Of a stretch of 64,000 nt of DNA, positions 1 through 64,000 are shown in pieces. Position numbers and translations under genes: made by a program. Where the stretch lies: positions 43,849,912 to 43,913,911 of the forward strand of contig NC_081383.1 of the NCBI RefSeq assembly GCF_030684315.1, given 5' to 3'. A model generated the notes under the pieces. The model had not been told where the DNA came from. It ran no database searches and was given only the letters and a program-made list of their open reading frames with translations. Numbering within the stretch: position 1 is the first letter of the stretch; each line of letters begins with the position of its first letter. Source of the DNA: Stegostoma tigrinum (Eukaryota).

Positions 1-445
1 TCACTGACGCGCTTCCTCTGTCATCTGTCATTTCGAGGCTGGGAGTAGTGCACCCACACAGGGAGTCTCATGTAGGTCCTATGGACGATATACTCAGCCC
101 GTCATAGCCGATCAAGGGGGTGGGGGGTCAGTGCCTCGGTGCTGGGGATGTTGGCCTGGTTGAGGACATCAGTGTTGTTGCATCTTTCTTCCCAGCAGAT
201 TTGTGGGATCTTTCATAGGCAACATTGGTAATACTGCTCCAGCGTCTTGAGGTGTTTGTTGTAGACAGACCACATCTCAGAACCATATGGGGGGTGGGTG
301 GCAGGAACCACTTCAGCTCTGCAAACCATGATCTTGGTATCAGATCTGATATTGTTGTTCTCAAATACCCTTTACCTCAGACGGCTGAAAACTGTGCTTG
401 TACAATGGAGACGATACTAGATCTCTTCATCAATAGCTGCTTTGG
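1..445 (-). mobile_element. RTE-clade LINE reverse transcriptase C-terminal fragment, degenerate
   Basis: The minus strand, read across frameshifts, gives IDEEI..RL...FSRLR.RVFENNNIRSDTKIMV...YGSEMWSVYNKHLKTLEQYYQCCL.KIPQICWE, typical of the RTE ORF C-terminus. Confidence 0.75.
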
Positions 446-939
446 TTGGCAGCACACTTCCAAGGCATAAGAAGTGGTCAGCATTTTCTAAGGCTTCCTC
501 ATGTGTGATTCTAAAACGCTTAAGGCAAATAAACACCTGAGATTTCTAACCTGTCTCTGCACTGTACCTTGTAACATATTTCCATGCAAATCCTGTATTC
601 TGCTGAGTGAAAAATTGCTATTAGATTGAAATAGCAACCTTTTTATCAGAATATCTGGAATTCTGGTTTCTTTTTGAACAAAGTGCCCCTGTGTAATGAG
701 CTGAAATACAATTCCCATGGATAGCTGCTACTAGTCTCACAACTGCTTAATGCATCACATCCCTGTTACTCTCAACTTATATCACAATGTTACATTCACT
801 CACATTTTCATCTCATCCTTACACACTTCACACAGTGGCAAGCCTTACGCCCACATCTTATAACTTACATATTCAATCATGATAGTCACATCACCTAGTC
901 TGTACTCACCCAGACAACAGTCACTGACAAGCTTGCCTC

Positions 940-2040
940 TCTTTTGCAGGACAAGGCAGCCTAAGTTGTTTCTAGCCAATGCTTTCAGACACACCTACAT
1001 ATCCTTGTACCAACAGAGAAACACAAGAACACAGTCCAAGATGAGTAGAACACATGAGATGACAAGGTGTAGAGCTGGATGAACACAGCAGGCTAAGCAG
1101 CATCATAAATCTCTGATTAGAACACATGGTCTGTTTATACTACTCATTATCAACTGAGGGGTCATGACTGAGATTATACCAGCACTGAGGCTGGCATGGT
1201 TATACTTGCTTCCTCTGCTCATATTCCACTACCTCCCCATCCCACATCACTACGGATTTGAAAATGTGAATGCCAGTGTTCAAATGTGAACCCTTTGCTT
1301 TTCACCCCATCCCTCAATACAGCCTTGCCTTTGCTTCCTTCCTTCTAGAAACTAAGAAGTATCACTTTGCACAGGAGTAGTCAAAGTAAAAGAAGGCAGT
1401 GATGATGAACAGACATCATCACTAGATATTACACTTGCAGCCACCATCTCAGGCACTGACACCGCATGTACTTTATAGGATAGCTAAGAGACAGGGATCT
1501 TCACATGGTACCACACCACGTTGGAAGGCAAGGTTACACTTCAGATTTGCAGAATACTTAGAAGAGAACTTCAATGGGAGGGTATGCAGAAGAAGTTTGA
1601 TCGTTTTGCACAATGATATGCTCGATGCACTAGCAAACCTGTCACACAACCTGTAACCAAATATAAAGGAGTATTGAGGAGTCTGGCACCAACTAGGCAT
1701 GGGGCTATCTGCAGACCTACGAAGCCCAGCACAGAAATGTTGGCCCACTCTGTGACTTGCAGACTCAATCATACTGCAGTGTCCCATGACCAATGTCTCA
1801 GTTTCCAGTGCAGGATGAGCCAGAACCATCCAAAATGCTACAGTGGAATTTCTAGCTGAAGTCATGGAGGCTCAGCCAACTATTGTGCAAGTTAGGATTA
1901 TTATGAAGGCTCAGTCAGTTGCTATCATGGCTACGAACACCAGTTTTCAAAGAGGATTGTAGGATCTGACAGCAAGCTACTATCCTGGGGGACAGGCAAT
2001 GGTATCACAGAATGCAAATTTGCTATCCTTTCTCAGGATG
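940..2040 (+). mobile_element. Probable decayed Harbinger accessory (Myb/SANT) gene remnant
   Basis: Acceptor-like tttgcag at about 949 and tttgcacag at about 1374. The peptide EENFNGRVCRRSLIVLHNDMLDALANL resembles the C-terminal part of Harbinger accessory proteins (recall only). No intact ORF. Confidence 0.35.
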
Positions 2041-2321
2041 GCAGTACTTGTTCTGCTACCATTGCAATTACACCATTGATTTTGCTGTTTGCACTGATGC
2101 TGATTTGCTTCAGTTTGGAACCATATCTTAAGGTCTTGACCTCCTCAAGTTCATCCTGAAAAGCCAGATTCAGTCTCATTGGATAGTAGCATCCTGTCAC
2201 AGTAATAGCACTTTGGAGAAACATTAGGCCAGGTAGAGATCTCTGCAAGATAGGCACTAAGGGAATGAGTCACTGCTGATAGGCCTGTAATGAAATATTA
2301 CCCCAAGTCCTCTTTCTTTTC

Positions 2322-2420
2322 AGAGATAACAAGGTGTAGACCTGGATGAACACAGCAGGCCAAGCAGCTTCAGAGGAGCAGGAAAGCTGACGTTTCGGGT
2401 CGAGACCCTTCTTCAGAAAT
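2322..2420 (-). mobile_element. Penelope pLTR fragment with hammerhead ribozyme core at 2389-2416
   Basis: The minus strand reads CTGAAGA-A-GGGTC-TC-GACCC-GAAAC-GTC. The flank matches the 3' end of the GIY-YIG Penelope element at 32-32.9 kb. Confidence 0.75.
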
Positions 2421-2879
2421 CAGAATTCAGCTTTCTTAACCACTCTGCTTTCCACGACTTTCTTTTCACTGAGAATGTGATTATTCTCTTTAATGTCAGT
2501 TTTTTGTACTCAGTAACAATGCTTGATGGTGTATACAGTTGTTTTGGAAGTGGCTTCTACATTTCCCTCCTTAAACATTTGTCCGGGGAAAAGAAACAAG
2601 TTGAGCCCAGTCTTTGAAATCTTTGTAAGGCAAACACTTTAGTTCAAATTGTTTCTATATGCTATGCGTTTTGAGGCAAGATTTTCCTCCTGACAGCAGA
2701 AAACAAATGATGGGACTGTTTCCTTGGATCCAGGTCTCACTTCCAAGGGAACCAACCAGACTTAGCATTTTATCATCATGGAGTTGAGCTGTTAATGATT
2801 TGGAAGTCACTTTGGGTGAATGGTTAACAGAAGAAACAGAGGTGGGACTGCAAATGTGCGGGCCTGATGTAAACAAGGA

Positions 2880-4573
2880 GCGTGCAGAAACCCAAAATCT
2901 GGGGATTCGTTTCCCCTCATTTTGCAGATGAAGAACTGGAGGCCTTCATCAAGGGAGAGAAAAAAGAGTCCCGCTTCCCAGTGACTGGCAGAAGGGGACC
3001 ATTGGATAGAAGTTGTGCAGAAAGAGAACAGACCAGAATTTATTTAAAGGAATTGGGTCCAATGCTGGAAAAGATTCAAGGGCCTGATTTGGTCTGTCAA
3101 AATGTCTGCAACACTGAACTCACACGATAAGTCAGATATTCACCCTCAGCAAATACACCAGCTGAGTTGTCTGAAGGTACAGGCTGCAGTCCAGGGTACT
3201 TATATTCATGAGCTTTGATGAGGGGTCAATAAGTTGTTGATATTGGCTGCAAAGGCCAACAGTACCATCTCTTGTTACCCTTGCAGGAAGGATGGGTGCA
3301 TAATGCTTGGAAGAATGTTCAGACAGGAGGAAGGTGTCCCCAGCCACATGATATCACCATAATGGAAGAGGGAGCCATGAACATCATCAGGGTTGCTGAT
3401 GAACATTATGTTGTGAAGATGAGATGGGATACCAGGTGGAAAGTTGGAAAAGAGACTGGAATCCTAAGATCAAAGCGGTCTATTAAATACCAGCCCCTGC
3501 CAACACCATTCTGAAGACCGAGCTTCATGAGGAAGCCTCAGTATTGCAAAGCTTCTGCTTTCCAAGGCTAGGTCTCATGATCTCTTCAATGTGTCTTACA
3601 AGTTCAGACAGTGAAGTGTTAAAACTGATATCTGATCATCACTAAGCCAAGCTGTCAGAGCAGAGCTCAGGTTGAGCACTGTCATCATAGAAATGAACGA
3701 ACTATCACCAGTGCAGATAATATTTTAGTGGCCCTTGCCAAAAATGGGACTGAATGAGAAGTGTACGATGTACGTTGCTCTGCCATGGGAACCACATTTT
3801 CAGAAGATTAATGGCTTGCTTGATGATGGTCTCAGTGAGCAAACTGTTTCAGTTGTAGCTCCTCTGTGTTGAGTTATTGTAGTAAGTGAATGGCATCTCA
3901 TCAAGGGATAGCCCCTGCTGAACAGAATTCAGTCATGGAATTTGGGGTTCTAGCTGTGCAGCCTAGATCAGCAGAGGAAGAAGACATAAAATTACTAGGA
4001 AAGTGAACTTACATATGATGGAAGCTCTAGATCTGTCTTCAAACAAGATGAACTTTGAAAATAATGAAAGCTGTTGTTGTTGATGGACTACACAGCGTGT
4101 TCAGGGAGTGCAAATGATGATGCCCTAATCTTGGTGGAATTCAACAATAAAAATAAAAGCCACTGCCCTTTGCTTGCGAGTTTCCATCTGTCTAGAATTG
4201 AATGTACCTGCGAGATGACTTGTGAGTTGCTGAGTCATTTACACTTTTGCAAGATGCTACTAAAATTCATAGCTGAGAGACAAAAAAGTTCAAAACCAAT
4301 GTAATTTAAGTCCAAAGTGACTTTAATAGCTATTGCCGGGAATGAAATGCAATCCTGCAGGATGTAACAGCTTCTGTGATCCTGCTACTTACCTTGTAAT
4401 CAGGTGGCCTCCCAACTGTGTCTGGAAGCTTTGTCTCCTTCGTCTTATGCTTCTTTAATTCCAACAAGATGCCAAATCCCTCAAGGGCTAAAATCTCACT
4501 GACCACTGTGCCCACCTCATATGCTCACAAGGATTCCCCCTGTTTTCTGCTGAATCCCCCTCTAGAATTCTCC
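2880..4573. mobile_element. Fossil Harbinger/PIF DNA transposon with convergent Myb/SANT (+) and DDE transposase (-) remnants
   Basis: + strand 2882-3085: PHFADEELEAFI...FPVTGRR...WIEVV...NWVQCWKRF (Myb/SANT-like). - strand about 3780-4085: NNSFH..VHLV, HFPS, RGYPLMR and QRSYN*NSLLTETIIKQAINLLKMWF, matching HARBI1-type motifs KGFHSLNVQLVCD, GDxGYP and YN..H..TR..IEQAIGLLKMRF. Outer limits approximate. Confidence 0.7.
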
Positions 4574-4899
4574 CTTTCATGGAAATCAAATTCCCTGGGT
4601 CAGCGTGACTGGAACCCTAATCTGTGTCTACCTCCATGCACCTGGACTTTCTTCAGCAAGAGCTAAATGAGCTTTTGGTTACATAGCTAATGAATTGGAC
4701 AAGCTCCTAGTGCTGGTGAAACTTGGCTGTGCCAGGATTATTGATGAGATTACAGCGCAATGATCTGTGCCAGAAATTTTATCTCCTTGCCAGTGTCTGA
4801 TCCCACCTTCAGTTGGAGCTAGAAATGCTATTCAGGCGAGTTCTTAATTTCTTAAAACAAATAGATTTTTCATATTGACAGAAAACAATTAGTCTCAAT

Positions 4900-5235
4900 T
4901 TAAGACCATAAGAAATAGTTACAGCTATAGGCTGCTCAGCCACTTGAGCCGAATCTTGTCATTCACTGTGATCACGCTGATCCAATATTTTTCATGTCTG
5001 ATTTCCTGCAGTTTCCCCGCAACCTTCAATTCCCTCAGCTGATCAAGAATCTATCTATCTCAGCCTTAAAAACACACAAGGGCTCTGCTCCCACACCTCT
5101 CTGTGGTAAGGCGTTCCAAAGACTCTCAAACCTCTGACAGAAGACATCCCTCTTAAATTGGCACTCCTTTAATCTGGGACAATGTGCTCTGATCCTAGAT
5201 TCTCCCATGCAGGGAAACATCCTCTCAGCATTTGA
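4900..5235 (-). mobile_element. CR1 LINE 3' end fragment
   Basis: ORF 5035-5220 (RAHCPRLK...FKRDV...LWNALPQRGV...VFKAEIDRFL) is the CR1 ORF2 C-terminus. Confidence 0.8.
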
Positions 5236-5419
5236 GATAACAAGGTAGACTTGAGATAACTGGCAAGCTTTTTAAATTCAGATCAGAAAAGCTTCAATAG
5301 CATTATTCCTTTATCAGCAAATCTCAAAGAATCCAGTGTCAGTCTGCATAAGAACAGGGGAAGGATGTGCTTGAAAAGAAGGGGATGTAGAGGAGATTTT
5401 TAAAAAATTCATCAACAGG

Positions 5420-5752
5420 ATAAGGGCATCGCTGGCCAGGCAGCATTTATTGCCCATCCCTAATTGCCCAGAGGGCAGTTCAGAGTCAACCACTTTGCTG
5501 TGGGTCTGGCCACATGTAGGCGAGACCACTTAAGTATGGCAGTTTCCCTCCCTAAAGGATATAAGTGAACTAGATAGGTTTTTCCTGACAATCAGCAATG
5601 GATTCACGGTCATTAGATTCTTAATTCCAGATACTTTTATTGAGTTCAAATTCCACCATCTGCTATGGTGGGATTTGAACCCGGGTTCCCCAGAACATTA
5701 TCTGGGTCTCTGGATTAATAGTCCAGCGATAATACCACTAGGCCATTGTCTT
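5420..5752 (-). mobile_element. tRNA-headed SINE (DeuSINE/SacSINE-like)
   Basis: Minus-strand A box (TGGCCTAGTGG) and B box (GGTTCAAATCC). A homologous copy lies at 30805-31360. Confidence 0.7.
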
Positions 5753-6061
5753 CCCGTTACAAGCATTCAACAGAGTACTGCCTGGGATGGAGCATTTCAG
5801 CTGTGAATACAGGCTGGATAAACTCAAGTTCTTTTCATTAGAACAAAGAAGGTAGTGAGGGAGCTGATAGCGGTCTATAAGATTATGCGGGATAATGGGC
5901 AGGGTGACTAGAAAGCAGATGTTCCCCTTAGTGTAAGGATCAATATAAGAGGGACATAATTTTAAAGTGGAAGAGACGGATTTTAAAAAGGGGTAGCATC
6001 CAGAACACATTACTGGGAGGGTAGTTAAGGTGGGAAACCTCACAATCTTTAAGAAGTGCTT

Positions 6062-6395
6062 AGATGAATCACAGAATCCTTAGTGTGGCAGTAGGTCATT
6101 CAAATCATCAAGTCTATACTGACCCTCCAAAGAGCATCCCACCCCATCCCTATAACCCTACATTTTCCATGGCTAATCCATCTAGCTTACACATTCCTAG
6201 ATACTATGAACAATTTAGCATGGCCAACCCACCTAACCCACACATCTTTGATCTGTGGGAGGAAACCTGGAGCAACCAGAAGAAACGCATGCAGACATAG
6301 GGAGAGCATGCGAACTCCACACGGACAGTCACCCAAGGGTGAAATTGAAGCCAGGTCCCTGGCACTGTGAGGCTAACCATTGAGCAACCGTGCCA
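6062..6395 (-). mobile_element. HE1-type shark SINE
   Basis: Minus-strand tRNA-like head GGCACGGTTGCTCAATGGTTAG and conserved core TGTGTGGAGTT...CTCCC. Sister copies at 23686, 31610 and 45770. Confidence 0.8.
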
Positions 6396-6399
6396 TCTA

Positions 6400-6760
6400 T
6401 CTCCTCCTCAAATTTAGTCAATGTCCTGACATCCACCACACTCTAGGAGTAATGAATTCCACAAATTCATGGCACTTTGAAAGAAGTTATTTCTCCTCAT
6501 CTAATTTGAATTCAATACCCCTTATCCTAAAACTATGACTACTCGTTCTAGATTGCCCGACATGAGGAAATATCCTCTCTGTTTACTTTATCAAATCCCT
6601 TTAAAATCTTATATACCTCAATTAGACCTCCTCTCATTCTTCTAAACTCTAGAGAGTATAGACTTAATCTGCTTGATCTCTTCATAAGACAAACCACTTC
6701 TCTCTGGAATCAATCTCCTGAACTGTCTCCAATACAACCACATTCCTCTTCAAAAGGCAA
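6400..6760 (-). mobile_element. CR1 LINE 3' fragment
   Basis: Reverse complement resembles the CR1 ORF2 C-terminus (RMRGGLIEVYKIL...LWNSL). Confidence 0.7.
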
Positions 6761-8212
6761 GATCACAAACAATTAGTTTGTCTATAACTTTAAAAATAGT
6801 ACCCAATATATACATTCATATTTACTGAAGTAAGACTGTTGTATGGTGAATAAAATATCAGCTGTCAATGAAAGGGTCAATTTCTCTGCTTGTTTGCAGT
6901 AAATGTGGAATGAAACATTCTCAGATACACATAATTGTGACACTTTACGTAAATCCTAATAAAAAATACAAGTAAAGTTAAATTGGTCCAAATAAAAGTA
7001 CAACTTGATTGTTTTTATCACGCATTCCAGAAAAGCTAACTTCACGGCTGAAGCTTTTCTTTCATGAAAGCAAAATCTTTGGGGCCTTTCATAGTTGTGC
7101 AAGGAAATTTTAATCAAAATAAATCCACAGCATCCTTAATTTATAACATTTTAGTACTCCAATTCTGGAGATTCTCAAATTGAAATAAACGTACTTGACA
7201 AAGTCACACTTACATGCATCTTTGAAATATGAATTCCTATAATACATTATGAATGCATAAGAGCCAAACCTTTCGTGATATTCTTGGGTCTTCAGCCAAA
7301 GAGTTGTTTAGATTTTCAACCCTTTTGAAATGAAAATTATAACTCAATTTTTTACCAAAGCGTAGACACACACATGTGAAGGACAAGTAAGTAACAAACA
7401 AAAACAAAACATGCCTGTATGCTGCCAACACTCAAGACAAAACTACACAAGATAAGTCACGCTACAATCAAAGCAATAAATCACATTTAACTTTTAAAGA
7501 GAAACTTCAAACAAAAGAAACTTTCATTTGGTAATTTTTACGTTTCATTTTTCTCGTTACAACCCTGCTATCAACTTCATTGATGATTGTTTGAGTTCCT
7601 TTCTCTTCTTTTGATATATGGTCTCAGCAGCTTACTTTGGTTCCTGAACGTGTTGTTCTTTCAATTGCTTGGATTTCTTTCATTTAACAATGAGGTGCAC
7701 AAGTATTCCCCTACAGGCCAAACTTTCGCAACATTTAGCTTAAATATGCATTTCTGGATGATCTTAGGGAATCTTCAATTCTTGTAGAGAATGTAATTTT
7801 AAACCCCATTGCATTCATCGAAAATTTTTAGGATATCCATCATCATCTAGGCCCATTTATCTGTTAGGTTGTCTAGCAGAGGGCATAATCTCAGAATAAG
7901 GGGGTTATACATTTGCAAAGAGGTGAGGAGGAATTTCTTCTCTCAGAGGGTACTGAATATGTAGAATTCTTTACTGCAGAACACATGCAAGGCTGTGTCA
8001 TTAAATATATTTAGAACTGAGGTAGACTTTTTTTTAAAGCAGTAAGAGAATCAAGGGTTATGGGAATCAAAGGCTGGAAAGAGAAGTTGAAGATTATTAG
8101 TTCAACCATAAACTCATTACATGATGCAGCAGACTTAATGGGCTGAATGGCGTATTTCTGCTCCTACATCTTATATCAGTTTCTTCGATGTGATTACATA
8201 AATCTATTCAAA

Positions 8213-8330
8213 GGGCTTTTGTGGTGTAGTGGTAATGAACCCACAGCTGGACCAAATGATCAGGGTTCAAGTTCCACCTTCTCCAAAGGTGTGTGACAGC
8301 ATATCTTAACAGGTTGATTTTAGCATATTT
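8213..8330 (+). mobile_element. Short tRNA-derived SINE-like element, about 110 bp
   Basis: GTGGTGTAGTGG A box, GGGTTCAAGTTCC B box, ending in AACAGGTTGATT. Related copies at about 10545-10650 and 56790-56900. Confidence 0.55.
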
Positions 8331-8930
8331 ATAACTGAATTCTTTCCTCCATGGAAATACATGGATGTTCTATATCCTCTCCAAGATGTTAACACACTTC
8401 CCAAATAATCAAAATTGTATACACAACATTCCAGCTTATGCCTAAACAGAGACCTGCCTTAACAACATGCTCTTCCACCGCCAGTTTTGGCAATATGCAC
8501 ATCCACCAAAATAGTACCATTTAGATTCAACTACCTGTCCGTGTTGTTTTATCCCAGATTGTTTTAAATAATTGCAATGTTTCTGCCTATTTCATCAGTC
8601 TGTCTGCTTCCAGTCTGCTTATTTTCTTTAATTCACATTGCCAAGTTTAATACTATCTCTAGAATTTGTAGTTAATTGGCTGAAAAGCACTTTGGAATAT
8701 GCTGAGTGCATGATGGATATTATACAAATCCAAGTCTCTCATAACTCTCGCACCATCAATTTCAGGGTGACATGGAAAGAGGCAAGGACCAAATTTTCAG
8801 TTATTTTGGCTGTAAATGGTATGTGGGCATGATGGAGATCAAGGGCAGGGAAGGTATCTCAGCTTCAATAACAATTATTAAAGCATAAATGACGAGTAAA
8901 AATGGCTAATTGGTTTCTTTATTTTTCCAG

Positions 8931-9087
8931 GATCAGTGGATGTGTCCCGTCGTAATCCAATTGCCTCATGGATGTGTGCAATGCTTTATTGCTTTGCCAG
9001 TTACATAATGGCTGACGTACTGCTTGGAGAATCACCCCTCCATTATTTTAACAACACCTCTCACATCTTACTGGCAACTGCTGTTTG
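8931..9087 (+). CDS. TMEM38A: TMEM38A-like TRIC channel, coding exon 2 (157 nt)
   Basis: Acceptor ttttccag| and donor |gtgagt. Encodes (G)[51 protein letters not shown](W), close to TMEM38A [34 protein letters not shown]. Confidence 0.93.
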
Positions 9088-10452
9088 GTGAGTGAACACA
9101 GGTTTTGTCATTCACTTTGTTAAATTCACTTTTTTGCTGTGGGTGGGTGTGATAAGAATCAGGTTGGTGGGCAGAGGAGAACATGAGGGTATGAAAGTAT
9201 AATTATAGTATCATTCAGTATAAAATAACTCAAAGTTTGTTCTTGTTTGTTCCCCACGTTAAAATACTACTCTGCTTGGTGATATTGAGAAATAAATATG
9301 GAGAAGGACATTCGGATTAGTTTACAATTTAGAACACTGCAGTTATCCAGATTGGTTCTAAGAGCTGGACGTCTAGGGAAACATAAATTTAAGAGTAATT
9401 TGACCAAAGTTTATAAACTTACTGGAAATGAAATGTTTTTGCATCGACCAATTGTAAAGATTAGGGAGAATGTGTTCATATTTACTGATCGCGTAAGGAT
9501 AGAGGAATTTACAAAACAGGTTGTTGGTTTGAGTAGGTATGTTGATTTATTGAATTTCTTTAAATAAAAGCTGGGCATGTTTCTAGATCACCTGCTATAA
9601 GTCTTTCCCCAAACCCTAATTGGCTTTAGAATTTTTGTTGTTGTTATTTTTATATGGTTTAGGGTGAGTTGAGATATATGTGGTATATGTGCTGAAGTGC
9701 AAGGCACCACAACTGTATGACTCTGTGTCACAAAATGTAACACTAAGCTACATTAGGAAATGTTAGGTCAAATGTCAAAAAACTTTCAGCCATGGTTGAA
9801 TGACAGAGCAGACTCGATGGGCCAACTGGCCTAATTCTCTTCCAACATCTTATGGAAATGTCTCCATGGAGGAAGTGAATTTGAGAGCCAGAGAGGTGAA
9901 TGATGTATTCCAGACCTTCGCCACTAGGCAACTGAAAGAACAGCCACTAATGGTGAAGCAAGTGGCAAGTAAAACTTAGGGACAAGTATAGTCTTTAAAA
10001 CTGGCTTACTGCACTTGGTTTTTCAAATGAGAATACTGTGAAGCAGCAGATCCAACAAAAAGCTAGAAGTTGGAAATGCTTATGTCAAGGACCCATTGAT
10101 ATGAGGAATTTGTAAAAACTAGATAACTTGTGCAATTGAGGAGGACTGATGCAGGAGGTGGCTTCTGTGGACAAAAAGGCCTGTTTTTACATTGTAAAAT
10201 TCTAAATTATTCAATATTAAAAAAGGAAAAAAATCCATATTTCCTATTTTTGCATAATTACAAGTTAGATCAATGATTTAAAAGAGGCTGATCATAGCTA
10301 TCACTCTATGTTCACTCATTGTCAAATAATTAAACTTAACAATGGCATCAAGCCCCTAGCTACCAACTGTTTCATTGATCAACCTTCAGAGAAATTGGAG
10401 AAATACTATTGTTCCTCCCTACCTCCCATGGTTACACCATTGTGAAAGTAAA

Positions 10453-12462
10453 TGCAATCATTAATATAGCAAGTAGTTTAGCAGATTATGAGGTTAATTG
10501 ATTAAATTGACTGGGTAGATATGGAGGGGATACAAGTACACTTGTTGTTTGGCGCTAGTGTCCCTACCTCAAGTTAGAAGAACCTCAAGTTCAAGTCACA
10601 ACTCCTTCAGGGGTGCATCAAAACATATCCAAACAGGTTGATTAAAATAAGCTGTAAAGAGGAAATAGGTGGGACTGGTGCATACAAGGAACTGTACGGC
10701 TGAATACTTGATAAATTCTACCCACAAAGAATGATGTCTTGGTTTCTGTTTCACTGAGTGACTTTGATGCAGATTGACATTGGGAGTAGCATAAATGGCA
10801 GTCTAAGGAAGGATTGAAAACTAAAGGTTCTTTTCAGGCAGATGATTATAATTGGAGTTACTTTGGAGAAGAATGCTGAAACCAAGTGCAAAGTGTTGAC
10901 TTCCCAGTGACATTTCGTTAAGGTGAACTTAGCAATCCATGGGAAAATGAAGCAGATACGTGTACATAGGTTAAAGCTAGACCAAGAGAAAAAGGTAATT
11001 GCCTCTTCTACCCACTTACTAAAAAGATGATCAGGTGTAATGTATTCTCAGGACTAGAGTCTCAACCATTTTCAGATAGAAACACTTCTGAAAAAGATAT
11101 CAGAAGCATTAAAAAAATTCTTGAAGAATATTCACTACCAGCAACCTTCTGGCTCAATTGGGGTATTCAACAGCAGCACAAAGAATGGAGGATTCGATTG
11201 GAATGGCAAAAAGACACCACTCAGATACAGGCTGAAAGCATCAATACAAGAAGAGAATCTAAAAAATAGAGAAGACAGAAATGCCGACAACACCATCAAA
11301 TGTCGCACTGAAACATTTTAGTGACTACAAATTATTTAGAAGTTGACGAAGGATGCCAAACAAAAAAAGTTGGAGTGCTGGAAAGAATTTAGTATATACT
11401 ATGGTACCAAATAGGGTACCACCAGGCTCTTCATAAAGATAGGTATGGACAGAATATTGTTTCAACTAAAAATCTGGTAGTCAGATGCAACTGTCAATTG
11501 CCCTAACACAGAAAAAGTGATCTTGAAGATCTTAGTTCTTTTAGAAACATACTCTTGGTAATATAAGTCACTTCATATAAAAGTTGCCCTTTTGCAAGGT
11601 GACAAGTTTCAAAGGGTAGCGTTTTTGAAACCACTTAAAGAAGCAGGCAGTATAGAAGAGAAACTGCGGAACTAAGGAAGTAAACAAATGTGTTTATGGG
11701 TTGAATATTGAGTGAAGGTAGGCTGTTTTTCCAGACCTGGATGACCCAGAAGACATATAGCTTTTTAGTGATGCTGCACATGCCAATCCTCCAGTTGGGT
11801 ATTTGTGTATAGCATAGTTTATTACATTCTTGGTGGGAAAGAAGGAAAAATATTTTCTTGGTAGGAGCCAAGAAAATAAAAAAAGGGTATTTCACATCAG
11901 CAGAAGCAAGGACACGTGTGTATTTATCCAATATTCTAAACAAAGTCTTATAAATTTTGACAATCTGAGAAAAAAATGGCCCATAGAATGTAATGTGGCT
12001 AACACATTGTCTTACAAAAGTAATCTTGGAGATCCTGAAATTAGACATAGGCTGATACTAGGCATTACAAGAACACAAAAATCAACTTTTGTTTGGGTCA
12101 CTTTGTGACTAAGAGCATTTATAACATATTTTGTTTCAAGAGAAAGGAATATGAAAGATTGATTGTGTGTGTGGAATTTGAAAAATATCATTACTGATTA
12201 CTGCAGTTGTATTACAAGGTAAGATCTAGAATATGAGGATTGTTTGTTTCCAAACGTTTTATTCAAAGAAAAGGGTGTTTCTTATTACAGGAAGTAGTTA
12301 AATAGTTTTTGGGATTAATTGATTAAATTGACTGGGGTAGATATAAAGGGAGACTGGAGTGTGGAAGGAGCTGTAATCCTGAGTAGTGAATAAACTCTAT
12401 GCACAAAGAAAGGTGTCATGGTTTGTGTGTCACCTATTGGCTTGATTCCCTCTCTTTTAACA
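10453..12462 (+). mobile_element. Degenerate, internally deleted Ty3/Gypsy LTR retrotransposon in TMEM38 intron 2
   Basis: Direct repeats ttaattgattaaattgactggg(g)tagatat at about 10494 and 12316, and cacaaagaa..tgtc.tggttt at about 10723 and 12402. Polypurine tract AAAGAAAAGGG at 12265-12275 is followed by TGT, and the 3' LTR ends in ACA at 12462. The interior has RNase H-like (LRYRLK...NADN) and integrase-like remnants. Confidence 0.65.
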
Positions 12463-12861
12463 CAGTACATAACTTTACTGAACCAACAGGGCATTACTTG
12501 GTGACTTTCTTCACGGTGTCCACAAACACTGCTTTATAGTCAAGCAGTGGGAGAGGTCTGTTAATGTTCTTACCTTTTTGATTTTCCCCCTTTCTATTTT
12601 AAGCTGCTTCCATTTAGGATTGTCTAATTTACTTAATGAATTTCAATACCCAGCAAAGGCATGGCACAGCTTGTACCTGCTGTGCCTACTATTTCAGTCT
12701 ACAACGGGTGAAAAGAAAACTTCTATTAAGGACATTAAATCATGTTAAAACCGTATATTTGTTGAAACTAATGTGGTTTACATATCACCAATTAAATAAG
12801 ATTTAGTTACTAATATTGAACATTTGTCATTACTGAAATAAACACCATTATTTCAACTTAG

Positions 12862-13046
12862 GTACCTCATCTTTTATTGCCCACTGAACCTTTTCTACAA
12901 ATGTGTGGCCTTCATGCCTGTGAAGTTGGTCCTCACTGCTATGAAAGAGGTGGTGCGAGTCCGCAAAATTAGTGTGGGTGTAGTCCATGCACACCATGCT
13001 TACCACCACGGATGGATCATAATGGCTTTGGTTGGATGGGCCAAAG
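12862..13046 (+). CDS. TMEM38A: TMEM38A-like TRIC channel, coding exon 3 (185 nt)
   Basis: Acceptor cttag| and donor |gtaagt. Encodes [61 protein letters not shown](G), with the TRIC KEV.R.RK motif. Phases are compatible with the flanking exons. Confidence 0.95.
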
Positions 13047-13359
13047 GTAAGTTGCCTTTTATTGCTTTATTTTTGAAATGTTACACTGGATATTACAGTG
13101 CTATACAGTCATTTTGTATTAACCAGTCCCCTAGCCAAGGACTGCCCTCGAGCTGCATATTCCTCCAAAAACATTCATCTTGTTCAAGTCAGAACTAAAA
13201 TGGACTTGGTATCGGCATGAAACAAAATGTCCAATTTTGTGACAGAGAAACTGCAGTCCATATTGAAAGATACCCAGCTACATAGTCAAAGGCAACAAAA
13301 TATCCAGAGCACTTAGGCCATTACTTAGTACTGGTCATTGTTATTTTTGTTCCTCACAG

Positions 13360-13447
13360 GTGCTGGAGTTGCACTGATCTCCAACTTTGAGCAGCTGATT
13401 CGTGGAGTCTGGAAGCCTGACACAAATGAGTTTCTCAATATGTCCTT
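13360..13447 (+). CDS. TMEM38A: TMEM38A-like TRIC channel, coding exon 4 (88 nt)
   Basis: Acceptor tcctcacag| and donor |gtaagt. Encodes [29 protein letters not shown](F). Confidence 0.95.
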
Positions 13448-13988
13448 GTAAGTGAAAATTACAGCACAAAATAAAAGGGCAGCATATTTTACAACCTGAG
13501 CAATTTAGTAAAAGAAAATGAATGTTTGAAGTATGGACTGTAAAGTGGCAACAAATTAACTCAAACCTGGTTTGTGCTGCCATTCAAAGCTCCTTAGCAC
13601 CTCTTTAGTATTTCCAAGTAGAGGAATTAATGGTGCAGTATTTGGATACCGTGACATGTGCAAGTTCAGTCCTGTTCTCCGGATATGGAAAGACAAGAAG
13701 GATGGGGAAATGGGGGAGTTGGTGGAGGGTAATGGTAAGGACATTGAGCAAAGACAAGGTGCCTCTCCACAAGGAAACAGAAGAGTAATGAACAGCATTG
13801 CTGCTGATCTGAAACCTTTTAGCAGAATCTGAAGGCAGATAATCCACTGGGCTTTTCAATTATAAAAGTAGCTCATCCAAAAGTGGGAAACTGATTGCAC
13901 AAAAATGGTCACTAAAAAAAAAAACAAAAATGGAGACATTACACAACTAACAAAACTAACTGTACATTTTTATTCTGATCTCTTATAG

Positions 13989-14106
13989 CCCAACAAAAGC
14001 TAGTTTGGTTGGAGCTGTTGTCTTCACCCTACAGCAGGCCCGCTGGCTTCCCATATCCAAACACAATATCGTCTTCCTGTTCACCATCTTTATGGTTGTT
14101 ACGAAG
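13989..14106 (+). CDS. TMEM38A: TMEM38A-like TRIC channel, coding exon 5 (118 nt)
   Basis: Acceptor tcttatag| and donor |gtaaat. Encodes [39 protein letters not shown]. Confidence 0.95.
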
Positions 14107-15089
14107 GTAAATATATCTTTTCAATTGACTAAAATAAAAACAGGTTTAAGCTATGTGATATGCTATGCAAGTGGATGCAAGAGTGTTACTTTCCTTTCCA
14201 ATCTAAAGTTTATGAAAGATTAAAATATTGAAACTCAATATTGATTGTGACTAAAAACTTCCAGTGTTTCTTTCAGTATATTAAAACATTGTCAATTAAG
14301 ATACTTTTGTCTTTATTCATTCATGGAATGAGAGTCACTGGCAATATGAATATTCATCAGTTCATTCCTTATTGGCCTCAAGAAGGTGGTCCACTACTAG
14401 CTGGTCAACTGTCGTGGTCCAAGTGGTGTGCACACATGCAAAGTACAGTTAGATAGGGAGATGCAGGATTTCCAGTTCCAGGCCCATTAATTGTAAAGGG
14501 TGATGTTTCAGTCAGGGACAGATTTGCACAGGATGGTGTTCCTGGATGCCTGAAGGCTTTGTCCTGTTAGGTAATAGAGGTTATAGGCATGAAATTCTGT
14601 CAAAGGAGCCTTGGTAATTCGATGAAGTGCATCTTGTAGATCGAAGACAATGCTGCCACAGTATGCCAGTGAGATTCTATCATTATGATTACTTTTGGCT
14701 CAAGGCTCTTTTCACTATGAAGTTATTAATTAATCCTGCATCATTAAACATTACTAGGTCTTAAAAACCTTGCTTCTGGTTGACACTGAACATACTCCAA
14801 GAAATAATCCAAAAAATTCTGTGCCAGTGTTGTACCAATTAATTTACCAATACACAATGCTACCAAAATAACAAATCATACTACTACTACTGGGATGACA
14901 CTAATTTGGTGATTGTTTCATAAACAGAAGCAACAAGATTCACCACACCAGTCAATAACAGTTTTTTTAAAAATCCAGAGATGAATATACTGAGATTTTC
15001 ACCATACATTGCAAATCGCAGTAAGAGGATACAATAAGGGCTATAGATGTAGGCAGCAAGTTTAAAAAAAAGACAAAACATAGATGTCC

Positions 15090-15385
15090 CCACCTCCTTG
15101 ACCTGATGCAACCAGTCCATCCCATTCTCACCTATCTGCTCCACCCCTCCCATTGACCAATCTCTACAGCCCCCATTCTGCATCCAACTATTACTATCCC
15201 ACTTACCATCCCCCAGCTTCCCTCACCCTCCCTCTATTTATTTCCAAGCTCCCTTCCCCCTCCCCAGTCTTGATGAAGGATCCTGACCCAAAACATTGAC
15301 TTTACTGCACCTCAGATGCTGTCTGACCTGCTGTGCTCCTCCAGCTCCACATTTTTTTGACTCTGACTTCCAACATCTGCAGCAC
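15090..15385 (+). mobile_element. Penelope pLTR fragment, degenerate
   Basis: C-rich tract followed by TGATGAAGGATCCTGACCCAAAACATTGAC and CCTGCTGTGCTCCTCCAGCTCC, homologous to 32500-32870. Confidence 0.7.
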
Positions 15386-15779
15386 GTGCTATGTTCTAGA
15401 CAAACTCTGTATCAGATGGAGTTTAATACAGGTAAGTCAGCTCAATAGGTCAGATCAAATAACAAGTCTGCTGTGGTCAAGGGGCCATAATCTGAACCAT
15501 TCTGGAATGATATCACGAAAAATATTTTCACACAAAGGGTACTGGAAATCTTGACCTCTGCCCAAAAACACTGCCAATGCTGTATCATTCACTAGATTTT
15601 TCTTAGTGAAGCAGAGTTCAGGTGCAGATCAACCAAGATCTAACTGAGTAGTGGAACATACTTCACTGCCTAATTCCTATTCCAAACTTGCAAATGACTA
15701 AAATAATGTGAGAAAAATAACGAATGTTAAAAATAAATGGATATCTCTAGCTATTGTATTTTTACATCTATCATTCTAG

Positions 15780-16010
15780 GTATTCATGACAGCAACACAT
15801 TCCCATGGATCACCTTTCGCTCCACTTGAAGCCTTTATTTGCCCTATTATCTTTGGGAATGCCTGTGGTACCTATGATGATCATGATCGTGTCTGCTCTC
15901 GTGACAATATACAGAGCTGCACCCCTTGCAATCTGTCTCCGTACTCAGCCAAGACAAAGGAGGAACTTAATGAAGGGACAAGGAAGAAGAAATGCAAAAA
16001 GACTGAATAA
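15780..16010 (+). CDS. TMEM38A: TMEM38A-like TRIC channel, last coding exon 6
   Basis: Acceptor cattctag| then VFMTATHSHGSPFAPLEAFICPIIFGNACG...AKTKEELNEGTRKKKCKKTE*, matching TMEM38A ...AKSKEELSEGSRKKKAKKAD. Ends in a KKxx ER-retrieval motif. Confidence 0.95.
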   Translation, partial: VFMTATHSHGSPFAPLEAFICPIIFGNACGTYDDHDRVCSRDNIQSCTPCNLSPYSAKTKEELNEGTRKKKCKKTE

Positions 16011-16991
16011 GTGATATGACTCCCACCACAGTTATCAAGGCGTGCAGAAAGTGCAATTTCTGGGACTTAATGTGATCTGGAAACTGTTACTATGAGGAAA
16101 ATCGACATAATTGTACTCATACAGTCTACTAGGGTTTGCGTTTGAGCTTGTCTGTCTCATTAAATGGAAAGAAAAATGTGAACAAACAGTAGTTAGCCTA
16201 TCCTTCCCAAGGATGTATTTCCTCATCAAGTTCCATCTAGATAAAGCAGACAGCATTAGTATGGTAATGATTTATCAATGTCTTTGAATGACCATTCAGC
16301 TACACAATGTGAAGAAAATGATAATAGTCATTTTCTTTTCCAAAATTGATGGAGTGTATTGTTGGAACAATGTAAGAGGAAATGTTTTATTCACATCTAG
16401 CCAACACTGTATTAGATTGGAGAGAACTTTATTTTGTCACCATTTGTAAAAGCATACATAAATTCTATATTCCAGCAGGATTATGTCAGACTTTGGACTG
16501 GACAGCCAAAAGTCAAAATGGAGGTGCTATAAATACCAACTAGTGGTAAAGTGAAATGACCTCTGCTGATAATTAGAGCACCTGCATTGTTCTCATTCTG
16601 GACTCACAGTGGAAATGCAGACACTAACTCCAGTACAGACAGTGGAGCTGTGACAAACAAAAGGTCAAAGTTTCCATTGAATAATAGACAGCGGAATGCC
16701 ACATGTATGTGTTAACTACTAGTTCAGCAACATCTATTGCATAAAGTGCAACAGCTGTATCTGTTCCACAAATATTTGCCAAAATACCACTTCAGGAAAA
16801 TTCAGGCCGAAAGTAGGTCAACGTGCCTTGTTTTAAAAATGAGAACCGCATTCTCCTGTAATTCTGTACAAACATGCACAAAACAATCTTTATCAGGTGA
16901 ATGTAGAGAGTATTCCATTGTTGCCAAAAAATAAATTGTAAGGAAATGTGTTATATTTGTGGTCTTCCAAGAAATGAAACAGATGTAATAT

Positions 16992-17004
16992 AATAAAGAT
17001 TAAA
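16992..17004 (+). terminator. Candidate polyadenylation signals of the TMEM38 gene (AATAAA + ATTAAA)
   Basis: AATAAA at 16992 and ATTAAA at 16999, about 1 kb after the stop, followed by a T-rich tract. Another AATAAA lies near 16930. Confidence 0.45.
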
Positions 17005-17571
17005 TATAAGACATTTTATGTTTATTGAAATATATTAAATGCCCCTTATCTGCTATGTTTTCTACAACAAAATTCACTAGTTATCAAACAATATTGCCCA
17101 AATATTCATGCCTGTGTATGTTGGAATGTAAATTGGGATTTAAAAATAGTGCCAGGACATGTCTCCAGGATTCCCACCTCTCACGTGGGATTTTTATAAC
17201 CCTAAGAAAAGATCGCGGGTAGTACAACTTCACTACTGCACTAAGCAATCACCTGCCTGCCTAAAAATTGAGAGGGGGGAATTTCAGATGCCCTTCCATT
17301 TTCATGGAGTCAGGTTTATTTTGGTAATTCTGGTTTACTGCACCTTGGAGGAGAAATGAACCACAGGGAGAACTCAGTCCCAAGTGGGTAAACAAAAAAA
17401 AAATCATCCGGTCCTTGAGTTCTTTTCTCACAAGATTTTGAAATAAAAAGAAAAATCTTCTTGCAGTCTTCAGTAGTTAAATACTGTGTGATAAGCTAAA
17501 TGTGCTTTTTTCCTTCTTGAGTTGTTAACCTATAGGGTTTTGTCCTGCATAGATAAGTTGATTATTACATT

Positions 17572-18560
17572 AAGAACATACAACAGTACAGCACAGTACT
17601 GGCTCTTTGGCCCACATGTTGTGTTGACCTAATAACCTACTCCAAGATCAAAACTAAGCTATATACCCTTCATTTTACTATCATCCATGCGCCCATCCAA
17701 CAGCCTCTTAAATGTTCCTAATGTATCTGACTCTACTACCACTGCTGGCAGTGCATTTCATCCACCTACCACTCTCTGTGTAAAGAACCTATCTCTGACA
17801 TCTCCCCATACCTTCCTCCAATCACCTTAAAATTATGCCCCCTTGTGAGAGTCATTTCCACCTTGGGAAGAAGTATCTGGCTATCCACTCTATCTATGCC
17901 TCTCATCATCTTGTACACCTCTATCAAGTCACCTCTCATCCTATTTTGCTCCAATGAGAAAAGCCATTGCTCCCTCAACCTTTCCTCATAAGACCTGCCC
18001 TCCATTCCAGGCTGCATCCTGGTAAATCACCTCTGCACCCTCTCTAAAGCTTCCACATCCTTTCCATAATGAGGCGACCAGAGCAGAACACAATATTCCA
18101 AGTGTGGTTTAGCCAGGGTTTTATAGAGCTGCAGCACAACCTCGCAGCTGTTAAACTCAATCCCCTGCCAATGAAAGCCGAAACACCATATGCCTTCTTA
18201 ACAACCCATCAATTTTGAGGGATCTACAGAGATGACAATAGACAATAGGTGGAGTAGGCCATTCAGCCCTTCAAGCCAGCACCCAAGATCCCTCTGCTCC
18301 TCCACAAAGCCAAGAATCCTACCATTAACCTGTACTTTGCATTCAAATTCGATCTTCCAAAATAAATCACTTCACATTTTTCCCGGATTGAATTCCATCT
18401 GCCTCTTCTTTATCCAGCTCTGCATCCTGACAATGTCCCACTGCAACCTACAACAATCCTCCACATTATCCACAACTCCACCAACCTTCATGTCATCAGC
18501 AAACTCAATAACCCACCCTTTGAATTCCTCATCCAAGTCATTTATAAAGATCACATTGAC
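17572..18560 (-). mobile_element. CR1 LINE 3' portion (RT domain to 3' end)
   Basis: ORFs 18372-18581 (FINDLDEE...FADDMKVGGVVD) and 17766-18017 (SYEERLRE..LFSLEQNRMRGDLIEVYKMMRG). Confidence 0.9.
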
Positions 18561-19005
18561 ACCATTGTACAACTGTAACATTACAGTGCTTTTTTTTGAC
18601 AGAGAAAACTGCCTAGGCTCGAAACATCAGCTTTTGTGCTCTTAAGATGCTTGCTTGGCCTGCTGTGTTCATCCAGCTCCACACTTTGTTATGTTGAATA
18701 ACTGTGTTATGTTTGAACTGGGATTTAAATGTTCAGGGATCTTGAGCTATATGGATAATGCCTCTGCTGTTGAAAGTTTTTGAAAAATCTAAGCTGTTGT
18801 GTTTCATTAATTGGTGTGCAACACTATCATTATTTTTACGGGCTCCTCTTGAGATTTTCCCAGGGGCTATTTTTTGATTTCCACGGGTTACCTTTTCATT
18901 CTCACTAACTTACATATTGGGTCGTTTGGTCATGACCTGCTGTAATTGTGGTGATTTATGGGCATCTGGGCTCAACAGAAGCAGAGTTAGAAGAATTCAC
19001 AAATA

Positions 19006-19130
19006 CATAGAACATAGAACATAGAACATTACGGCACAGCACAGGCCCTTCAGCCTTTGATGTTGTGCCGACCTGTCATACCAATCTGAAGCCCATCTAA
19101 CCTACACTATTCTATATACATCCATGTCCT
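19006..19130 (-). mobile_element. CR1 3' tail with (CATAGAA)n microsatellite
   Basis: catagaacatagaacatagaacat at 19006-19029 next to CR1 3'UTR-like sequence. Confidence 0.65.
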
Positions 19131-21295
19131 CAATTATCAGCCCTCCATTAAATTTAAAAGCACAACGCAAAGAAAACATAAATTTACAAGAGTATTTCAA
19201 TTAGCAAAAGACCACAGGCATAAGGTAGCAATTTATTTTCCAAATAACTGACACTTTTTTGACACATATAAAGCCATGTGATTGCACTAGAGAGGTTGCT
19301 GAAGAGATTCACCAGGATGTTGCCATGAACAAAAGCAGGATGAACAAAAACCAGCTATTCCCCTTAGTTAAAGGGCCATTAACAAGGGGATATAATTATA
19401 GGTGAAAGGCAGGATGTTTAGCAAACGTTTGAGGAAAACATTTTTTCACCCAGAGAGTGGTGGGGGTCTGGGTAGTTGAAAACCCCTGAAACTTGATTTT
19501 CAATTTCAAAATCTTCTTTGAATCCAAATACGGCAAAGTTTTCAAAGCCACTGCTCCCAACCTACAAAAAAAAACTACATGCATCATAAAAGATGCCTAC
19601 AAGTCATCTATATGATGCCAATAAACTACAGCATTTGATTTTAACTGAAGCCAGCCCAATTTCAATAAGATAGGCCTTATTAAGAATTTAGGCCAGATAC
19701 ACATATATTTAACATTTTTTCTGGATTTTAAAAAATTCTCACTGTTTCCAGCTATTAAAAAAAATTTAACCCTTTATCTCCTGCCATAAAAGATGTAATT
19801 GACCCTGTCATCTTCACTGGTGCCTGTTAAAATGTTTCTGGGCAACAACTTGTCCTTTTATTTAAAAATTTTCAAATGCTTCTACAACATCAGCCTCAAA
19901 ACAACCTATAAACAGGAGCTTGTTTGGATGAGGCTGATATGTAAGGAATGAAAGCTAGATTCTCCGGAATGATTAAAGAGACAAAGTAAAATGAACAAAA
20001 AAAAGGGAATGTGTGGCAGTTGTCAGGTTGTAATACAACAAAGAACAAGGCTAATGGTAGCAAATTCAGAAGGGAAGTGAATATAATGAAACACAAAAGT
20101 TTAAGAGAAGACTTCTACTAAAATGGAAGGGAATTCACATATCTTCTACCAGCATAAAGTGTATGGATTCAATTAAGAACCAATTCATTCAGTATCAAAA
20201 AGGATAGGACATTTAGTTGAGACACTAAATAAGTAATAATGGGGCCTTAAAACTTATCCATTCTACTTTATGTACACTGATCTGACTTCTTGATCTCCTC
20301 CCAGAAATATGTGTTCTCCTTGTCCTCTCTTATTTCCTCTCCATATTCGTTATCCACTAAGTTTTACCCACACCCCTAGAGCAATGCCACTGCTACATTT
20401 TTTCCTTACCTTCCCACTTCTTTCTTCATTCAAAGAAAGTGATCCTTCTACAATACTCAGATTGATTCCTCAGTCATCCTGATATGATCCTTTCAGGAGG
20501 CATAATATTTGCCTTTTTATTGGGTGAAACAGCAACTTACTTGTACTTTGATTTGGTATACCCTGTACTGGCTGCTCATGACATTGTCTCCTCTACAAAA
20601 GAGAGACCATTCTGTTCACAAATGTTGTAGAAGCCAAAGAAAACCCAACAAAATGGAGAAAATAAACTGAGGGTAAACAATAAGTCAAAATCCAAGAGGG
20701 AAGATGGGAAAAAGTGGCTGTAAGAGCCACTCCTCTTTTTATTTTGAGGTATTTTTAGTGTTGGACCCGCTTTCTTCAAATTCCAGGAACAGTAATTACT
20801 GTTTTATAAGCTGTTGCATTGCTTTGGAACTTTATGGAAAAAGGATCAAAACAATGGCCTTTTTAAAAAAGCAGGAAGACAGACAAAGGGCAGTGACTAC
20901 ATTGGCAGTGACTCAAACAGAGAACGAAACCTACACTGCTGTCTCACCCAGCAGTAACCTGCACAGCTGCTACCTTTGCAGTCTGTTTTCAAGTATCAAT
21001 GAGTTAGTTCTAAGAAAAATAAACAAACAGCGAAATTCACAGCTGGCTTTGGAAAAATCTGTGTGTAGGACCTCACAGCAGGAGAGCAGCAAAGTGGCTT
21101 TTTAATGTGTAACCTTACTGGTTTTTTTGTAAATGTACAATAATGAGTAGAGTGAGTTATTTTTATTATAGGTTATTGAGATCCCTCTCTTGGCTAAACT
21201 TTAAAAGTATAAAAACACAAGTACTAAGTCTGCAGCAGTATTTTTAGAGCAATAAGATTGTGCTATTTTCAGAGTCTGTAGATTAAGGTGCAAAT

Positions 21296-24200
21296 ATGGC
21301 CTTCAGTAGACTGACCTGTTCTTCTTGTTGGATGTGGGAGATTAGGGACAGTTTCCATGTTACTGGTGATCATGTCTGTAGGAAGTCTGTTTGGTTGTGA
21401 ATCCTACTGGATCACATGGATTGGTTGGAGCGGCAGTTAGAGGCAGTGAAGAATTTACAGGAGCTGGGAATGTGATGGATAGCAGTTGCAGGGAGGGAGA
21501 TAAACTGAAGTTGCAGTCAAGTAGTTGAGTCACCTCCAGAAAAGGTAGGAAGGGAGGCAGGTACTGCAGGAGTCTCCTGTGGCTCTCATCTCAAACAAGT
21601 ATGCTGTTTTGGAAAATGTAGGGAATGATGGATTCTTAGAGGAATGTAGCCAACTTTCTGGTACCAACACTGGCTGTAAGGTAATGAGGAGTATGCCAGG
21701 TTGCAAGCAATTAACTGTGATAGGGGACTCTCTAATTACAGGCACATACAGAAGATGCTGCCGACAGCGAGACATCAGAATGGTATGTTGTCTCCCTGAA
21801 GACTGTATTAAAGATATGTCTGAGAGGGTGCAGAATATGCTCAAAGGGGAGAGGGACCAGCAGACGGCCATTGTACACATCGGAACTAACGGCATAGGAA
21901 GTGAAAAAGACAAGATTCTGAGGAGAGAGAAGTTAGGCAGGAATTTAAGAAGCAGTCCCTCAAGAGTAGTAATATGTGGACTACTGCCACGGCCATGTGC
22001 TAGTGAGGATAGGAATAGGAGAATAGAACAGATGAATGCAAGGCTCAGGAGCTGGTGCAGGGGAAAAGGATTCACATTTTTGGATCACTGGAATGTCTTC
22101 TGGAGTAGAAGTGACCTGTATAAGAAGGACAGACTGCACCCGAGTTGGGAGGGAACTAATATACAGGCGAGGAGACTTGCTTGAGCTGCTCGGGAGGATT
22201 TAAACTAGTAAAGGGGGGCAGGGGTGGGGCAGTGGCGAGGGGACCCAGGAAGATAGTGAGGAAAGTGATCAGTCTGAGACTGGTAGAGTTGGGAAAAAGA
22301 GTAAGTCAAATAGACAGGGAAGGCAAGAACACTGTTGAGAACACGGTAAGAATGATAAATTAAACTGCATGTATCTCAATGTAAGAGGATGAACAGGTAA
22401 GGCAGATGAACTCAGGACATGGTAAGGAACATGGGCCTGGGATATAATAGCTCGGGGATGGATGGGATTGGCAGTTTAATGCTCCAGGGTCTAGATACTA
22501 TAGGAAGGATTGAAAGGGGGGCAAGAGACAGGGGACTGGCATTTTTGATTAGGGATAACACTATGGTTGTATTTAGTGAGGATATCCTTTGGAATATGTA
22601 CAGGCTAGTTATTTGTGTGGACCTGAGAAATGAGATCACCTTATTGGGATTGTACTATAGACCCCACAATAGTCAGTGGGAAACAGATTTGTAAGGAGGT
22701 CTCAGTTACCTGTAAAAATAATATGGTGGTTATGATAAAGGATTTTAATTTTCCAAACATAGACTGGGACTGCCATACTGTTAAGGGCTTGGATGGAGAG
22801 GAATTTGTTAAGTGTATACAAGAAAATTTTCTGATTCAGTATGTGGATGTATCTACTCGAGAAGGTGCAAAACCTGACCTACTGTGGGGAAATAAGGCCA
22901 GAAAGGTGACTGATGTGTCTGTGGGGGAGCACTTTGAGGCCAGTGACTATATTTCTGTTAGTTTTAAAATAGTGATGGAAAAGGATAGGCCGGATCTAAA
23001 AGTTAAAATTCTAAAGTGGAGGAAGGCCAATTTTGACAGTATTAGGCAAGAACTTTCAAAAGTTGTTTGGGGTGGGGGGCAGATGATTGCAGGTAAAGGG
23101 ATGGCTGGAAAATGGGAAGCCTTCAAAAATGAGATAACAAGAGTCCAGACACAGTATGTTCCTGTTAGGATGATGGGCAGGGCTGGAAGGTGTAGGGAAT
23201 GCTGGATGACTCGAGAAATTGAGGTTTTCATCAAGAGTAAGGCGGCATCATATGGCAGGTATAGATAGCAGAAATCTGTGATTCCCTAGAAGAGTATAAA
23301 AACAGTAGGAGTACATTTAAGAGGGAAACCAGGAGGGCGAAAAGGAGATATGAGATAGCTTTGGCAATTAGGGTTCAGGAGAATCCAAAGGGATTCTACA
23401 AATACATTAAGGACAAAAGGGTAACAGGGAGAGAAACAGGGCCCCTTAAAGATCAGCAAGACCATCTATGTGTGGAACTGCAGGAGTTGGGGGAGATACT
23501 AAACGAGTATTTTACATCAGTGTTTACTGTGGAGAAGGATATGGAAGATAGAGAACATGTGGACATAAATAGCAACAGCTTGAAAAACATCCATATTACA
23601 GATGAGGTGTTGGACATTTTAAAATACATAAAAGTGAATAAATCCCTGGGAATTGATCAGTTGTACCCTAGATCTCTGTGGGAATAGAATAGGGAATCCC
23701 TACAACAGAGAAAAAGCCCCTCAGCCCAACAAGTCCACACCGACCGTCTGAAGGGCATCACACACAGATCCATCACCCATCTAATATTTCCCCATGGCTA
23801 ACACATTTAATGTACACATCTCCGGTGACTATGCGGTAATTTAGCATAGTCAATCCAACCAGCTTGCACGTCTCTGGACTGTGGGAGGAAACCAGAGCAC
23901 CCAGAAGAAATCACGCAGACACGAGGAGAATGTGCAAATACCACACAGACAGTCGCCCAAGGGGGGAATTGAACGCTGGTCCTAGTCACTGTGAGGTAGC
24001 AGTGCTAACCACTGAGCCACCATGCAACCCCCAGGGAAGCTAAGGAAGAGAATGCTGAACCCCTTGCTGTGATATTTGTGTCATTGAGGGTGAGGTGCCC
24101 GAAGACTGGAGATTAGTTAATGTGGTGCCACTATTTAAGAAAGGTGATAGGAAAAGCCAAGGAACTGTAGACTGGTAAGCTTGACATTGGTGGTGGGCAA

Positions 24201-25521
24201 GTTGTTGGTGGGAATCCAGAGGGACAGGAGTTATATGTATTTGGAAAAGCAAGGACTGATTAGGGATAGTCAACATAGCTTTGTGCATGGGAAATCTTGT
24301 TTCATAAATTTGATTGAGTTTTTTGAAGAAGTTACAAAGAGGATTGATGAGGGCAGAGCTGTGAACATGATCTATATGGACTTCAGTAAGGCATTCAACA
24401 AGGTTCCTCATGGTAAACTGGTTAACAAGGTCAGATCACACGGAATACGGGGAGAATTGACTACTTGGATACAGAACTGGCTCGAAGGTAGAAGATGGGG
24501 CGAGAGCGAAGGGTTGCTTTTCAGACTGGAGGCCTGAGACCAGTGGTGTGCCACAAGGTTCAGTGCTAAGTCCACTGCTTTTTGTCATTTATAAAAATGA
24601 CTTGGATGTGAATGTAGGAGGCATGGTGAGTAAGTTTGCAGATGACAGCAAAGTTGGAGGTGTAGTGGACAGCGAACACAATTACCTCAGAGAACACATG
24701 GGCCAATGGGCCCAGGAGTAGCAGATGGAGTTTAATTTAGATAAACGTGAGGTGCCAAATTTTGGAAAGGCAAATCAAGGCAGGACTTATACACTTAATG
24801 GTAAGGCCCTGGGGAACGTTGTTGAACAAAGAGACCTTGAAGTGCAGATTTGCAGTTCCTTCAAAGTGGAGTCACAGGTGGAGAGGATAGTGAAGGCAGC
24901 ATTTGGTATGCTTGCCTTTATTGGTCAGTGCATTGAGTATAGGAGTTGGGAGGTCATGTTGCAACTATACAGGACATTGGTGAGGCCACTATTGGAATAC
25001 TGCATGCAATCTTCATCTCCCTGCTACAGGAAGGACGTTGTGAACCTTCAAAGAGTTCAGAAAATATCTATATGGATGTTGCTAGGGTTGGAGGCTTCAG
25101 CTACAGGCAGAAGCCAAATTGACTCTGGCTATTTCCCCTGGAGCATCGGAGGCTGAGGGGTGACACTTATAAAATCATGAGGGGCATGCATAGAACAAAT
25201 AGACAAGGTCTTTTCCCCAAGGGTCTATAACAAGAGGGCAAAGGTTTAAGGTGAGAGGGAAAAGATATTAACAGGGCTTAAGGACAGCTTTGTCACACAG
25301 AAAGTGGTGCATGTATAGAATGAGCTGCCAGAGATAGTGCTGGAGGCTGGTACAATGACAACATTTACAAAGCATCTGGATAGGTATACGAAAAAGACAG
25401 GTTTACAGGAATAAGGGCTAAATGCTGGCAAATGGGACTAGATTTATTTAGGATTTCTGGGCTGGCGTGGACGAGTTAGACTGAAAGGTCTGTTTCCATG
25501 CTGTACATCTCTATGACTCTA
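21296..25521 (+). mobile_element. Near full-length, inactivated CR1/HER1-type LINE (ORF1 zinc finger + SGNH esterase; ORF2 APE endonuclease + RT)
   Basis: ORF1 from ATG 21296 (CSSC..CRK; VIGDSL..., VHIGTN, DRLHPS). ORF2 APE (KDFNFPNIDW, SDY) and RT ([32 protein letters not shown]). 3' tail ctctatgactcta. Many stops and frameshifts. The 5'UTR may extend to about 20700. Confidence 0.92.
23686..24034 (-). mobile_element. HE1-type SINE inserted into CR1 ORF2
   Basis: Minus-strand head ATGGTGGCTCAGTGGTTAGCACTGCT. It interrupts the CR1 frame at YPRSLWE|A, with GGGAA repeated on both sides. Confidence 0.85.
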
Positions 25522-25524
25522 CAT

Positions 25525-27390
25525 AAACATGGACATTAAGACCTTCTTTAAACATACGAAAAGGGAAACAGGGGCCGAAAGTGAATATCGCCTAATAGAA
25601 AACAAGACTTGGGAAATAATAATGGGAAACCAGGAACTGGTAGAAGACATGAATAAAAACAGTGGGGGACATTAATAGCATTCCAATACTACTAAATAAT
25701 CCAAGGGCAAAAGTGGGGTTGGAAATTACATTAACTGTCACTAGAAAAAATGTACTGGGGAAACCAGTAGGACTAAAGACTACTGAGACCCAAGGACTGA
25801 TGGACCACATCCTAGTGCTTTAAAAGAAGAAGCTGCAAAGATAGTGGATGTACTGATAATGCTTCGAAGAATCCTTAGTTTTGGGAGAAGTCCCAAAGGA
25901 TTGGAAACTGCTAATGTAACACCCTTATTTAAAACATGAGGGAGACAACAAAATAGGTAGCCATAGGCTTAGCTTATATTAGCTTTACATTTATCATTGG
26001 AAAAACATTACTCTATTATCAAGGATGTAATAACAAGCATTTAGAAATGTGTAATAACATTAAGCAATGAGCATGGCTTCATGAATGGAAGATCATTCGA
26101 GATGAACTTATTACCTTATTACAGTATTGTTTTAACAATTCACTCCTAGGATGGTGGGTGTCATTGCCTAGGAAGGCATTTATCACCCGTTCCTAGTTGC
26201 CTTTGAGAAGGTAGTGGCAAGGCAGTAACAAACAAAATGGATAAAGGGGCACCAGTTGACATAATATATTTGGATACCCAAAAGGTGTTTGATAAGGTAT
26301 TGCACATAACCTGTTTAATAAGAGCCCATGATGTTGAGGGAAGTACATTAGCATGGTAAGAGGATTGGTTAACTAATAGAAGACAAAGATTTGGAATAAA
26401 GAGAGTATTTTCAGGACAGCAAGCTGAAACATTGGAGTGTCACAGGGATCAGTGCCGGGGCCAGGATTATTTCAATATAAAAGTAGAAGCCAAATTTATG
26501 GCTCTCACGAAAAGACAAGTAGTGAGGATGGCACAATGAGTCTGCAGAGGAATACAGGCAGGTTAAAAGAATGGGAAAAACTTGACAGATGTAATACCCT
26601 GTGGGAAAATTTGAGGTTATGCATTTTGGCAGGGAGACAGAGTAATTGAATACTAGTTAAGTGGAGAAAGACTGCAGAAAACTAAGAAACAGATGGATTT
26701 GGTAGTCTTTGTCCTTGAATCTCAAAATGTTGGCATTTAAGTTCAGCGAGTAATAGGGAAGATAAATGGAATGGTTGGCATTTATTTCCAAAAGAAGTAG
26801 TGTATAAAATTAGATAGAGTTCGCTAAAACTATACAAGGCACTAGTCAGACCACACTTGGATTACTGTGAACAGTTTTGGGCCTCTTATCCAAAGAAAGA
26901 TATACTGATATAAGGGGCAGTCCAGGGAAGGTTCGTTCGGTTGATTCTGGGTATGGAAGGATTTTCTTAGATATAAAGAGAGTAGACTCAGACTTATATT
27001 CATTCAAGTTTAGAAGGAGGAGAAGAAACCTTATTGAAATATCCAAGATTATTGGGGAGCTTGACAGGCTAGATGCAGGAAGTTGCATCAACTTGTGGAA
27101 TGTATAGGACAAGGGAATAATCTCAGCATAAATGGTCAAGACAGAGATGAAGAACTTTCTTTTAAAATCAGAGGTAGTCAATTTGTTGAATTCGCTACCA
27201 TAGAGGGACATTGATCTTGGGTCATTAAGTATATTCAAGGCTTAAACAGACAGATATTTAATTAATAATGAGACCAAGGGCTACAGGGTTAAATGAAGAA
27301 AAGTATGACGTCAGCCGTGATATCATTGAATGGTGGAGCACACACAAAAGGGTTGAATGGCCTTTTTCTGCTTCAATGTCCTATGGCCTA
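25525..27390 (+). mobile_element. CR1 LINE ORF2 fragment, second subfamily
   Basis: Remnants of DWK.ANVTPLF, QHGF, VSQGSVPGP and [17 protein letters not shown]. Confidence 0.85.
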
Positions 27391-28059
27391 CGATTGCATT
27401 CCTGAGCTTCCTGCTGCCTTTCATTTCATTTCTCCATCTTGCTCAAACAAGCAACTTACTGTCCTCGGCCTGCTTTACTTTTCCAATGAAGGTCAACACA
27501 AGCTCAAGGGACAGATTTTGATTTCAGCATTTTGACCCTGTAACACTTAGGCTGTATTTCAAAAATACCCAAGGTCTCCCGAGCTGTTTACTCAAATGGT
27601 CTTTAGTAGTTTGCTCGCTACCTCCACCTTACAACTCTCTTCAAAAGAAAGGACAAAATAACCTCTTAAGGTGACAGCATTATCACATCAGCATCTTGCC
27701 ATTTACATCTCTGCAGGCACATCTTATTTGTTCCTTTGATTTTTCCATTATCACTCCCTTCAGCTTTGCACTATTAAACCTTTTGTCCTGCCCTCCGCTT
27801 GATCACAGATCTTGCCTTTTGTTCTTCCCACATTCCCTCTTTTTGTTTGCACAAAATCTATTACATATCTAATTTTTCTCTGCTCTGACAGGAGGTCACT
27901 AACATGAAACATCAACCGTTTGTCTCTTCATAGATGCTACCAGATTTTCTGAATATTTCAAAGTTGTTAATTTTTGCACCAGATTTCCAACTTTACAATA
28001 TTTTGTTTTTGTACTAAATGATAATTTTGACATCTGTCTTTTTCAAGAAAGAAGATGCT

Positions 28060-29370
28060 GCCAAAGTCAGGGTGAAAGAGAAGATAGTTGAGATACTAGA
28101 TAGGCTCCAAATTGATATCAGGTACTAGAAAGGTTGTCTGTACTTTGTTGAAAAGTCACCAGCATCAGATGGTTTGCACTTCATGATTCTTAGGTTGGAT
28201 AGGTAGAAGACATGGAGGCACTAGAATTAATCCTTTATTGTCCTTAGGTATAGGAGTGGTGCCAGAGGATTGAAAATTACAAATGTGCATCCTTTTCCAA
28301 AAAAGAATGTACGAATAAACCTAACAATTGGAAGCCAGTCATTTGCATCTCAATGACAGAGAAGTGTTTAGAAATGCTTATCTGGGACAAACTGTACAAT
28401 GATTTAAGCATGTGGGGATTAATTAAAGAAAGCACTTATTTTTTTAAAAAGTAAATCATATTTCATTAACATAGATAAGTTTTTGATGAGTAAAAGAGAA
28501 GGTGGTAGAGAGCAAAGTGATCGAAGTGCTGCACATGGATTTACAAGAAGCGTTTCATTGAATTCGACTTACTGCGCTTGCCAGCATGATTGAAGTCCTT
28601 AAAAATCAAATATTCAGCAATAACACAGATGCAAAGTTGATTCAGTGAGATTAAATGTAGTATTGATGAATGATTGTTGTTTTTGGCTGGATTTTGTACT
28701 GATGTTCTCCTAGGGTTGGTACTGGGGCCACTGCTTTCCTTGATATATATTAATAACATGGGCTTCAGTATGCAAGTCACAATTTTTATTGTGTAGTTAT
28801 TACAGAACATATAAGTATTATGAGTGAGGGAGGATGGTAATACATTAGACTACAAGAGAACATATGCTGGTGGAAGGGTGGGCATCTTGTAAATTAGTTT
28901 TAATGCAGAAAGCTGTCAATGGGAAAGTATAACACAAAACAAAGGGTACGATTCTAAAGAAAATACAGGGTCAAATAGACCTGGAGATAAACTGTTGGAA
29001 GCAACAGGGCAAGTTAAGACATAATTAATATGGGATCTTGGACTTCATAGTTGGGGAGAAAAAGCAAGACCAAAAGTTCTTCATGAAATGCTGATTTAGC
29101 TTCAGACTTAGGGAAAATATAATGTTATTAGAGGGTGCAGAAAATATTTGTAAGAATGATTCCAAGGACAAGGGAGTCCAATGACATTTTACGACGTGAT
29201 GAGGTGTTATGCTCTCACTTTAAGTGGTCATCAAGACAGAGGTGGGCCTTGAAGAGGAAGAATGCATAGTTACAGGAAGAAGGCAAGAGGATGGTACTTG
29301 TTTAGATGTTCATTTAAACAGCCACCACAGATACAATAGGCTAAATGGCCTCCTACATTTTAACAATTTT
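28060..29370 (+). mobile_element. Old CR1 LINE ORF2 fragment
   Basis: Degenerate VVPED..ITNV..LF.K, MDLQEAF and VLLGLVLGPLLSLIYINNM motifs. Confidence 0.7.
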
Positions 29371-29884
29371 GGGTTCTGGACTGGAGAGATGTTTATTCAT
29401 GCAGTGGGCATTTTTGCTTGATTCACTCAGTTTCTTTTTGCAAGCACTATTTGGGTTCGTTTTCAGTCACATTCACCATTAAACTTGTCCAAAATATTTG
29501 GGTCTTCACTCGCTAAAAACCCCGACGTAACAGCTTCTCATTCTCATCAATTAGGAGTAATCGCAAAGTACACTCAAAACATTGGACATTCACAAGTTAA
29601 AATTCTTGTTTTTCATTCGGCTGATTGACATTGTCACTCCCATTCAACTGGAGACCAGCAGGCAATGTGACACCCTGAGATCCGTACTCCCATCGCAATT
29701 AATTCCGAACTCTCTACCAACGACATGACAGTCTGGTACATTTAACTAGCCCAAGGGAAAAAAAATCACCCTATACAAACTTGAAAACATTTCAAAAGAA
29801 AATATTAAGTCATATAATCTGTAATTATAACCATTATTTAACCGTTTATCCCCCTGAAGATCTGACTTACCACCAACTCCCTCA

Positions 29885-30030
29885 CACACCTTTCCCGCCT
29901 TCACCTGTGCACGATTCCGCCCACAGCACTGATTGGTGCAGTGACAGTAACCGCCCCCCACAACCCCGGTATGGCAGCTCTGATTGGCTCATTCGTTTAT
30001 CAATGCTGACAGGAGCACCAACGGCCGTTT
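29885..30030 (+). promoter_or_regulatory. Candidate TATA-less promoter of the ZNF462-like gene
   Basis: Local CpG enrichment in otherwise CpG-poor DNA. TTTCCCGCC at 29891, GC boxes (CCGCCC near 29917 and 29951), two reverse CCAAT boxes (GATTGG at 29931 and 29982) and CAACGG near 30020. Confidence 0.6.
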
Positions 30031-30129
30031 GGGTCTTCGAGAGCGAAGTGGTGGCCGAGGGCTGCCGGGCAATATGGTGTTTGTATAACAGCTTCTGATT
30101 GATGCTCTTGGACTGGCCGTGGGTGCGAG
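30030..30129 (+). other. Candidate non-coding first exon of the ZNF462-like gene (start approximate)
   Basis: GC-rich stretch after the promoter elements, ending at the donor GAG|gtaaag (GT at 30130). Confidence 0.5.
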
Positions 30130-30804
30130 GTAAAGATAATGTTGTAGGGAATAGACTAGATGCGGATTTTCACTAGCTTGGCCACCTGCTTCCCTCCTGG
30201 TTGGCTTTGAATCTGGCGGTTGGGATGAGCCTTCCAGTGAGAGGCCACTGGCTTTACCCTATATTTGATGAATCGTTCAAAAACTGACTGATAATAAGGG
30301 CCTCATTCCACCCACACTCGCTAGCTTTCACTGTTGCTTGAAGGTACATGTGTCAGTTGTAAGTTGGACAACAGTGGGTTCGCAATCTCCCGTTTAGATG
30401 CACTTTTTGCTGTACTGGGTTTCAATGTAAACACTTTCAGTTTGGTTTAAAATGTTCCCTATGTCAGGACTCTGCTGAGGACAATTGACTACTTGGGATA
30501 TGAGGAACGTTGAACATTTTGGTGAAATTGCTGCCGAGAACTCAGTTGGAACTACGCTGTCACTGACCTATGTCAATAACAACCCCCATCACTTTTTTCT
30601 GTGTACATTGTTGGTATATGACCATTGCAAGTTGTTAGACCAACATGAAGCAAGAGTTAGGGAATAAAAAAGGCGGGGGGTGGAAACCTGCAAAGCGATT
30701 TAAGAGCTAAACAGAAATAATTTAAAAATTCCAGATTTGGAATACCAGAACAAGGAGAATCTGCCAAACATGCAACCCAGTGTCTGTGTATTCTATATAT
30801 TTCT

Positions 30805-31360
30805 GGCCAGGCTAGCATTTATTGCCTGTTCCTAATTGCCCAGAGGGCTGTTAAGAGTCCACCACATTGCTGTGGGCCTGGAGTCACATTTAGCATGAAA
30901 TAGGAAAGCAGCTTCCTTCCCTGAAGGACATAGGTGAATCATTGGGTTTTTTTTCCCCAATGATCAACATGGGATTCATGGAAATGCTCAGCAGGCCTGG
31001 CAGCATCTATAAAGAGAAATCAGCATTAAAGTTTTGGGCCCAGTGAACCTTCATCAGAATCCTTCTGAAGAAGGATTGCTGAACCTGAAACGTTAACTCT
31101 GATTTCTGTTCTTAAATGTTAGACCTGCTGAGTGTTTCCAGTAATTTTTATTTTTGTTTTTGATTTACAGTATCTGCAGTTCTTTTTTAAAAAAGAATGG
31201 ATTTGTGGTCATCGTTAGATTCTTAATTCCAGATTCTTTTAAATTAAATTCAAATTTCACCATCGCAATGGTAGGATTCAAACCCAGATCCCCAAAACAT
31301 TACCTCGGGCTCTGGATTAACAGTTCAGCAATAATATCATTAAGCCATCACCTTCTCCTT
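30805..31360 (-). mobile_element. tRNA-headed SINE interrupted by an inverted-repeat Penelope pLTR element (about 30980-31185)
   Basis: Homologous to 5420-5752. The insert carries two oppositely oriented CTGA(T/A)GA...(G/A)AAAC cores at about 31028-31057 (-) and 31065-31094 (+). Confidence 0.7.
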
Positions 31361-31459
31361 TAATGCATAATGCAGTTTGATGCAAATTGGACAGAATGCA
31401 GCGATGCTTTAATTCTGCGTTGTGCAGTGTAGATTCTAAGTTTTTTTGTTTCTGAACAG

Positions 31460-31564
31460 GTTTGAAATTACTGAACCTGTTAGATCTTAACACATTGTGA
31501 AATCGTTATACATTGTCTTTCCTTGTAAAGATTTTGACAAAACCACAATTTGATATAATATTGT
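31460..31564 (+). other. Candidate non-coding 5'UTR exon of the ZNF462-like gene
   Basis: Strong acceptor ttttttttgtttctgaacag| and donor TGT|gtaagt around 105 nt of unique sequence. Confidence 0.4.
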
Positions 31565-31607
31565 GTAAGTTTTATTGTCTACCAATTTGGAGAGACAGTA
31601 GTTGATT

Positions 31608-31890
31608 CATAGAATCCCAACAGTGTGGAAACAGACTATTTAGCTCATCGAGACCCCTCCAAAGAGCTTCCCACCCGAACTCACCCCCTCTCCTATCCCT
31701 TTAACCCTACATTTTCCATGTCCAACTCACCTAACCTGCACATCTTTGGACTGTGGGAGAAAGCTGGAGGAAACCCACAATGACCTGGGGAGAAGGTGCA
31801 GACTTTCCCAAACAACTAGCCAAGGCCTGAATCAAACCCTGGTCTCTGGCACTTGTGATGTAGCAGTGGTAACCACTGAGCCACTGTGTT
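31608..31890 (-). mobile_element. HE1-type SINE
   Basis: Minus-strand head CACAGTGGCTCAGTGGTTACCACTGCT and core homologous to the other copies. Confidence 0.8.
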
Positions 31891-31981
31891 GCTGGGCAAT
31901 GTCACTGGACTGATGGTGCAGAGGCCTAGGATAATTCCGAGGTGATAATTCTCTTGTGGTGACTGGAAGAATTTAATAAGT

Positions 31982-32872
31982 TTTTTTCCTTCCCCACAGA
32001 GGGACTCCCTTGACAGCTCCATGTTTCCCACCACACCCAGCACTTTTCCGTGCAACCGCAGGAAGTGCTACACCTGCCCTACACCAACCCCCTCACCCCC
32101 AGCCCAGGCCCTAAGAAGACCTTCCACATCAAACAGATGTTCACCTGCACATCTGCTAATGTAGCATACTGTATCTGCTGTTCCCGATGTGGCTCTCTCT
32201 AAATCGGGGAAACCAAGCAGAGGCTTGAAGACCGCTGTGGAGCACCCATGCTCTGTTTGCAACAAACAACTGCACCTCCTAGTTGCGAACCACTTCAACT
32301 CCCCCTCCCACTCCTTGGACGACCTGTCCCTTCTGGGCCTCCTTGCAGTGCCACAATGATTCCACTCGAAGGTTGCAGGAACAGCACCTCCATATTTTGC
32401 TTGGGAACCTTGCAGCCCAATGGTATCAATGTGGACTTCACAAGCTTCAAAATCTCCCCTCCTCCTTCAGCATCCCAAAACCAACGCAGCTCATCCCCGC
32501 CTCCCTAACCTGTCCATCCTTTCTCCCACCTATCCACTCCTCTCACCCCCACCTCTACCTACCAGCCTCATCCCCGCCTCCTTGATCTGCCCATCTTCCA
32601 CAGACTGATGAACCCCCACCCTAGCTCCCCAATTACATCACCTTTACTAGCTCCATCCTCACCCGTTTGACTTGTCTGTCCTTTATCCAACTTCTACCTG
32701 CCTCCCTTTTTCTCTCTCTCTTTATTTCAGAATCCCCTTCCCCCAATTCTGAAGAAGGAGCTTGACCCGAAACATCAGCTTTCCTGCTCCTCTGCTGCTT
32801 GGCCTGCTGTGTTCATCCGGCTCTACACCTTGTTATCTCAGATTCTCCGGCAGCAGCAGTTCCTACTATCTT
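31982..32872 (+). mobile_element. Penelope-like element 3' part: GIY-YIG endonuclease + pLTR
   Basis: GPKKTFHIKQMFTCTSANVAYCICCSRCGSL*IGETKQRL is a Penelope GIY-YIG domain. Hammerhead-like core at 32749-32776. 14-bp direct repeat AGAATTTAATAAGT at 31968-31981 and 32873-32886. Confidence 0.9.
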
Positions 32873-33440
32873 AGAATTTAATAAGTGTTGTTTTTGTGAT
32901 TTACCTAGTGGTACTTATTTGAGGCGTGGTCTACCAAGGGACATGGTTTATTATCATTGACACACGATGTATGCATGTAGTTCTATGAAAGCTGTCTTTC
33001 GCTCTAATTTCCCAAGTAACCTTACAGTTCTTAACTGTCTATGTTCTCACACTAGTTTAAAATCCACTTTAGAAACGCAAGATGGTAAAGAAATTTATAC
33101 AACCCCAATTGCAACTGGCCAAACTGAGAATTTCTTCTAGTCCTAAGGTTCCTGCATCTTGGTGCTAATATTGTCGGAAGGAGTGGCAAGTCCTTTGATT
33201 TGAGTAGTCCCCTTTAAATACAGCTATCCAGCGCATCTCCAAGTATAATGGCTTACTGTCACTTGCGATGTGGAGATGCTGGTGTTGGATTGGAGTGGAT
33301 AAGGTCAGAAATCACATGATACCAGATTATAATCCAGCAGGTTTATTTGAAGACACTTTCGGAGCCTCAGTCCTTCTGTACAATGACTCACCCTCCAAAA
33401 GCTTGTGTTTTCAAATAAACCTGATGGACTGTAACCTGGT

Positions 33441-33900
33441 TAACGAAATGTGAGGCTGGATGAACACAGCAGGCCCAGCAGCATCTCAGGAGCACAAAAG
33501 CTGACGTTTCGGGCCTAGACCCTTCATCAGAGAGGGGGATGGGGTGAGGGTTCTGGAATAAATAGGGAGAGAGGGGGAGGCGGACCGAAGATGGAGAGTA
33601 AAGAAGATAGGTGGAGAGGAGAGTATAGGTGGGGAGGTAGGGAGGGGATGGGTCAGTCCAGGGAAGACGGACAGGTCAAGGAGGTGGGATGAGGTTAGTA
33701 GGTAGGAGATGGAGGTGCGGCTTGGGGTGGGAGGAAGGGATGGGTGGGAGGAAGAACAGTTTAGGGAGGCAGAGACAGGTTGGACTGGTTTTGGGATGCA
33801 GTGGGGGGAGGGGACGAACTGGGCTGGTTTTGGGATGCGGTGGGGGAAGGGGAGATTTTGAAGCTGGTGAAGTCCACATTGATACCATTGTAACAACACC
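33441..33900 (-). mobile_element. Penelope pLTR fragment nested in a small inverted-repeat element (about 33265-33930)
   Basis: Homologous to 32420-32840. Intact hammerhead core at 33503-33530. 13-bp duplication ACTGTAACCTGGT at 33428-33440 and 33901-33913. Confidence 0.85.
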
Positions 33901-35277
33901 ACTGTAACCTGGTGTTGTGATTTCTCGCTATTACTTAACAACAGCAGTTTGATATAACGTTGTAGTCAACACAGCTCAGATCCTCCATGTAAATTGCACT
34001 TCTGTCCCAAGAAGGGTGTTGGAAAAGGCAGTATTGGATATTGTAATTTCCCCTATTGATTTAAGCCAACCTTAGGAGCTGGGCAGTCTCAAAACGGTCC
34101 CATTGAAACTCTGATCAATTGTTCCACCGGAAACCTTGCATTGTTGTCCCATCAACACCTATTCAAATAGTAAATCAAGCTAAATGGTTTGCATATATGT
34201 GTGGCTTGATCCAGTTTGACAGTGAATTCTTTAAACTTCCTGTCTTACCATCTCCATCCCATTGTCTCATTAACACCAATTTAATATGATCAATCAACAT
34301 AAATGGCTTGCATAGCTGTCTGCCTTGAGCCAATTCCTAGCTTCTTGTACAGTTGGCCAATGTTGCTTTTAGTGTCCCAAGAAAGCAGTTATTTTATTTC
34401 CAAGGAATGATCTGTTGTCTACATTTTTTTTAAAAAATTCAATACAACCTTGAATATAAAACTTGTCTCACTGGCGACTACAAAATTATCATCAATCGTT
34501 ATCAAGAATAACATGGTTCAATGAAATGCTTTAGCAAAGGAACTCTTGCCATCCTTTACCCAGGCCTATATGTGACTCCAGATCCACAGCAATTATGTTG
34601 ACCCTTAAATGCGAGCAGGCCACTCATTTTCGTGCACAATTAGAGAACGGCGACAAATGCTCACCATACCAGTGGCACATACTTCTTATAGTCATACAGC
34701 ACGGGAATAGAGCCTTTGGTCCAACTCCTTTGTGCTGACCGGATAACCAAAACTGATCTAGTCCCATTTGCCAGCATTTGGTCTGTCTCCCTCTAAACCC
34801 TTCCTATTCATGTACCCATGCAGTTGATTATTATGAGAGCTTTATTTCACTTGTGTGGATCTGTGATCCTCTGCCTAAGAAGATAGCAGAAATTGATCTC
34901 CATTTTTTAAAAAAGATGTTGGACAGGTGTGTGGAGTATGACGGCCAAAGAGAGGGGCCATGGGACTTCTCCCAACTTGTTCTGCATTAAAGATGACAAA
35001 CATATTTTTGTTTCCTGATGGGTAAAATTTTCTCATGCTCAACATGTTCAGTGCTTTTAAAGAAAAATGTTTTACGTTGTAATGAAGGCTCTGTACTACT
35101 TGGGTATTGCTAACATGTGTTCAGGTTAGAATAAACTGTAGAATTTGTGCTTGCAGGTGGATACTATTGATTAAGATCACAGGGACACACCTTTCCTGTA
35201 CAAATGACATATTTACATACACAAATTTATTGGAGGAGTTTTTGAACTAGGCATGGATTGCAAAAATGCAACACCTC

Positions 35278-35840
35278 TATAACCCAGAGAAATACGGAAG
35301 TTGAGGTTGTTGATTTGCCTGCCAAGCTGGTTTGTTTTTGATCAGATGTTTCGTCACCATGCTAGGTGGAGCCTCTAATGAAGCAATTTGCCTGAAATTT
35401 ACACTGTCTGTTCTGTTATGCTGAGTGCTGTCATTTCTGGTTTTGATCTGTGTGAGTTTGTGTATGGGGTCCAATTCTGTATGTTTGTTGATTTGAAGTA
35501 TGGTTGGAGACCCATGCCTGTATGAATTCCCGTGCATGTCTGTGTTAGTTTTGGGCTACTATGTTTACCTTGTCCCAGTTAAACTGATGGCTTTCATTGT
35601 CTGTATGTTCCGATACTAAGGAGAGTTTGTCATGCTGTTTCGCTGTTAGCTGACGTTCATGTACAGACTGGACAGTTTAAATTCCAAGAAGAGTAGAATA
35701 ACATCGCTTTATCAGAGGCTCCACTGATGATGCCACCTAACATGGTGATGAAACGTCTGAACAGAAACAAGCCAGCTCGACAAGCAAGTCAACAACCTCA
35801 TCTGTAACCCGAGCTACAGATCTTTGCTAAAACTTTTAAA
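35278..35840 (-). mobile_element. Penelope element of a second family, ORF C-terminus with inverted pLTR
   Basis: Minus strand VHERQLTAKQHDKLSLVSEHTDNESHQFNWDKVNIV...HAREF. 35300-35376 is the reverse complement of 35714-35800. Hammerhead core at 35724-35757. Confidence 0.8.
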
Positions 35841-36943
35841 TATGGAAGTTGGAAGCCAATTTATTTAAAAATATTTTGAATTTGGCTTTTGAATGAACTA
35901 AAGATTATAGAGGCGGGGGACTATCGATAAGAGGCTGTTCATGAAGATATTTAAGTGATCATGTGTGGATGTGCCAAAAGTGTCATTCAGTGTTTCAGCA
36001 ACAGATGGGGTGAGCCAAGTGATGGAAGTGAACAAAGTTATAGAATTGAAAGTAACTTTTAATTTTTTTTTAACATTTTGAAATTTGATTTATTTATTTC
36101 ATCTGCACTAAAAGTTAAGGACATGTGGGTCATTTTGGCTTATTAGCAGTGTGACAAATCAGGCCAGGACTACGATGAAGTGGGGAGAGCTGAGCAGTTC
36201 AAACATATGTTTCCTTAATCTGCGGAGATTGCATTGCATTCCATGGAAGGGAACTGAAACATGTTGCCTTTGTGAGAGGAGCTTTGGGCTGAATAGAAAA
36301 TACACCGGCAGAGCATGACCTTAACACATTCTATTGTTGGAGGGCAGGTTTCGGTCATGGAGAGTAGACTAAATAAATGTGGAAGCATGTAAGGATTGGG
36401 ATTTAGATTAGGCAGAACAAAAAGTAAGCACCTGAGATCAAGAAGGCATATAAACAATAATGAAACACACCAGAACGTTGGTTAGACCCCTTGTGGAATA
36501 TTACATCAATTCTGGTCTCCCTACTGTAGGAAGGATGTAGTTAAACTTGAAGGTGTTCAGGAAAGATTTACAAGGATGTTTCCAGGTTTGAAGGGTTTGA
36601 GCTATAGAGAGAGGCTGATTAGATTGGGATTTTTCCCTGGAGTGTCGAAGGCTGAGGGGTGACCTTTCTAGAGATTTTGAAAATCGTGAGTGGCATGGAT
36701 AGGGCGACTATTTAAGGACTTTTCCCCAGGGTAGTGGAGATGAAAACTAGAGGGCATAGGTTAATGTGAGAGGGGAAAGTTTTAAAAGGGACCTGAGGGC
36801 AAATTTTTCAGGCAGAGGGTGGTTATGTATGGAATGAGCTGACAGAGGAAGTGGAGGATGGTACAATAACATTTTAAAAGGCATCTAGATGGCTATTTTA
36901 GAGCATTGATAATTGGAGGCAGATAGCAGCAGATTAAGACGCT

Positions 36944-37139
36944 NNNNNNNNNNNNNNNNNNNNNNNNNNNNNNNNNNNNNNNNNNNNNNNNNNNNNNNNN
37001 NNNNNNNNNNNNNNNNNNNNNNNNNNNNNNNNNNNNNNNNNNNNNNNNNNNNNNNNNNNNNNNNNNNNNNNNNNNNNNNNNNNNNNNNNNNNNNNNNNNN
37101 NNNNNNNNNNNNNNNNNNNNNNNNNNNNNNNNNNNNNNN
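36944..37139. other. Assembly gap (196 N)
   Basis: Run of N characters. Confidence 1.
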
Positions 37140-37505
37140 TTTTCAACGTTTTGACCGGGACTTAACCAGAGGGGAATGAAGGAGCTGGAGAGCCCCGGAG
37201 GTGAATTCCGGAGCCAAGGCCAGCACGGGGAAGCAGTCCCAGACTGGAGGTCGGTGTAGGGAAATGAGTCCTGGAGAAAACCTAATCTTAGAGCAGCCGA
37301 GAGCCGGTGCAGAGTGGACTCGAGGCTTGGAGTGGAGACAGTTGTTGGACTGTTGCTGGGCATGGGTGGTCAGACCATGTGTGGAAGCCCCTGTGATGAG
37401 CTACTGCAATGTAATTTTTTATTTGTCATTTGCTTATTTGATTGTAATGTCTATCCTTTTAACATATACTATGAATCACTGTAAAGTAATGCAACTACTC
37501 TTTCT

Positions 37506-37635
37506 CTGATGAAGGGTCTAGGCCCGAAACGTCAGCTTTTGTGCTCCTGAGATGCTGCTTGGCCTGCTGTGTTCATCCAGCCTCACATTTTATTATCTTG
37601 GAATCTCCAGCATCTGCAGTTCCCATTATCTCTGA
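37506..37635 (+). mobile_element. 130-bp Penelope pLTR insertion starting at a hammerhead core
   Basis: CTGATGA-A-GGGT-CTAG-GCCC-GAAAC-GTC at 37506-37533. 10-bp duplication TACTCTTTCT at 37496-37505 and 37636-37645. Confidence 0.85.
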
Positions 37636-38263
37636 TACTCTTTCTTTTCTATTCCTTTTTGTATCTAAGATTTGTGCCTAGGCACTTTGTACCTAAGATT
37701 GTGCCGTAAGAGGCAACATTCCCTGTACTGCTGTACTTCTGTCTTTGAGTGCATATGACAAATAAAGATATTCTAATTCTAAAACATGTAGGAAGGTTTG
37801 GAGGGATTATGGACCAAATGCTGGCAAATGGGACTGGATTAATTTATGACATCTGGTTGGTATGGTCAAGTTGGACCGAAGGGCCTCCTTCTGCGCTGTA
37901 CCTCTGTGACTCTAAAAATAATTGAAAATGAGACTGGGAGCAGTGTGCAGCAGTCAACATTGCTGTGAAGCTGACTGGGAGTGGTGTGCAGTGAGTCAGC
38001 ATTGTTTAAATCAGTGCAAAAGTAGAGCAGTGAACACTTTGCATTTCAAGTGAAGGAATCTCACTGCAGTACAGGTTAAGTACCTCAGCTTTTCTAAAGG
38101 GTTAGTACAGTCAGTTCATCTTCTACTTAGTACAGGGAGTTCAGGTAGTGAGTAAGTTGGTGGGGGGGGGGGGGTGGTGCTGCTATTTGTTAGAGAGTGA
38201 TAACTGTAATTTTTAGATTACAAGTTAAAACTTAGCTACCTAACAGCCAGCAGAGGGTTAGTC

Positions 38264-40690
38264 ATGTCAGTTGATGCGGTTTTGTATTCCATCTGCGAGA
38301 TGTTGTCAGTCATGGATGCTAAGAGTGCCTGATGACTACATCTGCAGGAAGAGTACCCAGCTTCAGCTGCTTATTAAACGAATGGATTGACTTGAGTAGC
38401 AATTGGAGACACAAAGGAGCACACACGTTAGAGAACGGCATAGATAGAAATTATAGAAATGTGGTCACACTGAAGGTACAGGAAGGTAGATGGGTGACTA
38501 CTAGGTGGGGCAGGCAGTTAGAGCAGGGGTCCCTGCAGCTATCCCCCTGTCAAACAAGTCCTCTGTTTTAGATATTAATGAGGGGTTTGCCCATCCGGTG
38601 ATGACAGCAACACCCAGAGCAATGCACGATGTCTTGCCAACAGAAGGGAGGGACAAAGCATAGTAAAGCAATAGCAGTTGGAGATTTAATAGTCAGGGGC
38701 ACAGATGGGTACTTCTGTGATCGCAAGAGAGACTCCAGGATGATATGCTGCCTCCCTGGTTCTGGGGTTATGGATATCTCTGAGCAGGTACAGAACATTC
38801 CTGAAGAGGGGGTAAAGAGGCAGAATACATTGTCTATATTGGTAGAAAGAATGACCAGATCCTGCAACAACAAATCAGGGACTTGGGTTGTAAACTTAAA
38901 AACAGAACATCTAGGGTAGTAATCTCAGGATTATGTCCCATGCTACGTGCACCTGAGGCTAGGAACAGACAACACAATTGAGCAGATGGCTGAAGAGCTG
39001 GTTTAGGGGGTCAGCTTCAGATATGTGGATCATTGGGGTGTCTTGCAGGGAAGGTGGGACCTGTGCAGGAAGGATGGATCACACCTAAACTGGAGGGTCA
39101 TCAGTATCCTCACAGGAAGGTTCTATGATGCCACTTGGGAAGGTTGAAATTAATATGGCAGGCGGATAGGACCTGGAGCAGCAGATAACTAGTATAGAGA
39201 CTGAGGAAGTGCTTGAGTCTAAGGAAAATTATAGCTAAGAGGGAAAGCAGTCAGGGAGAGGTTGCTGAGCTCAGCAGAACTGGAGGCTTGGATTGTATTT
39301 GCTTCAATGCAAGAAGTATAACAGTAACGATGGATGAACTTAAAGCCTGGACTAGTGCATGCAGTTGTAAAATTGTTGCTATCACAGAAACATGGTTGAA
39401 AGAGAGAAAGGATTGGCAGCTTAACATTCTGAGATATCTGTGTTTTAGATGAGACAGGAAGAAGCAAAAGAGGTGGTGGATTTGCATTACATGTCACAGC
39501 TGTGTTGAGGGAGGACTCCCTGGAGCTATCTTGCAGTGAGGCATTATGGATAGACCTCAGGAATAGGAAGGATTCAATCACAGTGCTGGGATTGTACTAC
39601 AATCCTCCCAGCTGTCAGCAGGAGATATAGGAAGAGACATGCAGTCAGATTCTGGAAAGATGTGAAAATAATGTTGTTGTGGTGAGTGTTCTTAATTTCT
39701 GTATTGACTGGGACTCCATTTGTGTCGTGGATTTGGATAGGGAGCAAGTTGCTGGAAGTATCCAAGAGAGCTTTTTTAGCCGGTATGTGGAAAGCCCAAC
39801 GAGGAATGGGGGTCGTACTGGACCTTGTACTGAGAAATGTACCTGGCCAATGATCACAGATTCAGTGGAGGAGTATTTTGGAAATGGTGACGGTAATTTC
39901 CTAAGTCTTTGAATACTTATGGATAAGGCCAAGATTGGACCTTGTATGAAGATGTTAAATTAGGCGAAGGCCAGCTATAACTGAATTAGGCAAGAATTGG
40001 AGAATGTGGGTTGGGAGCAGCTAAGTCCATGTCTGACGTGGGAGTTTTTAAAAGACCAGTTGATAAGAGTGCAGGACCGGCATGCACCTGTGAAGGACAG
40101 GAATGGCAGGATTCAGGAACCTTGATGACGGGGGGAAAAATATCAGCTTAGTCAAAAAAAAGAAGCACATCCAAGGACTAGGCATCTAAAACAAAGCTCT
40201 TGAATATTGAGGAAGTAGGAACGAGTTTAAACGGGGAGTTAGGAGGGATAAAAGAACTTGGAAATGTCCATGGCCAGCAGGGTTAAGGAGAATCCCAAGG
40301 TATTAATACATGTATTAGGAACAAGAGGGTAGCTAAGGAAAGATTAGACTCACTCCTGGATAAAGGAGGGAGGTTATGTGTGGCGCTGGAGGAAATTGGT
40401 GAGATCCTTTTAATGAGTACTTTACATTATTTATCAAAGAGAGGGTCATGGTCATGAGAGATTTGGAGGTATGGGAAGGTATGTGAATACTCGGGCAGGG
40501 CAACATAATGAAAGAGGAAGTGTTGAGTGTCTAGAAATATTGTAAGGTAGAAAGTACCCAGGGCAGGACAGGATCTATCCCAGGATACTGTGGGAAGCAG
40601 GGGAAAGAATAGCTGGGGCCTTAACAGCTATCTTTGAATCGTGTTTGGCCTCAGGTGAGGCTCCAGAGAACTGGACAACAAGGTACCACA
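38264..40690 (+). mobile_element. CR1 LINE 5' part (ORF1 + ORF2 APE and linker), degenerate
   Basis: ORF1 from ATG 38264 (SICEM...DDYICRK; AIAVGDLIVRG...MICCLPG). ORF2 CFNARSI...IVAITETWL, and KENPK. Confidence 0.88.
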
Positions 40691-40904
40691 TAGTAAGTTA
40701 CTGCGTACGCGAATAAGTTGTTCTAGGAATTAGATGGAGGATCAGCTAAAACAAAGCAGAATTGGAATAAATGGGTTATTTTCAGATTAGTAAACTATAA
40801 GCTGTGGAGTGCAGTAGGAAATAGTGCTGTGGTCTCAACTATTTATCGTATTGACCTTGATAAGAGCTGATTATATTTTGCGAGTTTCTCTTCTTTTTTA
40901 AAAA

Positions 40905-43400
40905 AAAACATGGGAGCCGGAGAAGGCAGGCCATTTGGCACTTAGAGCCATTCAGTATGGTCATGGCCAATCATCCAACTCAGTAACCTGGTCTCCCATT
41001 CCCCTCATACCCTTTGATCCCTTTAGCCCTAGGAACTATGTCTAATTCCTTGAAAGCTTTGAACATTTTGGCCTCAACCAAACCCTGGGTGTAGACATTT
41101 CAGCTGATCTCAGTCTTAGCCTACCCCTTATCATTAGACTTTGACATTTGTTTATGGACTCCTCATTCATTGGGAACAGCTTTCCTGCATTTACTCTCTC
41201 TACTCCTGTTGGAATTGTTTTTATGAACTCCCTTTCATTCCTTGAAGCTTCAATGAATGTAGCTCTAACAGATTCAATCTCTTTTCAGTTGTCATTTCTG
41301 CCATCCCAAGAATCAGTCTGGTAAATTTTTATTGTACTCCTACCATAGCCAGAACATCCATCCTCTGATATGGAGTCAAATGTGTACACCATGTTCCAAG
41401 TGTGATCTCATCAAGGTAACTGCAGCAAGATACTGCTACTCCGTACTTATCTTTTAAGTATGAAGGCCAACATACCATTTGTCTATTTTACCAACTGCTG
41501 CACCTGCATCCTAAAATGCAAGCTGCTCCCAATCTTCAGATCAGCTATTTATGACCAATTTGTATACCCTTTCCAAGGACCTAGTACTACCTCTAGTTTC
41601 CCTTATTAACCATGGTCAGGTCAGTTTTTCCATTTTATTTTTGTGTCAGACAGAAATTAAACTTGTTATTGTTCCTCCCATATGCTTTTAAAATGTTTGC
41701 TATTGCTTATCTACTGTCCTCCCTTTTAAGTAATGTTCTCCATTGCATTTCATACCATTGCAATTTCCTTTATCTAGATTCAGGACCCTGGTCTGAGAAT
41801 CAACTACATTTTAATTAATAATTCTGTTGTATTACAGTCATACTTTCCCAAGGGACCTTGTATAGCTCCATTGCTAACTACCCCTTTCTCATTGCACAAT
41901 GACGGTGGGGTGACCTGTCCTCTTGTCAGGCCCTCAACATTTTGATTGAGTCAGAAAATCACCTCTTGCACACGCCAGCAATTCCTCCTCAGTAGTATTG
42001 TTACTGATTTGATTTGCCCAATTTATAGGTAAGATAAATCTGACCATAATTATATTGTACATCTATTGCTTTCAACTCTAATTTTGTATTTAATACCATC
42101 CCCAACATCACTACTGTTGGGATTCTACAGAGAACTCTCACTGTTGTTTTCTGCCCCTTGTGTTTCTAAGCTCCACCTATACAGATTCCACTTCATTGAA
42201 GCTAAAGTTTCCACTAATGCATTAATGCACTCTTTTTAACTAACAACAGTACCCTGCTTCCTTTTCTTTTCTATCTGTCCTTCTTAAAAACTGAATGCTT
42301 TTGGACATTAACTTCTAATCACTGGTCACCCTACACCCATTTCTCTGTAATCCCAAATATATCATTTCCATTTGCATCTACTTGCACAACTAGTTCATCC
42401 ATTTTATTGTGAATGTCTTGTGTATTAAGAACAAGGCCTTAAGACTTATCATTTTAAATGTTCTTAGCCCCATTCGCATTATTATGCACTGTGGACCTTT
42501 TCAACTCTTGCCCTTGAATTCTCTGTCAATCTCTTTTATTTCCCATTCTGTCTTCTGTTTTTACTGTACTTTTTCTCTTTTCCCTCACCCTGTAAAGATT
42601 TCCATTCCCCTGCCATTTTAGTTTAAACTCTCCTCAACCACACTGGCAAATTCAACCCTGGGTCCTGGTCCTACTCGGCTGCAACCAGTTCAACTTGTAC
42701 TTGCCCCGGTCCCAAGAGATGGATCTAATGTCCCAGGAATCTGAAACCCACCCTCTTGCAGCCTCTATATATTCATCTGATTTTATATTGGCATGACATT
42801 GGCAATCCTGAGATCGCTAGTTTTGTTGTACTTCATAACTGACGTCCTAATTCCCTATATTCTGCTTCAACTCATCGTTTTTAATATGTATGTTGCTGGA
42901 GACAATGTGTTGCACCCTGGGGACAGTATACCATCTTGGAGTCTCGGAGCCACAGAAACCCCTCTTCTTACATTTAATTCTCCTATTGGTATTGCATTTC
43001 TGCGCTTATTTCTCCTCACCCATGTGGTATAGGCATGGTGTAACAAATTTGGCGGTTGCTACTTTCCTCTGAGAGGACATTCTGCCCAACAGCATCTAAA
43101 GAAGTATACCTGTTTTTCAGGAGAATGGCCAGAGGCTCTCCTGTGCTGCCTCTTCCTCTTTCTCTCTCTCTCTCTGGCTGGTGATCATCTATTCCATTCT
43201 TGCCTGCAGAGTGACCACTTCTGTGCTATCCACACTACTTCAAGCCTTGTGGATGCTCCAGACTATCCCTAGTTGCCCCTTTAGCTCTGAAGCTCAGGCT
43301 TCCAGGAGCTGCAGCTGAAGACACTTCCTGCGCATTTTCTGATCCTGGGCAGTGGAACTGTACCAGAATGCAGACTAGAGCTCTCCTCTGTGCCTTACAT
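40905..43400 (-). mobile_element. CR1 LINE fragments, minus strand
   Basis: Reverse-complement CR1 3'UTR and RT end (40905-41510), APE region (about 41800-42420) and ORF1 remnants (about 42620-43380). Confidence 0.7.
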
Positions 43401-43789
43401 CTTTAAACTAAATCCTTAGACTGCTCTTAAAATCAAATAACCTTAAGTATTTGAGGTCCTCTCCACTATAGCCTTTAAAAACTGTAAAGCCAAAACAAAG
43501 ACCTTAGAAATTGTAAGCAATTAAAAGTAGTATTAAGCACATCTTTTTTCCCCCTCGAGCTCTGCTTCTAAATTTACTGAAGGATCACTCTGCTCCCACT
43601 GCTACTGCAGATCACAATTTGAACCTCGTCTTTTATCAGGAAGCTTCACTGCTGCTGTTTACCCCCAGGTTCACTCCGATCCTGCTCCAACTGGCTTCAT
43701 TGCGACGTTGACTGCAGGATGATCTTAAAGTGGGAAAAGCTGACGCAAGAACAAAAGTTTTGTAGCAAGAGTATGTAATGCAGTAAACT

Positions 43790-44410
43790 GTAATATTGTC
43801 ACATTGGTTGCCCACCTTGCCAGAAGAATAGAAAAGCAAAATTATTATTAAAATGGAAAGAGACTTCAGAGCACGGAAGGATCTTGGTGTCCTTGCCTAT
43901 AGATCAGAAAGTATTAGCACACAGCTGTTGAAAATAACTTTATTTGGAAAGGCAAATGGAATGTGATATATATTGCAAGCAGGATGAAGTATAAAAGTGG
44001 GAGATCTTGCTGCATCTGTACAGGAGTTTGGTGAGACTGCACTTATGAATGCTGTGTACAGTTCTGGAATCTCTACTTCATCAATGATATACTTGCATTA
44101 GTGGCAGTTCAGGATGTTTTCCCTTATGGAAAATCCAAAACTGGAGCACAGTTTCAAGTAAAGGTTCTCATTTAAAACAGATAAGAAGGAATTTCTTCTA
44201 CTAAAGGATTGTTAGCCTTTGGAATTCTTCATCACAAATAACATTGGAGCCAGGGTAATCGTCTAATACAGCCTCAAATATATTGTTATTTTTGACATCA
44301 TCAAAAGTTATGGGAAGCAGGCAGGAAAGTGCAGTTAAGGTCACAGTCACGTCAGCTGCAATCTTGATTAAATGATCGAGAAGGTTTGATGGGTGAATAG
44401 CCTATTCCTG
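43790..44410 (+). mobile_element. CR1 3' fragment
   Basis: KANGM...LYRSLVRLH..CVQFW and 3'UTR remnants. Confidence 0.7.
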
Positions 44411-45314
44411 CTTAAATTTCATAGTCTTTCTAAACTTCATAGAAAGTGAACATTGATGCTGGAGCCTTCACAGGAAAATATGGCACTTAGTGGCCAAATC
44501 ATTTGTGATTTACCCATCACACTGAAAGCTTCCCTTATTTGCAATTCAACACCCTGTTTTCTTTCCTTTACAGCTGCTTCACTTTATCTTAATATAATGA
44601 GGTCCTTGTTTGATCTTTAATTAGTATTGCATCATGGTTATAGACATTCAAGAACTCTCCTAACCCCATGTGAAAGACTACACTTCCATGTTCAATAATG
44701 TCTGCCATATGAGGCCCGTTTTATCAATTTATCTAAACCAATCTACAGCCTGACTGTTCCAAATTGCTAACCCTCATGAATGTTTTATCTATCAACTGTA
44801 ATTTTGTCTAGTTTTATCTAGGCAAGGACATAGAAAAATTAATGACGAAAATGAACAGACCCAGTAAAGACCCCATCGAGAATTCTGCTCTTAGCTAAGT
44901 TTCTGTCAGATCTTTCCATGAATAACTGACATTGTGTTTTCAATTACTTATGCATGCTTGATAATATTTAAATAATTTCATGAGTACTCTCAGGAAATAT
45001 TTGATATTTTATGAAAAATGTTTTGGAAATCATTGTCAGCCAGATCAATTACTCTTCTAGTAAATTCTGTAAGTTCTTCAAAAAAATCTGCATTTCATAA
45101 AATGTTGTTGAAAATCTGTCATAAGCCACAAACTCTCCAAGAAACATATAGTACGTGTTGTTATGCTTTCCAGTTGTCTCCCTAACACTGGTATCACTCA
45201 TGCCTTTATTTCATTCTCTGTTTTTTGTCTTTAAGGAGAGAGAGAGAGAAAATAAAATTTGGAGTTTTTTTAATACTGTAAAACACTTGAAATGCAAGAT
45301 CCCCAATTTTCTTT

Positions 45315-45400
45315 GATAACAAGGTGTAGAGCTGGATTAACACAGCAGGCCAAGGAGCAGGAAGGCTGACGTTTCGTGCCTAAACCCTTCTTCAGAAATT
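45315..45400 (-). mobile_element. Penelope pLTR fragment with hammerhead-like core at 45368-45395
   Basis: Minus strand CTGAAGA-A-GGGTTTAGGCAC-GAAAC-GTC. Confidence 0.7.
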
Positions 45401-45764
45401 TTCTTTTTCTTGGACATGCTTGGGATAAATGGCATGAGCTTCTGCAGTGATCTTGGCTAAAGTCTTTTCCATGATTTGCACCTAATGAATGTGTATTATT
45501 TTTGTTGCATTATTGGACAATATAATTGAGAAGTGAAAAAAGAAGACCATATCTGGAATTGCCTTGAAAGTAGTTGTGTCTTTGAGACAAAATGAATGTA
45601 GGTGTTGGAGGGATGTATCTTTTTTTCTCCCTTTTTTTTCAGTTCATGAAACCTCCTCAATACCCGAATAAAAAGCAGTGAGTGCATAATTTAATTTGCA
45701 TGCTGGGGGTGCCCAAAGTACTCAACATGAAGCCAAAGGAGTTAATTTTAAATTGATAGATTAA

Positions 45765-46075
45765 TTAGATTCCCTACAGTCTGGGAACAGGCCCTTCGGC
45801 CCAACAAGTCCACACCGCCCCTTGAAGCATCCCAACCAGACCCATCCCCCATAACTCTCACACCCCTGAACACTACCGGCAATTTAGCATGGCTGATCTA
45901 CCTAGACTGCACATCTTTGGACTGTGGAGGGAAACCGGAGCACCCGGAAGAAACCCGCGCAGACACAGGAAAAATGTGCAAACTCCACACACACAGTTGC
46001 CTGAGGCTGGAATCAAACCCGGGTCCCTGGCGCTGTGAGGCTGCAGTGCTCACCACTGAGCCACTGTGCTGCCCC
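45765..46075 (-). mobile_element. HE1-type SINE, well preserved
   Basis: Minus strand GGGGCAGCACAGTGGCTCAGTGGTGAGCACTGCAGCCTCACAGCGCCAGGGACCCGGGTTTGATTCC with a CR1-derived tail. Confidence 0.88.
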
Positions 46076-46139
46076 GAATCAAATACATTTCTTGTTGCCT
46101 TTTTTTCTTTCTTTCCTGTTTCATCACAACATATCTTTT

Positions 46140-47800
46140 GTAAGCAAATTTTGAACTGATGCCTTGTGCTCCAAGGCCAATGTCAAGTAAAGCGAGACTC
46201 CTGGATAACTCCACCTCGAACTTACAGCTCAAAAAAAATCCATTCACAATTACTGTTTCCTATCATGTGGCCAATTTTGTATCCTTGTTGCTGCTGTCTC
46301 TCATAATCTGAGCTCGAACTTGAGTCTTGTGTTGTGTGGTACTGTGCCAAACATCTTTTTGGAATGCTTGTGCACCACTCGGCAGCATTACCCTCATTAA
46401 TCCTCTATACCCCTAATAAACTGCAATAATTTAGTTAGACATGGTTTTTGGCTTGAGAAATCCACACTGGCTATCTTTAATTTATGCACATTTGTCCATA
46501 TGATTATTAATATTATCTTGTATTATTGAACTAACTGGTCTGTAGCTGACAGGCTATTCCTTGCTACTTTTTTTTTAGGGAACAAGTGGAATGTTCGCAA
46601 TTAATCAGGTCTCAGGAATGAAAGATTGTGGCCAGTGCCTCTGCAATTAATATAGTCATTTCCTTCAATATCCTTGGATGCATTTCATCTGGTCTATTGC
46701 TTTATCAACTTTAAATACAGTCAGTCCACAACCATCTCTGTATCAATTTTGAACTCTTCTAATGGCTGAACTTTCTCCTCTCTCACCTTCTTCTGGATTG
46801 CATCTGTTTGCTTGGTAAAGTACAGATACACAGTATTTATTTAATACTTTAGCCATGCTCCTGCTTTGTGTAATTCCCTTTTTATGACCTTGAATTAGTC
46901 CTTCCTTCTTTTAACATCCTTTTACTATGTATGTGCCTATAGAAGACTTGGTTTTCCTTTGTATGGTATTGCCAGTCTCTCTCCAAATACCTTTTTCTTT
47001 CTGTTGCTTTGTCATATCTGTTCTGAACCATGTAATTCAGCTTGGTTCTCAATTGTATTTTCTACCTGGCATCTGTTTTAAAAACAGTTTTTCCCTTTAT
47101 CTTAGTTTCTATCTTCGTTTTCATCCAGGGATCTGAGGATTTGTTTGCCCTGCCTTTTGCTTTTGAGAGAATGCACCTTGATTGTGTCTGAACCATCCCC
47201 AGAAGGTAGATAGTCTTTTTCTTTTTGGCTCCAATCTATCTGGCCCAGGTCCATTCTTGCCCTCTTGAAATCAGCTGTCTCTCCCAGGTAATTATTTTTG
47301 CTCTGGATTATTCATTGTTCTTTTTCACTATCATCCTAAATCTCATGAAACAATCTAATACTGACCCTTTAAATGCTCCCCTGCAGGGACTTAAACTACT
47401 TGGCCTACCTTATTCCACTGGTTGAGCATGATTCTTTGCTTGCTGGACTGGACACAGTCTGCTGTCGAGAATTTCTCCTGAACTCAATCAAGGAACGCTT
47501 GTATCTCTGCACTTTACGCTGCAACTGTCCTGGTTAACATTCAGACAAATACAAGTTTCTCATTACAGCTAATCTACAAATATTTGTAACTCTCTGTAAT
47601 TACCTTCTAGCTTTGTTATTCCACACCTTTTCCCACTATTTGGTGGTTTTTAGACAATACTGAGCAATTAAACCATTTTTATTCATTACTCTAGCCAAAT
47701 GAGTTTTGTTCTTGACCCCTTCAGGACAGACATTTTCCATTGCACTGCACTTCTTAACCAATACCCCCTACCCTACTTCGTTTCTTCTTTTCTTACCTTT
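46140..47800 (-). mobile_element. Old CR1 ORF2 fragments
   Basis: Reverse-complement remnants of the RT and APE regions (PDEMHPRIL, YRPVSS). Confidence 0.6.
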
Positions 47801-47864
47801 ACTGCACACCTTGTATCTTGCAATATTTAGTACCAAATTGATACTTCTGTAAGTTTCTGTTGAT

Positions 47865-48665
47865 CACTTGGACCAGTGGGCAGAAGAGTGGCAGATGGAG
47901 TTTAGTTTGGATAAATGCAAGGTATTGCATTTTGGTAAAACTAACAAGGGCAGGACTTGTACAGTTAATGGTAGGCCCCTGGGAAATGTTGTCGAACAGA
48001 GACACCTAGCGGTTCAGGTGTGGTCCCAGGTAGACAGCGTGGTTAAGGCATTTAGCACGCTCGCTTTCATTGCTCAAACCACTAAATATAAGGAGTTGGG
48101 ACATCATGATGAGGTTGTACAGGATGTTGAGGTCACTTTTGGAACACTTTTTGTCGAAACAGTTCTGATTTTCCTGCTGTAGGAAGGATATTATTACATT
48201 GGACAGGGCCAGAAAAGATTTACCAGGAAGTTGTGGAGACTGGAGGGTTTGAGATATAAGGAGAGCTGGATAGGCTGGGACTTTTTTCCTGGAGCATAGG
48301 TTGAGGGGTGGTCTTCTCGATGTTTATAAAGCCATGAGGGGCATGGATAAGGGAAATAGCAAAGGTCTTTTCTCTAGTGTGGGGGTGGGTGGATTCACAA
48401 CTAGAGAGCATATTTTTAAGGTGAGAGGAGAAAAGATTTGAAACGGACCCGAAGGGCAACGTTTCACACATGGGGTGATTTGTCTGGAGGAGGAACTGCC
48501 AGAAGTGGTAAATGCAAGTACAACCATTTGGACAGCTACGTGAACAGGAAAGATTTAGAGGTATATGGGCCAAATACAGGCGTGTGGGCTAGTTTAGTTT
48601 AGGAATATAGGTCGGCATGGGCAAGTTGGACCAAAGGATCTCTTTCTGTGTTATATGACTCTCTG
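47865..48665 (+). mobile_element. CR1 3' fragment
   Basis: DQWAEEWQMEFSLDKCKVLHFGKTN through to the 3' tail tatgactctc. Confidence 0.88.
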
Positions 48666-49359
48666 CCTCTGATTGCTACTGCCATGTTACAACTTGGTGA
48701 GGAGGATGATGTGCTCCTTTCTCATCAACACACCCTGTCAGTCAAAGCAAATGCTATTTTTTTTGACACGTAGTTATAACACTTCAATTAAATCTAGGTA
48801 GCCAGATCTAACAGGAAACCCAATTCCAAGGTTATATGGCATGAAGGAGATTGATGTTTTATGCCCTATTAAAACCAATGCATCAAGAACACATGACATT
48901 AAAACACGTGCTCACGCATGTGTATGCATGCACCAAAGATAGTAAGCTTAGGAAAAAAAAGAGCGGATCAGATGGTGTCCATGCAGGCAGAATTTTCAAA
49001 TAATTTCAGTTTAAAGTTTTTAGACTCATTGTGTTGTGAGTGCAAAACTTGAGTTCAGGCAGGTTAGCAGGTGTCCTAGTTCCTTGGAAATGGCAAAGCT
49101 TGCTGGTAAACTGGAGTTGTTGGTGACTAAAAAGCAAATTATTGCAGATACTGGAGATCAAAAATGAGAACAAAAAATAACTGTAGAAAAACAGGTTTGG
49201 TAATATGTGGAGAGAGAAAACATTTGTGTTTCTATTAGGGTCTGGGATTGGTTGATGTAGAATCATGTGGTTGGAGGTAAGAAATAACAAGCCAAAGCAG
49301 TCACTGTTAGGAGCAGTCTGCAGGCCCCTAGCACAGCAGCCAATAAATCAGGGCATGAG

Positions 49360-50770
49360 GGCATGTAACAAAAAAAGCAATGCATTAATCATGGGTGACA
49401 TTAACCTTCATGTGGATTGGGAAATTTTGAATCAAAGGTAGCCACAAGGAAAAATTCATGAAATTCTTAGAACAACATGTTGTGGATCCAGCGTTCAGGC
49501 TGTCTTGGACCTGATAATGAGGCAGGTTTGATAGTCGTCTGAATGAATGATCCCTGAGGGACCAGTGACCATAACATGTTGAATTCAAACATTTCAGATA
49601 TTTTTACAGAAGGCCAAAGTGAACATAGACCCCCATGGTGAGTAAGGCTGTGGAAATAATGGGGAACCAGGAAATGACAGAGTTCAGTGAATACTTTGCT
49701 TCAATCTTCATGGTAATAGACATTAAAAAAGCATTCCAAAAATACTAAATAATTGCAGGGGAGGAGAGGCTGGCAGGTGAGGAAATAAACTTAATGATCA
49801 TTAAGCAATGTTGAATTCAGCTTTCAGTTCAAGTGTGAGAACCTTGAGTCAGAGACAGATAACAAGAATTGCAGATCAGCTATAGTACTTTTTCCTGTAA
49901 TGGGGCTGTTAGCTGGTCAGATTTCTACACCTGATGAGCTGCACCCAAGGATTTTAAAGGAAGTAGCTACAGAGATGTTGGATGCAATGGTCATAATTTC
50001 AAAGAATCTTTCTCTTTGGGAAGTGTCACAGAGGTTGGGAAAACTGCTGACGTACCACCCTTATTCAAGAAGGCAGGGAGTCAAGAACCTAGCACCTATA
50101 GGCCAGTTAGCTAAATCCTTAGCATAGGGAAAATGCTAGAGTTTGTTATAAAGGAGGTAATAGCAGAGTATTCAAAAATGCTTGATATACTCAGAGTCAG
50201 CATAACCTCGTGAGGGTAAAATCATGGCTGAAAAATTTATTAGTTTTGTGGAATAACAAATATACGAATGGAGATCAGTAGATGCAATGTACTGGGATTT
50301 CCAAAGTGTTTGACAAGGTACCACACATTAGGGTATTTAAAGTAACTGTACATGGTATTGAAGTAATGTATGAGTGTGGGTAGAGGATTGGCTAATAAAT
50401 GGCACAGAGTTGGAATGGGGGGGCATTTTCAGGATGGCCACCAGTAATTACTGGAATGCCAAAGAGATCAGTGCTGGGGGACAATTGTTTATCACATATA
50501 TTAATGATATAGATGATGGAAATGAATGTAATGTTGCCAACTATGTTATGCACAAAAATGGGTGGAAAGGTGAGGATGAGAGTGGTATACAAACTGGTTA
50601 GGTGTGTGGATGAAAACTTGACAGAATGTAATTTCTCAAACTGAGAGGTCCTGCACTTTGGCGGGAAGAATGGAAGAGTTTAACATTATTTTAATGGAGA
50701 AAGACTGCAGAAATGATGGAGCAGACACAGTGGGTTGAATGATCTACTTCTGCTCTTGAAGTCTTATGTA
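49360..50770 (+). mobile_element. CR1 ORF2 fragments
   Basis: IMGDINLHVDW, PDELHPRILKEVA and LFITYINDIDDG motifs. Confidence 0.78.
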
Positions 50771-51045
50771 TTCCTTAAGACTAAAGTGAACAACTAGGCT
50801 GTGTGTTGGCTTGGGCCAGCGATAATTCACTATTCGATATATCTTGCTCATTTTCTTAAATTCCCTCTTCATTCACCTGACCCCATAAGCATTGCAACTG
50901 AAACTGGAAATTTGGGAAGAGATTGGATTTGCAATTCCTATTCAAATATCCTGCTGTTTCACCTCTGCTGAAAAGAATGGAAGAAGGATAACATTATTTT
51001 CTTTTTCAGAAGGTTTTCCAAAAGGTGTGATCAACTGCAATTGAG

Positions 51046-51238
51046 ATGTTCCATTGTGGTTACTGTGATTTGGGGACAGCGTGCATTGATGAGCTAGATA
51101 TTCACATTCTAGAGACACATACAGACTTTCAGCCTTCTGACTGCCCTCCTGACAAATTATCCAATCAGATTTTTCCAGTTTCGACATGCTCCAATTTACA
51201 ATCCAGTCAGCCTGACATGCAGATATTTGTCAATCCTG
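51046..51238 (+). CDS. ZNF462-like zinc finger protein, first coding exon
   Basis: Acceptor ttttctttttcag| (exon starts 51010), in-frame upstream stop at 51028, ATG at 51046. MFHCGYCDLGTACIDELDIHILETHTDFQPSD aligns with the ZNF462 N-terminus VLQCDGCDFRAPSYEDLKAHIQDVHTAFLQPTD. The phase-1 donor CTG|gtaag joins in frame to 53108. Confidence 0.88.
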
Positions 51239-53107
51239 GTAAGAATGCATTCATAAAACTGTTATTTTCTTTTGCTTCTTTTTCCAGCATGTAACTGTGT
51301 TCAGTTTATGGAATTAGGTTAAGTACTGGTAGGTGTGCAAGCAATGCAGCTCGTTGCTGTCAAGAAAAACATTGTTCAGTGGATATGTTGGATACACTGA
51401 GTACTTAATTATAGCAATAAAACCAGATGTTCCTACTTCATTATTATAAACATGCAGGGTGGAATCTCAAAGGTTAGAACAATATGGGATATACCGTGAG
51501 ACTTGTGGCAGAATCATGCAAAATTTCTGATGGGGCCTATCTAAATGTCAGAAGCTTCACAAGCCATCCTGTGTGCTTTTGACAAGTGATGTGGTAGGTT
51601 TCTTGCCATGCAGTGATGAATTGTCAATTAGGAGGGATTGTTGCTTGTTAAACACCTAGTTAAAGGCCCAACACGCCTCATTAATATTCAACTTATCTTA
51701 GTAAATCTGCCAACGAGCTGGAAATTGACAAATCTTTACATGAAAATCAAAATGGGTACCTGGTGATTTCAATTCAGTATTTGTTCCAAAGGACCTCCTT
51801 CCTGGACACCACCACTATGGGGCACAGTCCGTAGGCACTGGTCACCCACACCACACATTGTCAGATATTGTTATCAGACATGGGTTTAACATGACTGTCT
51901 TACTTTTGTGCTCTGTACCCCTGTGTATAAAGTGCAGGAAACTGCATTCCTTATCAACTACAAAATGCACTTGCACATCATTTAGAGTTTATAATTGCGC
52001 CCTTTTTTATGTCAATTTTGGCATTCTTTCTAACAAAATTGTAGAACTTACTACTTTCCTGCCTTAAATTTAATCTGCCAATTGCCTATTCAATCCATCA
52101 ACATGCCTTGACCTTTATGCTAACCTCCACACAGTTTCTAATATATCAAAAATTTCAGTTGTCTGTAAGCTTTGAAACTCTGCCAAGTGCACCAAGGTGC
52201 CGCTATTTAAGTTGCGTATATAAGGAAGAACAGTGAATCCATTGCAGTCCCAAAATCATTCAATAACAACATGGAGACAAGTAATTGTTCCTCTAGTGTG
52301 AATTTGAATTATTTCATTTTGGCATGTATCTATCCAGAGTAGGAAATGTCTGCCTTAATGTATTGACTTACCTATTATCTTTTTTAGTGTACTTTGTTTT
52401 AGGAACATCCTCTGTTCTGGAATTTTATAATCTTGCTCATTTTTCATTCAGATCTTCCAAATATGTTTTAATGATTTATTTTATACTTGACTGTACCTTC
52501 AGTCATTTTCCTGGTTGAGACAATTGTGGTGGCGGAGTGACACTTATGACGAAATGACATATGGCTTGTCCCACCCCCCACCCCTGCTCAGACATTTGTT
52601 CTCTCTTTTAGAGCATCCTGCCTTGTTCCATCTTAACTGTGTTCAAATACTTTAAAAAGATGCTTAAAAACATCTGTCGCTTTAACTGTTACAGCCTCTG
52701 ACAATATAATTTCAGAGCGAAGTGATGGATTGACTTCATAGAATCTGCAGGACAGTACAATCCAGATAGGGTTAATTGTTGTTTTGATCTGCAACTTAAT
52801 TGTCCAGTGTTTCTCTCAGGATCACCAAATAAATAAATGTCGAACTCTGTCTCAGTAAATGAGACAGATTTCTGATTGTTACGAATAAATTATTTCAGTC
52901 AGTAAAAGCAAAATACAATGGATGCTGGAAATCTGGATATAAACAGAAAATAGCGTGGAAACTCAGTGGCCCTGACAGCACCTGTGGAGTCAGGAACAGT
53001 TAAATTCTGATTCCAGAGATATTTCTTTAAAACTAAGTGTTTGTCTTTTGCTGTATACTTCTACATAATCCTAAGTAATTTTACTGTGATATTCGCCCTC
53101 TGTGTAG

Positions 53108-56100
53108 GACAAGGCTTGAGAGTTGGGAACAAGAGTGACTTGAATGAGGACTTGATCCACAGCAGTCATGTTATTCCATCAGTTGACCATTTCCAAATGA
53201 GTGGTGAGTATCCTTATGGATGCACAGCTTTCAAGGAATATCTGAATTCCTCTTGTGAGACAGTTGGGAAATTAGAAACACTAGAAGAGTCAAACAAACA
53301 AGTTGCTCTTTCCAACACGAATGCAACATTTGCCATTGAGCAGGTGACGGATGTGTGTAGTATTGCACGTGATAATGAATGCAATAAACCCAACATTTTC
53401 AACAAGGAGTCCGAATTAGATCTGCTAAAGGACGCTACTTTGCCCTTCAAAAGTGCTGAGGAACCGGAAATGACAAACCTGGGTCTCTCACAACTTCGTG
53501 AAACTATGTTGGAAGTAACTAAGGAAACGGAACTGTCTGAAAGTTCGTTGTTTTTACCTCTGGATGGAGGACAGAATACATTGCCAAAACAGATTAATCC
53601 TGATAAACCAAACAAAGATGGGATGGAAGTGGAAGTAGATGGAAAATTAGTTGCAGAGACTGGTAAGATGCCCTGTTCGTGGTGTGAACATGACACATTC
53701 AATAAACAATGCTTTGAAGGTCATACAAAAGAACAACATAGTTACTTTGAAAGTGACGAAGAGACTCCGATCTCCACAATGGAGCCAGGGTACTTGGGAT
53801 GTAAAGAACAGGACTCCAATTCTCAAGTTGATTCAATGAATTATGCTTCTCGGAATGCAGAGACAATAGTGAGAGAGAGTGAACTGTGTAGAATTGAACG
53901 TGAAAACCCTCTCTCAAAAAGCAATTCGGGTGACATCTCAATAACTGGTGGTGACAAACCTTCCAAGAATATGCGACAGAAATCTGTAACACATCTTACT
54001 TTTCGGCAAAAAGTCAGAACAACATTAAAACTTAACAGCCAAACTGTATTCTATGTGAAACGACTATGTTTGTTTCATTGTGTTATTTGTCGATTTCATA
54101 CTTTGTACCGTCGTTGTGTCTTGCGCCACGTGAGGAGTATGCATCATAGCCACGTTAGAAGTCCTAAACTGAAAGGCTGTGTCAGGTTTTCCAATGGTTT
54201 AAGTACACTGAAACTTGGTAAAAAGGAGTGCACTTTAAAAAAGTTAATTTTGAACAGTGGTCCACTGCCCTTGGAAAGAAAGGATTCCCGAGTACTCAAA
54301 CCAGATAGGAGTGTAAGAAGTGAAAATGTAAATTTGATGCCTTTTGTTGCAAATCCATCACTTTGCCCTAGTGAATCAGATATTACTGAATCTAAAAATT
54401 GCTTAAGAAAGCAACATGTTAATCCATGTCATGAAGTGTCATTCGTCCAACAGATTAATGATCAAATACAATTTTCAATACCTTATCTTCTGGCTAATGA
54501 TTCAGATGCTAAAACAAGTTCAGTAATACCTAAAGATCCTCCAGGAGCTCCTTCACATTTTTCACCGTTGATGACGTCTTATGAGAAGATAACCTATGGT
54601 GATCTGAATATTAAAACTCTGCCACCTTCTAGTAAGTGCCTGGCATTGGAAGCCATAGTGGAAAACCTGAAAAGTCGTGTGGCATCACCAATCAAATGCA
54701 GGCCAACAGTTGCATTGCTTAATGATCGAATAGCAAAGCCCAGGCGAAGCATTCCATTTTGTAGAACAACAGAGGAGCAGCAGGCTAAGTGGGTGATGGA
54801 GGCATACACTTTCTTAAAGCAACAGAAGATTGAAAGAGCTGCTGAGTTTTCTTCCTGTGATGATGATGATTATCTCCTTGATGCAATGGCTGAAATTGAA
54901 GTCGTGCTATCTGATACAGATGATAACGGTAACTATTCACAAGGCTGTCAAAATTATGGAACTTCAAACGTAAACTTTGCAAAAGCAGCAGAAGACAAAA
55001 GAGAAATTCTCAGTCTTGCATCAAGTGCAAAAATAGAACCAGGAAATGTTTGCAGTCGGTTGCACAAATGTGACATCTGTCCTTTTTCAAGTGCCAGTAT
55101 TATGTCAGTTCTGTCACACTGTCATAGACAACACCCCGAAGAAAACATACCTTCCCCCAAGATCCAGAAATATAGCAGTAAGATGACTGTGCAGACGGGA
55201 TTAGATTTACCTTTGCCCAAGCACAGCTTATTTTGGTTTGATTCTAAATCTGCTGATTCAGTTATTCCTTGTTTTACTGGATCTTCAACATTGTGTTTCT
55301 GTGAACATTGTTCATTCAGTGGAGACTGGGTTTCTTTATTTGAGCATTACCAAAAATCTCATACATCTACAAATGTAACTAAATATGGGAGACCGAAAGA
55401 GTCAGAGAGAAGAAATGTCAGCAATTTACAAGTCAGGGCTCCAGTAGCTTCCACTTCTAGCAGTGAGCCACAGGTGGTGTTTCAGTGCCAGCTCTGTAAT
55501 TTTACCTGCTCATCAAGACGAGTCATTTGTCGACACTATTGCATCAGGCAGAGTGTTACTTGTGCTCAAGTTGAAGACTTTGATATTCTTTACAAATGTG
55601 CCTTGTGTATGTATACTCATTTAACTCAGGAAGGACTCATTAATCATTATCTCATATACCATGATATTGAACCTCAATTTAGCTCTCGTGGAATCAAGAC
55701 AGGCCAGAATGAACTTGTCTCATTCCTATCCAGTGATGAGGATCTGAAAGCTGGTATGGAAAAACAGATATGTATGCTATGTTCATTTAAGGCTATTACT
55801 CAAAAAGAACTTTTGTTCCACTATAAATTACGACATCCAAGATTTTATTCCCAAAATAGGTGCACTATTGAATGTAAAAATCATGCCAATTTGCATACAA
55901 CAAACCTAGATCCACAATTTTGTGAAGCAAAACATTTCAAGAATGGAAGTGAATGTGTAAAGACTATGTTGGAGTGGGGAATGAGTGTGGTCAATACCAA
56001 GGAGCCTTCAGCCTTTGGTGATGGCAGTGAACTTGAATTGATCAGCTGTAAAAGAGATCGAGACTTAATAATGGCAGTGCCTGTCAGAGAACACCTGAGA

Positions 56101-56361
56101 AATCAAAACAACAGCCCATTTCATTATGGGCAGAAGGCCATCATGACTGCAAACTCATTAGATGTAACAAAATTGCCATCTAAACAATTTCCACTGAACA
56201 GACCTGGAAGTCGGAGCGTAGAATACAACCTAATGCCAGGAAAGCAAAATGTTGACAGCAGTGACATTTTTTGTGAATTTGGTGATCCTCTGAATAAAAT
56301 CACAGTCCAGGAATCTATATTTGGTGCTGAAGATGACTGGCAACAACGAGACCTGGTATGA
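53108..56361 (+). CDS. ZNF462-like C2H2 zinc finger protein, giant exon (3254 nt)
   Basis: Acceptor ctctgtgtag|GA CAA opens an uninterrupted 3.25 kb ORF with about 7 dispersed C2H2 fingers. FQCQLCNFTCSSRRVICRHY...LYKCALCMYTHLTQEGLINHYLIYHDIE matches recalled ZNF462 FRCQLCKYFCSTRKGIARHY...LFKCALCAYTNPIRKGLAAHYQKRHDID. It ends at TGA 56361 or splices at CTG|gtatga (56355). Confidence 0.9.
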
Positions 56362-56924
56362 CTCACTGATTCTTAATTGTTTTTAATTCCTTTTGGGGCG
56401 ACATAAGAATGGAAAAAAAAACAAAGAACAATACAATCTTTGTTCGTGTTTGACAAACCTATCGGCTTGAAATCACACAGCACTAAATAGGGAGATACAC
56501 CTGCGGTTCAAGCTAACTTCAATATTTTAATCCATTGTTGACCTGTTTGGTTTGAATACCGTTGAAACAAAAATATAAAGAACAGAGTTACTTGGTGTAA
56601 AAGCTCAACTGAATTAGATAGTTATTTGAATGAACTTTCTCAGGTCTGTTTGTAATACACCCCTAGGACAGCTGTACATGTCTTAAAATGGCACCCAGAT
56701 CTTCTGGCTCTCCAGTAGGGACAAGGCCCCACCCACAGATGTGTAAAAACATCTCTGACAAGGTTGATGTAAAAAATAATTATTTGCTTATGGGGGTGTT
56801 TGTGACACAGTGGTTGAGTTCTGATCTCTGTGTCAGGAGGCCTGGGTTTAGGTCTGTTGGCTCCAGTGGTGTGTCGTAATGTGTCTGAGCAGTTGATTTT
56901 AAAAATACGTAATTTGAAAAAGAA

Positions 56925-57874
56925 AAAAAAAGTATGGCACAGGAACAGGCCCTTTGGCCCTCCTAAACCTGTGCTGATCATCATGCCCTGACTAGACTAA
57001 AAACCAAACCTTCTGCCCCTATTTGGTCCGTATCTCTCTATTCCCTCTCTATTCTCTCCCTATTCATGTAATCATCCAGATGCCTCTTAAATGTTGCCAA
57101 CATGCCTGCTTCCACAACCTCCTTTGGCAGTGCATTCCAGGTTCCTACCACCATCTGCATGGAAGAACTTTCCTCACACATCTCCTTAAAGATTTTCCTC
57201 CTCTCACCTTCAACTTGTGTCCCTTGTAATTGAAACTTCAACCCTGAGAAAAAGCATCTGACTATCCACCCTATGTATGCGTCTCCTAACTTTGTAGACC
57301 TCTCTCAGGTTTTCTCTCAGCCATCACCTTTCCAGTGAAAATAATCCGAGTCTTTTTAACCTTTCCTCACAGTCAATACTCTTAAAACCGGGCAGCATCC
57401 TGGTAAACCTTCTTTACACACTCTGTAAAGTTTCTGTATCCTTCCAGTGATGTGACAACCAAAACTGCACACAATACTTCAAATTTGACCTAACAGAGGT
57501 TTGATTTAGCTGCATCATGTTTTATCAACTCTTGTATGCTCCAGCTGATGAAGGTAAGCGTGCCATATAATCACTTTGGCTGACTGTGCCACTTTTAGGG
57601 AACTGTGGACCTGCGTGCCCAGATCTGTCTGTATGTTAATGTTCCTAAGGGTTCTGCCATTAACAGTGTAATTTACAACTAAATTTGATCCTCCAAAGTG
57701 CATCACCTCACATATTTGTCAGGATTAAACTCTATCCTCCTAACTCTAACTCCTGTGCCCATTACCAATCTATCTCTATCCTGCTTTATCCTTTCATAAT
57801 CGTTGGTGCAGTTGCTAATTGTACTAATCTGTGTCATCTGCAAACTTACTGATCAGACCACCCACATTTTCCTC

Positions 57875-57906
<32 letters not shown>

Positions 57907-58850
57907 CTACGAACAACATAGGGCCTAAGACTGATCCTTGTGGAACACCACTAGTTACCAGTCTCTATTCTGAAAAAACACTCTCCCACCACTACTCACT
58001 ATCTCCTGTGACCAAGCCAGTTTTGTATTCAGCTTGCCCACCCCAAATCCCATATGATTTTAGTTTTTGTACCAATCTGCCATGTAGGACTGATAAACAA
58101 CTTACTAAAGTCCATATAAACTACATCCACAGCTCTTTCCTCATCAATTATCTTTGTCACTTCAAAAAATTTGATCAGGTTGGTGAGACGTGACCTTCCT
58201 CAAATGAAATCGTGCTGCCTGTCACTAACTAGTCCATTTTCTTCCAGATGTGCATATATCCTGTCCCTCGGTATCTTCTCCAAGAGCTTCCCTCACCACC
58301 GATGTCAGACTCACTGGCCTGTAAATTCTTGGATTATTTCCTGGAACAAGCTAATCTCTAGTTCTCTGGAATCTTGCCTGTGGTCAAGGAGGATGTGAAG
58401 ATATCTGCTACTGTCCCAGCTATTTTTCTCTTGCTTCTTATAGTAAACTGGGATAGATCCCATCTGGCCCTGGAGATTTGTCAATCTTACTGCAATTTAG
58501 GATACCAAAACTTCCTCCTTTTAATATATTGACATTCTGTAGAGCATTCTCACACTCTTCCCTGATATCAGCATCAGCCCTGTCCTCTTCCTAGATCGAT
58601 ACCGATACAAAGTACTTATTAAGTATCTCTCCCATTTGCTGTGGCTCCACGCATAACTTCCTCCCCTTTGTCTTTGAGGGAGCCTACTATTTCCCTTGCA
58701 ACTCTCTCTTTCTTCTAACATATGCACAAAAAGCCTTGAGATTCTTCTTGACCTTGTTTTGCTAAAGACATTTCATGGCCCCTTTTTAGCCTTCATAATT
58801 TCTCTATACTCAAGGGCTTTGTCAGTTTCAGCTTGTTTTGGGTATGGTAA
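56925..58850 (-). mobile_element. CR1 LINE 3' half
   Basis: Minus-strand ORFs with MHFGGSN...[17 protein letters not shown] and WNALPKEVVEAG..ATFKRHLD. Confidence 0.88.
57880..57906. repeat. (AT)n microsatellite
   Basis: About 13 AT units inside a CR1. Confidence 0.95.
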
Positions 58851-59058
58851 TTTTTTCAAGCTACTTTCTCCTTTATGTTTTAAGTTGTAACTGCAGCTAT
58901 TTATTTTGCTTTGTCAAAATTGTTTTAACATAGAAATTTTAAGCAAAAATACTGAGATCTCAAATCTTCATGAAATAAGCAGATGTTCTAATTAACCTGA
59001 ATTTTTTTGTATTCTACTTAGAGTAAGATAAACTCAGCAAAAGCCAAGCTGCATGAAC

Positions 59059-59270
59059 TCATTTAGAAATTATTAATTTGACGCACAGATTTCTGAGTAG
59101 TTTTTCGACATTGAACTCAGTACTTTTGACTTGATTCAGCTGCAGCTGCTGTTTCAGCATTTTGTTGATATTGTGAATTGCAAGCACTAACGTTGTTGTT
59201 GGCCAGATCCTAGAGTGTGTACTAGAGTGCTCCGAGGCCACAGCTTTGAGAACGGCCATTTCAAACATGC
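59059..59270 (-). CDS. Candidate terminal coding exon of an unidentified convergent gene
   Basis: Minus-strand acceptor atttgttttacctgtag| followed by an open frame (x)MFEMAVLKAVASEHSSTHSRIWPTTTLVLAIHNINKMLKQQLQLNQVKSTEFNVEKLLRNLCVKLIISK*. AATAAA on the minus strand at 58900-58905. Unique, relatively CpG-rich island between repeats. Confidence 0.5.
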
Positions 59271-60254
59271 CTACAGGTAAAACAAATGAGAAAGCATTTT
59301 CTCATGCTAAATGTTAGGAATTAAAACAGCATAATTTCTGCTAAATAAAAGCAAAATAGTGCAGAAGGTGGAAATCTGAAATAAAGTGCTGAAGAACCCT
59401 AGCTGTTCTAACCTCATTTGTGGAGAGAAAAGCAGTTAATGTTTTGAATCCAACATTACAGATGTTTAGAACTGTATTTACCACAACTGCTATCAGACCT
59501 GCTGAGTTTCTTTAGTACTTTGTTTTTATTTCACAGGTGTAATTCCATTCACTGTCAAAAGCTTTTCCAAAATTTATAAAGCAATTTTTATTTAAAACTC
59601 CTTGTTCATTCTCTTTATCTCAACCACCTAACTTGTTCAAGGCCCTCCATGAAATTTGTTTTTTTTCCCCCATTACACTGATTGGAACGAAAATTTACAC
59701 ACGCACAAAACAGTTCCCATGTTGGAAACTTGAAATAGGTGTGTCAATCAATTATAAAAGCACAAAATTGTAAATTCCCCAAAACTATATTTAAAATGAT
59801 AAATTTTGAAAAATCAAGCAGATGAAATTATAATCTAGTAGCATGCTTGACCAGTACATTGATAAGATCTTGCTATTTATGGCTGTCCTGCTCATTTTAC
59901 CACCCTAATAATTTACCTGTCGTCTGTGAATGTCTTGAGTATACCTTACATGTTTTGAGCCCAAATCATACATCACAAACAGCAAGGGCCCCCAGCACTG
60001 AGTCTTGTGGAATCCCATTAGAAACAGACTTCCAGTCCTAGAAATTTCCATCTACTATTGTCCTCTGCTTCCTGCCTCGCAGCCAGTTTGTGCCACTTCA
60101 CACTGAATCCCATATGTTGTTTCTTTCTTGACCAGTCTGCCATGAGAAACTTTATCAAAAATTTGTTAAAGTCCACTGAAACCATATTAAATGAAATACT
60201 CTCACCAACACTCCTGGTTACGTACTCAAAACATTTGAATTAAATTTCTCAAGA

Positions 60255-62545
60255 ACAAACAAAGAACAAAGGAACAGACTCTTTGGCCCTCCAAGCCTGT
60301 GTGGATCCAGATCCTCTATCAAAACCTGTCGCCTATTTTCCAAGGATCTGTATCCCTCTGCTCCCTGCCCATTCATGTATCTGTCTTGATACATCTTAAA
60401 TGTTGTTATTGTGCCCGCCTCTACCACCTCCACTGGAAATGCATTCCAGACACCCACCACCCTCTACATAAAGAACTTTCCATGCATATCTCCCTTAAAC
60501 TTTTCCCCTCTCACCTTGAAATCGTGGCCCCTAGTAATTGAGTCCACCACTCTTTGGGGTGGGGGGGGGGGGGGGGTGTTTCTTGCTATCCACCCTGTCT
60601 ATACCTCTCATGATTTTGTAGACCTCAATCAGGCCTCCCCCTCAACCTCTGACTTTCTAATGTAAATAATCCTAATCTGCTCAAACTCTCCACATTGCTA
60701 GCGCCCTCCATGCCAGGCAACATCCTGGTGAATCTCCTCTGCACCATCTCTAAAGCATCCACATTTTTTTGATGCAGAGATCATAGGAACTGCCGATGCT
60801 GGAGAATCTGAGATAACAAGGTGTGGAGCTGAATGAACACAGCAGGCCAAGCAGGATAGGTGATGTTTCAGGTCAAGACCCTTCTTCAGAAATGGGGGAG
60901 GGGAAGGGGATTCTGAAATAAATAGGGAGAGGGGGGAGGCAGATACACCTCAAGCCCCATCCCCATCTCCTACCCACTAACCTTATGCTGCCTCCTTGAC
61001 TTTTCCGTCCTCCCTGGACCAAACTACCCCCTCCCTAACTCCCCACCTACATTCACCTTTTACTGACTCCAACCCGACCCTTTTGACTTGTGTGTCTCCT
61101 GTCCACCTATCTGCTCCTTTTATCTACGTTCCATCTGCCTCCCGTCTCTGTCTCTATATTTATTTCAGAATCCCGTTGCCCTCCCCCATTTCTGAAGAAG
61201 GATCTCAACCTGAAACATCACCTATCCTGCTCCTCTGCTGCTTGGCCTGCTGTGTTCATCCAGCTCTACGCTTTGTTATCTCACATCCTTTTGGTAATGT
61301 GGGCGACCAGAACTGTACGCAGTATTCCAAATGTGGTCGAACCAAAGTCCTGTACAACTGTAACATGACCTGCCAAATCTTGTACTCAATACCCCGTCCA
61401 ATGAATGAAAGCATGGCATATGCCTTCGTGTCCACTGTATCCACCTGTGTTGCCATCTTCAGGGTACAATGGACCTTAACACCCAGATCTCTCTGTGCAT
61501 CAGTTTTCCCCAGGGCTTTTCCATTTACCGTATAGTTCGCTCTTGAATTGGATCTTCCAAAATGCATCACCTTGCATTTGCCTGGATTGACTCCATCTGC
61601 CATTTCTGTGCCCAACTCTCCAATCTATCTACATTCTGCTACATTTTCAGACAGTCCCCTATACCATCTGCTACTCCACAATCTTAGTGTCATCTGCAAA
61701 CTTACTAATCAAACCATCTCTACCTTCCTCCAGATCATTTATGTTTATCACAAATAACAGTGGTCCCAATACTGATCCCTGTGGAACACCACTGGTCATG
61801 GTTCCCCATTTTGAGAAATTCTCTTCCACTACAACCCTCTGTTCCCCTTTACCCAGTCAGTTCTCTATCCATCTAGCTAGTACATCCTGGACCCCATGCG
61901 ACTTCACTTTCTCCATCAGCTTAATGTAGGGAACCTTATCAAACACCTTATTGTAGACCCTGTGTATGACATCTACAGCCCTTCCCTCATCTATCAACTG
62001 TGTCGCTTCCTCAAAGAATTCTATCAAGTTGGTAAGACATGACCTTCCCTGCACAAAACCGTGCTGCCAATCATTAATAAGCCCATTTTCTTCCAAATGT
62101 AAATAGATCCTATCCCTCAGTATCTTCTCCAGCAGCTTCCCTACCACTGACATTGGGCTACTGGTCTGTAATTACCTGGATTATCCTTGCTACCCTTCTT
62201 ACACAAGGGGACAACGTTAGCAATTCTCCAGTCCTCCAGGGCCTCACCTGTGCTCAAGGATGCTGCAAAGATTATTTGTTAAGGCCCTGGCTATTTCCTC
62301 TCTCGCTTCCCTCAGTAACCTGGGATAGATCCCATCCAGACCTGGGGACTTGTCCACCCTAATGCCTTTTAGAATACCCAACACTTCCCCCGCCACACCT
62401 ACTTATGCCGACTTGACCTCCATTTCCTTCTCCTTGGTGAATACTGACACAAAATACTCATTAAGAATCTCACTCATTTTGTGTGACTTCTCGCATAACT
62501 TCCCCTCTTTTGTCCTTGAGTGGGCCAACTTTCTCTAGTTACCCT
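60255..62545 (-). mobile_element. CR1 LINE ORF2 RT region to 3' end, interrupted by a Penelope element
   Basis: SVVGKLLEKILRDRI...[30 protein letters not shown] and LYRTLVRPHLEYCVQFWSP. Confidence 0.92.
60772..61282. mobile_element. Penelope insertion with an inverted pLTR pair
   Basis: 60810-60945 is the reverse complement of about 61140-61282. Hammerhead-like cores at 60862-60889 (-) and 61192-61219 (+). CACAT occurs on both flanks. Confidence 0.85.
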
Positions 62546-62559
62546 CTTGCTCCTTATGT

Positions 62560-63750
62560 ACAAATGTCAATGTTTTGTGTTCTCAAATGTCATCTTTCCT
62601 TAATAAATACATGATCATGATCCCTGATTAATCCATATCCCAAAGTACAGATCTATTCTGTCCCTAAGAATTCTTTCTGATAATTTTCCACCTCCAAGGT
62701 TTGCGTGACTGATCTATAATTTCATGGTCTATCCCTTCCTCCTTTTATTTAATAACGGGACAATTTTCAGTCCTCCATTCCTCTGACACCTCACCAGTGG
62801 TGAGAGAGGATCTGAAAATTGCTACCAGTGCTCCTGACATCTCTTCCTTTACCTTCAATAATCTGGATTCATCTCATCTAAGCTATTGAATTTATCCAGT
62901 TTTAAGACTGCTGAGCGTATAGTACCTCCTCTGCCTCTCTCTTTCTTTCTGTCTCTGCGTGTTCGTCTGTCTGTGTGTCTCTCTTGTTCCCACTGCCTCC
63001 CTCTCTTTCTGTCTGTGTGTCTCTCTTGTTCCCACTGCCTCCCTCTCTTTCTGTCTGTTCATCCTGCTCCCTGTTCTGTGTGTCTCTTTTTGTTTTGTAA
63101 AATTTCACAGTCCTCCATACCCTCGTGACTATACCTGCATTATCCTTTTCCACTATGAGGACTGTAGACTCATCATTTGAGGATGGTTCCCACATCTTCT
63201 GGAACACGTTTATAGATACCATAGCGGTACTATTTTTTAAGAAAACCCCGTAAGATTTTCTTTTATTACTCCACCAGTGCTTTTTCACTTATACTCTTAG
63301 TTCTCCTAATTTCAAACTCCCTTTTGTATTCTTCTAGGGATTGCAGCATTGATCCCTCAGTGCCTGTCGTAAGATTCTCCTTTTTTCCCCTTAATCCTAC
63401 ATTTTATTTTGTCTCTTAATGTCCAAGATATCTGGTCATGATCCCAGCATTTACCTTCATGGGGACATATTTATCCTGTACCCTTGTTTCCTTGTTGAAT
63501 GTTCTGATACAGCTTTATCTAAGGAGCTGTTCCCAGTCCAAATGAGCAAATCTTATTGTAGTAAAATTATTCTTTCTCCTCTTTTTAGAGCTTTTAATCT
63601 CAGTCCACCCTTCTCTTTTCCTGCAACTCTCCTAAATGTCTCTAAAATGCTCCCATATTTAGACACTTGCCAGCTCCTTACATGAACATGTATTCCAGTT
63701 CGCCTGATTGAACTTTTTTTTCCACTGCCTTCCGGACTCTCTGTCAGGCA
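62560..63750 (-). mobile_element. Old CR1 ORF2 fragments
   Basis: Degenerate minus-strand GVRGME..NCPVIK and PDY remnants. Confidence 0.5.
62967..63057. repeat. 42-bp tandem repeat (about 2.2 copies) in a CT/GT-rich tract
   Basis: Unit CTGTCTGTGTGTCTCTCTTGTTCCCACTGCCTCCCTCTCTTT is duplicated; visible as a 14-aa repeat in the ORF track. Confidence 0.85.
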
Positions 63751-63764
63751 TTTTAATTTAGAGT

Positions 63765-64000
63765 CAGGCTTGTACAGTATAGTTAACAGACCCTTTGGTC
63801 CAACTCATCCATGCTGATGAGCTTTCCTAAATTAATCTAGTCCCATTTGCCAGCTTTTGGCCCATATCCCTCTAAACCCTTCTTATTCATGCACCCATCT
63901 AGATGTCTTTTAAATGTTGTAATTGTACCAGCCTCTACCCCTTCCTGTGGCAGCTCACTGCATATACATACCACCGTCTGCATGAAAAAGTTGTCCCTTA
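63765..64000 (-). mobile_element. CR1 3' end, truncated by the window
   Basis: Reverse complement of the CR1 3'UTR and ORF2 end (EAGTITTFKRHLDG). Confidence 0.85.

Follow-up and report, generated by a model that had tools for sequence, protein, structure and literature searches.

The window, by which we mean the whole 64-kb stretch of DNA analysed here, carries on its forward strand coding exons 2 to 6 of a TMEM38 gene (8931-16010) and, further downstream, the first coding exons of a ZNF462-like gene. The TMEM38 exons all have AG/GT ends and, when spliced, yield a single open frame of 258 amino acids closed by a TAA stop, in which all seven protein motifs quoted in a preliminary description of this DNA were found. 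Exon 2 (8931-9087, 157 nt), which contains the equivalent of Gly74 (codon 9026-9028), matched residues 44-93 of chicken TRIC-A with an E value of 7e-21 and Xenopus TRIC-B with one of 2e-9. Exon 3 (12862-13046, 185 nt) encodes KEVVRVRK, a motif that includes the counterpart of Lys129 (codon 12965-12967); its E values were 2e-27 with chicken TRIC-A and 1e-15 with TRIC-B, and it was 95-98% identical to chondrichthyan TRIC-A. It is followed by exon 4 (13360-13447, 88 nt), exon 5 (13989-14106, 118 nt), which encodes the ISKHN patch, and the coding part of exon 6 including the stop (15780-16010, 231 nt). The last encodes an A-type C-terminal tail and matched chicken TRIC-A over 76 amino acids (E 2e-16) and TRIC-B with an E value of 0.24. 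Exon 1 was sought within the 64 kb and is absent from them, and the SIN3B part of a fused pigeon gene model had no match in the window.

The closest full-length relative of the window protein (P0126, 95.7% identical) scored 259.5 bits against the Pfam TRIC model PF05197 (cut-off 25.9). The KEVxRxxK motif and the gating lysine K129 are traits of the TRIC family (PMC9899828, PMC7940156), and the lysine of KEVVRVRK aligns with the residue mutated in structures 6IZ0 and 6IZ1. At position 74 the window has the glycine of type A (alanine in type B), yet glycine is also present in the B protein of the ray Narcine and in all six outgroups. DNA contigs from two runs of one sample, compared at 80% likeness over 8700-16300, gave depths of 10.8-15.6 in the exon bins, like the unique flanks, and one of them, 7185 bases long, covers TMEM38A exons 2-5; contig depth of this kind is no copy number, the assembly itself may come from this sample, and we gave these data no weight.

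The interval between the TMEM38 stop and the ATG of the ZNF462-like gene measures 35,035 bp. The two genes do lie in the order and on the strand that had been described, "directly upstream" standing for this distance. The interval contains a decayed LINE retrotransposon (21549-25153, + strand) with an esterase-like ORF1 and pieces of endonuclease and reverse transcriptase, and an assembly gap of 196 N (36944-37139). A Pfam search with 21 selected ORFs of the interval, which could miss a gene made of short exons, gave matches for three, of LINE type only. An Rfam search returned no match.

The first coding exon of the ZNF462-like gene (51046-51238, + strand), new with respect to the preliminary description, contains the ATG and one N-terminal C2H2 finger. 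The giant exon that follows (53108-56355, + strand, 3248 nt) encodes seven further finger-like motifs and is identical to XP_048415946.2 over 595 amino acids; position 56361, given earlier as the end of the feature, marks where the stop-to-stop ORF closes, not where the exon does. Together the two exons comprise 1147 codons with no stop. Later exons were sought in the window and none was found; the gene runs past its end, with about 456 more residues beyond.

Identity of the TMEM38 gene

The window protein shares 246-248 of 258 residues (95-96%) with the annotated "TRIC type A" of several sharks, 85% with chimaera A, 65-68% with bony A and 43-49% with full-length B. A tree of TMEM38A, TMEM38B and invertebrate TRIC sequences, proposed as a check in the preliminary description, placed the window gene inside the A clade. 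In this 32-row tree, the A clade (support 98/99, dropping to 89/96 with fewer outgroups) was divided into a cartilaginous part, containing the window gene, and a bony part; the B clade (100/96) had Narcine B as sister to bony B. A quick mixture-model tree of 63 rows had the same shape. In AU tests, for which 5 of the 32 rows were left out (two aberrant B models, one sawshark duplicate and two distant outgroups), a topology with the shark gene outside both A and B was rejected (p-AU 0.029), and one joining the shark gene to B was 13.8 log units worse and not rejected (p-AU 0.061). Of 25 A/B-diagnostic sites, 16 are of type A, six of type B and three of neither. Both genes are found in Narcine, A on a contig of 376 Mb and B (XP_069777850.1) on one of 494 Mb, and also in the skate (Tmem38a LE21804 and Tmem38b LE17229).

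The neighbourhood of the skate gene agrees with this assignment. Chromosome anchors on Leri_29C, which are 10-kb loop anchors rather than exact gene positions, place Tmem38a at 15.12 Mb, Med26 at 15.18, Slc35e1 at 15.26, Rad23b-1 at 15.42, Eps15l1 at 15.47, Klf2-1 at 15.75 and Ap1m1-1 at 16.02 Mb. This block corresponds to the pig gene list TMEM38A, SMIM7, MED26, SLC35E1, ..., EPS15L1 and likewise to the TMEM38A block of chicken chromosome 28, so that the comparison of flanking genes suggested earlier came out in favour of type A; the evidence is that of skate Tmem38a, the upstream neighbours of the window gene (SMIM7/MED26) falling outside the 64 kb, and its tie to the window gene is inferred from 90% identity to skate-type TRIC-A. 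Among the anchor rows examined, no gene was found below 15.12 Mb on chromosome 29 and there was no ZNF462 entry.

We considered the possibility that the shark "A" gene is a separate genome-duplication copy, hence a third TRIC gene, with the true TMEM38A located elsewhere or lost. Its B-like patches are real (the six diagnostic sites), its neighbour is of ZNF462 type, and a paralogue at least 50% identical to A or B could hide in the cluster of a representative (150 of 692 representatives were covered). Yet within both A and B the branching order is that of the species, the topology outside both was rejected, and skate Tmem38a retains its MED26-SLC35E1-EPS15L1-KLF2 surroundings. Furthermore, the 120 exon-3 matches listed included three chondrichthyan-named A-type clusters, all 95-98% identical to the window, and none of 230 screened TRIC proteins resembled a third vertebrate lineage. 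We regard such hidden paralogy as extremely improbable. The tree, the identity, the separate ray TRIC-B and the skate synteny leave the proposal of a third TRIC locus, the headline of the preliminary description, unsupported and point to orthology with TMEM38A, an outcome that had been named there, as regards tree and synteny, as refuting the proposal. Judged from these sequence comparisons, the window gene is an ordinary shark TMEM38A orthologue and not a third channel gene.

The description of an A-like protein with B-like patches was correct as to the patches; since they are present in almost every TRIC-A of sharks, rays and chimaeras, they do not mark a separate gene. Could TMEM38B instead have converted part of exons 4-5 of TMEM38A in the cartilaginous-fish lineage, so that the channel is now a mosaic? 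Exon 4 is 76.7% identical to bony A and almost as close, 75.3%, to bony B, and residues 151-224 alone, a segment picked after the patches had been seen, grouped the shark gene weakly with B (81/75), a tree keeping A together not being rejected (p 0.345). However, the ray's own B was no closer than bony B (70 versus 75% in exon 4, 56 versus 55% in exon 5), and the segment tree kept Narcine B with bony B (98/96) instead of pairing it with shark A. Invertebrate outgroups carry the same residue at site 99 (6/6) and at site 221 (5/6), and FAP is also found in coelacanth and bird A. Conversion thus appears very unlikely, and the patches are best read, from outgroup residues and segment trees, as old shared states.

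Origin of the ZNF462-like gene

The window gene matched the Pfam model zf-C2H2_ZNF462_11 with 34.3 bits (cut-off 27), and four of six full-length relatives had ZNF462-type fingers above the cut-off for both models. The protein is collinear with ZNF462, with 33-39% and 26-29% identity in the two best blocks, and for bony ZNF462 the best blocks reach only about 28-36%; in the first block, ZNF462 of teleosts agrees at 79% with that of birds. The C-terminal block is the stretch that best matches ZNF462 (E about 1e-50), and the fingers were better conserved than the linkers in all 12 relatives. By finger type and collinearity, the gene is a member of the ZNF462 family. It was rejected as the canonical ZNF462 orthologue on account of its length (about 1600 amino acids), its linkage to TMEM38A and the N-terminal ZNF462 models PF23223, PF23224 and PF23077, matched by none of the six full-length relatives. 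Searches of the Atlas returned generic C2H2 clusters only. One Atlas cluster named ZNF462-like has 196 members and a length of 2024 amino acids.

TMEM38A was linked to a ZNF462-like gene in all 10 species having records of both, in five through consecutive accessions, accession order serving as a proxy for adjacency, and in five through contigs of equal size. The neighbour of TMEM38B in human, mouse and zebrafish is canonical ZNF462, and in mammals NWD1 adjoins TMEM38A in place of the ZNF462 sister. A word-index search, which misses distant relatives, found ZNF462-like members in sharks and rays only and none in bony fish or chimaera. Skate chromosomes 3 and 29 form a 2-alpha/2-beta pair.

These observations are consistent with the following scenario. 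TMEM38 and ZNF462 would have been adjacent before the second vertebrate genome doubling, a timing that is itself inferred. From the alpha copy would have come TMEM38B-ZNF462-RAD23B-KLF4, now on chicken Z and skate 3, and from the beta copy TMEM38A and a sister of ZNF462 close to RAD23 and KLF2, now on chicken 28 and skate 29, the sister having presumably been retained by sharks and rays and lost in bony vertebrates. The linkage, the collinearity with ZNF462 and the alpha/beta chromosome pair support the ancestral TMEM38-ZNF462 pair already suggested from the window, and the accession and contig linkage, with the orthology of TMEM38A, supports the alternative that had been offered, in which TMEM38A has stayed beside its ZNF462 partner.

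The gene might also be the shark's sole ZNF462, relocated and fast-evolving, or a shark-lineage duplicate that came to lie beside TMEM38A by chance. Its linkers are only 42-47% identical between this shark and rays, and because of this fast evolution distance alone cannot date the gene; a search for longer proteins returned 17 (teleost, bird and two unnamed), among which no shark copy of canonical ZNF462 was identified, and the missing chimaera and bony-fish members fit as well. Nevertheless, the gene lies downstream of a TMEM38 gene, as in TMEM38B-ZNF462, and on the paralogous beta chromosome; it is unlikely that a gene inserting by chance would end up beside the paralogue of its former neighbour, and beta segments reportedly evolve faster and lose more genes. 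Relocation or late duplication therefore seems improbable to us, and the ZNF462-like gene probably arose by genome duplication as a sister of ZNF462, one that has so far gone undescribed. For the window as a whole, we have good confidence that it holds a single shark TMEM38A (TRIC-A) and, 35 kb downstream, a divergent ZNF462 paralogue, both derived from TMEM38-ZNF462 neighbours that predate the second genome doubling.

Proposed functions and comparison with known systems

By orthology, shark TRIC-A would form a homotrimeric K+ counter-ion channel of the ER/SR that supports ryanodine-receptor Ca2+ release in muscle; its gating would involve Lys129 and luminal Ca2+ at Gly74, with a tail of A type. 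The ZNF462-like protein may be a trimmed C2H2 factor, with 13-15 finger motifs against 35, that has kept the C-terminal finger blocks. Mouse ZFP462 recruits G9A/GLP through such blocks, a function known for mouse only. Since the blocks are kept, the protein would most likely act as a repressor that recruits heterochromatin and whose DNA targets have changed, a prediction to which we give about an even chance. A fuller reading, which we hold to be possible but rather doubtful, is that this undescribed whole-genome-duplication sister, restricted to cartilaginous fishes, lost over half of its fingers but not the C-terminal block that recruits G9A/GLP, and became a second heterochromatin recruiter whose targets change fast (shark transposon-derived enhancers, for instance), while the TMEM38-ZNF462 pair from before the duplication is preserved on the side of TMEM38A.

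TRIC biology is unchanged by these findings, with two channels in jawed vertebrates; shark A would be of use only as a slowly changed form that marks which A/B differences are later changes of bony fish and tetrapods. ZNF462 is described in the literature searched as a lone, highly conserved vertebrate factor. If the sister is real, it would date ZNF462 to before the second genome doubling, fix an ancestral TMEM38-ZNF462-RAD23-KLF block and provide a natural deletion series (13-15 of about 35 fingers kept) for distinguishing repression from targeting fingers. ZNF462-like is already labelled automatically in databases, annotated without discussion in the literature searched. That search, which covered papers readable without subscription, gave no listing that deals with a third TRIC gene or with a paralogue of ZNF462 (including znf462-like, znf462l and znf462b), and five supplements of PMC8302630 gave no match.

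Among solved structures, chicken TRIC-A (6IYU) was the best match exon by exon (exons 2, 3 and 6). The window gene resembles TMEM38A in its KEVxRxxK motif, its Lys129 and Gly74 equivalents, its A-type C-terminal tail and its six-exon layout, of which five exons are seen. It differs from bony A in keeping GWAKGAG and ISKHN (GWVKGSG and SK[AS]x in bony A), in a tail that is Cys-rich and not His-rich, and in its downstream neighbour, ZNF462-like instead of NWD1. With TMEM38B it shares the family, six of the 25 diagnostic residues and the pairing with a ZNF462-family gene; it differs in its low identity to full-length B, in KEVVRVRK versus KEVTR[TA][WR]K, and in that the ray has a separate B orthologue on another contig. 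The ZNF462-like gene recalls ZNF462/ZFP462, the Weiss-Kruszka syndrome gene, in its collinear N-terminal, middle and C-terminal finger blocks, its exon layout, in which a giant exon comes after a short first coding one, and its TMEM38 neighbour. In contrast to ZNF462 (about 2500 amino acids), it is shorter, lacks matches to the three N-terminal models, reaches 26-39% identity in the best blocks, evolves much faster and is linked to TMEM38A, not to TMEM38B/RAD23B/KLF4. It is comparable to the 19 ohnologues that the skate genome paper (PMC10115646) reports as kept by cartilaginous fish but lost from bony fish, being likewise a putative beta-chromosome copy that evolves faster and was found in sharks and rays alone.

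The TMEM38 gene and its type

The window carries five TMEM38 exons on the forward strand (8931-9087, 12862-13046, 13360-13447, 13989-14106 and 15780-16010), all with AG/GT ends, which when spliced give one open frame of 258 residues closed by a TAA stop codon. TMEM38A is described with six exons in human, mouse and zebrafish (PMC9899828), and the five found here correspond to exons 2-6; exon 1 was sought within the window and is absent from it. A very high-copy short repeat occupies part of the last intron (about 15050-15557). The tail encoded by 15780-16010, the part of TRIC-A reported to modulate RyR2 (PMC7940156), has five Cys and one His past the last helix; bony A tails are His-rich.

An exon-3 protein search gave 142 matches. 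Among the best 120 of these, the top three were cartilaginous-fish proteins (95-98%), and every name that stated a type stated type A. TRIC-A of Heterodontus, Chiloscyllium, Scyliorhinus, Mustelus, Carcharodon, Cetorhinus and Heptranchias matches the spliced protein at 95-96% identity; the figures are 90-94% for rays, 85% for Callorhinchus and 65-68% for bony A. Each of the three exons tested favoured chicken TRIC-A over Xenopus TRIC-B (solved structures). We then used a maximum-likelihood tree of 32 rows rooted on six outgroups, with B and invertebrate sequences drawn from a profile search of 50% representatives (best 150 of 692). The window fell among shark A sequences. The A clade (98/99, two support values of one node) joined cartilaginous A (98/97) to bony A (98/99) as sisters, and the B clade (100/96) placed the B protein of the ray Narcine beside bony B, both halves matching the species tree. 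In Narcine bancroftii, TRIC-B (XP_069777850.1) lies on a 494 Mb contig and TRIC-A on a separate one of 376 Mb.

The preliminary description had raised the possibility of a third TRIC channel gene. This is now very improbable: the tree puts the window in cartilaginous A, sister to bony A, and topology tests on 27 of the 32 rows (A-clade support 89/96) rejected placing it apart from A and B alike (p-AU 0.029). Placement with B was 13.8 log units worse, though not rejected (p-AU 0.061). Moreover, no clean third vertebrate lineage emerged when another 230 TRIC proteins were assigned to their best match (bony A, 148; invertebrates, 66; bony B, 14; shark A, 1; ray B, 1). The 16 unclear cases listed proved to be either aberrant models or distant proteins (29-40%), and 4 of them were among the 7 sequences inspected whole. 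No lamprey or hagfish TRIC was identified among the sequences examined.

The sawshark Pristiophorus japonicus has three TRIC-A-like entries (P0007, P0149 and P0150) of two types, which share 284 identical positions. One type, shorter by two residues, carries His instead of Arg within KEVVRVRK. The tree pairs the types as sisters (99/97), indicating a recent lineage duplicate rather than an old third channel. Amphioxus has two TRIC genes (P0206 and P0213) with near accessions on one contig; they fall in neither the A nor the B clade of vertebrates and are probably its own tandem pair.

In skate, Tmem38a (LE21804) and Tmem38b (LE17229) are reported as separate genes, and loop anchors on Leri_29C run from Tmem38a (15.12 Mb) through Med26 (15.18), Slc35e1 (15.26), Rad23b-1 (15.42), Eps15l1 (15.47) and Klf2-1 (15.75) to Ap1m1-1 (16.02), with Sin3b and Cpamd8 on Leri_29C away from this run (PMC10115646). 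The pig order is SIN3B, NWD1, TMEM38A, SMIM7, MED26, SLC35E1, CHERP, C19orf44, CALR3, EPS15L1 (PMC12189728), and chicken 28 at 4.0-5.0 Mb has the same set plus KLF2 and AP1M1 (PMC8469556). Since the skate anchors match both lists, the usual TMEM38A neighbourhood lies upstream of the skate A gene. The window gene would be tied to skate Tmem38a by sequence, the shared flanks being those of skate, pig and chicken and not of the window. Taken together, it is almost certainly the orthologue of TMEM38A, a channel already known and annotated. A pigeon model (P0086) fuses TMEM38A to SIN3B, likely an annotation error, which suggests that the two are close neighbours there.

Origin of the B-like patches

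The patches WAKGAG, ISKHN and FAP, previously noted as B-like, are indeed present but belong to nearly all cartilaginous-fish A proteins. Of the 21 examined, 19 carry GWAKGAG (two stingrays show GWVKGAG instead) and most carry ISKHN or something close to it; FAP is found in coelacanth and bird A as well. At 25 sites separating the bony A and bony B consensus, the window residue is A-type at 16, B-type at 6 and neither at 3; the outgroups share the B-type residue at two of the six (6/6 and 5/6) and are mixed at the remainder.

An unlikely alternative is that gene conversion in the shark lineage brought a B-type tract into exons 4-5. Exon 4 is nearly equidistant from bony B (75.3%) and bony A (76.7%), and residues 151-224 alone join B weakly (81/75), though keeping A together was not rejected (p 0.345). 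Yet across exons 4-5 the similarity to ray B does not exceed that to bony B, and the segment tree keeps the ray protein grouped with bony B; this speaks against such a conversion. On these comparisons, the patches are best read as retained old states, bony A being the changed party.

The ZNF462-like gene and its linkage to TMEM38A

Downstream on the same strand, as first described, lies the ZNF462-like gene, 35,035 bp from TMEM38. Its coding exons (51046-51238 and 53108-56355) together hold 1147 stop-free codons, and about 456 residues are encoded past the window end. The end first assigned to it, 56361, was within the gene but six bases into an intron. Of 21 selected intergenic ORFs, 3 matched Pfam, all retrotransposon-type. 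Decayed LINE copies in the window (21549-25153 and 61259-62171) retain esterase-like ORF1, endonuclease and reverse-transcriptase remnants.

The window protein is identical across 595 residues to XP_048415946.2 (ZNF462-like, Stegostoma tigrinum) and 90% identical to a whale-shark protein, which makes the zebra shark the very probable source of the DNA. The RefSeq model begins at 54571 and looks truncated, because the 552 residues that it omits (51046-54570) are open in the window and conserved in relatives.

A search at similar protein lengths, requiring shared five-residue words, returned 14 proteins from 5019 candidates; 13 were named, all from sharks and rays, one was unnamed, and no chimaera or bony-vertebrate protein was among them. 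When longer proteins were searched, 17 ZNF462 proteins (25-27%) came up, shark canonical ZNF462 not being among them. Accessions were examined for 10 of the 14 clusters. Ten species had records of both genes. TMEM38A and ZNF462-like accessions were consecutive in five of these, namely C. punctatum (GCC33647/8), C. plagiosum, S. torazame, Heptranchias and Narcine; in the other five, Heterodontus, S. canicula, Pristis, Rhinoraja and Mustelus both genes lay on equal-size contigs, 13 to 783 accessions apart. With linkage in all 10, the pairing spans sharks and rays, and the suggestion that TMEM38A still sits beside a ZNF462 partner was borne out. Fingers were better kept than linkers in 12/12 relatives (68-95% versus 42-90%), as a working gene would show. 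Ray models P0196, P0197, P0199 and P0183 are without the shark first-finger exon, through loss or incomplete annotation.

Proposed functions and relation to canonical ZNF462

A review describes TRIC-A as the carrier of the K+ counter-current when ryanodine receptors release Ca2+; gating occurs at K129 and, through luminal Ca2+, at G74, and the tail modulates RyR2 (PMC7940156). In the window channel KEVVRVRK is kept, including the lysine that was mutated in the chicken structures, and so are Gly74 and a tail of the A type. By analogy, shark TRIC-A very probably works in the same way, and would carry this counter-current, be gated through K129 and G74 and act on RyR2 through its tail. Mouse ZFP462 is reported to silence transposon-derived enhancers, its C-terminal fingers binding G9A/GLP and HP1 (bioRxiv 10.1101/2021.06.28.449463). 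As the C-terminal block is the best kept in the ZNF462-like protein, our best guess, at about even chances, is that it may act as a repressor with altered targets.

In human, mouse and zebrafish, the flanks of TMEM38B hold canonical ZNF462, RAD23B and KLF4, and those of TMEM38A hold SMIM7 and NWD1 (PMC9899828). The chicken A gene maps to 28 and the B gene to Z (PMC12396434); skate 29 corresponds to chicken 28 (2-beta) and skate 3, which carries Klf4, to chicken Z (2-alpha), within one ancestral group (PMC10115646). We infer that skate Tmem38b is on chromosome 3, from its id block, and that Rad23b-1 on 29 is RAD23A. Faster change and more gene loss are reported for beta sister chromosomes. A relative of ZNF462 placed on such a chromosome, and downstream of the other TMEM38 gene, fits the expectation for a retained ohnologue, and the ZNF462-like gene is probably the ohnologue of ZNF462. 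This sister gene is already auto-annotated in databases; a literature search, which covered non-subscription papers, found no paper on it. An ESM Atlas chordate cluster named ZNF462-like (196 members, 2024 aa representative) may hold teleost duplicates or a wider paralogue form.

The giant ZNF462-like exon presumably resembles exon 3 of human ZNF462. Variants of the human gene are reported to be concentrated in that exon (PMC12433108). The ZNF462-like protein has about 1600 aa and 13-15 finger motifs by pattern, whereas teleost ZNF462 has 35. Collinearity between the two extends over the first finger, a block in the middle (33-39%) and one at the C-terminus (26-29%, E about 1e-50); by comparison, the middle block is 79% shared between ZNF462 of teleosts and of birds.

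Follow-up and report, generated by a model that had tools for sequence, protein, structure and literature searches.

The 64,000-nucleotide stretch of the Stegostoma tigrinum genome analysed here (the window; NC_081383.1, positions 43,849,912 to 43,913,911) carries a TMEM38 gene and, downstream on the same strand, the first two coding exons of a ZNF462 paralogue. The features are listed below, the last three lines lying past the window end.

8927..14115, + strand: TMEM38A (TRIC-A), four exons with PF05197 matches, the upstream synteny anchor
51010..51238, + strand: first coding exon of the paralogue, acceptor 51009/51010, phase-1 donor
53108..56355, + strand: giant coding exon 2, 3248 nt, seven fingers
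54637..54717, + strand: conserved non-finger block, a helix-like segment followed by a PxVxL-like motif
54892..54924, + strand: hydrophobic-then-acidic segment, homologous to an invariant ZNF462 segment
56356..56361, + strand: phase-0 splice donor GTATGA (CTG/GTATGA), exon/intron border 56355/56356
C38 43926286-43926491, 43930352-43930398, 43930893-43931057: downstream coding exons 3-5
C38 43938057-43938291, 43945913-43946166, 43948066-43948289: downstream coding exons 6-8
C38 43951731-43951842, 43960408-43960526, 43966269-43966280: downstream coding exons 9-11

The coding sequence of the paralogue begins with an ATG at 51046, leaving 193 nt of coding sequence in the first exon (51046-51238), with finger 1 at 51055-51120. 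The donor after 51238 (CTG/GTAAGA) is in phase 1 and joins the acceptor at 53108 in frame, as a first-pass annotation of the window had proposed. The acceptor at 51009/51010 implies a non-coding exon further upstream. The N-terminus encoded by the first exon is conserved in proteins of Scyliorhinus, Heterodontus, Heptranchias, Pristiophorus and the coelacanth. From the acceptor at 53108 the frame stays open to 56358, for which the stop frequency in the window gives a chance probability of about 1e-26; no other stop-to-stop frame in the window exceeds 213 aa. The seven fingers of exon 2 are the counterparts of ZNF462 fingers 4, 5, 11, 12, 20, 21 and 22.

The first-pass annotation had ended the gene after two exons, as a 1148-aa protein with no C-terminal finger cluster in view, and neither point held. 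The TGA at 56359-56361 falls within the phase-0 donor, and nine further coding exons, 12-52 kb past the window end, add eight fingers. The resulting model has 11 coding exons with no internal stop, and encodes 1604 aa and 16 fingers, the C-terminal cluster included. From residue 553 to the end it is identical to the database protein XP_048415946.2 (P0001; labelled Stegostoma tigrinum, 'ZNF462-like'), a record that lacks the first 552 residues of our model. ZNF462-specific finger families of Pfam match the window protein (PF23075, 34.5 bits against a cut-off of 27). A Logan contig of 5,686 nt codes for a skate orthologue and, as all eight junctions checked are joined in it, implies a spliced transcript. 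Two sequencing runs from one sample, possibly the source of this DNA, covered the exon and its flanking introns without a break, an observation that is not informative on expression.

A separate and better conserved ZNF462 is present in the same genome. The gene on C3 is the true ZNF462, sharing 94% identity with ZNF462 of the bamboo shark and 58-59% with the mouse, chicken, platypus and coelacanth proteins; it is the C3 gene, with about 35 fingers, and not the window gene, with 16, that is the 1:1 orthologue. C3 and C38 were the only ZNF462-type loci found in the genome with a downstream-exon query, for which 150 of 684 candidates were scored. The C3 counterpart of the giant exon is 5822 nt long and is bounded by phases 1 and 0, as in the paralogue. 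The first-pass annotation had described this exon of ZNF462 as beginning with GQ, which is true of mouse and orca; the ZNF462 of this genome begins with TQ. Intron phases of the two genes agree exon by exon with two exceptions: one phase-0/0 exon was lost in the paralogue and another was reduced from 119 to 47 nt. When the interval from the giant exon to the following one was searched for an equivalent of the 174-nt exon of ZNF462, no match rose above background (best score 37). An all-frames tblastn comparison of C3 with C38 was dominated by repeat matches.

Fifteen of the 16 paralogue fingers have colinear ZNF462 fingers as their best match. Finger profiles, colinear order, and shared intron positions and phases place the gene in the ZNF462 family, and its tie to ZNF462 is best conserved in the C-terminal cluster, whose blocks are only 30% identical. 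The paralogue has lost 19 of the 35 ZNF462 fingers, including the centre of the longest tandem array, the four-finger run 26-29. Fingers 7-10, 13, 17-19, 23, 25, 27 and 28 are present in hagfish, so their absence from the paralogue represents loss. Eleven of the last 16 fingers were kept, against 5 of the other 19 (Fisher p 0.018, for a 16/19 split chosen post hoc, after seeing the data). Most of the remaining fingers are isolated, the tandem pairs left being 30-31 and 33-34, and only 15 of 60 positions in the recognition helices agree with those of ZNF462 (one finger being offset by a residue). Across seven orthologues, fingers are 74-90% conserved and linkers 47-74%.

The linkers, which the first-pass annotation had called unrelated to those of ZNF462, are not wholly so: the helix-like segment at 54637-54672, common to the paralogue, ZNF462 and hagfish, and the segment at 54892-54924 can be aligned with linker motifs that are invariant in ZNF462. 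We take the latter to be a putative SUMO-interacting motif (SIM). The PxVxL-like motif that follows the helix is found in the paralogue only, as P-x-V-x-[LVI] in 12 of the 13 paralogue proteins listed and as P-x-I-x-V in the coelacanth. The motif is conserved, but chance alone should give one match of this type in a protein of this length. The PxVxL motif of HP1-binding proteins binds the chromoshadow dimer; the label and the HP1 connection are our assumption here, and binding is putative.

Orthologues of the paralogue were identified in sharks, rays, Callorhinchus and the coelacanth (LOC102363179), with full-length models of 1596-1660 aa in five further shark genera. The Callorhinchus protein scores 436 bits to the paralogue and 188 to ZNF462, and the coelacanth protein 201 and 131. 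The latter also shares derived traits, namely a degenerate finger 20, a finger 31 that is of CCHC type and carries a long insert, and the helix/PxVxL block. Some gaps across the models may be annotation errors: the coelacanth model lacks fingers 12, 29 and 35, the Callorhinchus model lacks fingers 12 and 20-22, the Narcine model stops after finger 26 and batoid models lack finger 1. The first word-based searches had returned elasmobranch orthologues only. Independent scoring of the paralogue against ZNF462 took in 90 of 146 new matches. With a later profile, 20 of the 146 favoured the paralogue, 17 of these at <45 bits and resembling generic fingers; that profile included the coelacanth, Narcine and Callorhinchus proteins, whose scores in it are circular. 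Relatives were found via a downstream exon and the proteins of other species, a route that could have missed N-terminal-only relatives. No ray-fin or tetrapod orthologue was found among the best 150 of 1498 matches to annotated proteins, in keeping with the first-pass impression of a gene not known from mammals. Teleost proteins named 'ZNF462-like' were ruled out as orthologues, as they group with teleost ZNF462 (bootstrap 93-94).

Gene order supports the earlier suggestion of a ZNF462 sister gene, possibly an ohnologue from whole-genome duplication. A TMEM38 gene lies upstream, on the same strand, of both the C38 paralogue and the C3 ZNF462. One TMEM38A exon of the window scores 102 bits to TRIC-A chains and 63.5 to TRIC-B; the C3 exon scores are near-equal (65 bits to TRIC-A, 62 to TRIC-B), and the C3 gene is called TMEM38B from its position. 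C38 (46 Mb) also has RAD23, a calreticulin and MED26, C3 (140 Mb) has an SLC44, C45 has calreticulin, RAD23 and SLC44, and C10 has calreticulin and two SLC44 genes; by this gene content, the four are paralogous regions. The paralogue thus sits in a duplicated block with paralogous neighbours, as an ohnologue from whole-genome duplication would.

The coelacanth orthologue makes the duplication older than the split between cartilaginous and bony fishes, and we consider it very probable that the paralogue is an ohnologue predating the gnathostome split. A duplication confined to cartilaginous fishes, as the elasmobranch-only results of the first searches might have suggested, was rejected as the main reading on this orthologue and on an AU test (p 1.3e-6) of the tree containing the coelacanth protein, although both such trees carry a long-branch warning and the tree without that protein cannot date the duplication (p-AU 0.41). 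Equally far-fetched is the two-exon gene, a 1148-aa product that donor read-through at 56356 would yield; we discarded it as the main product, since the exons further downstream are both intact and conserved, and database proteins as well as the Logan contig contain them joined. With hagfish as the outgroup, the stem of the paralogue measures about 1.2 changes per finger column and the ZNF462 base 0-0.05. We further regard the paralogue as probably the beta duplicate from the second genome duplication (2R), and its distribution points to two independent losses, in ray-fins and in the lungfish-tetrapod line. An origin in 1R or in an early segmental duplication is improbable. The paralogue has diverged from ZNF462 very far, more than hagfish ZNF462 has, and the gene tree, which has no invertebrate root, cannot separate 1R from 2R. 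Against such an origin, several neighbours are also duplicated, which argues against a single-gene event, and C45 with C10 resembles the second of the 1R pairs. ZNF462 and TMEM38B presumably lie on chicken Z and TMEM38A on chicken 28. Chicken Z (alpha) and chicken 28 (beta) are listed as a 2R pair (SI Table 3, PMC10115646), and faster evolution has been reported for beta copies (PMC10115646).

Known zinc-finger adaptors that recruit G9a/GLP are ZNF462, WIZ and ZNF644. We hypothesize, at about even confidence and by analogy, that the paralogue is a nuclear co-repressor adaptor for G9a/GLP-type silencing at sites other than those of ZNF462, because it has kept the C-terminal fingers, the half that recruits G9a/GLP in mouse. 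Most fingers of the N-terminal and middle parts were lost from the duplicate, as was the centre of run 26-29, and most helix positions that would read DNA have changed; in this model, the retained C-terminal half would bring silencing to sites unlike those of ZNF462. The C-terminal fragment of mouse ZFP462 is by itself enough to silence a reporter and to bind G9a, GLP, WIZ and HP1 (bioRxiv 10.1101/2021.06.28.449463). Fingers 23-25, 27 and 28, which the paralogue has lost, are probably part of that fragment, and the surface that binds G9a may therefore have gone with them. Taken as a whole, an intact ZNF462 paralogue beside TMEM38A, likely of 2R beta origin and predicted to be a co-repressor adaptor, is the reading we moderately favour.

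With the same origin, the gene could instead encode a transcription factor that binds specific sequences, has acquired new targets and partners and retains no tie to G9a/GLP, which we think unlikely. The recognition helices have mostly changed yet the fingers are conserved among orthologues, two tandem pairs remain and the paralogue stem is long; set against this, most fingers are isolated, the longest tandem run is broken, and the kept fingers cluster in the half to which repression maps in mouse. A duplicate slowly decaying under relaxed selection, with a residual or tissue-restricted role, is less credible still. Finger identity between shark and batoid is 74-75% for the paralogue and 96% for ZNF462, models of some lineages lack further fingers (some perhaps through annotation error), and the gene was apparently lost twice in bony vertebrates; decay is, however, hard to reconcile with a frame open through 11 exons in this genome, with the full-length models of the five other shark genera, and with finger and motif blocks conserved as far as the coelacanth. 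Within the adaptor hypothesis we tentatively speculate that a ZNF462 copy was rebuilt straight after 2R, dropping its main DNA-reading array, keeping the G9a/GLP-binding tail and gaining an HP1-docking motif beside a SUMO-binding patch, and that it acts as a partner-guided silencing adaptor or a ZNF462 competitor. If so, what it has kept would amount to a deletion map, drawn by nature over 450 million years, of the repressor core that ZNF462 cannot do without.

ZNF462 is the dosage-sensitive, developmental gene of Weiss-Kruszka syndrome, and the fingers and linker motifs kept by both copies for >400 million years narrow the search for its co-repressor surface. The presence of the paralogue in sharks, rays, chimaeras and the coelacanth would represent escape from post-doubling loss through rapid remodelling. 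We found no description of a ZNF462 paralogue in the literature; Zfp462 is not mentioned in PMC6172828, and ZNF462 was not found in the searched text of the supplements of ohnologue surveys, outside which the gene lists themselves lie. Among the records examined, the gene has no name of its own: the paralogue and its orthologues (chondrichthyans, Latimeria LOC102363179) carry automatic 'zinc finger protein 462-like' or 'uncharacterized' labels, which do not set them apart from teleost ZNF462 co-orthologues also named 'ZNF462-like'. That label therefore mixes two unrelated things, an ohnologue and teleost duplicates.

With ZNF462/ZFP462 the paralogue shares its exon layout and intron phases, 16 fingers in colinear order, a motif that follows finger 34, the helix and the SIM-like segment of the linkers, and TMEM38 as its upstream neighbour. 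It differs in size (1604 aa and 16 fingers, against about 2550 aa and 35 fingers), in its lost and shrunken exons, in its own PxVxL-like block, in its much faster evolution and in its narrower taxonomic range. It also lacks the PLDLS motif of ZNF462, which may have been gained in ZNF462, since the hagfish model lacks PLDLS at that place. Divergent teleost ZNF462 copies (Sebastes, Mugil and others) are likewise fast-evolving, without PLDLS and named 'ZNF462-like', but are 2250-2530 aa long and keep middle fingers 8-10 and 13-19. Differentially retained 1R/2R ohnologues are a known class, with 17 kept in chondrichthyans and the coelacanth (PMC10115646) and 135 retained in sharks only (PMC13450315). 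The paralogue, which we found in no paper, would be a further case, and resembles them in its probable beta-segment position, its fast rate and its loss from most bony vertebrates.

By sequence, the gene that begins in the window is a real ohnologue of a disease gene, apparently without prior description. The first-pass annotation had proposed two exons encoding 1148 aa; both exons lie where it placed them and splice in frame, and the giant frame is beyond chance, the runner-up in the window being 213 aa. The proposed stop codon falls within a phase-0 splice donor at 56355/56356, and the C-terminal finger cluster reported as missing is accounted for by more finger-coding exons beyond the window on the same strand. 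These were sought in the 100 kb past the window, and the model was assembled from splice sites and phases, giving 11 coding exons across ~65 kb, 1604 aa in full and zero internal stops. The protein has 16 CxxC-type fingers, eight of them encoded beyond the window. Pfam matched ZNF462-type finger families only, one exceeding its cut-off.

The Stegostoma database protein XP_048415946.2 ('zinc finger protein 462-like') begins at an internal methionine, residue 553 of the model, and is 100% identical to it from there onward, but lacks the first exon and three fingers. Orthologue models from Chiloscyllium, Scyliorhinus, Heterodontus, Heptranchias and Pristiophorus (1596-1660 aa) agree in N-terminus and length. 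A skate orthologue is encoded by a 5,686-nt Logan contig in which all eight checked junctions are joined; this implies that the gene is transcribed and spliced in a skate. In Pristiophorus japonicus, four short proteins (P0012, P0013, P0018 and P0019) differ from the full-length P0009 at several residues, one of which hits a finger cysteine; they are likely a second, partial 3' copy of the paralogue.

Broken LINE-type pieces (endonuclease and reverse-transcriptase) and SINE copies occupy introns and intergenic space at 21549-25153 and 57000-64000 of the window; all LINE-type fragments there are ≤213 codons. About 23-50 kb past the last finger exon, translations of five stretches (L012-L016) revealed exons of a RING/coiled-coil/B30.2-like (TRIM-type) gene on the minus strand, tail to tail with the paralogue.

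The separate, more conserved ZNF462 whose existence the first-pass annotation had suggested checking was found on contig C3, with an open frame of 1975 codons. The partial model, which stops short of the last exon, has 11 exons and 35 fingers in 2548 aa. It shares 94% identity with bamboo-shark ZNF462 and 58-59% with the ZNF462 of coelacanth, mouse, chicken and platypus, and we identify this gene from its sequence as the ZNF462 orthologue. A genome search with a downstream exon (150 of 684 candidates scored) returned the two loci, then weak generic finger matches only. Corresponding exons have the same intron phases; in the paralogue, one 174-nt ZNF462 exon is missing and another survives as a 47-nt remnant. 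In the C3 giant exon (L017), as in all 11 aligned jawed-vertebrate ZNF462 proteins, PLDLS precedes a basic-helix segment that is invariant. PxDLS is a CtBP-binding consensus; a literature search on ZNF462 and CtBP, judged by titles, found no paper on a PLDLS-CtBP link.

Each of the two genes is preceded by a TMEM38 gene in the same orientation, and no further TMEM38 locus was found in the genome; the TMEM38 in the window is of TRIC-A type, and the C3 exon tested scored without distinguishing type. The neighbouring genes were as follows.

C38 (the window's contig), within 0.6 Mb of the paralogue: RAD23, calreticulin, MED26
C3 (ZNF462): an SLC44
C45: calreticulin adjoining RAD23, plus an SLC44
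C10: one calreticulin and two SLC44 genes

These blocks correspond to human 19p13.11, 9q31, 19p13.13-13.2 and 1p, respectively; chicken Z carries ZNF462, and chicken 28 carries TMEM38A. According to SI Table 3 of the skate genome paper, a single first-duplication (1R) copy gave rise to chicken Z (alpha) and chicken 28 (beta), and beta segments are reported to show heavier gene loss and faster evolution (PMC10115646).

Only two RAD23 genes were found, on C38 (43302521-43319941, beside calreticulin) and on C45; XPC-binding, protein and UBA searches were concordant in finding none beside ZNF462 on C3 (near 26.2 Mb). In human, RAD23B adjoins ZNF462. The pattern may reflect reciprocal ohnologue retention, in which case the shark RAD23B-like gene would be a paralogue in disguise; the missing C3 copy may also be due to an assembly gap.

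Rooted with hagfish, for which ZNF462 fragments were recovered, the paralogue stem accumulated ~1.2 changes in each finger column by the time coelacanth and chondrichthyans diverged, an interval over which ZNF462 was nearly static. The later rate is also faster, with finger identity to batoids of 74-75% versus 96% for ZNF462, and fingers are more conserved than linkers in all seven orthologues compared. Hagfish possesses many fingers absent from the paralogue, and their absence is therefore loss. On the ZNF462 count of 35, 11 of the last 16 fingers are retained versus five of the first 19, five being lost from the C-terminal half, and the tandem fingers 26-29 are missing their central part.

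Word-based searches recovered orthologues from elasmobranchs only (19 proteins; 11 of 17 matches in a second search). A profile search over 1.84 billion representatives gave 1498 matches, of which the best 150 were examined. Among the best 90 new matches, three (Narcine, Callorhinchus and Latimeria LOC102363179) score better against the paralogue than against ZNF462, and none of the other 56 rises above generic-finger level to the paralogue. The coelacanth protein carries the paralogue's derived features. With it in the tree, a duplication confined to cartilaginous fishes is rejected (p-AU 1.3e-6, with a long-branch warning); without it, that history is not rejected (p-AU 0.41). No ray-finned or tetrapod orthologue was present among the best 150 of the 1498 matches to annotated proteins. 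Because the matches listed extend down to 74 bits and the coelacanth protein scores 289, an annotated orthologue as divergent should have appeared; unannotated ones would escape this protein search.

Divergent teleost 'ZNF462-like' proteins were rejected as orthologues, having kept the middle fingers and clustering with teleost ZNF462. P0021-P0024 and many profile matches represent a teleost ZNF462 copy that evolves fast (branch 1.2-1.4) and lacks PLDLS, the SIM-like motif and several N-terminal fingers; we interpret this copy as a ZNF462 duplicate remodelled independently, the second such case.

Literature searches (ZNF462 ohnologue, 'ZNF462-like', locus and protein identifiers, coelacanth/cartilaginous zinc-finger ohnologue) returned no paper on the paralogue, and titles and abstract openings of ZNF462-paralogue papers pointed to none on this gene. 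ZNF462 was absent from the ohnologue-survey supplements examined; the skate gene list and online ohnologue database lay outside that search, and may list the paralogue. The class is known, with 17 ohnologues reported as retained in chondrichthyans and coelacanth (PMC10115646) and 135 as shark-only (PMC13450315).

The evolutionary history of the paralogue is clear, and its function is predicted only. Its linker keeps helix-like and SIM-like segments and carries a PxVxL-like block but no PLDLS, and only 15 of 60 recognition-helix residues are common to paralogue and ZNF462. Because of the retained C-terminal fingers, the lost tandem centre, the few shared helix residues and these linker motifs, we propose, at about even odds, that the paralogue would serve as a co-repressor adaptor with targeting altered relative to ZNF462. 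Mouse ZFP462 directs G9a/GLP to enhancers; tethering of the C-terminal fragment (fingers 15-27 of the 27 counted in that study) causes silencing, and this fragment pulls down G9a, GLP, WIZ and HP1, while the N-terminal and middle fragments do neither (bioRxiv 10.1101/2021.06.28.449463). A 2026 preprint, which counts 34 fingers, describes targeting as context-dependent (10.64898/2026.10.09.758088).
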